The position numbers were made by a program, and so were the translations under genes. 64,000 nucleotides of DNA, taken from NCBI GenBank assembly GCA_004431415.1, contig QPMI01000113.1, positions 124,001-188,000 of the forward strand, written 5' to 3'. Shown here piece by piece: positions 1 through 64,000 of this stretch. This DNA is from Cyanophora paradoxa CCMP329. Its lineage: Eukaryota; Plantae; Glaucophyta. The notes under the pieces are model-generated. The model did no database searches, was not told where the DNA came from, and saw nothing but the letters and a program-made list of their open reading frames with translations. Position 1 is the first letter of the stretch, and each line of letters starts with the position of its first letter.

Positions 1-232
1 CGCCCATGTTGCCTGTGATGAGGTATTCAAAGCTTGCGCGGAAATGATGCGAAGCTACGATATCAAGACAAAGGTTACCACTCGCACTATCAGTAACAAA
101 GTGCTCGAAACATTCAAAATTGAATCGACTGTGACTACAATTAAAGGGAAGTCGAAGCGAGTTTATAAGGGGCTCACTAAGATCGCCAAGACACAGTTTG
201 AAGACGAAGATGAGGATGATATAGAAGCGTAA
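1..232 (+). CDS. 3' end of a gene running in from outside the window; resembles the C-terminal region of a D5/SF3 primase-helicase
   Basis: Frame open from the window edge (…ACDEVFKACAEMMRSYDIK…TTIKGKSKRVYKGL, then an acidic tail). Viral context. No catalytic motif visible. Confidence 0.35.
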   Translation, partial: AHVACDEVFKACAEMMRSYDIKTKVTTRTISNKVLETFKIESTVTTIKGKSKRVYKGLTKIAKTQFEDEDEDDIEA

Positions 233-563
233 ACGACATCCAAACAATCATTAACTACATCATTTTTTAGTAACTACGCAACTACATAGCGAAGCTACGC
301 AATTTAATACCGGCAACTATGCGCTATCAGACCTACCTATACGCATGTCCTGACTGCGGACGAGATCACCCAAACCGCGACCATGGATATTGAAGCCACA
401 CAGGATCTTTTCAGGCGAATATTCGGTTACTACCCGAATTGCCGCGGTAAAAAGACAAAAACCCATGTTATCAAATCTGACACTATGCAACTGACAATAG
501 AGCTGCCCGAAAACGTAAGACTAACGGTAAGAAGTGTCACAAAGCTAACTTAGGCACTTGCAA

Positions 564-1058
564 TTAATGGTATTGTTGCAAACTCTCAATACGACAAACT
601 GGACAGGAAAAACGTTGTTTATAAGTCATTTCGGATATGCAAGATTCACACACAGAACTATTACACTGCGCACAAGCTAAATCTTCCGTTTTTATAACCT
701 CTAAACAAATCACACACTTAACTTCCCCATCTTGTTTTTTAGAAAAGCCCGATATAACATTTTGTATTACCTCAATGCATTTCTCTTTCGTAATGTCAAG
801 TGGTATTAACATTTTATATCCTTTGTAAACCAATGCGCATATGTGCTGCCTACGAGGATGGTAAAACTGGGAAGCCATATTAAGATGTAAAAACATGTTC
901 TGATGTTTACGCGTTTGTGATATAACAAAGATTACCTTCTTACGGGCATTCTTCTTTTCCCATTTGAGATAGTTCTTGTCTGTGCATTCTTTTGTTGCTT
1001 CTGTTACGGGAATATTTGTAAGTGTCTTACAATATTCTATTATCTCTTGGGTATTCAT
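564..1058 (-). CDS. RING-finger protein (putative viral E3 ubiquitin ligase)
   Basis: C-terminal CVIC…CAQCNSSVCESC…CPVCR RING-type pattern. More AT-rich than its neighbours. Confidence 0.75.
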   Translation of the reverse strand: MNTQEIIEYCKTLTNIPVTEATKECTDKNYLKWEKKNARKKVIFVISQTRKHQNMFLHLNMASQFYHPRRQHICALVYKGYKMLIPLDITKEKCIEVIQNVISGFSKKQDGEVKCVICLEVIKTEDLACAQCNSSVCESCISEMTYKQRFSCPVCRIESLQQYH

Positions 1059-1188
1059 TGTGTTTCTCTATATCTGATACACATAAAATGTTTTCCTCCG
1101 TGTCATTTTTTGAGATGTCCTTAAATATGTTTCCACATTTTTTGAACGCGTCCTTTCCCGAAATTAAAATGTTCCCTTAGAGTAAAAG

Positions 1189-4100
1189 ATGCCCCGCCAA
1201 ACTAATCGCCTTATAAAAGAGAAAAAGACGAAATATTAGGCTTGTTAGGTAGTCTTTTAGTCACTGGGGAGATCACCGAAGCCGAATATGATCGTAGGGC
1301 GGCGATCTTAGATCGAAAACCCCGCTTAGCTAACCTTGCGAATATTGCCGACGAGCTTTACAATCGCCTGGAAAATGTGGAGCGCTTCTATACCGAAGGG
1401 AGGCGCTTAGCCGTCATAGAACCCGATGAGGAAGACGGTTTCGCAATGAATAAAGCGTATGCCTGGTATAGCTATAAGGCGGATGAACAGATAATCTTAG
1501 ATCCGGTGGAATTTCTCACTACCATCGCTGCAAACCTGCCTGGGCGGCTGAAAGAACGGCTGGACGAGCTTAAAGCTATTAAGGTGCGCCTTACTTTCAT
1601 CTGCCGATACGTAAAAGTGAGTGATCCTAACGTTTTTATCACTAAACACATTTATAGCGATTATTTCGTAATCACAAGGTCGCGCAATATTCTCACTGAG
1701 TTAGTGGGTGTAGCTCAGCAAATGAATGAACAGATGATACAGGTCGACAGCTACCGGCTCAGTAAATTAGATAAGCTACATGTCGTCGTTTTATCATATG
1801 CGCCGATGGGCGGTTGCTACATTGAGACCCCCGAATGGATTGGATTAAAGCGAGCCACAGTAAATATTAAGAATATCGATGGTCACGACTGCTTTAATTA
1901 CGCTATCCTCGCATGGCTGCACAGAAACGACATAAACAGACACAAACGTAATGATCCGTTCCAATATAGGCGGTGGATGACTGAACTCGACTTCTCAGGC
2001 ATTGATTTCCCGGTGGCTTGCGATGCTGCATTAATAGATCGTTTCGAGGACAATAATCCCGAGCTGTCGATTAATATATATGGCGCCGACAATGCGACCC
2101 AAACCTTTTACCCACTGCACATGTCAAGTAATCCGCATCGTAAATCGAAGGTAAACCTGCTGCTGATCGAGGACGCAAACGGACAGGGTCACTATATTAC
2201 GATAATGTCACTGAGCCGCCTCTTAAAGACCACCTTTGATAAAGCAAACGACGGGCGCATTTTCTACTGCGAAACCTGTTTGTCCCGATTCAGATCACAG
2301 GATAAACTCGATAAACACACCGACTCTAATCGCTGTATCGATTGGCGGCTGAGTAAAGGTAAATGCCCCGAACCCGGAAGCTTTATTACTTTCGGACTGC
2401 AACACCTAAGGAAAATGGTGTGGCTTCCTACTGTCTGCTACTGCAAGGTAGAGATGGAGTCGGTGCCGGTTCCTAATGAACCAAATCGAACCAAGCGAGA
2501 GGTAAAGTCGGTGGCACTTAATGTTGTTATGGGCTCTCATGTTGAAAATCACGAATTCGAGGGCGTGGATCCGCTGGGACAGATGTTTACCACGTTAGGG
2601 GATCTGTGCCGCGAGATGCTTAATACCCTATTTACTAATACACCTATGAGCCCGCTCACAGAGGCGCAAAAGCAAGCCTATAAGCTCACCAAGCACTGCT
2701 ATATATGCAATCAGCGGTTTACCCACGAAAACTTCCCTGTCCGCGATCACTGTCACCAAAGCGGCGATTATATAGGGAAAGCTTGCCGAAAATGCAATTT
2801 ACACAGGAGGATCTCAAAGCAAACGAAAGTAGCCGTGGTCATTGATCGGATGGATGAGTGCGGGCATGCTATATTCAGGAAAATCGCACAGCAAGACGAC
2901 AAGCTGCGGGTCGAGATCCTAAGTAAGAATTTCGACGAGTATCTCTCTTTACAGTGGGGACTTTACAAGTTTATAGACGCCTCGAATTTCATGGATTTTC
3001 AGGCGTCCGATGTTAATGATCTCATGGTAAAATTCGGTAAATTCAGTATGCTCGCCCATGAGCAATACGGACTGGATCCCACGCATTATGTGAGCGCACC
3101 GGGACTATCGTGGGACGCGATGTTAAAGCATACGAGGGTCGCAATTGAACAGATCAGCGATGCGGATCAATACGAATTTATTGAGCGGGCGATTAGGGGC
3201 GGCTTTGCGACCATGCCCACACGATATGCCGAGGCTAATAGCGAGGATAAACATATAGTGCTATTGGATGCGAATAATCTATATGGCTATGCGCTCAGTC
3301 AGCCTTTACCGGTCGGGGACTATCGCTGGGACGACACGAGCACAGCTTTTACCGAGGTTGTAGGGCGGAGTGCATTTATAGAGGTCGACCTTGCATATCC
3401 GGACTATTTAAAGGCTGACCATCGCGATTTCCCGCTAATCGTGAGTAAAGAGGTAATTACTGCGGACATGCTCGGTAAATATCAGCGTGGGCTATTAGAG
3501 ATAAGCGGCGAGAAGCTCAGTAAAGATCCGAAGCTGATCGCCTCATTTACCCCGAAATATAATTACGTCGTTTCTCAGCCGATGCTGCTCTATATGGTAA
3601 AAAAGGGGATCGTAGTTACTAAGATCCACCGGGTGCTCTCGTTTGCAACCGCTGCATTTATGAAGCCCTATATAGATCTAAACACGAAGCTGCGAAAGGA
3701 AGCCCGGAATAAATTCGAGAGCGACTTCTTTAAATTAATGAATAATGCTATTTACGGTAAATGCCTGGAATCGTGTCGCGGGCGCTCCGTGGTAAAGATC
3801 GCGAACAGCACGAAGCTGTTTAAGAAATATGCGGCGAGCCCACTGGTAAAAGCGACGAATGTATTAAACGAAAACGCTGTTGCATTCGAAATGTATAGTA
3901 AACACGTAAAACTCGATAAACCGGTTGCGATTGGCGCTTATGTGCTGGATGCCGCGAAGCTCCATAATTATAGCTTCTTTTACGACGTGATCCGTCCGAC
4001 TTTCGCGCAAGCTCAGCTGCTGTTCCACGATACCGACTCGTTCTGTCTGTATATAGAGACCGCGGATCTGGAAGCGGGTATGCGAGCGATCAGCCCCTAT

Positions 4101-4451
4101 TTAGATTGCCCTTATAGTCCCGAGAACCGGATGGTTCCCGGTAAATATAAAAATGAGATGCCCGACGTCAAGATAGTGGAGTATGTGGGGCTGCGACCAA
4201 AGCTATATGCTTTCCGCACTGAGAGCTACGACAAGGTAAAAATGAGCGGGACAGCCTCGAAAGAGGTGCATTTCGACGACTTTAAGCGCTGCCTATTTGA
4301 CGGGATCACAAAAACAGTAACAGTAGTAAACAAGCAACGGCGATGCCACCACTTATATGATTTGGAGAGCAAGCGGATAGCGCTGACCCAATTCGATAGC
4401 AAGCGCTGCATATCAGGCGACGGCATACATAGCCTTCCATTCGGCTGTTAG
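1189..4451 (+). CDS. Protein-primed family B DNA polymerase (Polinton type with endonuclease VII-like insert), exonuclease motifs degenerate
   Basis: Polymerase motifs DANNLYG, KLMNNAIYGK, HDTDSF and GLRPKLY; C2H2 finger (CETC…H) and VRDHCH…CRKCN. The likely ATG at 1189 joins the 1242 ORF if one A is added to the A-run near 1222-1226. Confidence 0.9.
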
Positions 4452-4729
4452 TCGTCTATCTTATCGTGCGTTCTTTTTCTTGGTTTGCGCTCTAATTGAA
4501 GGAGCTGTCGCCTTAGGATATGGAGAAGCCATATGCACTTTAATCCGGGGTCGTCCGGGTCGATTAGGAAGTAATTAGGGATCGGGTGCGCGTCCCACAC
4601 TGGGGCGTCCATTTATCTGTAATCGCGGTAAAAATTGAAAGCCCGTGGGCAACGCAAAATGATTTAAGGAGAACGCGCTACATTTAGGCAACAGGAAAAT
4701 ATTTTCTCAGCTTAAAGTAAAAGGCGACA

Positions 4730-5386
4730 ATGGACAACGCATTTGAAGGCGATGAAGACCGCGGGCGCCACCGCGCTATAATGAGCATTCCAATCGAAGG
4801 CAACCCCGTCTTTGCTAACTTTCTCGGATTGAGTAATGAACGAATTAATGCGATTGTCCGTCTTGTCGGTATGATGGATGTTCAGAACTTAAATTTCTCT
4901 ATGATCGGGTATTTTCCTGCAAACCCCAATAGGATGTATGGGATGGTCGACAATCGCTTCTTCTGGTTTACGTATCCGGAAATACCACGCGAGGAGAGAA
5001 GGGAGTTATTTGAAGAAGACCCCAACGTGATTGCTGCCGATTTTGTGGAAGTAATTGACCCTATCAAAGTCTTTGAAGGATCTGGAATTAATGGAAATTC
5101 ACAAGACCTTCTTTTCGCAATAATTCATGCTCAGTCTCGGAAGTTAGAAATGAATCGCAATCGTGAACGTCAGGAAGCGTTGCGGCGCGTTTATTTGGAT
5201 GTGCCGCGGAGAGACCTTACACAATCGTATCCCAATTTCGAAAAGCATGGATTGACGATTAAATCTCGGGCTACCTTGCGCAAATTCTTAAAGGAAAACG
5301 GGGCATCGTGGGACAAGCATAATGGGTGGTTTACATACGATAGAAACAGCATCGTTGTTAAGATCTTCCGCCCCGATTTACCGTGA
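4730..5386 (+). CDS. Hypothetical viral protein with a C-terminal DUF5710-like motif
   Basis: 218-aa ORF; RVYLDVP…LKENGASWDKHNGWF resembles the YLxVP…GAxWD…W signature. Confidence 0.5.
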   Translation: MDNAFEGDEDRGRHRAIMSIPIEGNPVFANFLGLSNERINAIVRLVGMMDVQNLNFSMIGYFPANPNRMYGMVDNRFFWFTYPEIPREERRELFEEDPNVIAADFVEVIDPIKVFEGSGINGNSQDLLFAIIHAQSRKLEMNRNRERQEALRRVYLDVPRRDLTQSYPNFEKHGLTIKSRATLRKFLKENGASWDKHNGWFTYDRNSIVVKIFRPDLP

Positions 5387-5437
5387 ATAATCTGATTGCA
5401 ATGTTACATTGATCTTTTTTATTGTCTGATGACAAGG

Positions 5438-6871
5438 ATGTCAAGACCGCCAATAGTAAGACGATCGCAAGATTTAGAGGGGAGCACATTGCCGATCCCC
5501 GTGCCGAAAGAGAATAAAGAGAGCCGCATAGTAAAGCGGTCTGATTTAAAGGCTTTGGTGCCCCGCGACGTGCCCGTAGCCCTTGCTGTCCCGGAGGAAT
5601 CGAAAATTGCCCGGAAGTTTTACAGTCCGCAAACCGGCTTTAAAGGGATCACTAAGCTACGGCAAGAGCTGCCCGACGAGAATTATAAGAAATTGCAAGA
5701 GTGGTATAGCCGGCAAGAGGTCGTCCAAATTAATGCGCCGCACCTATCCCGCAAACGAGACCCGGCTATACCGATCCGACAGCCCCTCGATACCTACGTA
5801 ATTGATCTGCTATTCTTTCCCGCTTACTCGAAGTATAATGATAATTACAGTGCTTTTCTCACGGCTATGGAGAACACATTACGGGTCGGGTTCATTATCC
5901 CGATGCGGGATAAGTCCGCGGCGTCGACCTTAGCCGCCTTTATACAGCTGCAAAATAAGGCGCCGAGACCAATTTTTAAGATTCAAAGCGACCGCGGCTC
6001 AGAATTCACTAATAGCCTGTTAAGAGAATATTTCGAGAATCAGTTTATCGAGCATCAGATTGCGGACACAGCCGACCATCGCGCGCAAGGGCGCATAGAA
6101 GCATTTAACAAGCAAATGCGGCGGCTGATCACGAGCTACTGCATCGCTAATAATACGGCGCGATTTATAGATGTCCTGCCCGAGTTAGAATATAACTATA
6201 ATAATACGGTGCACTCTGCGACCGGCTATATGCCTGCCGAGACCAACGAGAGTCACTATAAGCTCATAGTTCAAAAAGAAGATGCGAAATTCAAGAAATC
6301 GATAGCTTATTTGGATCAGATTCAGCCGGGCATGTCAGTAAGGCTACGCATCGAGAAGACGCCATTCGCTAAGGGCGGTAACAATTGGAGCCGAATCGTA
6401 TATACTGTCGCCGCGCGCGAGGGCTATAAGTTTATGCTAACTGATCCGGACGGCAATCGCGTAGAGGGTCGCTTTGCCTTCCACGAGCTTTTACCGGTTC
6501 AGGCGGTCGATTACCTAATGGCGCCCACAGTGGATGCATTAGAAGCGGCAAAGGACGAGGCGCGGGTCGATGCGCAATTGCGTAGAGAGGGCATAGAAGC
6601 CGCCGCATCAGTGCCGCAAGGCTCTCTATTAGAGGATCGCGTGCAAAAAGAGAAACGAGTAAATAAAGAATTACAGCGGCTAGTAACAGCCGCCGAGCCT
6701 AAGCTATCCGGCGGCGTGAATAGCCAACGATGGTATAAGTCGTTCTCTAATCAGACTGAGAGCTACAAAGCGCCGGAAACCAAAGCTACATTAAGAAGTA
6801 GTAGAAAAGTAGCAACGGTAGCGCCGGTAGCTAATGGCGATCGAAAAGCGACTCTGAGACCACGAAAGTAG
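5438..6871 (+). CDS. Retroviral-like (rve) DDE integrase, Polinton type
   Basis: YVIDLLF, IQSDRGSEF, GRIEAFNKQMR, YNNTVHSATGYMP. Likely start is MSRPP at 5438. Confidence 0.92.
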   Translation: MSRPPIVRRSQDLEGSTLPIPVPKENKESRIVKRSDLKALVPRDVPVALAVPEESKIARKFYSPQTGFKGITKLRQELPDENYKKLQEWYSRQEVVQINAPHLSRKRDPAIPIRQPLDTYVIDLLFFPAYSKYNDNYSAFLTAMENTLRVGFIIPMRDKSAASTLAAFIQLQNKAPRPIFKIQSDRGSEFTNSLLREYFENQFIEHQIADTADHRAQGRIEAFNKQMRRLITSYCIANNTARFIDVLPELEYNYNNTVHSATGYMPAETNESHYKLIVQKEDAKFKKSIAYLDQIQPGMSVRLRIEKTPFAKGGNNWSRIVYTVAAREGYKFMLTDPDGNRVEGRFAFHELLPVQAVDYLMAPTVDALEAAKDEARVDAQLRREGIEAAASVPQGSLLEDRVQKEKRVNKELQRLVTAAEPKLSGGVNSQRWYKSFSNQTESYKAPETKATLRSSRKVATVAPVANGDRKATLRPRK

Positions 6872-7238
6872 TAGGCGCCGCGGTGCTTTCGTAGCCGCCA
6901 AATCGCGCGCTTTGCGAATCAGACCGCGCCGCTTTGTAGTAGCGTAGAATTACTCTATACGTGCGCGGATGCAAAGTATGACTAGTGGAGACGCACGGGA
7001 ACGCGCGCCGGCGCTCAGAATGTAGCGGACACCTCGGTTTTCGGGCACTTGTGTAGAAGTCGAAGTCGGTCTCCGCTCCACGGTAGACTAAGCAAGTCAA
7101 ACTAGCACCATCGTGCCCGGAAGCAAGTTGTGAGCACGTAGCAATTGAGAGCGCGCCGAGATCGGCTTCCAGTCCAAAGTTACGCCCGGAAAACGAAAGG
7201 GGGGGTCGCCGCCGAGTCGCGATCGCGGTGTTATCGAG

Positions 7239-7427
7239 TCGGGACTCGGGACTCGGGACTCGGAACTCGGGACTCCGGGACTCGGGACTCCGGACTTCCG
7301 GACTCCGGGACTCGGGACTCGGGGCTCGCCGAGTCGGGACTCGGGACTCGGGAGTAGGAACTCGGGACTCGCGATCGGGAGTCGGGACTCGCCGAGTCGG
7401 GCTTCGGGACTCGGGACTCGGGACTCC
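7239..7427 (+). repeat. Degenerate (GGGACTC)n heptamer tandem repeat
   Basis: Roughly 25 imperfect units, directly visible. Confidence 0.9.
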
Positions 7428-7695
7428 AACTTTCAAAGTTTGCGACTTAAAATATGCAACTTGGCAACTGGCAAGTTGGCTCAGCGGCTTTCTGAGTCAT
7501 GATCAGAGCCTCGGAGGCTTCGAGCCTCGCGATAGCATTTTTATAAATATGTATTTTACACATTATTTATTGAGCCCATGAAACTTATATGCACGTGCTA
7601 GCCTCATTAAGACGGTCACGGCGCTATTTTCGGTTTTGGAAGGCGATGAGCTGGTGATGAGAGACAAGCGTTTGACGATTTCTAATTAGGTTTTT

Positions 7696-7938
7696 GGTAT
7701 CCCCCCTGTCCTGACCCGTCCTGCAACCGGTATCCCCCCTGTCCTGACCTGTCCTGCATGCGTTACGAAACTCAACGGGGAGCGGAAAGAACCACATCGC
7801 TGTGCTCAATCACGCTTATAGAGACGCTCTACTGCTATGCCAAGCCTGCCCAAAGCCAAACATAACGCATAACGCATCTGGGTAGGGCAAAAAGTAACGC
7901 ATCTGGGTAGCGCAAAAAGTAACGCATCTGGGTAGGCA
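7696..7938 (+). repeat. Two short tandem repeats: 33-bp unit x2 (7696-7758) and 25-bp unit x3 (7870-7938)
   Basis: GGTATCCCCCCTGTCCTGACCYGTCCTGCA twice; TAACGCATCTGGGTAG(G/C)GCAAAAAG three times. Confidence 0.85.
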
Positions 7939-8299
7939 ATTCGAAATCGACGAGCTCTGATTGGTGGAATTCAGAAAATACTACTTCGTGGCATGCTATA
8001 TGTTTTCGGAATCGCCGCGATGTGATGACCCCGAATACGTCGGTGACGCAGGTGCATATATGTATATGTCGTCGTATGCGAAAAAAAGACCAAAACAACT
8101 TCAAACTTGAAAGTTGGGCGAGATCACACACACGGAGGTTCGGACATATATACGAAATATATACATGACTAAATCGTTATTGTTTTCATAGAACTCGCAT
8201 GTTGTTCGCATGTATCTTGCATAGTGGGCGGGGCGCACTGTTTCACACTAAGGTCAATCGATTTTCATAGAGTCTCAGACTGATAACAATAAGATAAAT

Positions 8300-9000
8300 A
8301 ATAAACTACTTTATAATTAATAAAAACTACTTTAAACTACTCAACTACCTATGTTAAACTACGCAACTTAATACCGGAAACTACGCATTTAATACCAAAA
8401 CTACGCAACTACGCAAGTTTTTCACTTTTCTAATTTTTTTCCCCCCCTACTCTCAAACTTTTTCAGAAAGTTGCGTAGTTGCGTAGTTTTGGTATTAAAT
8501 GTGTAGTTTTCGGTATTAAAAGCGATCAGATTGCGTAGTTTCCATGCGTAGTTAATTAAAGTTGCGTAGTCTCCCGGGAGTCCGCATGCATTTCGGTGCG
8601 AAACAATTGCGTAGCCTATAAAACGGTCGTGTTGCAGTGCGAAACGATCGCGTAGCTTCCCTTGTAGTATGCCGGCGCTCTTTTCAGTAGAGAAATCATG
8701 GTATATATCATAGAATCATATTGATATTAATAAGAAACTACTTTATAATATATAAACTACATGAAACTACTCAACTTCCCCTGAAAAACTACGCAATTCG
8801 AAACCAAAACTACGCAAACGAAACCAAAACTACGCAACTACGCAAGTTTTACACTTTTCTAAATTTTTCCCGCCCCGAATTTCAGACTTTTTCAGAAAGT
8901 TGCGTAGTTGCGTAGTTTTGGTATCTTTTCAGTAGTTCCCGGTATTAAATTGCGTAGTTTCTTTGAGTAGTTGCGGTAAATTGCGTAGTTTCTGTGCGTA
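8300..9000. repeat. Two related palindromic units built from ACTACGC iterons (putative replication origin)
   Basis: Arms 8368-8416/8471-8519 and 8823-8845/8900-8922 are inverted repeats around near-identical pyrimidine-rich spacers. Confidence 0.75.
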
Positions 9001-9103
9001 GCCGATCGATCTCGATGCGCGCGAACGTTCCATGCAGCTCATGGTAGTTGTTTTTGATGAAACGACGCATGATCGTCGCTTATGCATTGAAAATTCAGAA
9101 CAA

Positions 9104-9413
9104 CACACATATACAACGCCCGGCTTTTAGACTGAGGCAAGTTATAATTAAACTTAGTTGAGTCACACCTATACTATAATGAAATTCACGATATATATAA
9201 GTCTACTCATCGAGAATATAGATAAACTTCACATAAACTATACATATTTCACATATTTTATTAAAAAGAAGCTATAACTCACGATAAAATAAATACATAT
9301 CACAGATAAAATACACACATATTCACGATAGATATATTATAAATACAGGTTATATACTAACGAGATCAATTTAAATAAGCCGAGGTCTAAAAGCCGGGCG
9401 TTGTATATGTGTG
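9104..9413. mobile_element. MITE-like element with 29-bp perfect inverted repeats and an AT-rich interior
   Basis: CACACATATACAACGCCCGGCTTTTAGAC at 9104-9132 and its exact reverse complement at 9385-9413. Confidence 0.8.
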
Positions 9414-12400
9414 GCGCAGTATTCGACCTGTCAGCAGGAGCTCGAGAAATATCGGAGCTCCAGCAGCCTGGCGGGCGCGAAGTAAAGTACACGCCACGGC
9501 GGTTCGGTCTCCGCCTGAGCAGAAATTAAAAGACCAGCGGTGGAGGAGTTTGGATTTAATTCGTCGCGAAGAGGGGTGGGCCCTGCGACGTGGCGGCGTG
9601 TACTTGTAATTTTTCAGCTGCAGCCGGAGTTCAAATTGTGAGCGGAACAGCTGCAGCTTCAATTTGCGGGGCTGGATGTTGCACCTGCGAAGGCGGCGGC
9701 CTTTCTTCACAGTCGATCGCGAGGCTGGTGGCGAATCCGAAGAAGGCGTCGCTCCGTTCCGGTGAACCGGCGTCCAGGCCGGAGATGCGGACCTGCCCGA
9801 GGCCAGGGCAATACAGGAGGGCATCGGATTCAGCTGTGGGCGGGTGGTGTCAGCCGTCGAGGGCGGGAGGCCCGAGTCCAAGCTAGAGGCACGGACCTGC
9901 TCGTGCCAGGATGGTGCTCAGGACAGCAAACGGCCGGTCGGCACGTACATGCACCCAACCGAATAGAGACCGGAATCGGCCCTGCATCAGACGGACGCGA
10001 GCTCAGCGTTATCGTCGCCGCGGGGTTACTAAACTCAAATACTAGAACTCGAGGACGGGCCGACGGAGTCTGGCAACCGCGTGGCCGGCGGGAGGGGCAG
10101 CTGGAAATCCGCGCCCCAAGAACCCCTGCTGACTACAGCTGGCAACGGCTCTGGTCGTGCTCACGTGCTCGGAATCAAGGAGGGGACGACAAAGGAACGT
10201 GGGAACCTCTCGGCTTTCGGGCGGCGCGTAGGGCCCTACGAGCCCCCGTTAGCTGTGGATGGAGCCGGTTCAAGTCGTGCTCCTGACCGGCGGGGATAGA
10301 GCATCTCCGGCGGACATTCTGGGTCTTCGGACTCGATGTGCAAGTGCACCTACCGCCGGCGGGCACACAGCAACCGTCAACTTAGCTGTGCGTCCGACCG
10401 CAATTTAATTCTCGGGTCGAAATCGGCGGAGGATCTCGTCAGGCGGACTGAGAACAAGAGCGGAAATTTTGGAAGTGCTCGACGCGGCGGCGTTCGCGCT
10501 CTGATGCACAGGATTCCCTCTCTTCTCGCCGCCTACAGATTCAGACGCAGGCCGGAGGGCCAGACTTCGCGCGATGTCGAGGGCGCAGTTTCGTCTGCAA
10601 GGCCGACATCAATCGCGAGTCCACGGGGCGCAGCCTAGTCAATGGGCTGACCCTCAAGTCTCGGTTGGGGCTTCGGGCCGTGGATCAAGGGCAGTGCCTG
10701 CGGTCCGGACGCTTCAGCTCGAGAGAGGGCGGGTGGGGTCGACGTCCCAGCGGATGGCCCACCGTCCGAGGGAGAGCTGTGCAGCCTGGCAGCTGCAGCT
10801 TCGCAGTTGTACATATCGTGTACATATCAGCCGCAGCGCGCGGCGAGCTCGAGTAGCTACGGATAGAGTAGCGAGCTCGAGAAGCATTCGGATTTCACAG
10901 CTGCAGACAGGACCAGCTGTGCGACGTCTGGATCATTTCTAGGTCCAACGGAAGCTTAGGGCAAGCCTTGGAAATATTTCTTTGCCAAAAGTTGGCTCGG
11001 AAACGATTCGAAATATTTTTTTCGCAACGATGGACATATATTTCTGATAGCATTAGACGTCTACATATTTATTTTATTGTAGATAGCGCAGCCTTCAAGG
11101 CTTCGTGCTGCTAGGGCTGTAGTGCAGCCTTCGTGCTGCTAGGGCCGTCAGGGCGTTAGAACGCCTCGGCCACCTTTTCTTGTACATAGTCGGGATCGTT
11201 TTCGATATCGGACTCAACGTTTTGCTGCGACGAACGTCGCGGGAGGGATGGAGGCGCCGAGGACGGCTTTTCTCTGCTGCGACGAATGTCGCGGGCGATG
11301 GCAAGTCCGGCTAGAGCTTAGCCGGCTGGACCGGGTGCGGCCGCAGGCCGCGGGCCGGAAGCCGGCTAGGCGGGGCCGGTCGCGACTTGGCTTGGTGACT
11401 TTCGGGCGCAGCCGAATGATTTTCGGTGCAGCGGTTGTTGGGGTTCAGAACCCAAGTCGGAACCCAATTCGGAATCCTAGAACCGTGAAAGTCCTAGAAA
11501 TACTTGCTAGTTTGCAACGCGGGCTAGTATAAGTAGCCGCTGCCCTGCCAAAGTTGTTATTCTTTGTGAGGCGCACAGCCTCGAAATACTAGCAGCGAAA
11601 CTCTGCCTCTCTGCGGCTGCACCTTGCCTTAGCAATTAATATTTGGGAGGGCCTTGCATTGAATTGCACTACTAGCTGGGATCGCATCTCAGGTCTGTTA
11701 TTAATCTGTTATTAGGCCTCTGGTTAAAACCCCTAGACTATATCTGGGCCTTGCCCGGATTTAACCAGACGCTTAATAATAGTAGCCTCGGGCCCGGGGG
11801 CTGGGGCCCGGGGGCCACGAGCCCCCCGGCCCGGGCTTCGGAACTGCTGAGCCCGGCCCCCTTTAACTAATTAATATAATTCTATGGCAAATTTAAGGTT
11901 TCAAGTTTCACCTTCCTTAGTTTCAAGTTTCGAAGTTTAACTGAGTCATTATGGAGTCGACGTCATGATCATCCCGGAGTCCCGGCCCCGCAGCCGGGGC
12001 CGCGGGCCGGGGGGGCCCGGGCCCTCATGATCAGGGCCTAGCCCGTGGCCTGGGTTCCTTTGTTCCCGGACTCCGGGAGCCCGACCGTCGGACCCGTCGG
12101 AGTGAAATGTTGCAAATTCCGAAATTAGAGTTGCAACTTGCAATTCAATCACAGTACTGAGTGTCGCGGGCCCGCAGTCACTGAGTGCCCGGCGGCCGCA
12201 GTGTCGTGCTGGCGTGCCGATGGCAGGCTGGGCCACTCGAGCTCGAGAGTCGCCGTCATCCGATGATCATCGGATCATCTGCCATGCTGAGGCTGACTCA
12301 TGATCAGTGACTCTGGCTGAGACAAAGACATGAATTCGAACAGTGAGAAGCTCAGCGGCTTCAGCCTTGAAGAAGCTGATCGCGATGCCGGATCGGCGCC

Positions 12401-12759
12401 ATCCGTGATCCCTGAAGGCAACTCGAAGCACCCGCGCTACAATTGCAATCAGAGGCTCGTGCGCCTCGAATTCAGCGCAGCGAAGCGCATGCAGCTCCCA
12501 CGTGAATTCGAAATTGCACAAAATAAGGAACCCTTAGTACGTATACATATTTTTACAAGTAAAAAGTACATCATCTTATAATGCGAAGCAACCACTAGGA
12601 CTAGATACTTTAAAACCGTGGAATGCACAGGGCCGCAGGCAGGCGGAAAGGAAACAAAAAGAGGACTGCTGAAAAAAGCACGCGGGCCCCCTCGACTGGG
12701 GCGCGCGGGGAGGAGCTGCGGGAGAGGGGCCGCCAGGCGGGTGGCGGAAGGGGGCGGGG

Positions 12760-14159
12760 TCACTGCGGGGGGCGGGCGAGGGCGAGGCTGCCGACGTCCA
12801 CGACGGGCGTCTCGAAGGAGCCGGGGGGCAGGAGCGGCGGCTGGGCGAGGGGGTACGAGGAGGCGGCGGGGTGCGGGTGGGTGGGGCGCGACGGGGAGGC
12901 GGCGGGGGCCGGGGCGGCGGAGGCGAAGCGCTGGACGGCGGCGAGGTCGCCGGCGGTGGCGTACCGCACGGTCGCCGACGGGCTGCTCGGGAGCACCGCC
13001 GCGATCTTGGCGCCCCCGAGGGGGCAGCCGCAGCAGCTCCTGTCCGCCCCGTGCGCCATGCACGCCTCGACGTCGCTCTCGTCGAAGCTGCCCCCCGGCC
13101 CCGCCTCAGGCGCCCCGCTCGCGCGTCCCGGGCGCGGGAGAGGGCACCGCGGGGAGGCGAAGGACTGCGGCTGTCGGGGGGAGGCGACGACGGTGCGCGG
13201 CGTCTCCCCGTCCACGTGCCGCTCCGTGATTTGCTGCGGGGCCGGCGGCCTCGGCGCGCGCCCCGGCGCCCCGCGCGGGTGGCCGGTGCATCGCACCTCT
13301 CCCTCCTCCTCGGCGCTCACGGATGGCCTGGGCGGGAGCAGCTCCGACGCCGCCAGCTTGTGGCGCCGCTCGCCGGGCGTCCTGCACGGGCACGCTCAAC
13401 GCGGGCTCGGGTACTTGGCGCCCGCGCGGGGGCGGCGCGCACGTCGGCTGGGTCACGGACGTCGGCTCGAAGCACGAGAAGCAGCCGAACTTGCCGCAGA
13501 AAACCTGGGGAGGGCGTGAGACTCCGAAGGTCGGGCGCAAGATCGAAGCGCCGCACCTCCTCAAGAACATTGCTGAACCAGCGCAGCATACCAATCTCAC
13601 CCACCGGGTCCCTGTTGATCGACCGCTTCTCGTTGGTGTCCCTGCAAGTTGTGAGCGGCGTCGGAGCGGCGGAGCGCGGACTCGGCACCTGGCGCCCGGC
13701 TTCCTCCGCGACTCCTCCCACAGCGTTTCAAGCTGCTCGTCCTTTGTCCTCAACTCCTCGATAAGAAGTGCGACCTGCGGAACGAAGCGGGTTTAGGCGC
13801 TGGCGGACTCGGCCACTGCCGGCGTACCTTGGCCTCGAGCAGCCGGACGTGGTTCTCTGCGCACAGGCTCAGGCGCTTGCAGGCCCAGGAACAGAGCCGC
13901 GAAAGGCACCCTTCGCCTTCATCGAGTCCTCGACGTTGCTGAGCATTGTCGACAGAGCTACGAGGCTCGAAGCCGGGAGCTCTGCCATTTCGGTAACTCC
14001 ATCTGCTCCGGTGTGGTAGCGGGTAGACTGCAGCACCGCGCGGATGGCGGCCCCGCTCCATCCCGGGGAGACGCGGGAGCCGAGGTCGTCGATGAGGGAC
14101 TGCACTGCCCGATGCAGGCGCAGCCGCTCTTCGGTGGTCGGTGCCGGCGAGGTCGCCAT
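12760..14159 (-). CDS. Host multi-exon gene, function unknown
   Basis: Protein-like exon segments (EERLRLHRAVQSLIDDL…, ENHVRLLEAKVRRQW, GSFDESDVEACMAHG…) separated by short GC-rich introns. Boundaries approximate. Confidence 0.4.
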
Positions 14160-14212
14160 GTCCCGGGTGCGCTAGTTTAGTGCTAGTTTTAGTGCTGCGG
14201 CCTCGCGCTATT

Positions 14213-14368
14213 GATCCGAAGCAGCGTCGAAGATCAATAGGAAAGCTAAACTCCGCCTCTTTTCCGCGCGCTAGTTGCTGCGGCGAGGGAGGGACTCTCC
14301 TGTGCTGCGATACGTGCCCGACGTCGCTGCACCTGGCGTGTGCTCTTCCACTGCTGATGTGGAGGTTC
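14213..14368 (+). repeat. Diverged copy of the intron end and PHD exon at 14729-14882
   Basis: ~150 bp near-identical direct repeat with a 2-nt insertion near its end. Confidence 0.85.
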
Positions 14369-14470
14369 TACTCGTGGTTGGCACTTGCGTGGGGTACGAC
14401 GCCTTTCCAACGTGATCAGGCACTGACATAGACCGAGCCGCGCCGCCCGTCAGCCGAGAAACAAGAGGGA

Positions 14471-17201
14471 ATGGAGGACGATGGATCGGGCTCCGAGCAG
14501 CCAGACTCGAAGCCGGGCAGCCGCCCCGCCCGGGTCAGCAAACCACCCGCACGGCTCACAATCGAGCGGGCGAGCCGCAAGAATCGGGTTCGTTCGCTCT
14601 TCGTCGCTTGTTTCATGAGTCACCGTTCGATCCCTTTCCTCGGCCTGTAGACTGATCGGAATCCGGGCGGACCCTCTATGCAGCGCGTCGTAAACCGGGA
14701 CATCTGCGAGTGCGTTACGCCGCGCCGGGATCCGAAGCAGCGTTGAAGATCAATAGGAAAGCTAAACTCCGCCTCTTTTCCGCGCGCTAGTTGCTGCGGC
14801 GAGGGAGGGACTCTCCTGTGCTGCGATACGTGCCCGACGTCGCTGCACCTGGCGTGCGCTCTTCCGCCGCTGATGGAGGTTCCGGAAGGCGACTGGTTCT
14901 GCAACGAATGTACCACCAAGAAGGCGCGCTCCCCCTGCGCGGGCGTGCTGGCAGCTAGGCGTGCCTCGTGGCGGCCCTTGATCGTCGGCCGCACAGGATG
15001 CGGGGGAGCCGCCCGAGCGGCCGGCGCTGCTTCGAGGGCTGCTGCGCGCCTCTACCATCGGGCAGATGAATCCCCGCACGTTCATGCTTCCGAAGGAGCT
15101 TCTGATCGAGGCCGGCAAGATAGAGGCCGGTGCGCGCGCGCATCCCGATCCCACATCTGCGGGGCGGCGGCTCACATCGCCTCAGCGGGTGAGAAACACG
15201 TGCAGTTCGCAGAAGGCGCGCCGGCGGCGCCAGAGCCGGGGCCGATTGCGTCCCCGGCGCCCGTGCCGGTCGCGCCGCCGCCCGCTCTGGGGCGGGGCGG
15301 TCGGGGCATCAAGAGGAGAGAGGCGTCGCTGCAGGGGCTGGCGGAGGGTGGGGGCGAGGAGGCGCCCGTTGCAAAGCGGCCGCGGGGCTCGGCCCGCGGG
15401 GAGGAGCGGGAGCCTGGCGAGGCGGCGGACGGGGGCGCGGCGTCGGCGATGGACGTCTCCGGCGGCGACGAAGCGCCCGGCGCGGCGGAGGCGGACGCAG
15501 AGCCGGCGGACGGGCCGGCGCCGCGCCGCGCTGGGGAGCCCGGGCGGGCCGGGGCTGGCGGGCGCGCGGCTCGTCGCTCGGGGCGCAGGCCTCGACCTCG
15601 GGCGAGGGCTCCGAGGCGGGCACGCCGAGGGCCGAGGCGGCCGCTGGGCGCGGGGCCGCGCCTCGACTGCGCCGGCCTTCGACGGCTCCCGGGCTCGGAG
15701 GAGGGGGCCCGCGGAGGACGACCGGGCGCCCCGACGCGCGCGGCCGCTCGGGCCGGGCGTGCGCGGGGCCTCTCGGGCGGGCCGGGGCGGGCGAAGCGGA
15801 GGCCCTCGGGGCGGCTGCTCGGGGCGCGGGGCGGGCACTCGGAGCGGGGCGCCGGCGGCGGAGACGGCCAGCCGATGACCCCGGACGAGCACGACGTGCC
15901 CCACTCCCATCCCCTCTGCCGCCCCTCGCCGCCCCCCGGCGCGGCTGACGGCTCTGGGCGCGGGGCGCAGTTCGTGGCGTCAGTGGAGAAGCTCAAGGCG
16001 ACCGTTGCGCAGCACAACGCCGGCGCGATCGACTTATTCGGTACGGCCTGGCCCGCCCGCAGAGCAGCGCCGGCCGGGGCGCTGAGAGCCGCCGGGCCGC
16101 CCGCGCGCAGGGGCGGGCCTGCTGGGAGCGGCGCCGCGGCGGGTGACGCGGGGGCGACGCGGGCGGAGCACGAGGCGCTGGCGGCGGTGACGTCGTACTC
16201 GGCGGCATCGGCAGGCGGGGCGACGCGGCTGGAGGAGCTGCCGCCGGCCGTCCGCTCGCTCTTCGAGGCCGCCTCGCGCGCCGCCACCCTCGCCGACGCC
16301 AACCGCCTCCTCGCGAGCTACCCCCCGGTGCGCCGCGCCGCCCCGCCGCGCGCCCCGCTCGGGGGCGAGGGCGGGCGCAGGAGGAGGTGGAGCGGCTGGC
16401 GGGGCTGGCGGGCGGCTGCACGCGGCGCTGCGGGGCGGGGCCGGCGAGGGCCGCGACCTCGCCTCGGAGGAGCTCGCGGGCCCTTCCTGATGCTCCACCA
16501 CGCCCTCTCCCTCCAGCGCCTCGCCACCGAGTTCGCCGGCAACAGCCTGGAGCACGGCGCCCGCGCGCAGGCCCAGGCGCAGCAGCAGGAGCGCGAGGCG
16601 CGCGAGGCGGCCCCGGAGCCGGCCGAGCGGCCCGAGCGGCGCGAGGGGCCGGAGCCCGAGGGCCGGGAGCGGCAGGGGCGCCAGCACCTCCAGCTCCCTC
16701 CTCCTCCTCCTCCGCCCCGCCCCGCTCGCCCCGCGCCCGCCGCCACGCCGAGCAGCCGCCCGAGCCGCCGACCGAGCCGCCGGCCGCCTCGCCCTTGCCT
16801 CGAGCAGCCGCGGGGGCTGCGCAGGCGGGGCGCCGCCTCGCTCGCTGCGCCGGAGCCGGAGGAGGTGGCGGCGGGCCGGCGTCCGGGCGGGGCCGGCGGA
16901 GCAGCCGGGAGAAGCCGGCCGGCCCGACGCGCACGGGCCCCATTCGCGCGGGGGCGACTCGCCGGCGCGCGAGGATGCGTCGGCGGCGGCGGGGCGGGGA
17001 CGGGGGCGGGGAACGGGGCCGGCTCGGACGGGGAGGAGCGCGGGCTGGGGGCGCTGGTGCGCACGGCTCAGTGGCCGGCTCCCTCTCGGCGCTGGGGACG
17101 AGGGGGCCCTCGAGAGCCGGCCCCTGGAGGAGTACCCGAGGCAATCGCCCTCCTCGAGGGCCAGCCGGCATGGCCTTCCAGGCGCGCCCGCGCCCCGCTC
17201 G

Positions 17202-17235
<34 letters not shown>

Positions 17236-17830
17236 CACCCCCTGAGCGGGGGGCCGGGCGGCAGGTGCGGCGGGAGGCGGTCGTGCTGGGGCGCTCCCTC
17301 CCGGACCGCAACTACCGCGTCGACTTCGACCTCTCCACCTTCCCCGCCGCCACCAAGGGCCCGCCCCCCCCTCTCGAACGCCGTCGCGGGGAGGGGCTGA
17401 GGCGGCGGCGGCGCGCAGTCTCGAAGAAGCACGCGGTGGTGCAGTACCGGCGCGAGAGCGACGACTTCGTCCTCATCAACTGCGGCAAGAACGGCACCAA
17501 GGCGCGGACGCCCGGCCCCGCCCTCGCTCGCCCCGGGGTGCGACTAGGGCGGGCAGGTGGACGGGGTGCTGTACGACGCGAAGCCGGCCGTCCTCTCCGA
17601 CGGCGCCTGCATCGGCATCTGCAACGTCCAGGCCCGCCCCGCCGCCGCCCCCCTCCCCGCCCTCCCCGCCCCGCCCCCGCCGCTCGCTCTGACCCGCCTA
17701 ACCCGCCTCGCAGCTCGTATTCCGAAGGCTCCTCCCTCTTGGCCTGCACGCCGCGCCGGCGCCCCCGGCGGACCCGCACCGCGCCGCCTCCCCCGCCCCC
17801 GCCCTCCACTCGGCCCCCGTCCCTGTAGCG
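14471..17830 (+). CDS. Host PHD-finger plus C-terminal FHA-domain protein (MCRS1-like FHA), multi-exon
   Basis: Spliced PHD NRDICE|CCGEGGTLLCCDTCPTSLHLAC…PEGDWFCNEC; FHA VVLGR…VDFDLS…VSKKHA…GKNGTK|VDG. 3' end approximate. Confidence 0.75.
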
Positions 17831-18103
17831 TAGCCGCCCGCCGGCCGCGTCCCCAGGCAGCACAGATCGAGCTTTGCGAGAAGGATGCAGGTTGAGAGGC
17901 GGCGGCCTGCGAGCGAGGGGCGGGGTCTGCGAGGGGGGGGGACTGGGAGGGCGGGGCCGCGTGGGCGGAGCTCGAGGGACCGGGAAGCCGGCATTGCTGG
18001 CCCCGCGCCGGCTGCCGTCCGCGCCTGTGCGGCGGCCTCGATCGTCCTCCCGTGGAGTTGCGAGCGAGCGCGCGCGCCCTCGCCCGATCATGCAGGCGCA
18101 GGA

Positions 18104-18970
18104 TCAGACGCCGACGCCCGTGACGCGCTTGAGTATGCCGTCCAGGCTGATCCAGTTCGCACTGTCGCTGCGCCGGCGTCAGGCGGTCACCGGGGAGGCG
18201 CCGCGGCGGCGGGTCGGTCGACATGCCTGGGAGCCAGCACGCGCACGTCCGGGACGGACTCGGGCGCCCCCGGCTGCATCGCGGGGATAGCATCCTGCCG
18301 GATAAGCTCCATTGTCAAGAGGGAAACTTGAGCTCGGCCTCGCGGCGCAGGGCGGCGCCTCCTGCGCGTTGCGCTAGTCGCGGGGCCGCACTCTGTGCTC
18401 GTGGGCGAGCCGTAGTACGAGTCCAAGCTTCTCCCTAAGCATCTCGGGGCCGGGCGAGCCCCGCCGCACGTGGATCTGGCTTGCGGTAAGGATGCGCGGT
18501 TGCGCGGGCGGTCGTCTGCGCCTCACCACCCATGACTCCCAAATGGACTCCGCCATGCCGCCGCCGAACCAGCCCCGACGGTGGTCCTGCTTCCCGGACT
18601 CGGGGAAGTCGATGCAGACAGTGCCCCGGCCTCGCGCTGCCAGGGCGCAACTCAGCTCCGTTGCCCGCGCTTCCAAGAGACCATCGATCCCGGCGTCGTT
18701 CACTGCGCGTACGCAGCAAGCCTGTGTTATCATGCGCATGTGGACGAGCGGGGTGGGGGTGGACCCTTGCAAAACGTGATATCGAAGAGCTCGAGATCCA
18801 CCTCCTTTGGCCGTAGGCATCCAATTGATCGAGTGAAGATAATGGTATGTAAGATTGCAAGCAAAGCTTCCTGCTTCAATTGATCAATCGCGGAGCGACG
18901 TCGACAATCGCGGAACCCGCACCTTTGCCTGATGCACTTCGCACTCAAGCTCCAGGACGTGCCTGGCCAT
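18104..18970 (-). CDS. ATG101: Autophagy-related protein 101, multi-exon
   Basis: MARHVLELECEVHQ…EALLAILHTIIFTRSIGCLRPKEVDLELFDITF…, the WF finger (RRGWFGG) and IWESWVV. Confidence 0.85.
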
Positions 18971-19874
18971 CGCGTATATATATCGCTGCGCAACTTGCAA
19001 GACCAAAAGGGGTACTGCCGATGCAACCAAAACGGACTTGCTGGGATTCGAGCCCCTGGATACACCAACGTTCCAGTACTAGTCCAGTACGCACGGTCCC
19101 GGTACCGGATATCGATCGGATGACCGAAAAAAAACGTAACAGCTGCATGGATATCATCGGCGAATCGGCGGCGAATCCCGGGATTCGCGCAAAAAAGCGA
19201 AACCGCCAACACCTACTAGGAGCCACCACGAGCCAGAACACATGAGTGACTCGGACATGACTCTGCAGTCTCTAGATCTAGATTCTAGACTCTAGTTCAG
19301 AGTCACTTCAGATCTAGACAACTTCAGAGCCCTCCTACTAGGCTCCTCGGCCTAGCTTTAATTGGAAATTGGAAAGGCGATCGCGAAAAATAATTCGCGA
19401 TTGAAACTCATCAAGCTCGAGAAGATCAACAGTGAACTCGAGAGTCTCTGATCATGACCGTCGGACACATGTTACGTATTGTGACATGTAAAATTGATTG
19501 GCTTAAGCTTTAATTATAACCGTTCGACGTCGATCGCGACCCTCGTAATTTTATAATTATAAGTTGTTCGAAATTCGTGACTCACGCATCAGGACTGTGG
19601 ATTTGTGAAATTGTGATATATCATATATATAAGTGTATTTATCGACACCGTGATGTACATGCAGTTGCAAGTATTGCAAGAAATTGTTTATAATTAGTTC
19701 GTTTTAGAGCTTCAGCGTATTATCGTCATCCAAAAGCGGCCATTTAGCCCTACCCCCTAAGAATTGCCGTGGCTTAATATTGCTGAATTCGGCCTCTCGG
19801 CGCAATATACGGCAATATAAAACATCGGCTGAAATAGCATTCCGAGTTCCTACATGCAGTATCAGGATCCGGAT

Positions 19875-20436
19875 TAGGGCTGGGCACAGTCCGAGTTTTC
19901 CCCCACCGGGTCGGTGGGCCCGCTGACTGTTACCCACCGGTGGCGGTCGGTGGAGGTGGAGGTACGTGCTACAGTGCGTGAAAATTGACAGGAAATACGC
20001 TAAATTCTGCACAGCTTCAAGGCGCTACGCGCCTACTATCTAAATTATTATAAAGCGAGTGCTTTGGGGCGGGTTCAAGCCAGTTGTGGGGGAGGCCGGG
20101 GTGGTTGCCACTGCAGCTGGTTGGTGCTCACTGAGTCAGGCGGGGTACGGGATATATATATATCGATATGATGGCGTCGACGTCAGCTTCCTTGGGCTCC
20201 GACGTCATTCACGATTGCAAGGCAGGAGCGGAGGAAGATGAACTAAGCAGCACTTTGCTGGGTGAGTACGGAATATGAAACTTTCGCGCGCGAGAATATG
20301 ACATTTATGCGAGCCTACCCCCCCTAGAATTTTAATTTGTATGGTACCGGGCGTTGTATGGCGGTGGGCCAGATTTTCCACCCGGTCGGTCGGTGGGAGG
20401 TTGCCACTGCCACCGGCCGCCACCGGCCCAGGCCTA
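19875..20436. mobile_element. Non-autonomous hAT-type element (562 bp)
   Basis: Ends TAGGGCTGGG…CCCAGGCCTA; 8-bp flanking duplication ATCCGGAT (19867-19874, 20437-20444); subterminal CCACCG/CGGTGG repeats. Confidence 0.75.
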
Positions 20437-20862
20437 ATCCGGATATCGATACGTGGCCTAGCACGTACGTACCGGGTACCATGTACAACGCGAAATTGAG
20501 AAAGTACTTGTACCGGTCCGCGAGCGGAGTTTCCGAAGCTTTGAAATTAATTGTTTCACGTACGATCGACGTATACGTATATACGTACACAAAACATTGC
20601 AACAATACTTGAAAATATATATGTTCCTTTATATAATGTATTTTATATTTAGCTCGCGATCGAGGCGCCAAATTTAACTCGCCATCGCCAGCTATTTAGG
20701 GCCGGAAATCCACTCAAAATAATAGTTTTGTACCCCCCCCTCCCCGTCCCTTACCGGCCGCGCGCGCGAGCGTCCCGGCCCCGCGCGCGGCGGGACTCGG
20801 ACACTCAGTGACTGCCACTGACTGGCAGTCGGACTCCACCGTCGATCGCGAGTCGCGACGTC

Positions 20863-21393
20863 CAGTGATGGCATTCTTTCTAGAAACATTTTTTAATTCT
20901 ATTCCAGGAATAATTCCTGGAATGATTCCTGGAATGGTCCTGGGAACGCCGTTCTTTCAGGAATTGTTCCGAATAAGGGGGGGTACTTGTTCGTGCGCGG
21001 GATTTTTCGCCAGAACGCAGCACACAGCGTCCAGCAGAGCGCGCCCGCATCGCAAATCGATGTCTAGTGAGAACGAAGGCTCAGCTGGCCCGCCGGATCC
21101 GGAGCCGCCTCCGCAAGCGGTCTGCTGCCCGACGACGTCGACGACGACGTCGACAGCTCGCCGAGTCGAGCAGAGTCACTAGTACTGCTGCACCTTCGAA
21201 TTCGAATGCTTGACTCGCAAAGCGGGGAGGGGCGGGCAGGGCGGGGCCGGGCCGGCGTGGGGTGCGGTACGCGTGTATGAGGGAAGCTTAAGGGTTTCTA
21301 GAAACAATAAAGAATTCGGAATCTTACTAGGAATATTCCAGGAATTATTCCCGGAATGGGCAGTTTTTCGGTTAATTCGGAATAACATCACTG
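20863..21393. mobile_element. Non-autonomous hAT-type element (531 bp)
   Basis: TIR CAGTGATG…CATCACTG; 8-bp TSD GCGACGTC (20855-20862, 21394-21401); subterminal ATTCC/GGAAT repeats at both ends. Confidence 0.85.
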
Positions 21394-22165
21394 GCGACGT
21401 CCGACGGTCACGGGTCACTCCGGCGGGAGCCGCGCCGCGCGCTGCTATAGCCGCTGAGCTAGCGCTGCACTGCGGCAGTGCCACTGGGCCGGCGCCACGG
21501 TGCATGCGCATGCCCGGCGCCGGCCATGCCATGATGCCCGGCCATGAATCCCATGATGATGCGCGCGCACTGCGGCATTGCGCAGTGCGCATGCGCACTG
21601 CGTAGTAGTGCGTACATGTACAGTTGCCGCGTAAGGCAAAGCTTAAGCGTTCCGCCGCGCGCGCGCAACGCCGCGCATGCATGCACTGCGCATCATGGCA
21701 TGCGGCAGCGCCGAGAGGCGCCTCGAGCACAACGTCGACTAGTCTCAGTAGTAGTATACGTACGCTGACCGCCGGCGCGTCTCGGCCAGGGCGACTCCCG
21801 AAGTCCGACGGTCGCGGCGGGACCCGCCCTCGCGGGCGCGGCTCGCGATATCGCGGGCGCGCCGGGGCGCCTCGAGCTCGAACCTGCGAGCAAGCCTTGA
21901 AGCTCGAAACGCTCAAGCCGCCGGCCGAAGAGTGCTCAGCGGCTGCAGGCTGCAACTGCAGCTTATCTCCTGAAACGTATAACCGGCGCATGCAGCTGCA
22001 GCGAGTGATCAACGTGGCATTCACGCACGTACAGCTCGCATCTTCTTCATCGATCGTTCGCCGTTGGCGTTCAGGCCCTCTTGACCACGGCCGCGCCGGC
22101 GCTGCGCATGCATATATAGCGCCATGCCGAAGCTTAAGGGCGGTGGCCGCCGCCGCGGCGGATCC

Positions 22166-24230
22166 ATGGAGACAACAACTGGAGTCACTGGAGTGACCGT
22201 CAAGTCTGAACCGAGTCCGGAAAGAGGCGGCGGCCACGAGGCCCCGTCTCTGCACGAGGCGGCGGCGCCCTTCGCGCTGGTTCACGCGCGAGGTGTTGGG
22301 GTTGTCGTCGCCGGCGAGGCCGTGCGGCCCCTCCCCGCCCGCCCCCGGCCACGCTGCTCGCCGCCGCCGGGTTGCCCCGCCCAGTCCCGGGAGTGAGCGG
22401 GGGCCCGGCGCAGTTCGGGGAGTCGCACTCCGCCATCGAGGCCTACGTGCGCGCCCCGCCCTCGGGCGCGGCGGGGCCGGGCCGAGCGGGGCGGGGGGGG
22501 CAGTTCGAGGCGTGGGCGGTGCTGCAGCGGGCGGGGCACTCGCCCTCGCGCCTCGAGGCGCACCTCCTCCGCGAGCTCGCCGACATCCACAGCGCGCCCC
22601 GCCCCGCCCCGGCCTCCCCCGCAGCCCCCTCACCCCCGCCCCGCAGTCCGACACCCGGCGCGCCTGCAGCTCGGCTTCCACCTCTGCAGCCGCATGTACT
22701 GGTACACGGAGGTGCGGTGCAGGGCGCGGGGGCGCGCCGGGGCGGGGCCCTCGGCGAGGGGCCGGGGGCTGCGCAGAGCGAGGAGGACCTCTTCCAGGAG
22801 GCCCTCTGCCTCCTCACCTCGGGCCAGGTCCCCCGCCCCCGCCGCCCCCAGAGACCCACCTTCGAATACGCCACCGCACCTCCCTTCCAACACCCCACAA
22901 ACTCTCCATCGGGCCGACGCGGTGGGGCGGGGCGGGGCCAGGCGGCGGCGCTGCGGGGCGACTTCAGGATGGCGAAGGCGCACCTGCGGCGCTGCATGGA
23001 GATGCTCTCCTCCATGTCTCCCGGCTACCGGTGCGGGCGAGGGGCGCGCCGGCGCCGGGGCGGGGTCGGCGGGGGCGCTGAGGCAGGGCCGGGCAGCGTG
23101 CTCTACCCCCGCGTGGCCGGCCTGCTGCTGCTCGCCAGCCTCCACACCTTCGACATACCCACCGCCCTCTCGGTCCCCCCCGCCCCCTCCCGCCCCCCGC
23201 GCGCTCCCGCACCCACACCCCCTCCCCTCCCGCTGCCTCCCCTCAGAGCGCGAACCGGGCCTTCTCGGTCAGCGCCGCCATGTTCGGGTGCGCCACCCGC
23301 ACCCCGCCGGCTTTCGGGGGCCTCCCTGTCTTCCCAGGACCGACAGCCCCCCGCGCAGCTTCGGACTTCCCGAGCACGACGTGACGTCAGCCACCCGGGA
23401 CCGAGTCGTCAGCTCGCTTTCTGCGCCGCCGTACCCCGCTTCGTTCTCACCCCGCGGGGCAGAGGGCGCACGTCGAGGCCCGTGTTCCGTTTCCCGGCGA
23501 GACGGAGCCGCCCTCGCCCCAGGTGCTTCGCGTGTACCCCACGCGTCCTCATCGTCCGCCCTGACGCACCCCCTCCTGACAAAGGACTTCGTTCGCCTGC
23601 ACCGCTTCAGCGTCTTCCTCCTCAGCGTGCGCCCGCCCCGGGGCCCCACGGCCGCCCCGCCCCCGCGTAAACCCTCGAGCAGAAGCTCTCGCCCCGGGCG
23701 CGGCGCATGCAGGGTGTCATGGTGGGCCACATGCTCTACCAGCTCGGCCAGGGGTACCTTCACATCGGCACGCGCCCCCTCCCTTCCTCTGGAATTATCG
23801 GTAGCTCGGAGTGACCGCGCGCCGCAGGAGAGTGGCGCAAGGCCCTCGGATGCTTCGAGAAGGCCCGCGAGGGGCTCTACAGCCGGTACCCGGTGCGCGC
23901 CCACAGCCCCCCCCCCCTCTCCCCCCCTTCCCCCCCCCCCCCCCCTTCCCTCCTGCCCTAACGCGGAGCAGGCGTATTTCCCGCCGACGGGGGGCCGGGT
24001 GCGGGAGCTGGCGGCGAGCATGGAGCGGTGCCGGGCGGCGCTCGCCGCGCAGGGCCCGGAGCCGGCCCCCCGAAGCGCCTTCTCCATCGTGGGGCCCACG
24101 CCCCTGCCCCCACCCCTGCCCCCTCCCCTCGGCCTCCCCTCCGCCGCCGGGCCGGCAAGCTTCCCCCGCCCCGCCCCCTCCTGGCACGTCCCCGTCTCCC
24201 ACGCCCAGGGCCCCGGCCACGTGTTCTAGC
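22166..24230 (+). CDS. Host multi-exon helical-repeat (TPR-like) protein
   Basis: Exon peptides GDFRMAKAHLRRCMEML, HMLYQLGQGYLHIG and EWRKALGCFEKARE. Confidence 0.45.
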
Positions 24231-24880
24231 CGCCTCGCTTCCATCCTCGTGCGTTTTTCGTTGCCTGCAGATGAAGCTCGAACGTGCGCGTAGCGCCCAG
24301 CTGTACGTGTAGCCCATAGCTAGGATTACATGCATTTCTTAGATTTCTTGATCGGCTTCGGCGACTCGGCGAGTATTAGTTCTTTCGTTTCTAGATCTTT
24401 ATTTACGAGTCGAGATTGAGATCCGAAGTCGATGTGCAGCTGCGCATGCAGCTGCCGGCCAAATCTGCTGTTCTCATTTGTGAATTTTCTTATATCATAG
24501 TATTCGTGCTAATGATCATAATGCCTGCACACTTTCTTAAGTATGTAAGTGTACCACCCATACCTCGCGATCGGTTTTCTTTCGAATTCCATATCACTGA
24601 GTCATACTAGTGCTGTAGTACCGTAATACTTGTAACTTATCGTAGTATAGAAGCTGTGACCCACTGGTGTAAAACAATTACGAGAGTATCATAGGATCCG
24701 ATAATGATCACACTAGCCTAGTAGACATTCTTGCAAATTCACTGAGTCAAATTGAATTTTTTTTCAACGTTTGAAATCGCTGCACATGCTCCAGAACTAC
24801 GGAACATCTATCAGGGACTGACCAGCGCATTCTACCCCCTTGGCAATTGTTCAATTTCTTGCACCAAAGTTCAGTAACTG

Positions 24881-26417
24881 ATGGCGGACGACACGGGCCC
24901 CGGCGGGGCGCGCGCCACTGACCCAAAATTTGAGACAGTGACTCTGAAGACCGTGGCAGAAGCCGACGGCGCCTTCGCAGCGCTCGTTGGCGGTGCCGGC
25001 CGCCGCGAGCCGGCCGCGGAGCAACCTGCGGCCGCGAAGCGGGCGCAGGCGGTGCGTTGCAGCGTGCCAGATCCCTCCGAAGCGGTCGGCCGCGGCGCGA
25101 ACAGATCCGGTGAGTCCTTGCTCGCGCGGCGTTCCCGCGCTTTTAACGCGTGCTGCGGCGTTTTCGATCTTGTCTGGATCCTTCGAAACAGCCGCTGAGC
25201 GCGCCCGCGCGGCCCGCCTGCCGAGCGGCGTGCACGTGCTCTGGACGCTGCGGCAGTCCCGGAGTCCTAACGTGCTTCGCACAGGAATGTGAGATCGGCC
25301 TCGTCGCCTTCGCACGACGGTGAGCTCCGCCCGCTGCACCCGCCCGCGCGCGGCCGCGGCCGGCGCCCGCTCGCCCGCTGCAATTGTGACCCCCGCTCGT
25401 CGCCTGCAGCACACCGCTTGCATCAGCTACATCTTTAGCTTGCGCAGGGAGCACTGGGCGGCTTCGCCGCGCGGTGCTGCGCACCTGGCCCTGCCGCGCA
25501 GTGCTGCGCATGCGCACCTGGCCCCTAGGCCTGCCGCACCTGGCACCTGGCCCCCGGGCCCGCTGGGCCTCGCCCCTGCACGGCCGCTGTCCGGGGCGAG
25601 CTGACGCCTCGGCCCTGCAGCTGCGCAGGCTATGCGCAGGGCCCGCCGCCCGCCGCCCGCCGGCTGCGCATGCTTCAGCTTCGTCGACTCCAGGTTCGCC
25701 CCGCCGCTGCTGCTGGGCACCTGGCCCGGCCGCTCCCGCTGGGCCCCGCCCCTGCACGGCCGCTGTCCGGGGCGAGCTGACGCCTCCGAGGCTCGGCCCT
25801 GCGCAGGCTATGCGCAGGGCCCGGCGTCGCCTGCCGCTCCGCCCGCATCCCCGCCCGCCGCCCCACCGTCTGCCTCAGCTTCGTCTGCTCCAGGTTCGCC
25901 CCGCCGCTGCTGCTGGGCACCTGGCCCGGCCGCCCCCGCTGTGCCCCGCCCCTGCACGGCCGCTGTCCGGGGCGAGCTGACGCCTCGGCTCTCCGCATGC
26001 GCAGGCTATGCAGAGGGCCCGGCGCCACCTTCCTCTCCCCCCGCATCTCCGCCCGCCGCCCCACCGGCTGCCCGCCAGCCTGGTGCCGCCGCCCGCCTCC
26101 CCCCCTCCCCTCCCCCCCCCTCCCCCCCTCCCCCCCCCCCCCCCCCCCCCTCCTCCGGATCCCCTTCCGGGATCCCCCTCCCTGCAATGTGTACGCGGTC
26201 TGCTAGTATACTGGAGACGACGCGGTATACTGTGGGCGCCTCCTCTGCGCCCTCGCCTCAGCCGCCGCGTGCGGCCGCGGAGGGCGGCGAGGGGGCGGAG
26301 GAGGGAGCCATCGGGGCGGGGGCGGTGCTCGCGGCGGAGATCCTGCGCCGCTGCGCGCGGGACGACGCGATCCTTGCCCGTGCCGCCAGACCACGGCCGC
26401 GCGCGGTGCCTAGGTAA
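24881..26417 (+). CDS. Possible host gene, unknown function, containing an internal triplication
   Basis: ATG-initiated, protein-like first exon (MADDTGPGG…KFETVTLKTVAEADGAF). Downstream structure is unclear. Confidence 0.3.
25542..26025 (+). repeat. Three imperfect tandem copies of a ~175-200 bp unit
   Basis: GCCCCTGCACGGCCGCTGTCCGGGGCGAGCTGACGCCTC and GCGCAGGCTATGC each recur three times. Confidence 0.85.
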
Positions 26418-26425
26418 ATTAGAGA

Positions 26426-26493
26426 CGGCGCTTTCATGTACCGCCGCGGCGCTTTCATGTACCGCCGCGGCGCTTTCATGTACCGCCGCGGCG
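26426..26493 (+). repeat. 21-bp tandem repeat x3
   Basis: CGGCGCTTTCATGTACCGCCG three times. Confidence 0.9.
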
Positions 26494-26669
26494 CCGCGGC
26501 GCTAACAAGATCGTCTATAGAGGCGCGCAGCAGTGCCGCGGCGGCACTTATTCTAAGCTGCAAGCGATGCCCAGTGAATGATCATGAGTGATATATGAGG
26601 CTTCTTGAGTGGTAATATGCAATATACATGCTGTCATTAAGTGGTTATGGATTCACCCTCCGAGGTCAG

Positions 26670-27375
26670 TTTTCATGATGACGGAGTTGGGGTGAGGTGG
26701 GGCGGCCCGCAGCAGGTGCGCCACCGTGAACGCCCGCCTGCGCCCCCGTCACCCGCACCGCCCGGCTCGCCCCGCGCAGGGCCCGGGCCCCGCACCCCGC
26801 GCCCACGTCCACGAAGATCTGAGGCGGGGGCCCGGGGCGCGTCAGGCGAGGGCCGGGGCCGGGGCCGGGGCCGGGGCCGGGGCGGGGCGCCTTGCAGGCG
26901 AGGTGGGGCTCCCTGTGCTCGCCGGCGTACTCCAGGCACGTCGCCACGTCCGACATCAGGAAGCTGCCGCCTCGTCAGGCGCCGCCCCGGGCCGGCGGGG
27001 CGGGGCGGGGCGGGGCGGGCGCGCTTGTAGTGCTGCGTGGAGGAGGCGGCGAGGACGCACTGGAAGGCGATGCGGAAGAGGTTCTTCAGCACGAAGCCCG
27101 GCGCCTCCTCCTGCGCCGGCGTCGGCGAGGCGGAGGCGGGGGCGGGCCGGCCGGCGATCGGCGCACGGGGGGGAGGGGCTCGTCAATCACGCCCATCTCG
27201 TAGAGCAGCGCCGTCCCCAGGCCCTGCGAGCGCGCGTCGAGAATTTGCGGTGCGGGGCCAAGCGCGCCGCACGCCGAGCCGGAGGCGGCGGCGGCGGCGA
27301 GCGCGCCATCGCCATGCGCACCGAGCGCACCGACGGTGTCCACAGATGGGGGAACACCCAAACGCTCTCGCTCAA
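26670..27375 (-). CDS. Host multi-exon gene, unknown function
   Basis: Exon peptides ILDARSQGLGTALLYEMGVIDEP, VLKNLFRIAFQCVLAAS and LMSDVATCLEYAGEH between GC-rich introns. Confidence 0.4.
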
Positions 27376-28723
27376 TGGAACGAGGTCCCGCGCGGCGACG
27401 ACGCTGCGGCGGCGGTAAGCGTGGCACTACGCGGCGGCGGCGGCGGAGCGCACTACGCGCGTGCGATCTGGTGGTCCTCTCGCGAGCGCAGGTTGAAGTC
27501 GTCCGACGATCGGCGGTGCTGTACTGCGGCAGGCGCAGCTTCCGCGCCGGTGGAGGACGGCCATAGAGCTAGTGCACTGGCCGCTAGCCATAGCTATATG
27601 ACGACTCCGGAAGCTCGGCCGCACGCTTGTTCGGCCGCACGACTCCGGTACCCCGTACCCCTGCGCTGTTGTGGCCGCCCAAATCCCGCTCCTGTGCTTC
27701 GGCGAGCGCGCCGAGTGCGCATATCGGCTGAAACTTGCTTCTAATAGCTGCAAAGAGCTTATCGAACGCCCGCCCGTCACCTCGCGGCCGCGGATGCGCC
27801 TGGTGTGCGGGTGCGCGGGCGGGCCGGAGCCAGTGCGAACGACTTCTAACCGCTGCGCCTCTATCTTCGGTGCTGCTGTCGCCCCGGCTGTGCGCCTCTA
27901 AGCGACGATGGTACTGTCACTGACCGCGACCCAGGCGGAGCGGGACACCGGCCGATGAACTGCACTCTACGCCCAGTGGGCCAATTCTGTGCGCGGGCGC
28001 GATGCTCCCCGCACGCCCTGCACCGCGCCATCACTACTGATAACCCACCCCTTCGGAATTGAACAATCCTGGGGGGTATAGAATGCGCTCAGTGGTCCCT
28101 CACAAACATCGTACTGTCAGTGTTTCGTACAACGTGCCGGCACTGCGGCGAATTCGAACTCGCATGCATATGCGCATGCGCAATCAACGAATTGCTTGTA
28201 CTGTATGTACATGCCATGATGTGGCACCCGGTGACCGGTACCGTAGTACCGTGCGTACGTATACTGCGGTAAACATGTACATGTACATGTCACAGTCTCA
28301 TGATCATGATCAAGCGCCAAGCCTAAGTTGAAGTTTCTTTCATGCTCAAAGCCATGAAAGCGCCACATGTACAGAGTTGCGATCACCGGTACCGGATCGG
28401 ATCTCATGTATACTAGTATACGTAGGCGTAACATAAGCGTTAACGTTCTCATGTACAGCGCGGCCGCGGCACGATATCGATGTCCACGTGCACGTACAGC
28501 GCCGCGCGGCGGTCGCCGCAGTACCACAGCTAGCGCGCCTCTCGGGGCGTGCGGTGACGGGATGCCCGCGGCCGGCGCCCTGCAGCGCACCTGCGGTCAG
28601 TGCAGCCGAGAGCCGGCGACGGCGGGCTCAGAGCCGAGGGCGCACGTCGAGCCTCGGAGGACTCGCTGCGCCGCACCAGCGAGCCGGGGCGCGCACTCGC
28701 GGCGGCCGCGGCGGGGCGTGGCG

Positions 28724-30077
28724 TCAGGGCGGGGGCGGGGCGCCGGGGCCGGGGGCCGGAGCCCTGCAGCGCATCCTGTAGACGGTGATGGTGGCGCCGG
28801 GCACGGACGTCTCCCGCTCCTGGCCCCGCCCCCGGCCGCGCTCAGCACCAGGCGCCCAGCAGCGGGGCGCCACACCCGGCGCCCGCGCCGGAGGCTCGCG
28901 TCCAGCTACAACGAACCCGTGCGCCGCTCTTACAAGGCGGGCAGCGGAGAGGCGCGCCCAAAAGGCGGGGAGGAGGGAGGCGAGGGGGGAGGGCGGGTCG
29001 CACCGCGGTAACCTCGAATCGCTTGGCGCAGCGTTGGAAGAAGCGCCGGTCGGCCTTGCGGCGCTTCTGCGCGGGGCTCAGCGGGGGGAGGAGGGGCGGG
29101 GGCGCGGGGGCGGGCCTGGTAGACGAGGGTGAGGTGGGTGGCGGGGGTGGCGAGGAGGCGCCCGAGGGTGTCGAGCAGCAGCTCGAAGGTCGACTCGAGG
29201 TACACCACGTCCGCAGCTGCTCCCCCGCCCCGCCCCCGCCTCAGGGGGGGCCCGCCCCCGCGAGGGCCCCCCGCCCCGCCCCGCCCCCGCCCCGCTGCCC
29301 TCTCCCGCCCCGCTCTGCGCGGACCTATGACGAGATCCACGGGCCCCCCGACGTGCTCCACGGGGCCGCCCCTGCGCCGGCGCGCGTCGATGCTGAGCGG
29401 CGGGGCGGGTGCCGGGGGGCGGGGCGGGGCGAGCCAGGGGAGAGCGAGGGCGCGGGCGCGGTTGGCGGGGATGCCGTTGAGGGCGATGTTCTCTTCGATG
29501 AGGGGCACGACGGGCTCCAGGTCCGTGATCACCGCCTCGGACGCCCCGCAGAGCACCGCCGCGATGCCCGCCAGGCCCGTCCCCGCCCCCTGCCAGACTG
29601 CTCGGCCCCCGCATCGCCGCGCGGATCCGGACCGGCTGCTCGCGCACCAGCTCGAGTACGCGCTTGCCTCGGACCAGCTCCCCGTTCTCATGCATCCAGC
29701 GAGAGAGGACCAACGCGCACGCCCACACGTAGAACCTGGGCGCGGGGTGCTAAGAATCGGCGCAGAGCCGGCGTGATATCGATTCGGAGTCGGGATTGCG
29801 CACGCGACGCCCTTGTGCGGAGTCGTTCGTATCCGCACTGTCCCGCAGGGAACTGCATCGGCGTTAGCTAAGCGCTGCCCTCGTTCCGCGCGGCGTGCTG
29901 ACGTTGGTACTCGACAATCTCCGTGCGCTCCTCGACCAACTTCTCCGAATCGCTGCGCGGCGAGTGGCGGGCGTCAAACTGAGCGAGTTCGCGATAGCTT
30001 GGTGTGTGAGGCGCACACCCGCTCTCCAGGTTGCCCCAGCAGTACTCGAGATCCTCAACCTCTTCGCCCGCAGACAT
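28724..30077 (-). CDS. METTL21-like (family 16) protein lysine methyltransferase, multi-exon
   Basis: W…LVLSRW, GKRVLEL|GAGTGLAGI, VITDL, ENIALN, LPW|G, DLVIG|ADVVY. Confidence 0.88.
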
Positions 30078-30474
30078 CTGAGCTAGCGCTTTGGCACTAA
30101 GTGAAGCTAAATATAAGATCGATCAACTTCGACCAGATAGCGATCGGCGCGGCGCCGCGCGCGAGCGTCGAGCTCGAGCTAGCCTCGGCCTTTCTATTGT
30201 ACCCCTCGACGGGCTCATGGGCCCGGCGGAGAATCGAACCCTGTATCGTTTTGACTCGAATGTCGATGTCGACACACACATGAGTACTTCAATGTTAACG
30301 TTAATTTAGCTTACAGATCCAGGGGACTTCCTACCGAGGCCACTGTTTACGAGGCCCCGGGCCCTGAGGAAACATATCATAGTATCGAGGGCGCCGGCAT
30401 GCGTACGTGGGCGGAACGCAATCCTACAAGCTTAGGCTTAAGGACTCTAGATCTAGATCTAAGCTGGGGCCGGG

Positions 30475-33400
30475 CTACCCGAGGATGGGGGAGAAGGAGG
30501 CGGCGGGGGCCCCCGGGGTGGGCGACCCGAAGAGCATCTCCCGGATGTGCTCCTTCGTCCGCCCGGGTGCCGCCTTCGTCAGGTACTTCTTCACCAGGTC
30601 CTCCTGCGCGCCCGCACCCCCCGATGAGCGCCGGCTCCGGGCCCGGGGGCGCTGGCGGGGCTGCGGGGGCGGGGCAGGGGCACCCGCTCGCGCTCCCGGA
30701 CGCCGTCGACGTAGGCCTGGATGCGCTCCTCGGTGGCGGCGCGGCGGAGGACGCGGCTGCGCGCCACCGCCTCCTTCGCGTCCCGCTCTTGCGTCCCCGC
30801 CGTCGGCACGTGCAGCGACTGCTCCGCGTACGCGCTGCTGAAGCGCTCCGACTCGCTCATGAAGCCCGGGCTCCCCGCCTGCCCCGCCGCCCTCAGCGCC
30901 TGCGGGGCGCGCGCGTGGCGGGGCCCGGGCCCGGGGCGGAGGGCGGCGGACCGCGGGGCGGAGGAGGGGCGCGACGTTGAGGGAGCACTCGGCGCGCGAG
31001 GGCGCCGCGGGGCCGCCCCGCGAGGGCGGCGTGCGGGGCCGCCCCGCCCCGCCCTCCGCGCCGGGCGCCGGCCTCCACGCCTCCAGCGGCAGCGACCCGT
31101 CCGGCGTGCTGCGGAGCGCTCAGCGGAGGGGGCGGGGGCGGGAGGGGCGCGGCGGGGGCGACCTCTGGGAGGCGCGGGCGAGGCGTAGATCGGGGGCGCG
31201 AGGCGCGGGCGCCCCGCAGAGACGGCCGCCCCGCCCGCTCCGACCTGCCCGCCCCGCCCGTCACGCGCGCCGCCCCGCGCGGCCGCGGCCGCGGCGCCGG
31301 CGCGCGGGGGCAGGCGGACCCGTCGGCGGTGCGGATGACGTTGACGAACTCGTCGTAGGCGATGAGGCCCGCCGGCGAGCCCCGCCCCTGCCCCGCCGCC
31401 GGCGTCGGCCCCGGCCGCCTCCGCGGGGCGGGGCGGGGGCACCTGGGCGGCGCAGCCGGCGACGACGGCCTCGGCCTCGGCCTCCGTCAGTGGCCCCGAC
31501 GGCAGCGCGAGCAGCGCCCGCTTCAGCTCCTCCCGCGTCACCGCCCCCTGCCCGCCCTCTGCGCCCCCGAGGCCCGGCGTCGGGGCCGGCGCAGGGCGGC
31601 GGGCTCGAGCGGGGCGCGCCTGTCTGCGCGCTGCCGGCGGCGCCCCGGAAGGCCTGCCGCATCTCCGCGAAGGCGCTCTTGCGGAGGAGCTGCCGGAGAG
31701 CGAGGGCGGGGGCGTCGGCGGCGGGCCGGCCTCGGCCCAGGCCCCCGGCGCGCGCACCTTGGGCCGCGCGATCTCCAGCGCGGTGGGCGCCGGGGGCGTC
31801 GGCGGCGGCCGCGCGTGGCCCCGCGGCCTCTCGTTGACGCGCCTGCGGGGGCGGGGGCGGTGAGGGCGGGGCCTGGCGGGGCGGGGGGCGGCCTGGCGGG
31901 CGGACTCCGGGGCGACGTGGGTGAGGTTGAAGTCGAGGATGGCGGCCGAGATGGCCCGCGACTGCTCCGCCGCCTCCCGCCCCGCCCCTCCTCTCCCGCC
32001 ACCAGCCACGGCGCCACCGACCTGCCCCCGCCCCCGCCGCGTGAGCCCCCGGGGGCGCGGGCGGGGGCGCGGGGCGGGGGCACATGGCGGGGGTGAGGCA
32101 GCCGGGGGCCGGGGAGGGGCTCGAGCCGGCTGCGGCGTCCCCGCCGTCGCCTGCGCGTCCAGCAGGAAGGCCCCCGTCGCGTCTGCCGCCCCCGCCCCCG
32201 CCCGCCTCGGCCCCTCGCGCGCGGCGGGGCGGGGGCGGGGCGGGGCCGGGGCGAGGCGGGGGCGGGGGCGGGGGGCGCACGCTCGTCCATGTAGCGCATG
32301 AACTCGGCGTAGTTGATAAAGGGCCCGCCGCCCTCCTCGCCGCCCTCGTCGAGGGCGGCGAGCACCTCGTGCACGGCGGGGCGCGCGGCGGCGATGCCCA
32401 TGCGGGAGAGCCCCGCCGAGAACTCCTCCTCGGTGAGGAACCCGTCCCCGTCCCCGTCCAGCGAGATGAAGACCTTCCCCTGCGCCCGCCCCCGCGTCGC
32501 GCCCCCTGCGCGCCGCGCGAGCGGCCCCCGCGCGCACCATGCGGTTGCGGGCGGCCTTCTGCTGCACGTACGTGCGCATCGCCTCGAGCAGCCGGCGCGC
32601 CTCGGGCGTCAGCGCCGGGTCCGCCAGCAGCGCCCTCCGCTTGAACGCCCCGTGCGCCCCGTGGCCCATGTTGAAGGCGTTCCCCGCCGTGGGGGGCGCC
32701 CTGGGGCCCGCCTTGCCGCCGGCGAGGGCGAGGCTCCCCTCCGACTTGCTCAGGGCGCGCAGCATGGCGGCGTAGTCGAGGCGGCCGCCGCCGTCGGGGG
32801 CGGGGAAGCGCGCCGCGAGCTCCTCGGCGGTCGCGAGGGGCACGTCCATGTAGTAGAGCTCCCGCAGCGCCTCCCGCACGCCGGCCGCGCTCACCAGCCC
32901 CTCGCTCCGCTCGTCCAGCCGCCCCAGCGCCTTCCTCAGCCGGCCCCCCTCCTGCGCCACCTTCGAGTGCAGCGTCCGCAGCAGCCGCCGCGCCGGCTCG
33001 CTCAGGGGGCGCTGCTTGCCGCGCAGGAGGGGCACGTAGGACTGGGCCGGGGAGGGCGAGCGCAGGGAGGCGCCCCACGAGGCCGAGGGCGACTCCGGGA
33101 GGTGCGCGCCCCGCGGCGCGTGCGGCAGCGCCGGCTCGGGGCTCGAGGCGGGGCGGCCCTGCGAGGGCGAGGGCGGGCGCGGCGGGGCGGCCGCCGGCAT
33201 GGAGGCCGCCGAGGAGGGGGCCGCGGAGGGGGAGCACACGAGGGGGCCGGCGGCGCGGAGGGGGAGCGCTGGAGGAGCGGGGGCGGGGTCCGCGGCACGC
33301 GGAGGCCCCGGAGGAAGGAGGCCTCGGGGAAGGGCGTGTAGGCGTGCGACGGTCGCCCGCTGTACACGTGCGCCAGCGGGCCCGCCACCGCCTGGCCCCG

Positions 33401-34740
33401 CCCCCAGTCGCCCCAGCCCCGCCCCCAGGGCGTGGCGGCGCGGCGGCGGGAGGGCGCACGGGCTTCTTCTTCGTGGCGGGGGTCGTGTCGATGGCGTCGG
33501 GGGCCGTCCGCGGCCGCCCAGTCGCCCCCGTCGCCGACGCCGCCCCTGCCCCGCCCGCCCGCCCGCGTGAGGGGCGAGGGCGGGGCGAGGGGGCGGCCGG
33601 GCTGCCGGGCACCCTCGGGGCTCGGCGAGGGAGGGCGCGCGGGGACTCCGGCTCGGGGCTGATGCCGTGCTCCTGGGGCGCGAGGGGCGGGCCGAGGTCA
33701 GGGCGCCCTGGGAGGGCGGCGCGAGGGCGGGGGGCGGCGGGGCGCACGGTGTGGGCGAGGTGGTCCCGCACGTAGGAGGGCACCGGCTGCGCGGGGCCGA
33801 GTAGTTGCCCCTGCCGCCGCGCTCCGTCAGGGGCGGGGCGTGGGCCGGGGCGGGGCGGGGCGGGGCGGGGTCACCCGGCGGCGTCGGTGAGGCTGGCGAG
33901 GAACTCCATGTAGTCGATGGAGCCCGAGCCGTCGGCGTCCACGTGCCGCAGGATCCGCCCCAGCACCTCCCCCGACACCTGCCGTCCCGCTCGGCCCCGG
34001 CCCCGCCCCCGCCTCCCCCGCCCGCCCCCGCGGGGGCGCGCCTTGGCGTGGAAGAACTCGAGGACCTTCGCCAGCTCCTCCGCGCTCACGACGCCTGCCC
34101 GCCCCCCGCCGCCCCCTCGGCCCCCCGCGCAGCGCCGGCGCCCTGGAGGGGCGGAGCGGTCCCCCCGCACCGTCCCGGTTCGCGTCGTACTTCAGGAACT
34201 GCGTGCGGAACTGCAGCCCGTGCTGTCGCGCCTGCGCCCGCTGCTCCCGCGCCCCCGCGTCAGCGCCCGGGGACGGCGCCGTCTGAGAAAGCGGCCGGGC
34301 GCACGAGCAGCTCGAGGTAGCGCTTGACTTCGGCGTCCTGCGCGCCACGGGGCCGTCAGACCGGCTCGTCGCAGCTAAGCTAAGGCGCGGGGCGAGCCTT
34401 GGGGTCCACTTTGACGAGGGGGCGCACGCCCTCGTTGCGGTTGGGCATGTGGCGCCCCGGGAAGGCAGCGCCGTCGAAGACGATGTGGTCTGCATGCGGG
34501 GCCGCCGTGAGCGCCCCGGGGCGCCCGCGAGGCCGCCCGGCGTGCAGCCGGCGTCGGGCGCCGAGCGGGGCGCACCGACGTTGGCGGTCATGGCCCCGTC
34601 CTCCTTGAAGCCCCGCTTGCCCCCGCTGCGACGCAGCTGAGCCGTTGGCCACGCGGCACCCCGCGGCGGGCGGCCTACTGGAAGTCGGCGCCAGCCTGAG
34701 GAACCAGCCCAGGGCCGATGTGGGATGCCGATGAAGCATG
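30475..34740 (-). CDS. Large multi-EF-hand calcium-binding protein, multi-exon
   Basis: EF loops YDANRDG|VVSAEE, DADGSGSIDYMEF, DGDGDGFLTEEEF and INYAEF. Start approximate. Confidence 0.8.
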
Positions 34741-35215
34741 GTGGAGGACCTTGGGGGCGGGCGGCGTGCTCCCTCGCGACCCCGACCTCTGCGCGGAGAG
34801 TGAGTCGCGGCGGGCTAGCTAGCAATGAAAGCTGGACTCTTAGCTAAGGATATGAGCGGGGCGTATAGGGGCCGAGGCTCGGGGAAGCCGGCCCGATCGG
34901 TGCCCGCAGCACGAGGCGGCAGCCGTTTCCACACGTTGTTGCGTATCCCACGCACAGATAAATTCGTTTTCTCGCCTCCAGGAGGCCGCGTTCGACCTGT
35001 CATCGCTCTGTTGCTCTGTTCTTAGATTGCTCTGTGACTGTAACCCCCTGGGCAGGCATTCGTGTACCCAGCCTTCGTCGTGGCTTAGTCTGCGCGTTAG
35101 GATAGAGGCAAGGTAACTAGGTCCCTCGCGGGCGTGGCGTATGCGCTAGGCGAGCTACGGATGCTTTAGGCTCAGCCGGCGTGGCCGTCTTCAGCACAAC
35201 TTGACACACGGCCGC

Positions 35216-37441
35216 ATGGCTGCGGAGTCCGCTGAGGTGCCGGAGGAGTGCGCATGGGCAGCGCCATCGGACGACGCGCGGGCAGCGAAGCGCGCGAGGC
35301 GAACGGAAGGCCAAGGCCGCGAGTCGGCCGATGCATCTCCCGCAATCAGCCTGGCAGCACTGGAGCGCGGGGACCCGGAAGCGCTCGCCAGCCTCTTGTT
35401 GGAGCTCGAGCAGCGCTCATTTTCGTCGCTGGAGCTCGAGCCGGCCGATCAGCAGGTATTCATCGATACGGAAGAAGCGGCGCTCGCGTTCTTCCGCGGT
35501 GCGTCGCGCGAGGAGAAGGAGGCGGTGCGCGTCCTCTTCCAGGACTCGTCGGAGGGCAAAGCGCTCGTGGGGTGTGCACGCGTTACATTGCTCGCACCGC
35601 TAGCGCTCGCCGCGTACCGCTGCTCACGTGTGCGTTCCCGGGCAGGTACAACAGTGTGAGGGGAGTTAAGGAGCTCTTTCGCGTGAGGAGGCACGCCCCC
35701 GGCGAGACGCACCCGTGGCCGAACGCCGTGTTGCGGGAGCGAGCCTCGCTCGCCTTCGCTGTGATGGACCGCGCCGTCGCGGTCTGCCTGGCGGCTTGCT
35801 TCGCCGCCCTTGGATTTGATTTGGAGCACCTTCTCTCCGAGAGTGGCGACCCCGACCCGCCGCGCTCCTTCGCCGCCTCCCCGTTCGACCTCTTCCTGTA
35901 CTCGAACGCCCCCGGGGCCCCGCCCGACGCCCCCAACTGCCACGGTGCCCGCCCGCCCCGTCGCCCTCCGCACCCGTCCCAATGAGGGCGGCGGGGGGCG
36001 CAGAGCACACAGACCCTGGGTGCGCAGGGTCCTCTTGCGGGGCCGTGGCGAGTGCGCGCCTTGAATGCACACGAGCGCAGCTTCTTCACGGCCTCGGGAT
36101 TCGCGTACCCCGACCTGGAGAGAAAGTAGGTAGCGGGCTCCTGCCCGCTGGGCGCCTCTCCGGCTGCCGCGAATCGCCTCGGCGGTGCCTTTAGCCCTCC
36201 TCTAGCTGGTTAGCCGCGCGTCCGTTAGGAATCCGCTCCGTGGGTCGGTTCGGTGAGCTACTCCAGCGGACACCAGCGGCGGCTTCAGCAGCTGCTCTCT
36301 CGTTCAGCCCAAGCACTTCTCTGCGGCAGCGATCGGCCGCCCGCGGCTATGGGGCCGGCGACCTGCGCTGCGCCCGCGCAGATGATCGTCGGTCGTGTGA
36401 GTGCACGCCCGCGTCGCGGCCGTGGGCGTCGCGGCCGCACAGATGCTTGGATTCCTGGCGAGGCGACGTGCTTCTGAGCACTCGGGCGGCCCGGGGCCTC
36501 CCAACCCCCGCCGCAGCGGACTCCGCGCGCGCGCGCGCCAGCTGGAGGAGGTATCTCTCGGCCGAGGAGCACAGGTTGCCGGCTGCGGCCGGCGATGCTG
36601 TGCGCCCGCCGGTTTTCACCCGGGCTCTCATGATCACGGGCTCCGGTTTCCGGCCCTCCCTGGGGTTATAATTAGTCGGCCTTGCTCTCTTAGTGCGCTT
36701 CTTCCCTGCCAAATTGAGGGCTATAGTTCAGGCTCAGCCGCTTCGACCTCATCCTCGCTTATACATCGGTCCTCTCTGTAGGCGCCCTTGTCCTGAGGGG
36801 GGTTATAGTAGCTCTGCTCTGCTTCGGCTCTCTAGGCAGGTGTAGGCAGTGTTTCTAGGCAGGTATAGGCCCCTTTCTCCAGTACAATAGCTCCACCCGG
36901 TCCGATGTCCGAAAGGCTTGTTCCCGTAGGCTCATCTTTCGACTTGACACACTGTGACAGATGGACACTGCAGTCATATCCCAAGCCATTTGTCTCGGTG
37001 TGTGCGAATTCATTTGTAATGACTTCTTCACGGCCTCGTGGAGCCGCACGCCCGGCCTCGCCTGCCTGGACCTCGGCCCCGACCCGCCGGCCTGCAGCTG
37101 GCGCCCCGCGGCGGCCCCGGGCCGCCTCGCCGTCTTCCCCGACCGCGCCCTGCAGGAGATCTCGGGCAGGCGCTTCCCCGCAGGTGCGGGCGCTCGCCGG
37201 TGCAGGCCTCGGGGCGGCGCCCTCGCCCCGCAGCGGCCGATCGCGAGCGCCCGCAGCGGTGCACAGGGTGGAGCGGGAGGAGGGCCCGCCCCGCCTCGCC
37301 CTCGTCTACGAGCTCAGGCCCCGCACCGGCGCGCCCATCGCCCCTCCGCCCTCCGACCCCGCCCCCGGGCCCCCGACCCCAAACCCGGCCCCGGCATCGC
37401 CGGCCGTCGCGGCTGGAGGCGCCGCCGCCGCAGCGCACTAG
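35216..37441 (+). pseudogene. 2OG-Fe(II) oxygenase, interrupted by an exonic insertion
   Basis: CH|EHTDPG|FFT (HxD), AVHRV and RLALVYELRP. The exon after HTD is split by the 36097-37022 insert. Confidence 0.75.
36097..37022. mobile_element. 926-bp insertion with a 16-bp TSD (SINE-like or truncated non-LTR retroelement)
   Basis: CTTCTTCACGGCCTCG at 36081-36096 and 37023-37038. Removing the insert restores the reading frame. Confidence 0.85.
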
Positions 37442-37443
37442 TA

Positions 37444-39500
37444 CTAGCCCCGCCTGCCCCCCGGCGGGGCCCGCGGTTCTGCCCGCGGCCACCCCTGCAG
37501 CCGCCCCGCCCTGCCGGGTTGGAGCCCGGTGCCGCGCTGCCTGCCCCCGCCGCCGCCGCGGCGAGGGGATCGTTCTCCGCCGCCGCGGTTGCGGCTGGCT
37601 GCGCCGACGCCGGGTCCGGCTGCGCGACGTCGACCGTTGGCTGCCAGCCCCGGCCTGGGCAATCTGCATTCCGATGCGCAAAATGGGCGAGGAGGCGGTG
37701 GCGCTTGCATCCCACCAGGTTCTTGCGGAAGCGCCGGCGCGCCGCGAGGTCCTCCGGCGGCCGCACCCGCCAGAGCGTGCCCTCGCGCGCCGGGTCGCCA
37801 ATGCTCACCGAGTACTTGAGCGTCTCGTACTTCGGGTGACCCGTTCCGGCTGCCGCCGGGCTCATCGCCGCCTCCCAGGCAGCGGCCTTGTCTTCATGGA
37901 CAAGGACCTGGAGGACCTCGGCTGGCGGCGTCGTTTTGCCGACGTCGTACGTGCAGAAGTTGTAGATCAGCGCCACTTCTCGGTCGTCCTGCGCCACGCT
38001 CTTGAGGATCTCCGAGAGCTGTGAAAACCGTCAGTCCTTTTGATAAAGGAGTGCTTCTTGCGCCAGTTTGCGTTACACGTACCGGTAGCGCTGCCGTATC
38101 TTGGTGTACGGTCAGGGTGAACTGTGCGCACTTGTGGAGCGGCGGCGCAGCGTCGACGGGGCTCATGGTGATTGGGCATGTCTGGAACTGAAGTTTGCGA
38201 GCCTTGCTGAGCTCCAGCAGTCTGTCACAGCGTAAGTACTCGTTCACTTCCGCTCGCGAGGCGGGCCGCACGCACTTCTCAGCCAGTTTGGCGTTGTGGA
38301 TGGTGACGACGATCCGTGGTGGTTCGAGCATCAGCATCTTGTCCCGCACCGCGCTTGGCGTTCCCGCAAAGCCAAGGACCTTGAATCCGAGGCACTGTGC
38401 ATCAACCTGCGCTCCAGGAGCCACGGTCAGCTGCTGGTGGCGGCGGTCATGGTCCGGTCCAGGTCTGGGAACCTTCTCGCTCGGCAGCGGGACGTAGTTC
38501 TTATCCGTCGATACTTCACGTTCGACGGTACGCAGGAGCTCGCGGATGACGTAACGGACGGCGTCGTGCGTGCGCTCTGAGAAGTTGCCGTCGGGGCGGA
38601 ACGGGATCGTGCTTCCGAAAACCGGCGCGCCGTCCATCACCAGCATCGGCGCATTCGCCTTGTCATCAATGAAGATCCGTGCTTGCGGGTTCAGCTGCGC
38701 CCAATCAGTCGACGTCCGGAGAGCGTCTCTTCAGTTTGAGTCCGCCGCGCACCTGAACTGGCGGGCCAATGTAGTAGGTGTTCTTCGCTACTAGTTGTGC
38801 GGTGCCCGTGGTCACTCGCAGTTTGGCGACGGTCGCCTTTGCCCACTGCGACCACCGGGATCAAATGGGGTGGTCGTGTTTGACCCTGCTCACTGGGGGC
38901 ACGCACCCGGCTAGCCGCGGCGTAATTGATGTTCTCCATGACGTCTTCTGGCGCCATGACTCCGATGCAGCCCTTGTACGGGTAGTCTTCGCGGACTCCG
39001 CCGTGCGCGATGTTCCGTTTGGAGATTTCCTGCGTCCCCTCCGTCAGCTGGCCGCAAACGAGCATATGATGTGTACATAAGCGTGTACTCACGTCAAGGA
39101 TCATGGCCCGTCGTTCGCCAATCGGGGCCACGCTCGGCCCGTTGGGGCTGAGCGTCTGGTTCACGTACTTGACCGGGACGAGCTGCAACGGAGTGAAGTA
39201 GACTGCAACGGACTGTGCTGGGGGACGGAGCTCCTCCAGTCCGATTTGCCGATGGCGTTCCGCGGCCGGCGAGCCGTCGCCGGCCTGCGGGTTGGGCGGG
39301 ATCTGGGACTTGCTTGACGAGGCCCGTAGGCAGTTCTTCTTCTTCCGCGCCTCCATCGAAGTCGATGAGATCTTCGTCGAAGGGTTCTTCGCCTCCGCCG
39401 TCTGCGGGCGCCCGGCCGCCGGCCGCGGGTCGTCCCCTTCTCCACCTTGGCGCGGATCCATCGGATCCGCGTTGTGTAGGTCACCGTTAGCGTCAGCCAT
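37444..39500 (-). CDS. Five-intron gene, candidate LINE ORF1 (Cys/His knuckle-like motif and RGG tail)
   Basis: GT-AG introns at 39030-39092, 38846-38906, 38695-38752, 38407-38472 and 38019-38082 join the separate ORFs into one frame. C-terminus has CKRH…HRNADC and GRGGCRGGRG. Confidence 0.65.
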
Positions 39501-40344
39501 ATGGCCGTTCGCCTACAGATCTGCGCGTGCACGCGTCCGTTAGACGGGCGCCGTGTGAAAGTGACGGCCTGAGCGCGGCCTCGGTCTTCCGCGTCCTGGG
39601 GAGGACAGGCGTGTTTACGAACTGCGGACAGGGGGTCCTGGGCAGCAGCGATGGGCTTGCGCAATGCGCAGCAGTGCAGGCTCTTGCGAGCAGATTGCTG
39701 GGACGCCTCGGCCCGAGGGTCGGAAAGCACTTACCAACGCAACTATCGTCCTACGCTAGCCGTAGAACGCGTTGCTGCGCTGTTCCCGTGCTCCCGCGCT
39801 CTTTTCGGGGGTACGGGGAGGTGTGTCTGAGTGCGCGCGTGACCGCCGCACGACGCCTCGGAGCGACAGGCAAATTTGAATCTCGTCCCTGCAGCTGCAG
39901 CTGCCAAACGATCCCAACGAGTGGGGCGGTCCACTCGCAGCAGTCCGTTTACGGCATATGCCGTCAGTCCTATTACGGCTTATGCCGTCATGTTGCTTTG
40001 GGAACCTCGGCGGCCCCCTGTTCGAATCAGACCCATAGCGGTCTCGCAGTTCCCCACGGCCGCACGAACGCGTGCGCACGCCTGAACATGAGCCCTCACA
40101 CGTGTACGCGTGCTACTTGCTCGCTGAACGCTCTTACGCAGCGGAGACAGGCGCCGGCACATCGATATCCACGTCGACGCTTACGGTCGTGTCCCTGTGC
40201 ATACTTACATGGGAATAACGTTAATGCTCACAGCCTAGACACATGTGCATGCGCAGTGCATGGTGCTCCTATAGCTACGCTTGATCGCCGCAGCCGACAG
40301 CTGCAGCGGCCAGCCGAGCCCGGGGCACGGCATGCACCACTAGA

Positions 40345-42765
40345 ATGATGAACAAAAGGAAAAGGAATGAGAGCAAGATAGAAAAACAGAAACCGCCGCC
40401 GAGGGCGCAGGCAGGGCCCTCGCGGAGGGCGCCAGCTGCAGCCCAGACCCTTAGACTACAGGATATCTTCCCCCTCGCGACGTTCCCCGAGGGCGGGGAC
40501 ACCATCGGAATGGCGCCGACAATCGAGAAAAAGAAACCTGAAGGAGTTCTACGGGCCATGACATTTAATGCGAGAGGCTCCAGCGAATCCAAGCTGCAAC
40601 AGACCGAAGACTTCTGCCGGCGGTGGGGGATAGACTTCGCTGGGCTGCAAGAGATCTCTATGTCAAAAGGAGACATCGCAGCCGCGCTCCGCTCGCCCGG
40701 CATGGGCGACCTGCCCGAGGGAGCCATCACCTACGGAAAGATCCTCTGCACGACGAAATCAACCCGGTGGCACGGCCGCCGGGCAACGGAGCCGCTCTCT
40801 GGGTGGCGCCGCAATGGGTCAAGCACCTAACGAAGAAATACGAGGTGCCGGGCCGGATGATCGGGTTCGAGCTCCGGTTCAAAGAGAACCGCCAGCTGTT
40901 CGTCGTAAGCATCTACATGCCCGCGTCGGAAGCGACAGACGAACACCGGCGGGACCAAGACAGAATCCTGCAGGAACTTGAGAAACTGATCGCTGATTTC
41001 AGCACGCGGCCGAACGCGCACCTCCTGCTGCTAGGAGACTGGAACTCGGTGGCGGTCCCGGAACTGTCCCGCGTCCGAAACGGGGCCCCCGTTCCCAGCC
41101 GAACGCCAGAACGAAAGTGGTGGAACACGATGATCGACACGTGGGATCTGCGCGACGCAGCGATCACGCACTCTGCCGCGCACGACAGCGGCGAATGGAG
41201 CGCGGCGCGGGAAGTGACACACAGGACGCACCTTCCGAGAAGCGGAGACGATACCGGCCGCGGCGCTAGCGGCTCACAAGACGACGACGCCGCTCCGACC
41301 GACCTGCCGCAGGACGCCGTCTGGCACGCGGCACGCATCGACGCGGTCCTGGTGTCAGAGTCACTTGACAAGGCGCTCCTGAACGCGCACACCTGCCCGG
41401 CACACGTCGATGCGCCTCACGACTCGGACCACTTCCCGGTGCTCGCGGACTTCTCGCTGGAGGCCGCGGGCCTGAAGGCTCCGACGGGACCGGGACCGCC
41501 GGTCTTCGACCCGGACTCCCGCAAGCTGACGGACGAGGAGAAAGATGAGTTGAAAAGAGACCTCAACAAACGCATCGGCGAAGTGCTGGGCCCAGACCTT
41601 GAGGCGGTCGGGAGCGGCACCCGAGAAGAGCGCCTCGAGCGCCTCGCCCGCATCCACACTGAAAGCGCGCGGCTAGTTCAGAAAGTGGCGAAGGACCACA
41701 AAGCCATGAAGAGCAGGGGCTCGCACCCGACCAAGCCGCGCAATCTGCCATGGCAGGCGAAAGCGGACTCCAAGCTTGGACGGGTTTGGGCCGCATGGAT
41801 GCAGGAACCGAGCGGAATCCCGTCGCTAAGAACGATCGACAAGATAGAGAAGCTCCAGAAGTTCGTGACAAGACAGGAGGGCGCGCGGCCCTTCCCGCTG
41901 CGGCCTACGGAACGGAGGCAAGCGGCAGCTAACGCTGGCGAGGCGACTGCACCAGCGCCTGCCTCGGACCCTAACTCGCCGGACCAGCGCCCGGACCCCA
42001 CTGTACCCCCCCAGCCCCTCGACGCACGCGACGGGCATACGAAGCGCGCGCACGCAACTGAAAGAAGACTGGGCATCTTTCTTCAGGGAACTGAAAACCT
42101 GGCGGAACCGCACCAGGCACGACCTGCAGAAACTGCGGCGGCAAGACAAAGCAGCAGACATTTCCAGGGCCGTAAAGAACCGGCTAGCCGACTTCATGGA
42201 CGGCCGCCGCCTGGGGGCATACATAGCCTCTGTGCTCGAGAAGCCTAAGAGCCGGCCGATAATGCACATCACCCGCCGCTCGCAAGACGGAAAGACGTAC
42301 GAGATCTATATATATATACGGAACCGGCAGAAGTGAAGCGGCTCCTACGCGAACATTGGAAAACTTGGTGCCAAAGACGGCAACCCCGAGTGGGCTGTAC
42401 TGTCGGGGAGGTGCCGGATAGCGAGCTGAAAACAAAAAACGGAAAGCGCCTGCTTGACTTCTGGCAGAAAGAGTACAAGCCGCGCGGGAATCCGGCCCTC
42501 TTCGAGAACGATATGGCTGTGCCATCCGAAACCGAGCTAGGGGACTACATCAAAACGCTAGGCAACACGGCAGCGGGGCCTTCTTACCTCTCCTACGCTA
42601 TGGCAAAGTTCCTGTGGGCAAAGATCCCCAAGAAAAAGGAGAGGGCCCCCTCGGGAGACCAGGGCCGAGCCGGCGCCCCGCAGGCGGCGGAGGAGGAAGA
42701 AGAGGAGGAGCCGGAGCCCTGGGGCCGGAGGCTACTGCACTCGATGGTAGCGGAAACGATCCGTC
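40345..42765 (+). mobile_element. LINE ORF2, 5' part (AP endonuclease and linker), about three frameshifts
   Basis: APE motifs TFNARG, GLQE, SIYMP, LLGDWN, RIDAVL and SDHFPV. Confidence 0.9.
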
Positions 42766-43267
42766 TGTTGTATACAGAAGGAAGGTAGACGCGACACCTC
42801 CGCTTCGCTCCGGTGTCGACCTTCCATCTGTATTTAGTTACTTCTAACGATTTTGTTTCAGTTTTCTATAGATTTGCGATATTGAGGTGTAAACTGAGTA
42901 TTAACTGAGCTCTGAGCACGGCCCCCTTGCGTGCGGTCTGAAGCTATCTTAAACAGTTAATTCAGGTTCATGCTTAGCCCTGTAGCGGGTGATACTGTTG
43001 AGGAAGCTGCCCGAGCTCGTGACGATTATGCTTTAGCACACACGCCGGAGTCAGATAAACCATTTCTGAAACTGAACTTTCCTCCGGTAGTTTGAATCGA
43101 AACGGTTGAGGGGTTTCCGATTTATCTATTTTTTCGATTTTAGCACGGCCCCCCTGCGTGCGGTCTGAAGCTGAACCGTTTACGATTTCAGGAGATTAAC
43201 CTCCGAGTTTGCGTAAGGTCTGAGGCTATCTCGATTAGTTAATTCAGGTTCATGCTTAGTCGATTGC
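42766..43267 (+). repeat. Left TIR region of element 2
   Basis: 43140-43267 is the exact reverse complement of 59782-59909. 42913-42968 matches 59911-59966 imperfectly. The outer part is only patchily similar. Confidence 0.9.
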
Positions 43268-43544
43268 TACAACTAGTTCTGATCCGTGGTTTTAGCTACT
43301 TTCAAGGGAGAATCGACGAAGTTCTGGGTTAATGCCACAGAATGGGAAATCCCAGTAAATGAAATAAAATCGAGTAATGGTGTAACGTGGTGTAACGGTG
43401 AAAGTGTTCTTGTTTTCTGTTTTTTTTTCAAACGTAACTAATAAATGCGCTTTAAAGGAAAAGCGATCTCTAATAATAGGAAACAAACAAAGATTGTGCG
43501 CGTTGAAATTCGAAATTAAAATCTGATCCCTATTTTAACCGAAA

Positions 43545-46500
43545 ATGGAACGTGAATTGCTGCGAGCTGAGATCCGAGCCGTGGCTCAGAATCTATATGA
43601 ACGTGGCTATTTGCATAAGGCATTTTGGGGTTCGTTGATCAGGGAAACACACGATGGAACGCAAGTGCCCACATTGAGATCGGATTTGGCGATTTTGCTT
43701 CGTTTAAGTGCCACGAATCCACCAGCACGAAAGCTGGGAAGGCCAGGAGTAGCGGGGCATTTTGCACGAGAGCAGGAGGCACGTCTAGTTGCAGAGGGAG
43801 CAAATGAGCAGTTCGAGGGAATTCCAGAACTATTCCAGGAGCCCGAGAATCAAGTAGGCGAATTCGACGAGATATTAGCTGAAATCGCACGTCATTATAC
43901 ACATCGCGCATATCCAGGACTGCGATTTACGAAGGACACATTGGATATAGAGCCGACGACATCGCAGGATAGGGTCAAAGAATTGACGCTAGCTTTTCTG
44001 CAGGAGCTTCGTGTTCCCGAGAGGATTGGCTCGAGTATCATTGTGCGCTTCCGATTCACGCAAATGCAAATGTACCGGACGCAACTCGTAACAATTGAAG
44101 ATAACACGATGCAGACGTTACTTGCTAATATCGGAGAGAAGATGGAAAGATGGATGTTCGACCAACAGCCGTATGAGAGCGGTGATATCTGGGAAGTCGG
44201 GCAAATCGAAGTTTTAATTGCCGAAAATGCAGCTGGTGCTTTAGGAAACGTCCCGAAGTTGCCGTTTGGTGGGAAGGCTTTGACGATGAACAAAATCTAC
44301 TGTCCTATATCCGCCGAAGACAATTGCGTGCTTGAGTGTTTTGAATACGTTAAACTGGACCCCGGGCGTTTGGGATTGGATAGAATTTACAAGAAGCTTC
44401 AGAGAGTCGATTACAATTCAATTCGGGCTCGGCTCAGATTATCAAAAGGAATGATATCGATTGACGTAGCTACGATTAAGAACCTAAGTTCTCACTACAG
44501 GATCGACGCAAGTGTTTTTGAGTGGAAGGAAAATAAATTCGCCCTGCTATTTGGAACCGAGAATGGGTACACAAAACGTGCGTATCTGTGTGCTGTCGAC
44601 GCTCACTGTTATCTAATTAAAGACCCCAGAACCTGCGATATGGAGAAATGCAGAGCCTGTGGAAGGATGCAGCACGAGATCGCGAAGCACAAAGAGACGT
44701 GTAAATTTTGCTTCAAATGTCGGTGTGCTTATAATCCAAACGAGGATCACTCGACTAAATGTTCTGAATCGATTCGTAACAAGAGCGTGATCGAGAGGAA
44801 GATCAAGCAGTGTGAACCCGAAACCGTTTTTACAGCTCTCAGGAGTGTTTTAGCTGCTGATTTCGAAACGTTTGCTTCAAATGGAAAAAGCCACGTTCCA
44901 TATGCAGTTGGTGTGGATATTGTTAGAGAAGGCGAAATCATAGGGACGAATGAATTTTCAGGAGAACAGACGTTGAACCAGTTTATGCAGTGGCTTGACA
45001 ACTGGAAAGATAAAACGACGCTGGTATTTTTCAATGGCTCTGGATTCGATTTGATATTTATATATCGCTGGCTCGTTGAGAATCGTCCGGACAGCAAGGT
45101 GACTGTTATGCGATCTTCGGGAAAGATCAAGAGTATGAAATGGAAGACGTTAGCAGGTGGTGAGTTTACTAGTTTCGACCCGTGTTTGCACATACAGAGC
45201 TCATTGAAGCAAGCCGTCAAAGACTATGAATGCACAACGCAGAAGGGGGACTTTGATCACAAATTGATAAAAACCTGGGATGACGTGGAAAGACATCGTG
45301 AGTCCTGGAGTGAGTATCTTCGAGCTGACGTGCGTTCATTGACAGAGCTATATATGAGTTATGCAAGAACGTGCTTTGAGATGTTTAGCATTAATGTGAA
45401 TTCACAAAAGACACTCACAGCAAGTGCGATGGCATTTCAGATTCACAGGCAGTTGATGAAGGCTGACGTTCATTTGCCGAAATATAAAGAGGATCAGGTC
45501 TTCCGTCAGGCAATTTACGGGGGCCGCTGCTTGCCATTCAAGCGTAAATTCAAATCGAAGGGACCTGACGATTATTTGGTGGATCTAGATGTCGTTAGTT
45601 TATATCCGACTGCAATGTATGAGAACTATTTTCCGACGGGTAAATTTCAACATATAATAGATACGGCTAAACTAGAGCGATTCAGGACACTGATGCTGGG
45701 CCGTAAGATGGAGCAGCTATTTATTGCCCGGATCAGTGGAAACATCCCGCAGGATTTGACGCTGAGTCCACTTCCACGACACGAGTCGAATTTGGGCTGG
45801 TCAAACCTGAAACCAATCGAAAAAGAAATGTACACGTCGGTGGATTTATACAGGGCTTTAGCGTTGGGGTTTGAGATCACAGAAGTTCACGAAGTTTACC
45901 TATTTGAGGGTAAGGACCGAATGTTTAAAGATTATATTGAGAAGCTCTATTGTTTGAAAGCCCGTTCAAGGAAAGGTACGGCTCAGTATGCTACGTCTAA
46001 GATTCTACTGAATGGGCTTTACGGTAAGTTTGCACAGCGTCCAGTAATCGAAACGACGGAACTTGTATCAGACTACAAACGTTTCAAGGAAATACAGAGG
46101 GCATCGACAATTACAGATATTGATATAGAGAGCGATACCAGGATGTATGTGACGTATGAGATTCCCGAAAACAGGCGTGACTTTTGTGTATCAAAACCCT
46201 GCTTCGTAGGAGCATTTATATTGAGCTATAGCCGTGAGATTATGGACCGGGTTTTAATTAAAATGAACTCGTACAGGGATCCCGCTGCGATGCCGTGGTA
46301 TACAGATACAGATAGTATGATCGTGCATAGAAAGTATGCGGCTCTCTTGCAGGACTGTATGAAGCAGCCGTACTCTGTGGAAGGGTTGTCTGAAGAGGAA
46401 GCGAACAAGACGATTTGCGAAAAAGAACTAGGCAGACTTGACTATGATATCAAGGGTAAGATTGTGGAGGCGTATTTCGTCGGACCGAAAGTATACTGTT

Positions 46501-46877
46501 GCTATTTTATTCAAGCAAACGGGGAGGCAGATCTGCACGTCAGAGCGAAGGGAATTCCACAGAGCTGGGTAGAAGAGAACTGGTTACCAGACAAAGAGAA
46601 ACCGATGGAGAGGAAGGGGGCCCTCGAAAGTCGCGTTACCTTGGAAGCGTTTAGTAACATGCTCGAGCATCATTACCAGCCGAAGTGCACGGTCGAATCA
46701 AAACTTGCTCGGGTTTTTAAACCGAATACAAAGCAACGTCAAGCTGGTATCGAATTCAGCTCGATCATTCAAATACCGTTTTCCCGCATTCTAAACAAGA
46801 CCGAGTATACGAAGCGAAAGATAATACCGGATGAATATTATACGACGGTTCCTCATGAATACTGCGGAGCAGATTAA
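43545..46877 (+). CDS. Protein-primed family B DNA polymerase with intact exonuclease motifs
   Basis: ADFET, FNGSGFD, YLRADV, DVVSLYP, KILLNGLYGKF, YTDTDS, GPKVY, RAKG; long N-terminal region. Confidence 0.95.
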   Translation: MERELLRAEIRAVAQNLYERGYLHKAFWGSLIRETHDGTQVPTLRSDLAILLRLSATNPPARKLGRPGVAGHFAREQEARLVAEGANEQFEGIPELFQEPENQVGEFDEILAEIARHYTHRAYPGLRFTKDTLDIEPTTSQDRVKELTLAFLQELRVPERIGSSIIVRFRFTQMQMYRTQLVTIEDNTMQTLLANIGEKMERWMFDQQPYESGDIWEVGQIEVLIAENAAGALGNVPKLPFGGKALTMNKIYCPISAEDNCVLECFEYVKLDPGRLGLDRIYKKLQRVDYNSIRARLRLSKGMISIDVATIKNLSSHYRIDASVFEWKENKFALLFGTENGYTKRAYLCAVDAHCYLIKDPRTCDMEKCRACGRMQHEIAKHKETCKFCFKCRCAYNPNEDHSTKCSESIRNKSVIERKIKQCEPETVFTALRSVLAADFETFASNGKSHVPYAVGVDIVREGEIIGTNEFSGEQTLNQFMQWLDNWKDKTTLVFFNGSGFDLIFIYRWLVENRPDSKVTVMRSSGKIKSMKWKTLAGGEFTSFDPCLHIQSSLKQAVKDYECTTQKGDFDHKLIKTWDDVERHRESWSEYLRADVRSLTELYMSYARTCFEMFSINVNSQKTLTASAMAFQIHRQLMKADVHLPKYKEDQVFRQAIYGGRCLPFKRKFKSKGPDDYLVDLDVVSLYPTAMYENYFPTGKFQHIIDTAKLERFRTLMLGRKMEQLFIARISGNIPQDLTLSPLPRHESNLGWSNLKPIEKEMYTSVDLYRALALGFEITEVHEVYLFEGKDRMFKDYIEKLYCLKARSRKGTAQYATSKILLNGLYGKFAQRPVIETTELVSDYKRFKEIQRASTITDIDIESDTRMYVTYEIPENRRDFCVSKPCFVGAFILSYSREIMDRVLIKMNSYRDPAAMPWYTDTDSMIVHRKYAALLQDCMKQPYSVEGLSEEEANKTICEKELGRLDYDIKGKIVEAYFVGPKVYCCYFIQANGEADLHVRAKGIPQSWVEENWLPDKEKPMERKGALESRVTLEAFSNMLEHHYQPKCTVESKLARVFKPNTKQRQAGIEFSSIIQIPFSRILNKTEYTKRKIIPDEYYTTVPHEYCGAD

Positions 46878-47979
46878 GCAAGCTTATTACGATCCGGAGA
46901 AGGGTTTACAGTCAGCGAACAAGCTAGCGAAACGTCTAAATTTGCCCCTAGCTCGGGTCCAGGAGGTTTTGCAGAAGCTAAGTACGGCGCAGCGGTTCGC
47001 GAAACCGGAGAAGGAGACCCCAATGACTAGTGTGACTTACGACGAGGCCGAGAAGTTTTATCAGCTCGATTTGATCGACGTGAGCGCCTATGCTAGAAAA
47101 AACAAAGGCGTCCACTTTATTATGAACGCTGTAGACGTGGTTACTCGCAGAGCCTATAGCGTCCCAATGAAAACGAAAACAGAGGGAGCTATACTGAAAG
47201 CGTTGCAGAATATAATCGATGAAATGCCGTCAAAACCAGATATCATACAAACAGATAACGAATTCAAGGCTACGACGACATATCTATTAAAGCAGCAGGG
47301 CATTATTCACAATACAGGGGATCCTCGGAGACCGCAGGCAAATGGTAAAATTGAACGATTTAACGGGACTTTGAAACGAATAATCGGCAAATATATGGAG
47401 GCATTTGATACGGATCGATACATTGACGAGCTACCGAAATTTTTGAAGAATTACAATAGTTCGGACCATCGTGTGATTGGGATGACGCCCGATGATGCTG
47501 CCGAGCACCCGGCAAAGGCGTTAGCTCAAGGCGATTTGCAGCGGGAAACCTACGAGCAAGCACATTATGTCAAGGAAGCCTCATTCAAAATCGGAGACCG
47601 TGTACGAGTTAAACTATCGAAATCCACGTTTGATAAATCAAATAAACCGAACTACTCGGCGGCGATTTATACGATCGAATCGATTGGAGGTTACGGTCCA
47701 CTTTTGAAGTTCACGTTGACTGGTTATGAGGGTCCACCAGTGACGTATCAAAAATTGCTGAAGGTTTCCGCAAGTTCGGAGATTCGACGACCTGGGCAAG
47801 CTATGGGCAGAGCATTGGCAAAACGAAAGCAGGCTCTAAACCTAATGCACGAGAACCTCGACAAAGCCCAGTTTCAAAAAGAAAAGAAACTAGCACGTCT
47901 GCAGAATCAGTTGCTAGTGAGCGGGACGAGTGCGCTAGCTCGGGGAGCAAACACACGGCTCAGGCAGCGGGGACAGTGA
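46855..47979 (+). CDS. rve DDE integrase, Polinton type
   Basis: YQLDLID, VDVVTR, IQTDNEF, NGKIERFNGTLK, YNSSDHRVIGMTP, FKIGDRVR. Confidence 0.95.
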   Translation: MNTAEQIKQAYYDPEKGLQSANKLAKRLNLPLARVQEVLQKLSTAQRFAKPEKETPMTSVTYDEAEKFYQLDLIDVSAYARKNKGVHFIMNAVDVVTRRAYSVPMKTKTEGAILKALQNIIDEMPSKPDIIQTDNEFKATTTYLLKQQGIIHNTGDPRRPQANGKIERFNGTLKRIIGKYMEAFDTDRYIDELPKFLKNYNSSDHRVIGMTPDDAAEHPAKALAQGDLQRETYEQAHYVKEASFKIGDRVRVKLSKSTFDKSNKPNYSAAIYTIESIGGYGPLLKFTLTGYEGPPVTYQKLLKVSASSEIRRPGQAMGRALAKRKQALNLMHENLDKAQFQKEKKLARLQNQLLVSGTSALARGANTRLRQRGQ

Positions 47980-48271
47980 TTCCAGCAGTCTTCAACGTTG
48001 ATTCAAGGACAGCAATTCGGTTCATTATACGAGAGTGATATTTTTTCGATGCTTCATAATGCTTCTCTTTATGGGCTGATTGATATTTGCTGCTGTGCTC
48101 AATGTGTCTTTTGCGGTATTCAGGGTCAGAGGAATATCTCCGTCGATGATACTCTGCTTTCTTAGCACGTCTCATTGCGAGAATCTCTGGTGTCACTTCG
48201 ATAGGCTTACGGCCAGGTTTACGTTTCGTTTGTTTCACGGCGGTTTCAATGTTAGCGTAACTGCCTTCCAT
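47960..48271 (-). CDS. Small basic, probably DNA-binding protein
   Basis: KRKPGRKP (AT-hook-like) followed by a K/R/Y-rich helix. Confidence 0.55.
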   Translation of the reverse strand: MEGSYANIETAVKQTKRKPGRKPIEVTPEILAMRRAKKAEYHRRRYSSDPEYRKRHIEHSSKYQSAHKEKHYEASKKYHSRIMNRIAVLESTLKTAGITVPAA

Positions 48272-48358
48272 GTTCCTCTCAATATATAGAATCGCATTTT
48301 ATTTAAATAGAAAAATCGCGCCAAATCCCATGATTTATAATCTTTCTTTAGTTTTAAA

Positions 48359-48673
48359 ATGGAAACCACCTCTGAGCGACGAAGCATCCCCACGATTCGA
48401 TTTGGCAAATATAAGGGAATGACTCATCTAGAGATAACATACCAAGATCTTGATTATGCGAAATACTTGACGGGATGGAAGGACTTACGAGAGTACGATC
48501 GCAAACAATTCGAGAAATCTATTGAACTATTAAGGAACACATCCCGCGACACCGTGAGAGTTCAAGTAGAAAAAGAGAGGGCGATTAGGATAGAGCAAGC
48601 AAAACGTGTGGATTACAAACCTGAGATCTACGACCCGATTGATGATTTGCCGGACTTCCCACCTGCTGCTTAA
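48359..48673 (+). CDS. Small protein with an FGKYKG motif (DUF3820 / exonuclease X C-terminal-like)
   Basis: IRFGKYKGMT…DLDYAKYL. Confidence 0.6.
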   Translation: METTSERRSIPTIRFGKYKGMTHLEITYQDLDYAKYLTGWKDLREYDRKQFEKSIELLRNTSRDTVRVQVEKERAIRIEQAKRVDYKPEIYDPIDDLPDFPPAA

Positions 48674-48694
48674 GTTTGATATAAAGAAATCGCG

Positions 48695-49276
48695 ATGATA
48701 TATTACAAAGAAAGCAGGATGGAAATCCCGGATGGTGCGATCAGTGTGCCGATCGGCGGAATTGTCAATGGACGTCGTGCTATTGTGACTTATGCAATTG
48801 TGAGCCAAATTGATGCAGAGAGAGTGCTCGAGAAGAAATGGTGTCTTGATAAATATGGGTATCCTAGAACAGGTATCAAAAAGGACAATGGAAAAACAAC
48901 AACGATTAATTTGCATCAGTTTGTTCTCGGGAATACTGAAATAGGTTTCTCTATCGATCATATCAATCATAATAAACTCGATAATCGCCGTGAGAATCTT
49001 CGTCTTGCAACTGGGAGACAGCAGCAGCTGAATCAGAACCGTCGAGTATCTAACACGTCTGGTTTTATCGGTGTTAGCTTCAAAAAAGAAAACAACAAAT
49101 GGCAAGCTAATTTTATGATCAACGGGTCACAGAAACACATCGGTCTATTTTCTACCGCTGAACTCGCAGCTAGAGCTCGCGACATATATGCTATTGAACA
49201 CACATCGGAGGCCGATCGGCCGTTCCTACAAATGAATTTCAGAACCTCACCTTCTTTCCACCGAGGGCATTTCTGA
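48695..49276 (+). CDS. HNH endonuclease with C-terminal AP2 domain
   Basis: IDHINHNKLDNRRENLR; NTSGFIGVS…KWQA…HIGLF…AARARD. Confidence 0.92.
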   Translation: MIYYKESRMEIPDGAISVPIGGIVNGRRAIVTYAIVSQIDAERVLEKKWCLDKYGYPRTGIKKDNGKTTTINLHQFVLGNTEIGFSIDHINHNKLDNRRENLRLATGRQQQLNQNRRVSNTSGFIGVSFKKENNKWQANFMINGSQKHIGLFSTAELAARARDIYAIEHTSEADRPFLQMNFRTSPSFHRGHF

Positions 49277-49931
49277 GTTTCGCCAGATCCGAGTTAGCTT
49301 CGACGTCATTCGGCTGACCGGATTTTACTTTTTGATCGTCAACTGCCTGTTTGCCCTTCTCCTCCTCGTTAGCAATATATTTAACATCCGGTTTGTCGAT
49401 GGGGCGAAGTTTATACATCTCGCTTCGTAGCATAGATTTAATTCGCTCTTTCTCTTTCTTGTCCTTGACGAACGATTCGACGCTAGCGGACCTGGACTCC
49501 AGCTCGTTCACCTTAGCTAGTAGCGTGTCGTAGCGGTCGTCAGACAAGCTGCCTCGGGCTGCGCCCTTTTTCCACGAACTATCATTCTGAGGTTTAGCCA
49601 ACTTGGGGCCAGTGTAAGTCGCTTCGCTAGCAAGAGCCCGGATTACTTTCATAGCATCCTCGTCGATTTCACCGGAATTCATATCCTCCAACGTTTTGAG
49701 CTGTTGCTTTCGGTCATCCGTAGCGGATGCTTTAGAAGTAGCACCTGCAATTGTACGAGCTAGTTGGGGCTGAATCGTTGGCTGAGAGCTGCTCTCACCG
49801 GAGGGGGAGCTCACTGCTAGGCCCCCAGTGACTCCGGATTCTTGCTCCGCTAATTCCGAAGGAGGTATTTCACTCTCTCGCTCGAGGCGAGCTCGGGTTC
49901 GTCTAAAACCAGCTTTTGGAACGCCGCGCAT
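49239..49931 (-). CDS. Hypothetical charged, low-complexity viral protein
   Basis: 230-aa ORF directly downstream of the ATPase and co-oriented with it. Confidence 0.6.
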   Translation of the reverse strand: MRGVPKAGFRRTRARLERESEIPPSELAEQESGVTGGLAVSSPSGESSSQPTIQPQLARTIAGATSKASATDDRKQQLKTLEDMNSGEIDEDAMKVIRALASEATYTGPKLAKPQNDSSWKKGAARGSLSDDRYDTLLAKVNELESRSASVESFVKDKKEKERIKSMLRSEMYKLRPIDKPDVKYIANEEEKGKQAVDDQKVKSGQPNDVEANSDLAKLRNALGGKKVRF

Positions 49932-49937
49932 CTTGTA

Positions 49938-50687
49938 TTATCTAAGAAGAAGATATTTAAAATTCTTCTTTTTTAGATCTGTCTTAGCGGAGACGTTCTT
50001 AGGCTCTTCCTCTTTTTTAACCCACTTTGAAAACGTAAATTTCTTATCCTCTTGAGCTTTATCTACGCCCCAGACAGCGTCATATTTAGTATCGTCGAAC
50101 ACGATGGCCTGATAGTCTTTAGCGTGGGTTTGGAACATATTGAAGAACTCTTGTTTCGGCAGATGCGAGAATTCACGGAAGATCGATTCGAATTCGGTTT
50201 GATTTGAATAACTAAAGAAAAAACAATAGTCAGAGTTGCTACGAATCGTTTGAGATAATCCGGTTAGCTTCTGAGTCATTAGGACCGTCGATATATTGAA
50301 GTGACGACCCTGCGTAAACAATCTGTTGACCTCTTTTGAATGTTTTAGGTCAACCGTGTCGCTAGCACTGACTAGATCGTCCAGCACCAGCAGTATTTGT
50401 GGCGTCGGTTTTTTGGCAATTTTTAGCTTTCGTTGCTGATCGATAATCCCCTCAACTATGCTGGGTTCGAAATCACTATAGACGTTAGAGGAGATCCCTG
50501 AGTATTCGCCGTTGAAGCTTGTAGCACTGAAGACGTAGACTGAATCGATTCTAGGGTATAGCAACCTCAAAAGGTGACGCGTGCAATAGAACGTTTTCCC
50601 CGAATTGGATTTACTTATGAAAATGGCCTTGAACGGTATTCGCATATTACTGGCGTCAAACTGCACCAGGTTGGAGGAAGCAGACAT
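49938..50687 (-). CDS. A32/FtsK-like genome packaging ATPase
   Basis: Walker A SKSNSGKT, Walker B LLVLDD, LFTQGRHFNIS, Q…IRSNSDY. Confidence 0.93.
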   Translation of the reverse strand: MSASSNLVQFDASNMRIPFKAIFISKSNSGKTFYCTRHLLRLLYPRIDSVYVFSATSFNGEYSGISSNVYSDFEPSIVEGIIDQQRKLKIAKKPTPQILLVLDDLVSASDTVDLKHSKEVNRLFTQGRHFNISTVLMTQKLTGLSQTIRSNSDYCFFFSYSNQTEFESIFREFSHLPKQEFFNMFQTHAKDYQAIVFDDTKYDAVWGVDKAQEDKKFTFSKWVKKEEEPKNVSAKTDLKKKNFKYLLLR

Positions 50688-50735
50688 ACCTGTTTATCTG
50701 CTGACATTTAAAAAAAATAATCGCGGAGTTGCGAG

Positions 50736-52133
50736 CTAGAGATTGACCCTGCGGAGACCAGAGGCATCCACGATGAGAACAGAGTGCATCAGAGCGCGGA
50801 CCTGGACGACGTAACGAGCAGTAGAGCTGTCAGCAGGGTTATACAGGGTCAGGAACGCTGAACTGGAGTTCGTCAGGTCTACGTAACCACTCTGAGAGGC
50901 ATTCTGCACCGATTTATCCCCGGCTAAACAGAAGGGGAGGCCGGACAGCACGAAGCGGTTCTGCTGCGGGTCCATGTTCGAGCACTTGAAACGGTCCGCT
51001 ATGAGCTCAGCTCCTTGAAGAAGGGACACTGGTTCGTTCGAGAAGAGACGCTGGCCGTTGAGCTCGACGGTGAAAGTAATCTCTTTATCGTTTACCAGAG
51101 TCTTAAGAACAGAATGAGCGCCAGTGTTGACTCCGACTGCAGCAGCATCACGGATAGAGATAAAGAGGCCGTAAACGAGACCTGAGATTTGACTGAGATT
51201 GATACGGGTAGGAGCGCTCTTAGCGGCGAAAGCCACGTTTTGGACGTCGGCATATCCAATATCAGTTGCGGGAATCGCGATGCCGCTAGACTTGACCTTT
51301 TCGATTACGGAGGCGAATGTGGCCTCATCGGTATTGACCATGTAAGCAATGAGTCGAGGGCTAGTCATTGTAGGAGCAGACGGGGTAGTTGCTGAAATAG
51401 CTGGGGTCGGATTTAGACGAGCATTAGCGATCGTTCCAGCTATTACGGTTGGAAGAGCATCGCTCGTGGGAATTCCATCATCAGCAGTAGTAGCGCCGGC
51501 TACGGCATTTACTGTGAGAGTGCGACTGCCGTAGCTAGTTTCGACGTAGCCCTCGGTGCGGGCACGGAACCAGACATCGACGACAATCTCGCCGGACAGG
51601 GCCCCAATCGGAAGCATGCTCCCCTCCCAAGGCACAGGCACTTTAACCGTGAACGTGCCTCCCCCTCGGTTGCTACCTTGCACTGGGGCTCCGTGGGTCC
51701 AGCCGCCGCTCCGGAAATTCTTTTTCAGGGTGGCCTCGTCGTTAGCAATCAGGGGGTAGTGAACTAGGAAATCCTCAGGCACCACGTAGGAGTAACTCCC
51801 GTACTTAATCTCCAGACGCTTCACGAGAGCCCCCACTGAGCGCAAATAGCCGTTTCGAATCAGATCCGTGTCGGTGGCAAACGCCGTCAATTCGGGGAGA
51901 GTGAACTGGAGCTCTAAGCCCTGGCAGAAATTGTAGCGGGGTAGGTAGAAACTGACGCGATTTCCAAACGCATCTGATACGTCGTTGCTGGGATTGATCG
52001 TGACGCGAATTGGCTTGGTTTGGGATGAGAGTCCCAGCATGAGCTCATTTGAGAGGAAGAACGCTTTCGCGTCCTCAGGGGTTGTGAGCAGCTCTTTCAA
52101 GCTAAGGCGCTGCAGATTTGTTGTGACGTCCAT
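50736..52133 (-). CDS. Putative double jelly-roll major capsid protein
   Basis: ~465 aa, beta-strand rich (FGNRVSFYLPR, LQFTLP, LVKRLEIKYG, LPIGAL…IVVDVWFR). Adjacent to the ATPase and penton. Likely start is MDVTT. Confidence 0.8.
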   Translation of the reverse strand: MDVTTNLQRLSLKELLTTPEDAKAFFLSNELMLGLSSQTKPIRVTINPSNDVSDAFGNRVSFYLPRYNFCQGLELQFTLPELTAFATDTDLIRNGYLRSVGALVKRLEIKYGSYSYVVPEDFLVHYPLIANDEATLKKNFRSGGWTHGAPVQGSNRGGGTFTVKVPVPWEGSMLPIGALSGEIVVDVWFRARTEGYVETSYGSRTLTVNAVAGATTADDGIPTSDALPTVIAGTIANARLNPTPAISATTPSAPTMTSPRLIAYMVNTDEATFASVIEKVKSSGIAIPATDIGYADVQNVAFAAKSAPTRINLSQISGLVYGLFISIRDAAAVGVNTGAHSVLKTLVNDKEITFTVELNGQRLFSNEPVSLLQGAELIADRFKCSNMDPQQNRFVLSGLPFCLAGDKSVQNASQSGYVDLTNSSSAFLTLYNPADSSTARYVVQVRALMHSVLIVDASGLRRVNL

Positions 52134-52168
52134 GCTTTGATTTAACTCAGAGAAAATAAATTTGACTC

Positions 52169-53110
52169 TCAATTTGCCGATCCGACGTAGGGCCAGATTT
52201 CCTTAGTTTTACGTCTCAGATTCAGTTTAGCGAGCTCCTTAACTGGATCGCAGTTGGGCTCATCATCTCCGTAGTGTATTTCAAACGTCAGATAAATAGG
52301 GGATTCTATGAGGGCTAAACTCTGTCCCGAGTCTAGGACCTCGATCGTGAAGCTCTTGAGATCAGTACGCGAGTAAAAATATTTACTAATTGGTTGGCTC
52401 TCCGTGGAATCAAAGAAAACGGTCTCTCCTTGTTTGAGCTCTTGCGGAATCGATATACGTGCAAAGTAGCTGACTCCTAAGGGGCAGTGAATTAAATCTC
52501 CGAGCTCGGCCACTCTCAGGTACACATGGCTATCTGGGGTGCTGTCGATCGCAGTGAATCCTGTGATCACGTCCAAAAGTGGCGCAAGGCTAACGTTCTT
52601 TGAATATATCGGTAGGATGGATGGTAGCCCCAGTAAGCGAGCTGTCCTTTGAGCCCTCTCCAGTGCTTGATAGTTTCGAATTTCCTCAGAGCCTGGTTCA
52701 CCCTCTGGGACTACCAAAGCGATTTTGAATTCACCAGCTCGTTCAAAAACGATGCGAGCCGCAGCAGTGTCGTAACGGCATGAGATATCAGAGCCATCTA
52801 TTGCTAATAGATCATTTATCTCCGCGCTCAGAGATGCAGACGTGTAATTGTCTCCGGGAATTGTGATATGATCCCAGGGCACGTAGTCGCCGTTATGATA
52901 CCTGGAATAGTACAGATGAGTCTTGAACGTCATATCTAGAGTAGCAATCTCGGCGGGCACGGACTGCATAGTGTTCGGTATTTCTGCCTGCAGCAGCCTC
53001 ACCTGCTTTACAGCTTCGTAGCCTCTAGGGAGGGTCACCTTGAAAAGGCTTGGTCCTGTCTCCAGGGAGTCCGCCATGGTTGAGATAATTCCAATTATTT
53101 CGACCGGCAT
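52169..53110 (-). CDS. Putative minor capsid (penton) protein A
   Basis: FKVTLP…VRLLQAEIPNT, GDNYT…L, YLRVAEL, FARISI, LKSFTIEVLD, LTFEI. Confidence 0.7.
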   Translation of the reverse strand: MPVEIIGIISTMADSLETGPSLFKVTLPRGYEAVKQVRLLQAEIPNTMQSVPAEIATLDMTFKTHLYYSRYHNGDYVPWDHITIPGDNYTSASLSAEINDLLAIDGSDISCRYDTAAARIVFERAGEFKIALVVPEGEPGSEEIRNYQALERAQRTARLLGLPSILPIYSKNVSLAPLLDVITGFTAIDSTPDSHVYLRVAELGDLIHCPLGVSYFARISIPQELKQGETVFFDSTESQPISKYFYSRTDLKSFTIEVLDSGQSLALIESPIYLTFEIHYGDDEPNCDPVKELAKLNLRRKTKEIWPYVGSAN

Positions 53111-53134
53111 TTTAATTATGTAATCGAAAAAGAA

Positions 53135-54031
53135 ATGGCGTCAATACGAGTCAACTTTGATAGCGTTGATCGCATTCCTGGGGAGAGCGAGTCGAACTGG
53201 ACATTACGTTTAAATAATCCTATCGTTCACCCTAAAGCTGTACGTCTTACGCAGGCGGAGATCGCAAATTCTCTGTACACAAGCAAAGCGGGGGAATACC
53301 TAGAGGTCATAATCGCAGGTACAGCCTGGAAACTGGGCATATTTGAACCAGGAGCGGTAACTACCGGCAACTACGGGAGCACTACTATCTACAATTTTGG
53401 TTTATCCTACGAGCTTCCAGGAGCTGGTTTATTTAAGATCTATCTGGATGCGGAGACGATGAAAGTAACAAGCTACTGCTCTAGGGAGTGCGAGGTTATA
53501 TGTAGGTTCCAAAGCCTCAGTCAGTTACTAGGAATTGAGCCCAATGTTTCCTATCTTATCGTACCTTTCGAAATACCAGCTGCGGCGGGCATCAGAGCAA
53601 CAACTGCCCCCGAAAAGTGGCTGAGTGTAGACAGACTCCCGGTTAATCTGGATCACCCCCTCTACGGGGACGACTTTAGCGACAAGATCCAAGCAATCAC
53701 GTTAGGATATGGCCTGGAGTTTCCGAATATCGTCGATATGAATCGCTTACAGTATCTGTTTCTGGTATGTGAAGAGCTCGCCCCTTTCGCTAGCAGCGTC
53801 AATTCAGGTAGAGACGGCACCTGCACTAACGCTATTGCTAGAATTCAAATCTCTAGGGAAGTCGGAGAGTTCGTTTACATTAATAGAGAGCTATCCTCTG
53901 TCGTCGAATGGATTATAATTAATCAGCGCAGAGTATTCGACTCTCTGAGATTTAAACTAGTCGACCGTGAGGGCTCTGAGGTTTCGTTTAATGGTTTACG
54001 ATGGTCTGGACAATTACAGTTCTTGATCTAG
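53135..54031 (+). CDS. Putative minor capsid (penton) protein B
   Basis: FDSVDR…SNWTLRLNNPI…VRLTQAEIANS, YLFLVCEEL, IARIQI, LRFKLVDREG…FNG…W. Confidence 0.75.
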   Translation: MASIRVNFDSVDRIPGESESNWTLRLNNPIVHPKAVRLTQAEIANSLYTSKAGEYLEVIIAGTAWKLGIFEPGAVTTGNYGSTTIYNFGLSYELPGAGLFKIYLDAETMKVTSYCSRECEVICRFQSLSQLLGIEPNVSYLIVPFEIPAAAGIRATTAPEKWLSVDRLPVNLDHPLYGDDFSDKIQAITLGYGLEFPNIVDMNRLQYLFLVCEELAPFASSVNSGRDGTCTNAIARIQISREVGEFVYINRELSSVVEWIIINQRRVFDSLRFKLVDREGSEVSFNGLRWSGQLQFLI

Positions 54032-55521
54032 CGGATATACCTCCCCCGCAGATCAATTCGGAAAGCATTTGCGGATTCGAAAACCATCGTGTGAATTTGA
54101 ATCCAGGTGATCACTTTAGGGCTAATTAAATGCACGTCGCTGTGAGTTAAATCAAACCCAATCATATCCGGAACCAACGCTTTCGTTGCTTTTAGCACCG
54201 AGTTCTCAAATAAACGCACCTCTCCAGAAGCTGCTAATTCAAAGCCCGCAGAGGTTTCTAAATTGAATTCCGTCATTATTCCCGATGTGAAGCTAGGTCC
54301 GTAGATTACAACCTGGTGCAATTCAAACGTGTAAGGGAATTGAATCTTGAGCCACCCGAATTCGCTCGTCTGGAATCCAAAAAGGTCCGGGCGAGCTTTC
54401 TCTGGATTTCGCTCGGCGATAAAGCTACTGGCCGAAAATGCTATATCCTGAATTAGATACCAGTTTGCATCAAACGGCGGATTCAATGTCAACGTGCTCG
54501 ATATGGTGGTAGAATCGAGATTTGTTATCTCGTAGTTAGCTAAAAGGAATCCGCATAAACCTCGAAACATTAGGGCTACTTCCGGCTGGGATAACCAAGA
54601 ATCAGTCGTAGATATTAGGTAGCTGATGTTACTGGAGCTAGCGTCGTCTAATTTAGACATCACGGCAGCCGGAAGGGGAACCGATAACCTGTAATATCGT
54701 TTCAGGTTACGATCGCTATCAATCGGTAGTAGCTCCAGCATTTGCAAGTGACTCGACAGCTCGGAGCTTGCCATCAGCATATTGATTATTGGACTCCCGG
54801 TTAAACTGAGGACCCACTGCAGCGCCCCCCACGATGCAGTCTCATTATAAGAATAACCAGCAGAGTTGAGGTCAGAGCTCTGGACTTCGCCGCAGGAAAT
54901 ACTCACTAGCACAACCGGTTCATCGGCGTCGTATAACGTACGGCTATAGCTATAAGCAGCAACAGAGGGGCTGTTAAGAGTTGCTATCGCTCCGTCAATT
55001 AGGCAGCGAGTTCCCAGTTGTTTCGGAGGAAAGAACGTCTGAGCCGCTGAGCTAGCCCTGACTGCTTCTTTAATCAATGTGGTAGAGTCGGATCCTGTTC
55101 GAGTGAAATTGACGGGCTGCATCTTAACCGTATCGAAACTCGTGATTAATAGGTCCTTTGTCGCTTCTGCAATTGTATAATCACTAGCTACTGTGTTTAG
55201 AACCGTCTCTAGTGGTCCTGCATCGTAGCGACTGCCGCTGACAATTGAGAAAAGACTTCGTGGGTTTGCAAAGATTAGAGGGAGATGGGTTTGATACAGC
55301 TCAAGGATATCGTGAGCATTAAATCGATAGGACAAATTGGATCCTTGCTCCGGAGGTATCGTCAGACCCGCCGCTATAATCGCTCCGGTGCTAGTTCCAC
55401 TGAATAAATCAAATAGAAGAGGTACCGCCTTTCCGGTGATTAGTTCGATTCGTTCCAAGATACGAGCGATTACGATGCCGCGGGCTCCGCCACCAGAAAG
55501 CGATAGAATTACTTTGACCAT
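54028..55521 (-). CDS. Patatin-like phospholipase with a C-terminal discoidin/F5-8C-like extension
   Basis: LSLSGGGARG, GTSTG, ASSAA…FFPP, IDGA; tail SASS…PEKAR…WLKIQF…VVIYG…RIDLRG. Confidence 0.88.
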   Translation of the reverse strand: MVKVILSLSGGGARGIVIARILERIELITGKAVPLLFDLFSGTSTGAIIAAGLTIPPEQGSNLSYRFNAHDILELYQTHLPLIFANPRSLFSIVSGSRYDAGPLETVLNTVASDYTIAEATKDLLITSFDTVKMQPVNFTRTGSDSTTLIKEAVRASSAAQTFFPPKQLGTRCLIDGAIATLNSPSVAAYSYSRTLYDADEPVVLVSISCGEVQSSDLNSAGYSYNETASWGALQWVLSLTGSPIINMLMASSELSSHLQMLELLPIDSDRNLKRYYRLSVPLPAAVMSKLDDASSSNISYLISTTDSWLSQPEVALMFRGLCGFLLANYEITNLDSTTISSTLTLNPPFDANWYLIQDIAFSASSFIAERNPEKARPDLFGFQTSEFGWLKIQFPYTFELHQVVIYGPSFTSGIMTEFNLETSAGFELAASGEVRLFENSVLKATKALVPDMIGFDLTHSDVHLISPKVITWIQIHTMVFESANAFRIDLRGRYIR

Positions 55522-55533
55522 CTTATATTGAGG

Positions 55534-57264
55534 ATGTCGTATTTAATTAAAAAGCCTGTCGTTTTGAGAACAACCCCCAAAACTCAGGACGAATCCGAGC
55601 TAATCAACATACGCGTACTGGGATCCACATTAATCGACTACAACGCAGATAAGGATATCCACCGAACCGAATCAAATAGACCTGCAGCTCTCATCCTCCG
55701 AAACACTCACATTGCCGCACCAGACGTCGCTCAGCGGTTCTGTCTTGGTCCAACCGAGAACTACGTCGCTGAAATCATCGGCACTAGGGAGGTCCCCAGA
55801 CATCTACGAATCGCTAAAACCGGAGCCATTGCTAAATATGACAAGGGCCGACTGATATTTCGAGTCCAAAATGATAGGGGCGTTCACTCGACGGGTTTGA
55901 GGATTTTCGATGAATCCTCCGCTTTCTTAAATGCTACCGCTGTCGAAGTGACCGGGAGATTGTTTATCAATTCATCACAGCTCGTGAGTAAGCTGCACAG
56001 CTTCCCTCTCGATTTGCTCACCCCCATTGCGATTGCAGCTAACTTGCCGTTTAATTTTGACGCTGCGGCACTAAACACAGGACCGGCATACCGTCTAGAT
56101 TTAGCTAACGCGTTTCAGCTGGGAACGGTACTGAATGAGAGCGATAGACACTTGATCCCTTCTCAAAATAATACGTACGATTTGGGACTTAGGACCCGAC
56201 AGTGGCGAAACATTCACGGGCAGAATATATTTCAAGACGGCAAAAGGGTCGTCACCGAGCAGACACTGATCGATATTATAAACTATTACTTCATTCCGAT
56301 CCCGATTCCGATACCGCCAATTCCAGGACTGCCTAAAAAACCAGATAATGGCCCTGGAAAGGAACGTACTGCTGATGATGACCTGCCTTGGGGGCAATTA
56401 ATCGTATCCTGGGAGAACGTCAGGAATAAACCGGTTTTAAATCCCTATAAACCCCCTCATGAATGGTATCTGCCCCACGATATTGATACGGTGCCCTTAG
56501 AATTATACGAAGATACTACCACTATAGAACAAGAGCTCCCAGACGGTTTAGACCCTCAGGAACTAGCTTATGAAGAGCCTGTGGATGAGCACGAAGCTTT
56601 ATTGCCTGACGGGTTTGATCCTCAACTCTACGAATTGTATATAAATTGGGATCAGCTCTACGACAAACCAGAGACGTTTCCCCCGGGCCCTCATACACAC
56701 AGCTGGCCGGAGATCACGGGTAAACCGGACCTGTTTCCTCCGATTCCGCATGAGCACCACTGGGCTGATATCATCGATCCTCCTGAGACGTTCCCTCCAG
56801 CTGCACATACACACCCTTGGAGCCAAGTTACGGAGAAACCAGTGTTCTCTAGCGTTGAACCCGTTAATATGGGAGTGAGCTTATTTCAAACTGACGCCAC
56901 TGTAGAGCGCCTATTCTTAAACGAGCACTACGTACATCGCCTTGGAAATCGAGCGAATAGCGCAATGGAAGGGGCGCTCTATATTAGACCTCCTAGGGAC
57001 GTGCAGGTAATTTACTTGGTATCCTTTTCAGCTGCAACTCAAAATATTGCAGCTGGCGATAATGCATTTGCATATCTATACAAAAATGGTGCATACACAA
57101 ATGTAAGAGGATGGACGTCCACCATATCGGCAACTGTTTTTATTAATTTGGCATTTACAACATTCGTCAGCTTAGCAGCTGGGGAATATGTCGAAATGTA
57201 TTGCCAAAATTTACACACTAATCAATCCATAGTCTTTTCAGTTGGCTTGATAACTGCAACGTAA
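55534..57264 (+). CDS. Putative fibre/spike protein with phage-tail-like repeats and a C1q-like tip
   Basis: IPSQNNTYDLG…W; repeats HTHSWPEITGKP, HEHHWADIIDPP and HTHPWSQVTEKP; tip YLYKNG…VSLAAGEYVE. Confidence 0.7.
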   Translation: MSYLIKKPVVLRTTPKTQDESELINIRVLGSTLIDYNADKDIHRTESNRPAALILRNTHIAAPDVAQRFCLGPTENYVAEIIGTREVPRHLRIAKTGAIAKYDKGRLIFRVQNDRGVHSTGLRIFDESSAFLNATAVEVTGRLFINSSQLVSKLHSFPLDLLTPIAIAANLPFNFDAAALNTGPAYRLDLANAFQLGTVLNESDRHLIPSQNNTYDLGLRTRQWRNIHGQNIFQDGKRVVTEQTLIDIINYYFIPIPIPIPPIPGLPKKPDNGPGKERTADDDLPWGQLIVSWENVRNKPVLNPYKPPHEWYLPHDIDTVPLELYEDTTTIEQELPDGLDPQELAYEEPVDEHEALLPDGFDPQLYELYINWDQLYDKPETFPPGPHTHSWPEITGKPDLFPPIPHEHHWADIIDPPETFPPAAHTHPWSQVTEKPVFSSVEPVNMGVSLFQTDATVERLFLNEHYVHRLGNRANSAMEGALYIRPPRDVQVIYLVSFSAATQNIAAGDNAFAYLYKNGAYTNVRGWTSTISATVFINLAFTTFVSLAAGEYVEMYCQNLHTNQSIVFSVGLITAT

Positions 57265-57301
57265 CTAACAGAGACAGATTAATTTCTTTCCTATAAGATA
57301 A

Positions 57302-57574
57302 ATGGCTCACATATATCAAGTTGAGCTCACTGAGTCCGAGAACCTTGGAATGCAATTCGTGGCGTTATCGGTGCAAGAATGGGTGACAAACCTACTAAAA
57401 TCCCGTGCTTCTTCAGCGATCGAGGAAATCATTGCAATCGAAATTCAGTCATGTATAGCAAATGGGGTTCAAATCCCGAATACAAAGGATGCAATTGTCT
57501 CGCAGGCATTTCAACGTGCAACTGTAAAAACGGTAGCTGAAAGAAATCCTATCTGGCCGCCAACTAATCCCTAA
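57302..57574 (+). CDS. Small protein downstream of the fibre (possible chaperone or partner)
   Basis: 90-aa helical ORF starting at TAAATG; resembles small phage proteins that follow fibre genes. Confidence 0.55.
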   Translation: MAHIYQVELTESENLGMQFVALSVQEWVTNLLKSRASSAIEEIIAIEIQSCIANGVQIPNTKDAIVSQAFQRATVKTVAERNPIWPPTNP

Positions 57575-57607
57575 GTATCGTAGAATAGTTTCTCTCCCTC
57601 ATATTAA

Positions 57608-58447
57608 ATGAGCGAATTCAACCGAGTACAGCTTCCAATATATTCCCTTGGCTCCCCCGCAATTCACATGCGAACCCACGAGGTCGCCGATGAGGTCCGG
57701 AATCTCGAATCGACTGAACGTCCTAATTCCAGCAACGCATTCGATAGCCGATCGATATTGCGAATTAAAGAACTCAGGGCCGATAAAAACGCCGGAGTCG
57801 TCAAAACCACTCGCCTGCTAGTCACTAACGCCGATTTTCAGCAGAGTACTGTCGGTGGCCCCGATGCTTACTCAGTTCCTCTCAAGAGCTTGAATTTCGA
57901 CCAATTTACTGCAGCCGCTACGATCCGCTCTGGGGGTCTCGTCGTCGGTGGGGGTGCCCGAGTCAGCGGAATGCTGAGCTGCTCTGCCCTTGTTAGCGAC
58001 GTTCCTGACACGCTGCTGCAAAATGCCGAGGACCCCCAGCGAGTTAGGACCTACGGCATCACTAGCTACTTGCCGTTCGTACATGCTATTAAGCAGCGGC
58101 TAGTAGCTCAACCTGCGGGCTGGTCAGCAGGACAGGGGATCGTTTCTGAGACCCTCCAAATTCCTACGTTTATGCAATCGCTCTGCAAAACTCGCGACGG
58201 CATTGCTGGGCATACCTACGCTTTTATTGTTCAGCCGCGTTTGCATTTTGGCGTCGGATATTGTACGAACGAAGGGGCTGGAGGATATATATTGCACTGC
58301 AACAACCCTGGCTTCTACGATATCCATATCTACGGCAGGAGGACAGACCCGGCTGCAATAGCTTCGCAACGAGGAATTAATGAAGGCGATATCCAAGCCA
58401 CGTCCTTCTATCAGGAGCCCGATGTCATAGATAATCCGACGGCCTAG
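57608..58447 (+). CDS. Hypothetical virion protein, paralog 1
   Basis: Shares ILRxxELRxDKNxGxxKTTxLxVxN, TxRSGG…RVxG and RxRTY with 58488-59318. Confidence 0.65.
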   Translation: MSEFNRVQLPIYSLGSPAIHMRTHEVADEVRNLESTERPNSSNAFDSRSILRIKELRADKNAGVVKTTRLLVTNADFQQSTVGGPDAYSVPLKSLNFDQFTAAATIRSGGLVVGGGARVSGMLSCSALVSDVPDTLLQNAEDPQRVRTYGITSYLPFVHAIKQRLVAQPAGWSAGQGIVSETLQIPTFMQSLCKTRDGIAGHTYAFIVQPRLHFGVGYCTNEGAGGYILHCNNPGFYDIHIYGRRTDPAAIASQRGINEGDIQATSFYQEPDVIDNPTA

Positions 58448-58487
58448 CTCTAGACAGCTATTTTCTTTTTGACTACCTTCATAGTAA

Positions 58488-59318
58488 ATGGCTGATGCCG
58501 TCGAAAGAATTGTCGCACCGACGCTGACCCTAGCAGCCCCCGCTAACCACGTTCTGCAACATGCTGTTAGCGACGACATAGCTGGGTTTGAATCGACAGA
58601 GCAAACCCCGACATTAAACACGTTCAGGGACAATCACATTCTGAGATTAGGGGAGCTGCGTTGCGATAAAAACGGGGGCAAAATCAAAACGACGTCCTTA
58701 ATGGTTTCCAATTCCAATTTCAATTCCGCCTACGGAGCTGCCGATTCTTGGGATTCAGCGAACCCAATTCATACGTTCGTTTACGCCGAACGCAAAGGGG
58801 CTCTCACTGTGAGGTCCGGAGGGGCATATATCGGCTCCGGCCTTAGGGTAGGCGGTTGCATCGGGGCCCCTATTCTAGTAAATGACGCTCCTAATCCAAT
58901 CGATGAAAATACTAGAATTAGGACCTACGTTCCCTCCTTTAATGCCCCTCTAGTTTGCTCTATCTTCATGATCATAGCGAATCCTCAAACCGCTCAAATT
59001 GATAGCTTGGTCGAAATTGGCGATCATTATCGTATGGTCGTTGAGATACCCCCTGATCTATACGGAGTCTGTAAGCGCAATGACGGGGTCCCTCGAATCA
59101 CCGCCCAAATAGTCCCTATAGATAACTTCGGTTCCGGCTTTCATGCGCAATCGATCGGTTTGTTGGATTATCAGTTCCTTGTGCGCGTCACTAGGCTAGG
59201 CAGCTATAAATGTATCCTGTACTGCGAGCGCAACGATGCTATAGCTAATGCTCACCGGTACGCGGAGTATGTGGGATCCAATCGCTACTTCCCAGTTCAA
59301 CAAGACATTGATCCCTAG
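58488..59318 (+). CDS. Hypothetical virion protein, paralog 2
   Basis: Collinear with the upstream paralog; GALTVRSGGAYIGSGLRVGG resembles fibre-shaft motifs. Confidence 0.65.
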   Translation: MADAVERIVAPTLTLAAPANHVLQHAVSDDIAGFESTEQTPTLNTFRDNHILRLGELRCDKNGGKIKTTSLMVSNSNFNSAYGAADSWDSANPIHTFVYAERKGALTVRSGGAYIGSGLRVGGCIGAPILVNDAPNPIDENTRIRTYVPSFNAPLVCSIFMIIANPQTAQIDSLVEIGDHYRMVVEIPPDLYGVCKRNDGVPRITAQIVPIDNFGSGFHAQSIGLLDYQFLVRVTRLGSYKCILYCERNDAIANAHRYAEYVGSNRYFPVQQDIDP

Positions 59319-59399
59319 GACGCAAGTGGTAGAGTCGTGGTGGAGCCGTGGTAGAGCCATCTAGCTACGTTTTCGTTTTTAATACCTCTCTAGCTATTG

Positions 59400-59732
59400 A
59401 TGGACTTCATCAAGAAGATAATCGACATGTTTCGAGTGCACGTCGTCAGCAAGTGCAAGTGCGAGTGCTGTGAAACAACGATCGAAATTGAGTTCTCGGA
59501 TACCGAAGGGAGTCGTACGCCTGAAGCAAGATCCCGAAATAATACACCTGTATCGTCACGATCAAACTCCCCTGTTAGCGGACGTGAATCGCCTGTAGAG
59601 CTACAGCTGCACGATGTCGATGGCAGACGCCTCTCATGGCCGGTGATCGCGCGATCGGATTCACCCGCGCCACGAAAACGGTCGCTAATCAAACTCTTGT
59701 TTGCTAAGCAGCGAGAAGGGCTTGCTGACTAG
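59400..59732 (+). CDS. Small protein with an N-terminal amphipathic segment, a Cys cluster and an SP/R-rich tail
   Basis: MDFIKKIIDMF…SKCKCECC. Confidence 0.5.
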   Translation: MDFIKKIIDMFRVHVVSKCKCECCETTIEIEFSDTEGSRTPEARSRNNTPVSSRSNSPVSGRESPVELQLHDVDGRRLSWPVIARSDSPAPRKRSLIKLLFAKQREGLAD

Positions 59733-59781
59733 CTCACCACCATCACCGATATAGCGATATTAAGTCATGCCATCACCACAC

Positions 59782-60129
59782 GCAATCGACTAAGCATGAA
59801 CCTGAATTAACTAATCGAGATAGCCTCAGACCTTACGCAAACTCGGAGGTTAATCTCCTGAAATCGTAAACGGTTCAGCTTCAGACCGCACGCAGGGGGG
59901 CCGTGCTAATAACCTGAATTATCTAATCGAGTTAGCCTCAGACCGCACGCAAGGGGGCCGTGCTCATTGCTCAGATGATGCTCAGATTACACAGCGATAT
60001 CAAAACAGACGTAAAAACAGTTTCGCTTCAGATTCAATTCAGAGGTAGCTAAATGAGCAAGGACCGGGGCCGCTGCGCGATAGGGGGTGGAGCGGAGCGG
60101 CGATTTGGGAGGTCCTTGCTCGTACAACA
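59782..60129 (-). repeat. Right TIR region of element 2
   Basis: Inverted counterpart of 42766-43267, lacking ~170 bp that is present on the left. Confidence 0.9.
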
Positions 60130-63100
60130 TCCGTCTCAGAGACTTGCCAGACTCGGTCTGCCAAGGCAACGTCTTCGGAATCCCTAAGAACGGAGAGTGG
60201 GACGGGGATATTGATAATAACCTGCGGCCAATTACACTCCAAGAGGTAGCCCTGAAACTCACCACGGGCCTCCTCAATGAGCGCCTGTCCCGGACAATCC
60301 ATCAGAACGGGCTGCTGAAGGGTGCGAACTACGGGTTCAGACCTGGATGCTCCACGGACGACGCCCTACACGTCTTCAACGCTATGCTCGAGGACGCAAA
60401 GCAGTTCAAGAAGCCCATCTACGTCCTGCTGCAGGATATCAGGCGCGCGTACGACTCGGTATCGTGGGAGAGCATGGAGCTCTCGATGCGGAGGCTGTGC
60501 ATACCGGAAGGGTACATCGAACTCCACAGGAACATCTTCCGCCGGCGCCGAGCCAGGGCGATCTTGGGGCACGGCCTCTCTGATGAATTCGAGCTTGAGT
60601 GCGGCCTCCCGCAGGGCGGCGTCGAATCGCCACTGCACTGGCTGATCTTCTACGACGCGCTCCTCTGCGCGCAAGAGAGAATGGACGAAATTGAGCGTCA
60701 GGACAGCCGGGCTAGCTCGGTGGCAGGCTGGCTGCAGTCGGGGACGGGTACGGCTTACGTGATGGGGGACCCCAAAGAGAAGAGCCAGGCCGAGCTTGGT
60801 CGGCGAGCACGGGTCTGCGGGCTGGCGTACGCAGACGATACGAAGTGGGCGAGCAGCAGCCTGGCGGGGCTGCAAATAATGGCTGACGTGGCAGGCGAGT
60901 TCTTCCGCCTGCACGATATCGAAGTCAATGCAAAGAAAACGATCTTCACGTGGAACAACGCCCCCCGCGAGTTTGAGAGCGTCGCGGGGGCGCACCCCGC
61001 CGCGAAGAAGAAGGAGAAGAAACCGGCGCCGCCGCGCATAAACGGTACCCCCGTCGGGGTGGTCCTTGAGCCCCACGAACACTTCAAGCTCCTCGGAGTG
61101 TACATGAGCGCGAACCTCAACTGGGGGCGGCAGTGGCAGTACGTACGCGATCAGGCACGCAACGCCGTGAAGACGATTGAACGCAAAAAGCTCACCGCAA
61201 ACGAGGCATGCTACCTGGTGCAGGCCGTGGTGCAGGCACGTATCGCTTACGGCCTGAAGCTGATGACGATGGACGATCAGCAGTGCAAAGAGCTGGATAG
61301 GATATGGATGCGGGTAGTAAAGCACCATGCGCACCTAGCCTCATCGACGACGAACTACGTGATCTGGAGTCACGGGGGGTACAGCCTCAAGCGCACCGAG
61401 CACCTGCAGGCGGAGGTTCAGATCGCGGAAGCGCAGATCCGCCTGTGCGCACCGGAAGACTCGTTGCTGGCCCGCGTCGTCCGTCACCGTGTGCGGGCCC
61501 TCCAGGAGAAGCTGGGGGTACCGTTGCTCCCGACCGAATTCCTGAACGCCCCCGTCTCGAGAGATGACGTTCGAACGAACTGCCTGGCGGCGCTAATGCC
61601 CCAGATGCAGCGGCGTCAGTACAGGCTGATGTCAAATCACGAGCGCTACGCCGCTTTCCGGCAAGTACCGGGGCGGAGCCGTGGCCGGAGCCGGCACGGT
61701 TGGATAGGCGCTTCGTCCTGGCGTGGCACATCCCGCGCTCGATTTTCAGGGAAGCAGCGCCCAAGCTCTACGCTGCTGGGGTGGTCACAATGGACGCGGT
61801 GACGGCGGCGGACGGGGCCACCGTGCGAACCTGGCAGGACATGTACATGCGGGCCCCCAGAGAGACGCTCCCACGGGCTGAACCTGCGTGGTGGCGAGTG
61901 CTCAGGGAAGCCATCACGAGTGACGGACAACAGCTACAGTACCCCATGAGGAAGGCGGGCACGCGGCCCTCACCGATGGCCGCCCTGGCAGCTGGGGCCC
62001 GGCAAGTAAGATGGGAGAAGGATGCCTTCGTGGCAGTGTTCGACACGGCGAACCTGCACGAGGATGAGGCGCTGCCCATGGTGGGACGGGTCGCGAACTG
62101 GCGCTCAGAGGCGGGCAGCATACGCGCGTACCAGTACCTCCTGCAGCACTGGGTGCCAGTGCCCGACGCGGCCGATCCGAACGCCGAGGGCGCAGGCCTG
62201 TACTGTCGCTGCGACGGGCACTGTCAGAAAACGGAACCCAAGAAACGCAAACGAACGTACACGGCGATCCAGGGAAGCGGAAAGAACTACTGGCACCGCG
62301 ACGCGCGATGCGAACATGCCGATCCGAGCCAGTGCACCGAGATGAGCCAATGCGACGGACCCTGGGCAGAGGGTCAGGGCTGGTGGGAAGACGAGGATGC
62401 CCTCCTCGGACTGACCGGCGAGGTACTCGAGGAACCTATCCACATCACCAGGTCGGACACGGCTGGCGGCGGCCAGACGACGGCGTCAAAAAGAGGGCGC
62501 AAGCAGACCCACACGGGCCCGACCCTTGCGTACTTTGACCCCGGCCTGCTGGACGAGCGGAAGCGCCAGCAACTGCTCCTCCTCGCCCGAGTGAAAGCAG
62601 TCCAAGATGGAGATGAGCGGTTCCTCCGCAGCGCCCTACTCCCCGAGGCGGAAGCGGAGCTGCAAACAGCACTCGAGACGGCGTCGGCGGCGGAGCCGAG
62701 GGCCGAACCGCTGGACGAGGCGCCGCCCGTTTCAAACCCCGCGAACTGAGAGATTTGTATCAGGCGAGCTTCGGGCCTGAGACTTGGAGCGAGCAGGACG
62801 GCCAGTACTGGCAGCACGCACTCGCGCTCTGGGAGACGATCGAGAAGTACGAGCTCGAGAAACACGGTAGCGCGCATCCGAGGTTGCTGAACATATGGAC
62901 GGATGGGAGCCTATTCCAGGGTCAGACGGAAAGCGCGCACGCGGGCTACGGCATTGTGATACCTGCGACCGCTGCGGACGGCGAGCGGCTGAACCCGGAC
63001 GAGGCTGCGACCGAATGCCTCGGCCGGCTCCGAGGACTCCAGGAGATCAATAAAGCTGAACTCCAAGCGGCGATCGTGGCAGACGTACTGGCACCGAACG

Positions 63101-64000
63101 GGATGCGCCTGCACACGGACAGTCAAAACGTCTGCACGTGGTACCAGAAGTTTGTGCGGAACGCACACCAGCAGCACGCGCGCGACTACGTCAGACACCC
63201 CTGCAACGCAGAGCTGTATGCGTGGTCGCGCTTCCGAGCCCTGATGCAACACCGGGAACACCGAAGAGCGGTGGCGCTCGTCAAGGTCAAGGCCCACAGC
63301 AAGAAGGAACCCCTCCACGAACTGAACGACGCGGCTGACAAGGCGGCCAAACGGGCGGCCAAGCTCGAGCCGCAGCCGCCAAACACGCTGACAGAGGACA
63401 TCTTCCTGCCGCCCGCTTTCAGCATGCCGGCGGTGCTGACGATCGAAGGGCCAGACAGAATAGTGCGGCGGGTGGAAGGCGACCCCCGGCGACACGCTGC
63501 TGTGCTGCACGCGCACCACACTCACTTTGCCTGGGAGAACCAGCTGAACGCGGGGGAATGGCTACGAGCGCCGGTGGACCACGGCGCAGTGTATGATCAG
63601 ATGGCAATGGGACCCCGCCGCGTCGCGGTGAGCCAAGAGAGCAACGGCTTCCGGGGTACCCACGCGAAGCTCGTACTGGGTACGGTGGCTACAGCGACGG
63701 TCCGCAAACGAGATGCGCCCGAGCTCTACAGTGAGATAAACCCCGGGGGGTTCTGCGCCCTCTGCAGCGTACGCCAGACCGATAGCGAGGGCCGGCCCCG
63801 GCTCGTGGCTGGTCCCGTGGAGACGCTCGAACATGCCCTCTCCTGCCCCAGCGCGCCAGCGGTAGCGGCACGCGCGGAAGCAGAAGCCAAAATAGCAGAG
63901 GTAGTCGCCAGCGAGCTACCGGAGGCGCTCAAGCGGACGGTACCGCACGCGCTTGCTACGTCTCTGAAAGTCACGCGCGTGGCTGACCTGACGCTCACAC
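60130..64000 (+). mobile_element. LINE ORF2, 3' part: reverse transcriptase, RNase H and CCHC finger; frameshifted, continues past the window
   Basis: LRPITL, YGFRPG, QDIRRAYDSV, GLPQG…SP, AYADD; RNase H ~62890-63365 (WTDGS, NKAEL, HTDSQ, KAH, NDAAD); CALC…ETLEHALSC ~63750-63846. Confidence 0.93.

Follow-up and report, generated by a model that had tools for sequence, protein, structure and literature searches.

A 64,000-nucleotide stretch of a Cyanophora paradoxa CCMP329 contig, hereafter the window, carries a block of closely packed genes whose GC content (0.469) departs from that of its 2-kb flanks (0.631 and 0.625). This raises the question of whether the block is an intact, recently integrated virus and, if so, whether its lineage has been described before. 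Our analysis supports an intact, recently integrated provirus of a Polinton-like virus (PLV), whose lineage is probably the one that Bellas et al. 2023 listed for Cyanophora paradoxa.

The insertion and its target site

The element proper measures 17,364 bp (42766-60129), with tips TGTTGTA on the left and TACAACA on the right; the span given in the first-pass annotation, 42760-60135, is real but takes in both flanking copies of TCCGTC (Table 1). That annotation also described a perfect 6-bp target-site duplication (TSD) with TG..CA ends. The duplication is indeed perfect, but its register is ambiguous, as the flanks have eight letters in common (42759-42766 and 60129-60136) and an 8-bp TSD with GT..AC ends fits the sequence equally well. 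The search for an empty site that had been proposed was successful: in contigs from two of four short-read runs (depth 265 and 417), representing sister LINE copies without the element, a joint from 42758 to 60129 skips 17,370 nucleotides, that is 17,364 + 6, which independently confirms the boundary.

Contigs of all four runs, which may be the source of the assembly, cover 43238-59811 without a differing letter or gap and also span the left junction. In run X1 the left-junction contig has a depth of 40.3, compared with 42.7-43.9 for the element interior. The element is one locus, unchanged at its site in every run, and nothing listed for the four runs points to further insertions or to free DNA in amplified form. 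The host LINE around it is young, with sister contigs differing from the split copy by 0-3 letters per 300-450. The recent integration proposed earlier is thus upheld by the perfect TSD, an identical inner repeat, the nearly identical LINE sisters, and a LINE reading frame that stays open across the site once the element is skipped. Sixteen ORFs without internal stops (about 15 in the earlier count) fill 90.8% of the element, or 97.4% when only the stretch between the outermost ORF ends is counted, and the regions between them are short and AT-rich within a GC-rich host.

Table 1. Features of the element and the surrounding host LINE (window coordinates).
Feature	Position	Strand	Basis
Host non-LTR retrotransposon, 5' part (AP endonuclease region), split by element	40345..42759	+	weak PF14529 and PF03372 matches; multicopy depth
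Left TSD, TCCGTC	42760..42765	.	6-bp reading; 8-bp reading 42759-42766 fits too; empty site in read contigs
Left tip: (TGT)2 motif, then predicted DNA hairpin (about 42772-42833)	42766..42833	+	folding
Outer copy of subterminal repeat unit	42878..42977	+	82% to 59911-60001; direct repeat of parts of 43142-43259
Left arm, perfect 128-bp inner inverted repeat	43140..43267	+	self-comparison
pPolB	43545..46877	+	PF03175 E 6.5e-58; key residues invariant in 28 sequences
rve-type DDE integrase, 382 aa (D80, D142, E175)	46831..47979	+	PF13683 E 3.4e-7; PF00665 E 4.8e-6
Basic 103-aa ORF	47960..48271	-	no Pfam/PHROG family
104-aa ORF	48359..48673	+	sub-threshold ExoX-like_C match only (E 0.045)
HNH-AP2 homing endonuclease, 193 aa	48695..49276	+	PF13392 E 7.6e-10; PF00847 E 4e-4; phrog_99 E 7.6e-36
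230-aa ORF	49239..49931	-	no Pfam/PHROG family
A32-type packaging ATPase, 249 aa	49938..50687	-	PF04665 E 4.5e-11
Double-jelly-roll (DJR) MCP	50736..52133	-	ESM Atlas Capsid_N/Capsid_NCLDV clusters 0.97-0.98
Penton-like minor capsid protein 1, 313 aa	52169..53110	-	ESM Atlas DUF5901 and Sputnik V18/19 clusters 0.97; penton profile E 5.8e-4
Penton-like minor capsid protein 2, 298 aa	53135..54031	+	profile of 5 environmental pentons E 1.1e-5
Patatin-like phospholipase (Gly-rich loop, GTSTG, DGA intact)	54028..55521	-	PF01734 E 5e-23; PDB patatin E 4e-21
Fibre-like protein, 576 aa, phage tail-fibre repeats at about residues 360-450	55534..57264	+	PHROG tail fibre E 1.7e-12
90-aa ORF directly after fibre-like gene, freshwater phage homologs	57302..57574	+	43% to Limnohabitans phage protein
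279-aa ORF, paralog of 58488..59318	57608..58447	+	31% identity, E 3e-34
276-aa ORF, paralog of 57608..58447	58488..59318	+	no phage match
110-aa ORF, Cys-rich N-terminus, Ser/Arg-rich C-terminus	59400..59732	+	no Pfam family
Right arm, perfect 128-bp inner inverted repeat	59782..59909	-	self-comparison
Right tip: (TGT)2 motif and predicted hairpin (about 60055-60121)	60055..60129	-	stem sequence unlike left one
Right TSD, TCCGTC	60130..60135	.	flank comparison
Host non-LTR retrotransposon, 3' part (reverse transcriptase)	60136..61802	+	PF00078 E 2e-11

Gene content

The first-pass assignments of pPolB, rve integrase, A32 ATPase, patatin, two pentons and a fibre module all hold (Table 1), and the catalytic sequence motifs of pPolB, integrase, ATPase and patatin are intact. 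Alignment of 28 pPolB sequences revealed an intact vOTU Cys-His pair together with EXO and PALM motifs; the published domain scheme of pPolB is TP-vOTU-EXO-PALM (PMC11161782). Of 27 homologs, 25 carry GGC immediately before the vOTU domain, and its conserved GG is a candidate site for cleavage of the terminal protein, whereas this pPolB has AGA there, so that its self-cleavage may differ. In a weak tree pPolB groups, without support for its placement, with environmental sequences and far from one nematode pPolB. Homologs of the integrase are present in the environmental contigs L081, L084 and L091. The HNH-AP2 endonuclease and the vOTU dyad had both been overlooked previously.

As stated earlier, the element has no helicase, neither in Pfam and PHROG searches of the 16 ORFs nor in a further scan, and it has no RNA polymerase gene. 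The companion statement that it lacks a recognisable protease is correct for the adenain/Ulp1 type, for which there was no Pfam or PHROG match in the 16 ORFs (four short ones have no family) and no convincing motif in a six-frame scan, but not for pPolB, whose Cys-His pair is that of a vOTU-type cysteine protease.

The predicted double jelly roll of the MCP, on which the first-pass annotation had staked its reading, agrees with the ESM Atlas clusters and with the top Foldseek matches, which are DJR MCPs, the query model being of low confidence (pLDDT 45, TM-scores 0.17-0.27). Both approaches show a resemblance to Nucleocytoviricota MCPs; virophage MCPs ranked 39th or lower in one Foldseek search and 50th in another, and Polinton MCPs gave no match by sequence. 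For the second penton, the profile match compares with a best value of E 0.39 among 400 shuffles, while its single-sequence fold is uninformative. The ATPase has Walker B and an Arg finger; its Walker A lacks the first Gly, a variant shared with the L081 homolog.

Among the entry-type genes, the C-terminal domain of the patatin (about 170 aa) has no Pfam and no discoidin match. The fibre-like protein matches 556 phage records, many labelled minor tail protein, and has no H_lectin match in Pfam. The Limnohabitans phage homolog of the 90-aa ORF likewise follows a large ORF, of 849 codons. The 279-aa ORF may, by resemblance, have a fibre-associated role.

Two unequal ends

While the element is otherwise mostly known in kind, its two unequal ends with their predicted hairpins look unusual. 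Comparison of left and right ends found no long perfect inverted repeat reaching the tips: only 7 bp match, with a (TGT)2 repeat at each end, followed inward by about 50% gapped identity over some 140 nt. Further in, 42878-42968 and 59911-60001 are identical at 75 of 91 positions (82%), and the arms of the inner inverted repeat at 128 of 128. These arms lie at unequal depth, the left beginning 374 nt from its tip and the right stopping 220 nt from its own, and the left end is about 160 nt longer. In run X1 the inner repeat has a depth of 89.6 against 42.7 for the interior, and is therefore present in two copies. Folding predicts a hairpin at either tip, of -17.6 and -19.1 kcal/mol for the two strands on the left (z -5.1 and -5.3) and -18.0 and -22.1 kcal/mol on the right (z -4.4 and -5.3), with none of 300 dinucleotide shuffles as low in either case.

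Published Maverick/Polinton ends carry (AGT)2, (AG)3 or (AC)3A on long terminal inverted repeats (TIRs) that reach the tips (PMC8097293), and TGTNR is the described pattern of Gypsy and Ginger integrase substrates (PMC2836005). Jump-back replication on terminal repeats has been described (PMC5175343), and phi29 has a terminal repeat of 6 nt, according to the part of the source consulted (PMC4974454).

Relatives and classification

The first-pass annotation regarded the gene set as atypical and the lineage as possibly undescribed; neither view is supported by comparison with published surveys. The closest relative of the MCP, P0001, is 75% identical over 100% of the length and matches the visible part of the sequence of a C. 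paradoxa representative in Table S2 of Bellas et al. 2023, where that representative has a 98.5% HHpred match to an iridovirus MCP (PMC10120064). The same survey places 366 C. paradoxa MCPs in two unnamed clusters (272 and 94), which lie outside the Maverick-Polinton columns of its Table S4 (PMC10120064); joining a cluster takes at least 25% identity over 30% of the length to a member, a threshold that our MCP exceeds. Among the 156 glaucophyte elements in Table S6 of Bulzu et al. 2025, all nine protease columns are 0, and A32 occurs in 139, lipases in 89, rve in 85, pPolB in 49 and HNH in 40 (PMC12220804), so that a gene set of this kind is nothing unusual in this host. Since these counts are aggregates over 156 elements, with columns matched by hand, the exact gene combination of our element is not seen in print. 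Patatin fusions in glaucophyte PLVs are mentioned in the part of the literature consulted. In the tables consulted from the two surveys, the lineage is catalogued rather than characterised and bears no group name, and the exact locus does not appear in them.

The features by which Bellas 2023 and Bulzu 2025 recognise PLVs in the broad sense are present: a DJR MCP (low-confidence model, with HHpred backing for the paralogous MCP), A32 ATPase, penton, integrase and replication gene, a length within 14-40 kb, a GC shift, and inverted repeats of at least 100 bp near the ends, here 128 bp and set inward. Of the features of Polintoviricetes, the element has the RVE integrase, a 6-bp TSD of ambiguous register, and the vOTU dyad, EXO and PALM motifs; it has no vUlp1/adenain protease and no long TIRs reaching the tips with (AGT)2, (AG)3 or (AC)3A. 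Narrow-sense PLVs mostly lack pPolB and RVE and have helicase-fused replicases or tyrosine integrases (Krupovic 2024), a description that does not suit an element with pPolB and rve and no helicase. Nor do the low rank of virophage MCPs and the absence of a virophage-type cysteine protease and S3 helicase agree with Maveriviricetes.

Proposed life cycle and alternative readings

We believe, with a probability of roughly 80%, that the element is an intact Polinton-like dsDNA provirus that was likely inserted by rve into a young LINE and that would replicate as protein-primed linear DNA and be packaged in a DJR capsid. Most steps of this cycle are drawn from knowledge of the family. The element's own integrase likely carried out the insertion, and would join the CA-3' ends to a staggered cut of which 6 bp become duplicated. 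After excision, pPolB would prime on its own putative N-terminal terminal protein, jump back on (TGT)2 as adenovirus does on a trinucleotide repeat, and displace strands, so that no helicase would be needed; the vOTU dyad may then cut off the terminal protein. The weakest step, which we consider doubtful, is that each of the two unequal ends serves as an origin in its own right, with a local hairpin. The A32 ATPase would fill a capsid built from the MCP and two pentons, for which no Ulp1-type maturation would be required, the fibre-like proteins may bind the cell, and the patatin may breach the membrane at entry. As there is no RNA polymerase gene, transcription would have to be provided by the host nucleus or by a giant virus infecting the same cell.

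The second of these options leads to a refinement of the provirus reading rather than a rival, namely a virophage-like parasite that is silent as a provirus and becomes active when the alga is infected by a giant virus, whose transcription machinery it uses and whose yield it lowers. We rate this at somewhat less than even odds. The missing RNA polymerase, the AT-rich intergenic regions and the Nucleocytoviricota-like MCP are consistent with it, and other PLVs behave in this way in the parts of the sources consulted (PMC10120064; 10.1101/2025.10.09.676808), but no helper virus of this host has been identified, and a full pPolB with exonuclease plus rve is a nuclear Polinton module.

Alternatively, the unequal ends could stem from a recent fusion of two related PLVs into a chimera, or from partial decay of a terminal repeat, in an element that could integrate once but is not efficiently excised or replicated. 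TIRs in vertebrate Mavericks and EMALEs range from tens to thousands of bp where this element has 7 bp, its left end has some 160 extra nt, it occupies a single locus, and hundreds of relatives in the genome are possible recombination partners. However, decay in place cannot have produced a divergence of about 50% while the TSD and the 128-bp repeat stayed perfect and the LINE differs by only about 1% from its sisters. Moreover, both tips retain the hairpin although four successive pairs have changed on both sides, and both outer ends are single-copy in run X1 (40.3 and 52.6), so that no near-identical parent end is seen. We thus regard this explanation as rather unlikely.

An improbable reading is that of a true Polinton (Polintoviricetes) from which the Ulp1-type protease disappeared and which acquired phage-like genes for entry. 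Its replication and integration module, which PLVs mostly lack (PMC11161782), and the parallel between (TGT)2 and the Maverick (AGT)2 end would fit, whereas the absence of the protease from this and all 156 glaucophyte elements, the placement of the MCP in unnamed clusters without a Polinton sequence match, and the weakly resolved pPolB tree would not. Finally, an artefact of assembly or a contaminant joined into the contig can practically be set aside: no single short-read contig spans the whole stretch and the GC differs from the host, but the TSD on both sides, an empty site of exactly matching length, left-junction contigs in all four runs, the continuous LINE frame and the occurrence of the sequence in 20 runs of one organism label speak against it.

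Significance

The element is a clean representative, present once and free of errors, of a PLV family numbering hundreds in Cyanophora, and studies of induction, virions and the integrase in a glaucophyte could take it as their reference provirus. More speculatively, and in our estimate unlikely, the Cyanophora elements and L081-like contigs may form an unnamed class-level lineage of Preplasmiviricota that combines a full Polinton replication and integration module with an NCLDV-like capsid made without a protease, and that no longer has the long terminal repeat. Either end would then be an independent origin, with the (TGT)2 tail as both integrase site and jump-back template, presented by a local hairpin conserved in structure but not in sequence; if so, a ready, inducible virus for glaucophytes would exist in a model alga. 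Should the end architecture hold family-wide, protein-primed Polinton-type replication would be possible without long matching terminal repeats, nearer to phi29 than to adenovirus, and a direct test of Polinton-type ends serving both integration and priming would be at hand.

Comparison with known systems

The endogenous PLVs of C. paradoxa are closest (PMC10120064, PMC12220804), with an MCP 75% identical to that of a listed representative and the same lack of a capsid protease; among them rve, pPolB, HNH, lipase, A32 and pentons occur widely, and patatin fusions are reported in the part consulted. They differ in that only about a third have the pPolB present here, and the consulted parts of both papers contain no description of their termini. 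The environmental PLV-like contigs L081 (JACCDR011795730.1), L084 and L091 share the pPolB-rve tandem, and L081 also has a related MCP (E 4e-15), ATPase (E 4e-18), integrase (E 1e-46) and DUF5901 penton, with no protease match in the 10 ORFs scanned. In contrast to our element, they have no detectable patatin, HNH or fibre homolog, pPolB identity is about 30%, and L081 has a GC content of 29%. Mavirus-type virophages (EMALEs) resemble the element in pPolB plus rve, short-TSD integration and a low-GC island in a high-GC host, but in Mavirus most of the exonuclease is missing from pPolB, which is accompanied by an S3 helicase, and virophages have a different MCP and a cysteine protease gene. With Gypsy LTR retrotransposons and Ginger transposons only the ends are alike, as the tips fit TGTNR; the element has no LTRs or reverse transcriptase, but a capsid and pPolB. 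Finally, Polintons/Mavericks share pPolB with vOTU, exonuclease and palm, rve, A32 ATPase, DJR MCP, penton, a length of 17 kb, a 6-bp TSD (register here 6 or 8 bp) and a repeated end motif. Compared with these, our element lacks the Ulp1/adenain protease, a long terminal repeat reaching the tips and detectable sequence kinship of the MCP, carries (TGT)2 instead of (AGT)2, (AG)3 or (AC)3A, and adds two pentons, a patatin, an HNH-AP2 endonuclease and phage-type fibre genes.

Integrity and age of the insertion

The element, a Polinton-like provirus of 17,364 bp (42766-60129), has a copy of TCCGTC on either side and a GC content of 0.469, against 0.631 and 0.625 in its 2-kb flanks. The exact ends and target-site duplication (TSD) proposed in the first-pass annotation are borne out by these copies and by recovery of the empty site in contigs from two of four short-read runs (17,370 bases skipped; depth 265 and 417), with a register of 6 or 8 bp. 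Because the flanks have eight letters in common at the junctions, an 8-bp TSD with GT..AC ends is equally compatible with the sequence, and we prefer 6 bp because rve integrases usually generate it, according to passages of PMC12220804 and PMC2836005.

Between 43238 and 59811, all four runs agree with the window with no differing letters and no gaps; as these runs are possibly the source of the window DNA, this agreement is a check on assembly and not on distribution. In run X1, one of the four, depth was 40.3 in the left junction contig, 42.7-43.9 in the interior and 89.6, twice the interior value, in the inner repeat, a pattern that fits a single locus when the element is compared with its own junction and repeat. 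Moreover, all 16 ORFs translate without internal stops, as anticipated, and cover 97.4% of the span from first to last ORF. An assembly artefact and a decayed fossil were both rejected.

The flanks are the endonuclease half and the reverse-transcriptase half of one multicopy non-LTR retrotransposon (LINE), whose frame is open across the site when the element is skipped. Sister LINE contigs differ from the window copy by only 0-3 letters per 300-450, and the insertion is therefore young. The host LINE copy (40345-42759 and 60136-62749) is broken into several frames, with small indels relative to sister copies at 42049 and 42635.

Gene content

Direct family matches were obtained for pPolB (PF03175), rve, HNH-AP2, the A32 ATPase and patatin, all with intact catalytic motifs. 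No helicase was found among the element's ORFs, in agreement with the earlier reading. The accompanying claim that a protease is missing stands for the Ulp1/adenain type, which was not found among the ORFs, but has to be amended for pPolB, which carries a vOTU-type Cys261/His354 pair. These two residues are invariant across 28 aligned sequences and, judged by sequence, match the vOTU protease dyad of the scheme in the available text of PMC11161782, where this protease sits between the terminal protein and the exonuclease. Just upstream of the vOTU domain, 25 of 27 pPolB homologs have GGC, a candidate terminal-protein cleavage site, and the window copy has AGA; neither 'glycine' nor 'cleavage site' occurs in the available main text of PMC11161782.

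The MCP had no Pfam match. Its ESM features pointed to the Capsid_N/Capsid_NCLDV clusters at a recognition of 1789, under the tool's reliable range, and in Foldseek searches DJR MCPs topped both libraries, with TM-scores of 0.17-0.27 from a weak model (pLDDT 45). The presence of two pentons is upheld, since both match a profile of five environmental pentons, penton 2 at E 1.1e-5 and penton 1 at E 5.8e-4, against 0.39 for the best of 400 shuffles. In addition, penton 1 is similar to DUF5901 and Sputnik V18/19; for penton 2, the single-sequence fold was uninformative (pLDDT 29.5) and no homolog was found in the protein collection.

A 576-aa ORF contains phage tail-fibre repeats; after it come a 90-aa ORF with homologs in freshwater phages and then two mutually paralogous ORFs, the second of which had no match among phages (Table). 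A domain search found neither discoidin nor H_lectin domains in the element's proteins. Two short sites stand out in the short-read contigs (Table). Within the ATPase gene, depth is raised and loose ends occur, and the loose letters in run X2, another of the four runs, look by eye like the element's own subterminal repeat motifs. Where the 279-aa ORF begins, depth is much higher and loose ends appear in each of the four runs, which suggests that the genome contains many other gene starts related to this one.

Relatives of the element

The MCP matched only two proteins among 7,995 candidates scored and six among 1.84 billion representatives. The best match, P0001 (75%, tig00020904), coincides with what is visible of a representative MCP from Cyanophora paradoxa that Table S2 of PMC10120064 (Bellas 2023) lists with an HHpred value of 98.5% to an iridovirus MCP; Table S4 of that paper, as available, gives 366 MCPs in the C. 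paradoxa genome, in two clusters (of 272 and of 94) that belong to none of the named groups. The suggestion that the lineage may be undescribed is not supported, as the MCP belongs to a catalogued, unnamed Cyanophora MCP cluster, and the per-locus data deposited for Bellas 2023 may already include this locus and its repeats. For 156 glaucophyte elements, the accessible Table S6 of PMC12220804 has 0 in all nine protease columns and records lipases (89), rve (85), pPolB (49), HNH (40) and A32 (139), counts that are aggregate and whose columns were matched by hand; patatin fusions and phage-type fibres are also reported for glaucophyte elements in the text available. Because this MCP and gene-content evidence comes from C. 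paradoxa and glaucophyte elements, the host is likely C. paradoxa.

A metagenome search with a pPolB alignment returned 29 loci, three of which have a related rve beside pPolB; an MCP alignment search of metagenome contigs gave no match. Among these loci, L081 (environmental contig JACCDR011795730.1) is also related to the element in its ATPase, MCP and penton, and since it shares several core genes the lineage extends beyond C. paradoxa. This locus spans 132-14081 of a 15.9-kb metagenomic contig that is unclassified and has 29% GC. It encodes pPolB-rve, an ATPase, a DUF5901 penton and an MCP akin to the Cyanophora type, and is the closest overall relative found. Another environmental locus, L084 (196-10214, 56% GC), combines pPolB-rve with a protein that has a K1-lyase C-terminal chaperone-like domain at its end. 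At E 1e-3, 80 viral-contig loci share only pPolB with the element, and no homolog of its ATPase was found in the viral contigs searched. A FastTree phylogeny (36 rows, last 760 aa) places the element's pPolB with 11 environmental sequences (support 92), and was not used for classification because this pPolB falls in no starred clade.

Unequal ends

At their tips the two ends agree over just 7 bp, and the next ~140 nt inward have ~50% aligned identity. A repeat unit aligns at 82%, and the arms of a perfect 128-bp inverted repeat are set 374 nt inside the left tip and 220 nt inside the right. The subterminal repeat motif had no match in the viral contigs searched. A hairpin is predicted at each tip, with the outermost 6-8 bases unpaired. 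Over the four strands z ranges from -4.4 to -5.3, and on each strand none of 300 dinucleotide shuffles was as low; of 86 interior windows, only one has z below -3.5. At tip positions 9-12 all four bases differ between the ends and are paired in both, a suggestive pattern from two sequences rather than a covariation statistic. We propose, at well under even odds, that the two ends act as independent hairpin origins. In-place decay cannot explain such divergence when the TSD is perfect and the LINE young; hence the ends were already unequal when the virus arrived, whether this is its normal form or the virus is a chimera.

In the passages available, the (TGT)2 of the tip closely parallels the Maverick (AGT)2 motif (PMC8097293), conforms to the TGTNR pattern described for Gypsy-type ends (PMC2836005) and provides a trinucleotide repeat of the kind that adenovirus uses to jump back (PMC5175343). 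A possible identity between the tip and the Ty3 LTR end was dropped, as the literature passages held no confirmation.

Neighbouring low-GC DNA

A second low-GC element is truncated by the edge of the window, so that only its right part is visible; this part includes a 218-aa ORF in addition to the features tabulated and has no capsid gene. A 310-bp AT-rich, MITE-like segment has 51-nt inverted arms that are 80% complementary.

Table. Positions of features in the window
Feature	Positions	Part of
pPolB	43545-46877	provirus
pPolB residues 230-232 (AGA)	44232-44240	provirus
A32 ATPase	49938-50687	provirus
Site of raised depth in ATPase gene	50200-50237	provirus
MCP	50736-52133	provirus
Penton 1	52169-53110	provirus
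Penton 2	53135-54031	provirus
Patatin	54028-55521	provirus
Start of 279-aa ORF	57623-57667	provirus
ORF with no match among phages	58488-59318	provirus
Visible part of second element	1-9001	second low-GC element
RING-finger ORF	564-1058	second low-GC element
Distant pPolB with endonuclease VII domain	1446-4451	second low-GC element
rve	5429-6871	second low-GC element
GGGACTC tandem array	7217-7426	second low-GC element
AACTACGC-rich repeats with local palindromes	272-319, 8283-9001	second low-GC element
AT-rich, MITE-like segment	9104-9413	

Mechanism and class

Insertion of the provirus by its own integrase is most likely. Once excised, it would replicate as terminal-protein-capped linear DNA. 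A32 would package this DNA into a shell of MCP and pentons that matures without a protease, and the fibres and patatin would serve cell entry; these steps of integration, replication, packaging and entry would follow from what is known of the protein families. Dependence on a giant virus is conceivable, at somewhat less than even odds. A virophage identity was rejected. A canonical Polinton was rejected too, since no Ulp1 protease was found among the ORFs and the terminal repeats do not match.

In the material available, our literature search found no paper with glaucophyte PLVs or their ends as its main subject, and comparison was made with the accessible parts of PMC10120064, PMC12220804, PMC8502044, PMC8547959, PMC12714852, 10.1101/674762 and 10.1101/2021.07.27.453949. 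We conclude that the element belongs to the PLVs, broadly defined, and to the catalogued Cyanophora cluster. Compared with a Polinton, it would work alike, but with no Ulp1 protease found and without long terminal repeats that reach the tips.

Follow-up and report, generated by a model that had tools for sequence, protein, structure and literature searches.

A divergent patatin-family lipase with a predicted discoidin-type tail, encoded by an integrated polinton-like virus

By what means small DNA viruses of protists that lack an envelope get across membranes is an open question, and it is raised here by a single open reading frame (ORF) in a 64,000-nt stretch of eukaryotic DNA (hereafter, the window): does the lipase that it encodes serve a virus to breach the membrane of its host? 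The 497-aa ORF (54028..55521, minus strand) comprises a patatin phospholipase followed by a C-terminal tail predicted to be a β-sandwich. The earlier note on this DNA implied that such an enzyme, read as an entry factor, was new. This is not the case: discoidin (F5_F8_C) domains fused to patatin have been described in rhizarian and glaucophyte polinton-like viruses, with a role in entry or endosomal escape proposed (PMC12220804), and packaged entry lipases of polinton-like viruses were put forward in PMC4642659. With both the architecture and the entry hypothesis in print, the ORF described here is a divergent example, not a new concept.

The gene resides in a lower-GC island (approximately 41−54%, against 55−84% over the greater part of the flanking DNA between 12 and 43 kb), which is a 17,364-bp polinton-like virus (42766..60129) integrated in a GC-rich eukaryotic genome. 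The element has TG...CA ends, is flanked by a 6-bp target duplication (42760−42765 and 60130−60135) and is bounded by inverted repeats with 128-nt inner arms that are 100% identical and 91-nt outer arms that are 82% identical. Contigs of three of the four runs join 42758 to 60129, the unoccupied insertion site as it stands in further copies of the interrupted LINE retrotransposon; the LINE frame is open across the insertion site. This target is a multi-copy retrotransposon encoding endonuclease, reverse transcriptase and RNase H, spanning 40857−42765 and 60130−64000. In its region 60157−60759, contigs from two presumed RNA runs lack 58−94 nt with CT..AC ends, resembling minus-strand introns.

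Besides the terminal repeats and target duplication, the element displays genes typical of polinton-like viruses: pPolB (43545..46877, plus strand; PF03175, E-value = 6.5e−58), a retroviral-type (rve) integrase (46831..47979, plus strand; PF13683, E-value = 3.4e−07), an A32-like packaging ATPase (49938..50687, minus strand; PF04665, E-value = 4.5e−11) and, by feature likeness, a penton. An HNH-AP2 endonuclease is also encoded, and all core genes are open. The adenovirus-like maturation protease of canonical Polintons/Mavericks was looked for among the 16 element ORFs scanned, and no protease family was found. Judging from size and position, a 465-aa product (50736..52133, minus strand) is the putative major capsid protein. 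It has two relatives (P0115 and P0116, 75% and 35% identity), no Pfam or PHROG match, no credible PDB match and no relatives in viral or metagenome contigs; PDB matches obtained with its profile were rejected as short repeated stretches within designed or surface propellers.

Several further observations concern the ends of the element and its kin. Inside each TG...CA terminus there is an imperfect hairpin (42766−42845, plus strand, and 60045−60129, minus strand), the sequences differing between the two ends. For these hand-chosen intervals the folding energies are −17.6 and −18.0 kcal/mol (z = −5.2 and −4.4), and none of 200 shuffles was as stable. Terminal palindromes have been reported mostly in elements without pPolB (10.64898/2026.07.28.741278), whereas the element described here does have pPolB. 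The left terminal repeat is interrupted, between its outer and inner arms, by the remnant of an HNH-AP2 gene end (42979−43092), in which 19 of 29 residues are identical to the element's own HNH-AP2 gene; the left end may have arisen by recombination between two related elements. Positions 1 to ~9000 hold part of another polinton-like element, which runs off the start of the window, with a 1001-aa polymerase-like ORF (1446−4451) and an integrase-like ORF (5429−6871) that is 26% identical to the integrase of the first element. In addition, a ~7.2-kb contig in runs X1 and X4 contains short pieces ~76−80% identical to the polymerase region (44341−46858), pointing to a diverged sister element in the same samples.

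The genes around the patatin gene resemble virion genes. The patatin gene had been placed in the earlier note between a penton and the fibre, and this position stands up fairly well. On one side, convergent with it, lies a gene for a 298-aa penton-like minor capsid protein (53135..54031, plus strand), with an Atlas likeness of 0.97−0.98 to Preplasmiviricota and Nucleocytoviricota clusters, a measure of feature likeness and not of alignment. One of these clusters is named for the Sputnik minor capsid protein, with V18/19 in 26% of its members; the Atlas recognition score, 2012, is under the tool's mark of 2300. On the other side, divergent from the patatin gene, lies a gene for a 576-aa fibre-like protein (55534..57264, plus strand), matching PHROG tail fibre families (best E-value = 1.7e−12, over residues 409−443). 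A second penton-like gene (313 aa; 52169..53110, minus strand) has a weak match to DUF5901 (E-value = 0.063) and a short likeness to the other penton (E-value = 0.01); beyond these, it is read as penton-like from its motif. The two penton-like genes are head to head and divergent, 24 nt apart, with little mutual sequence likeness. Downstream of the fibre gene there are tandem paralogues (57608−58447 and 58488−59318; 279 and 276 aa), 31% identical to each other, for which Pfam, PHROG and NCBIfam yielded no convincing family match.

The patatin stop overlaps the penton stop by 4 nt, and its start is 12 nt from the fibre start. The patatin gene is on the strand opposite to both neighbours, a point absent from the earlier note, and therefore would share no transcript with them. 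The upstream regions, read by eye for a common late motif, contain loose T-rich stretches only. Contigs of all three DNA-type runs (possibly the source of the window itself) cover 53100−57400 in one piece, with no differences and no gaps, which argues that the ORF is not a local assembly error.

The first 330 or so residues of the ORF constitute the patatin domain (54532..55521, minus strand). The match to Pfam family PF01734 (E-value = 5e−23; 82.7 bits) is above the curated cut-off of 27.7, and residues 4−313 match potato patatin (1oxw; E-value = 4e−21). All three motifs named in the earlier note were confirmed by these matches and by conservation: the glycine-rich oxyanion loop GGGARG (residues 10−15; 55477..55494, minus strand), the nucleophile elbow GTSTG with Ser44 (residues 42−46; 55384..55398, minus strand) and the catalytic Asp176 in DGA (residues 176−178; 54988..54996, minus strand), the latter triplet being also present in potato patatin. 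An alignment with the 88 relatives that remained of 193 after dereplication shows residues G11, G12, G15, G42, T43, S44, G46, D176 and G177 to be common to all 88. At three other conserved positions the ORF is unusual, with Q161 in place of P (82 of 88 relatives), A178 in place of G (83 of 88; potato patatin also has A) and S209 in place of G (86 of 88). As judged from these sequence features, the product of the ORF is a patatin-family lipase whose catalytic pair, Ser44/Asp176, is intact. Hydropathy revealed neither a signal peptide nor a membrane anchor in the 497-aa protein, the highest 19-residue value (1.54) falling within the catalytic core.

The three substitutions might point to a passenger gene that is inactive, or in decay, within an integrated copy that is silent. 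The gene remnant in the left terminal repeat could be viewed in the same light, as could the finding that no second copy of the patatin gene at ≥80% DNA identity was present in the contigs aligned to 53100−57400. Against such decay speak the 497 open codons, the preserved catalytic residues, the open core genes, the perfect identity of the inner repeat arms over 128 nt, and GC content and codon use that, over either half of the gene, resemble those found elsewhere in the element. We therefore consider a decaying passenger improbable. The runs guessed to be RNA do not cover the patatin gene, which is not evidence on expression either way.

The tail (residues ~345−497; 54031..54489, minus strand) is more difficult to place. 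Sequence searches detected no relatives among 167 word-sharing candidates, none at E ≤ 0.001 among 1.84 billion representatives, none among PDB sequences at E-values up to 10, and, using tblastn, none in the 80 best viral loci or in 110 later ones. No Pfam family, PF00754 included, matched at E-values up to 10, no NCBIfam family matched, and PHROGs returned a single family annotated as of unknown function (E-value = 0.057). Atlas listed F5/8C clusters for the tail at 0.82 and 0.81, which can be used as a lead only because one-third of shuffled proteins reach 0.8. An F5/8C-like residue spacing is visible by eye. On a profile built from 22 bacterial F5/8C domains the tail scored 1.7 bits (hhalign probability 0.2%), a score barely above chance, reached by 6 of 1000 shuffles and exceeded by 2 of 82 real control segments; the single aligned piece is in register with the central strands of the family.

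A single-sequence model of residues 335−497 is all-β but poor (pLDDT 42, pTM 0.41), with loops below pLDDT 50 at model residues 1−46 and 75−134. Foldseek with this model placed a CBM32-bearing hydrolase at the top (E-value = 2.6e−3, TM ~0.4), followed by UBR4 and the factor VIII C2 domain, with no match at E ≤ 0.001; 44 of the 45 matches listed are entries holding a galactose-binding-like domain. A second, non-Foldseek search against 48,161 representative chains, which rests on the same model and is not independent, was headed by HSPC034/IFT25 (Z = 7.1, with an rmsd of 3.2 over 102 residues), followed by CBM32 domains (Z = 6.8) and discoidin I (Z = 5.8), with unrelated jelly rolls from Z = 5.5; none reached Z = 8, the level that, according to the tool, a common arrangement can give. 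Among predicted viral structures nothing was found at E ≤ 0.001. Going by the model, the tail probably adopts a galactose-binding-like (discoidin/CBM32-type) fold, of the F5/8C, CBM32, DOC or IFT25 branch. The discoidin-like tail of the earlier note is thus moderately upheld as a fold but not as a PF00754 match; likewise, the structure prediction and Foldseek search proposed there did rank galactose-binding-like folds first, but on a model of this quality and short of that E-value threshold.

What such a tail would bind is a related matter. It is acidic (pI 5.3) and devoid of cysteines, whereas phosphatidylserine-binding C2 domains are basic and closed by a disulfide, and for this reason it fits them poorly. 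This composition would also suit a jelly-roll-type tail that docks the lipase on the penton, fibre or capsid, with affinity for neither sugar nor lipid; the same fold mediates protein binding in DOC, PITH and IFT25, and it was IFT25/HSPC034 that headed the Z ranking. However, CBM32 domains are within one Z unit and so tie with IFT25, and the discoidin domains of these viruses are also found singly, paired or next to adhesin domains (PMC12220804). We give a purely docking tail a low probability.

Searches with the whole ORF produced 114 protein matches, all covering ≤70% of the query at ≤37% identity; among the 15 of them that were inspected, the longer ones have unrelated tails. No close whole-protein relatives were found in viral or metagenome contigs, nor did the 80 best viral loci contain any match to the core genes of the element. 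Based on sequence, the patatin domain belongs to the broad group of bacterial and plant patatins. A patatin phylogeny, advocated in the earlier note, was attempted with two quick trees (89 rows, and the 70 best of 169 rows) that included no host patatin and at most one from a giant virus. The trees disagree on the placement of the ORF and contain no supported (starred) sister group for it; consequently, no patatin donor can be named. Patatin-like phospholipases are likewise carried by other protist DNA viruses, the giant viruses (Nucleocytoviricota), where their function is described as not well understood (PMC12085832). The sole record labelled as a giant-virus genome (L044) in the first tree did not group with the ORF.

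Six of the seven matched phage records are phage WO of Wolbachia (31−33% identity over residues 1−302). Its patatin, which is of the same broad group and is likewise encoded next to structural genes, adjoins the tail module, within what is proposed to be a lytic cassette (PMC9203015). By analogy, a late, non-packaged lipase could weaken host or virus-factory membranes and release progeny, and a place among late genes fits exit and entry equally. The resemblance to phage WO is nevertheless incomplete: the phage enzyme, ~306 aa long, lacks a tail and is flanked by holin-like and ankyrin genes, whereas the 16 element ORFs scanned include no holin-like or ankyrin neighbour, the flanking genes are penton-like and fibre-like, and the trees do not group the ORF with WO-like sequences. 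Moreover, for a polinton-like virus that relies on a giant virus, lysis by the helper would bring about release, a deduction from 10.1101/2022.07.28.501842. A role in exit is rather unlikely in our estimate, yet not negligible.

A different role is suggested by the CBASS effector CapV, which shares fold and motifs with the ORF, as does plant patatin. The patatin could be a host-protective death effector, with the tail as sensor or localizer during giant-virus infection. The best NCBIfam match is indeed CBASS_lipase (NF041079, E-value = 1e−33), CapV structures match at E-values from 3e−12 to 8e−08, and PMC12220804 ascribes an antiviral role in protists to polinton-like viruses. But the NF041079 score of 116.8 bits is far under the 200-bit cut-off, so that the ORF falls outside the CapV family as defined there, and potato patatin matches better than CapV. 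In addition, no cyclase or sensor family was detected among the 16 ORFs of the element that were scanned, the gene is surrounded by structural genes, and the protein, compared with CapV, has an extra C-terminal domain. Defence is therefore a quite unlikely function. Its more specific form, in which a CapV-like patatin would arm the host and the tail would sense or dock on giant-virus material and trigger membrane destruction, making the enzyme an abortive-infection effector of the provirus instead of an entry factor, is less likely still.

The closest published parallel to the ORF remains the set of fusions in PMC12220804, which have the same domain pair, element kind and proposed role; compared with them, the tail described here is too divergent for Pfam. 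Table S6 of that study lists 89 lipase genes for 156 glaucophyte elements, 289 for 1393 rhizarian and 1298 for 1850 alveolate ones. In the paper itself, discoidin-bearing elements are counted (23 and 11), but neither fusion counts nor domain order are given. The words patatin, F5_F8 and discoidin are absent from the text of two of its supplements; its figures or deposited files may list this very element. An FA58C domain has also been listed for Tetraselmis elements (10.1101/2025.10.09.676808), and weak patatin-like matches have been noted in minor capsid proteins of divergent polyomaviruses (PMC11071296).

Other lipolytic genes of small integrating DNA viruses, namely Lipase_3/ABH of Gezel/PgVV-14T and the parvovirus-like PLA2 of Polintons, are likewise proposed to be packaged entry enzymes. 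In particular, diverse polinton-like virus lipases were suggested to be packaged and to aid penetration, with unrelated lipases recurring (PMC4642659), and the α/β-hydrolase lipase of Gezel/PgVV-14T was consistently found in purified particles (10.1101/2022.07.28.501842). The ORF described here differs from these in fold and chemistry (the Ser−Asp pair of patatins) and in its fused β-sandwich. In the literature searched, outside which most subscription papers lie, we found no experimental test of a polinton-like virus patatin.

Taken together, we see about an even chance that the patatin and its predicted discoidin-type tail form a particle-borne enzyme that breaches the host membrane at entry. 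In the proposed scenario, the lipase would be expressed late upon reactivation of the element and be carried by the particle, either inside it or on its surface. Its tail would then bind the vacuolar or endosomal membrane through a glycan or a lipid head group, and the Ser−Asp pair would cut membrane lipids, allowing the capsid or DNA to leave the uptake vacuole. We counted in favour of entry the catalytic residues conserved in 88 of 88 relatives, the position of the gene in the morphogenesis half of the element, the fold rankings of the tail, its Atlas lead to F5/8C at 0.82, the published fusion together with the lipase counts of Table S6, the Gezel/PgVV-14T lipase in purified particles and the recurrence of unrelated lipases. 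Counted against it were the pLDDT of 42 and pTM of 0.41 for the tail model, structure matches short of E = 0.001 and Z = 8, the near-chance outcome of the sequence test, the opposite strand, the substitutions Q161, A178 and S209, and the fact that for the patatin of phage WO, the best studied of those borne by viruses, a part in lysis and not in entry has been put forward (PMC9203015).

That Pfam fails to recognize the tail suggests that counts of these fusions made with Pfam are too low. The gene, intact and apparently present in a single copy, offers a clean candidate for an enzymatic assay. If the entry reading is true, patatin would represent a further lipase fold recruited by these viruses for membrane crossing.
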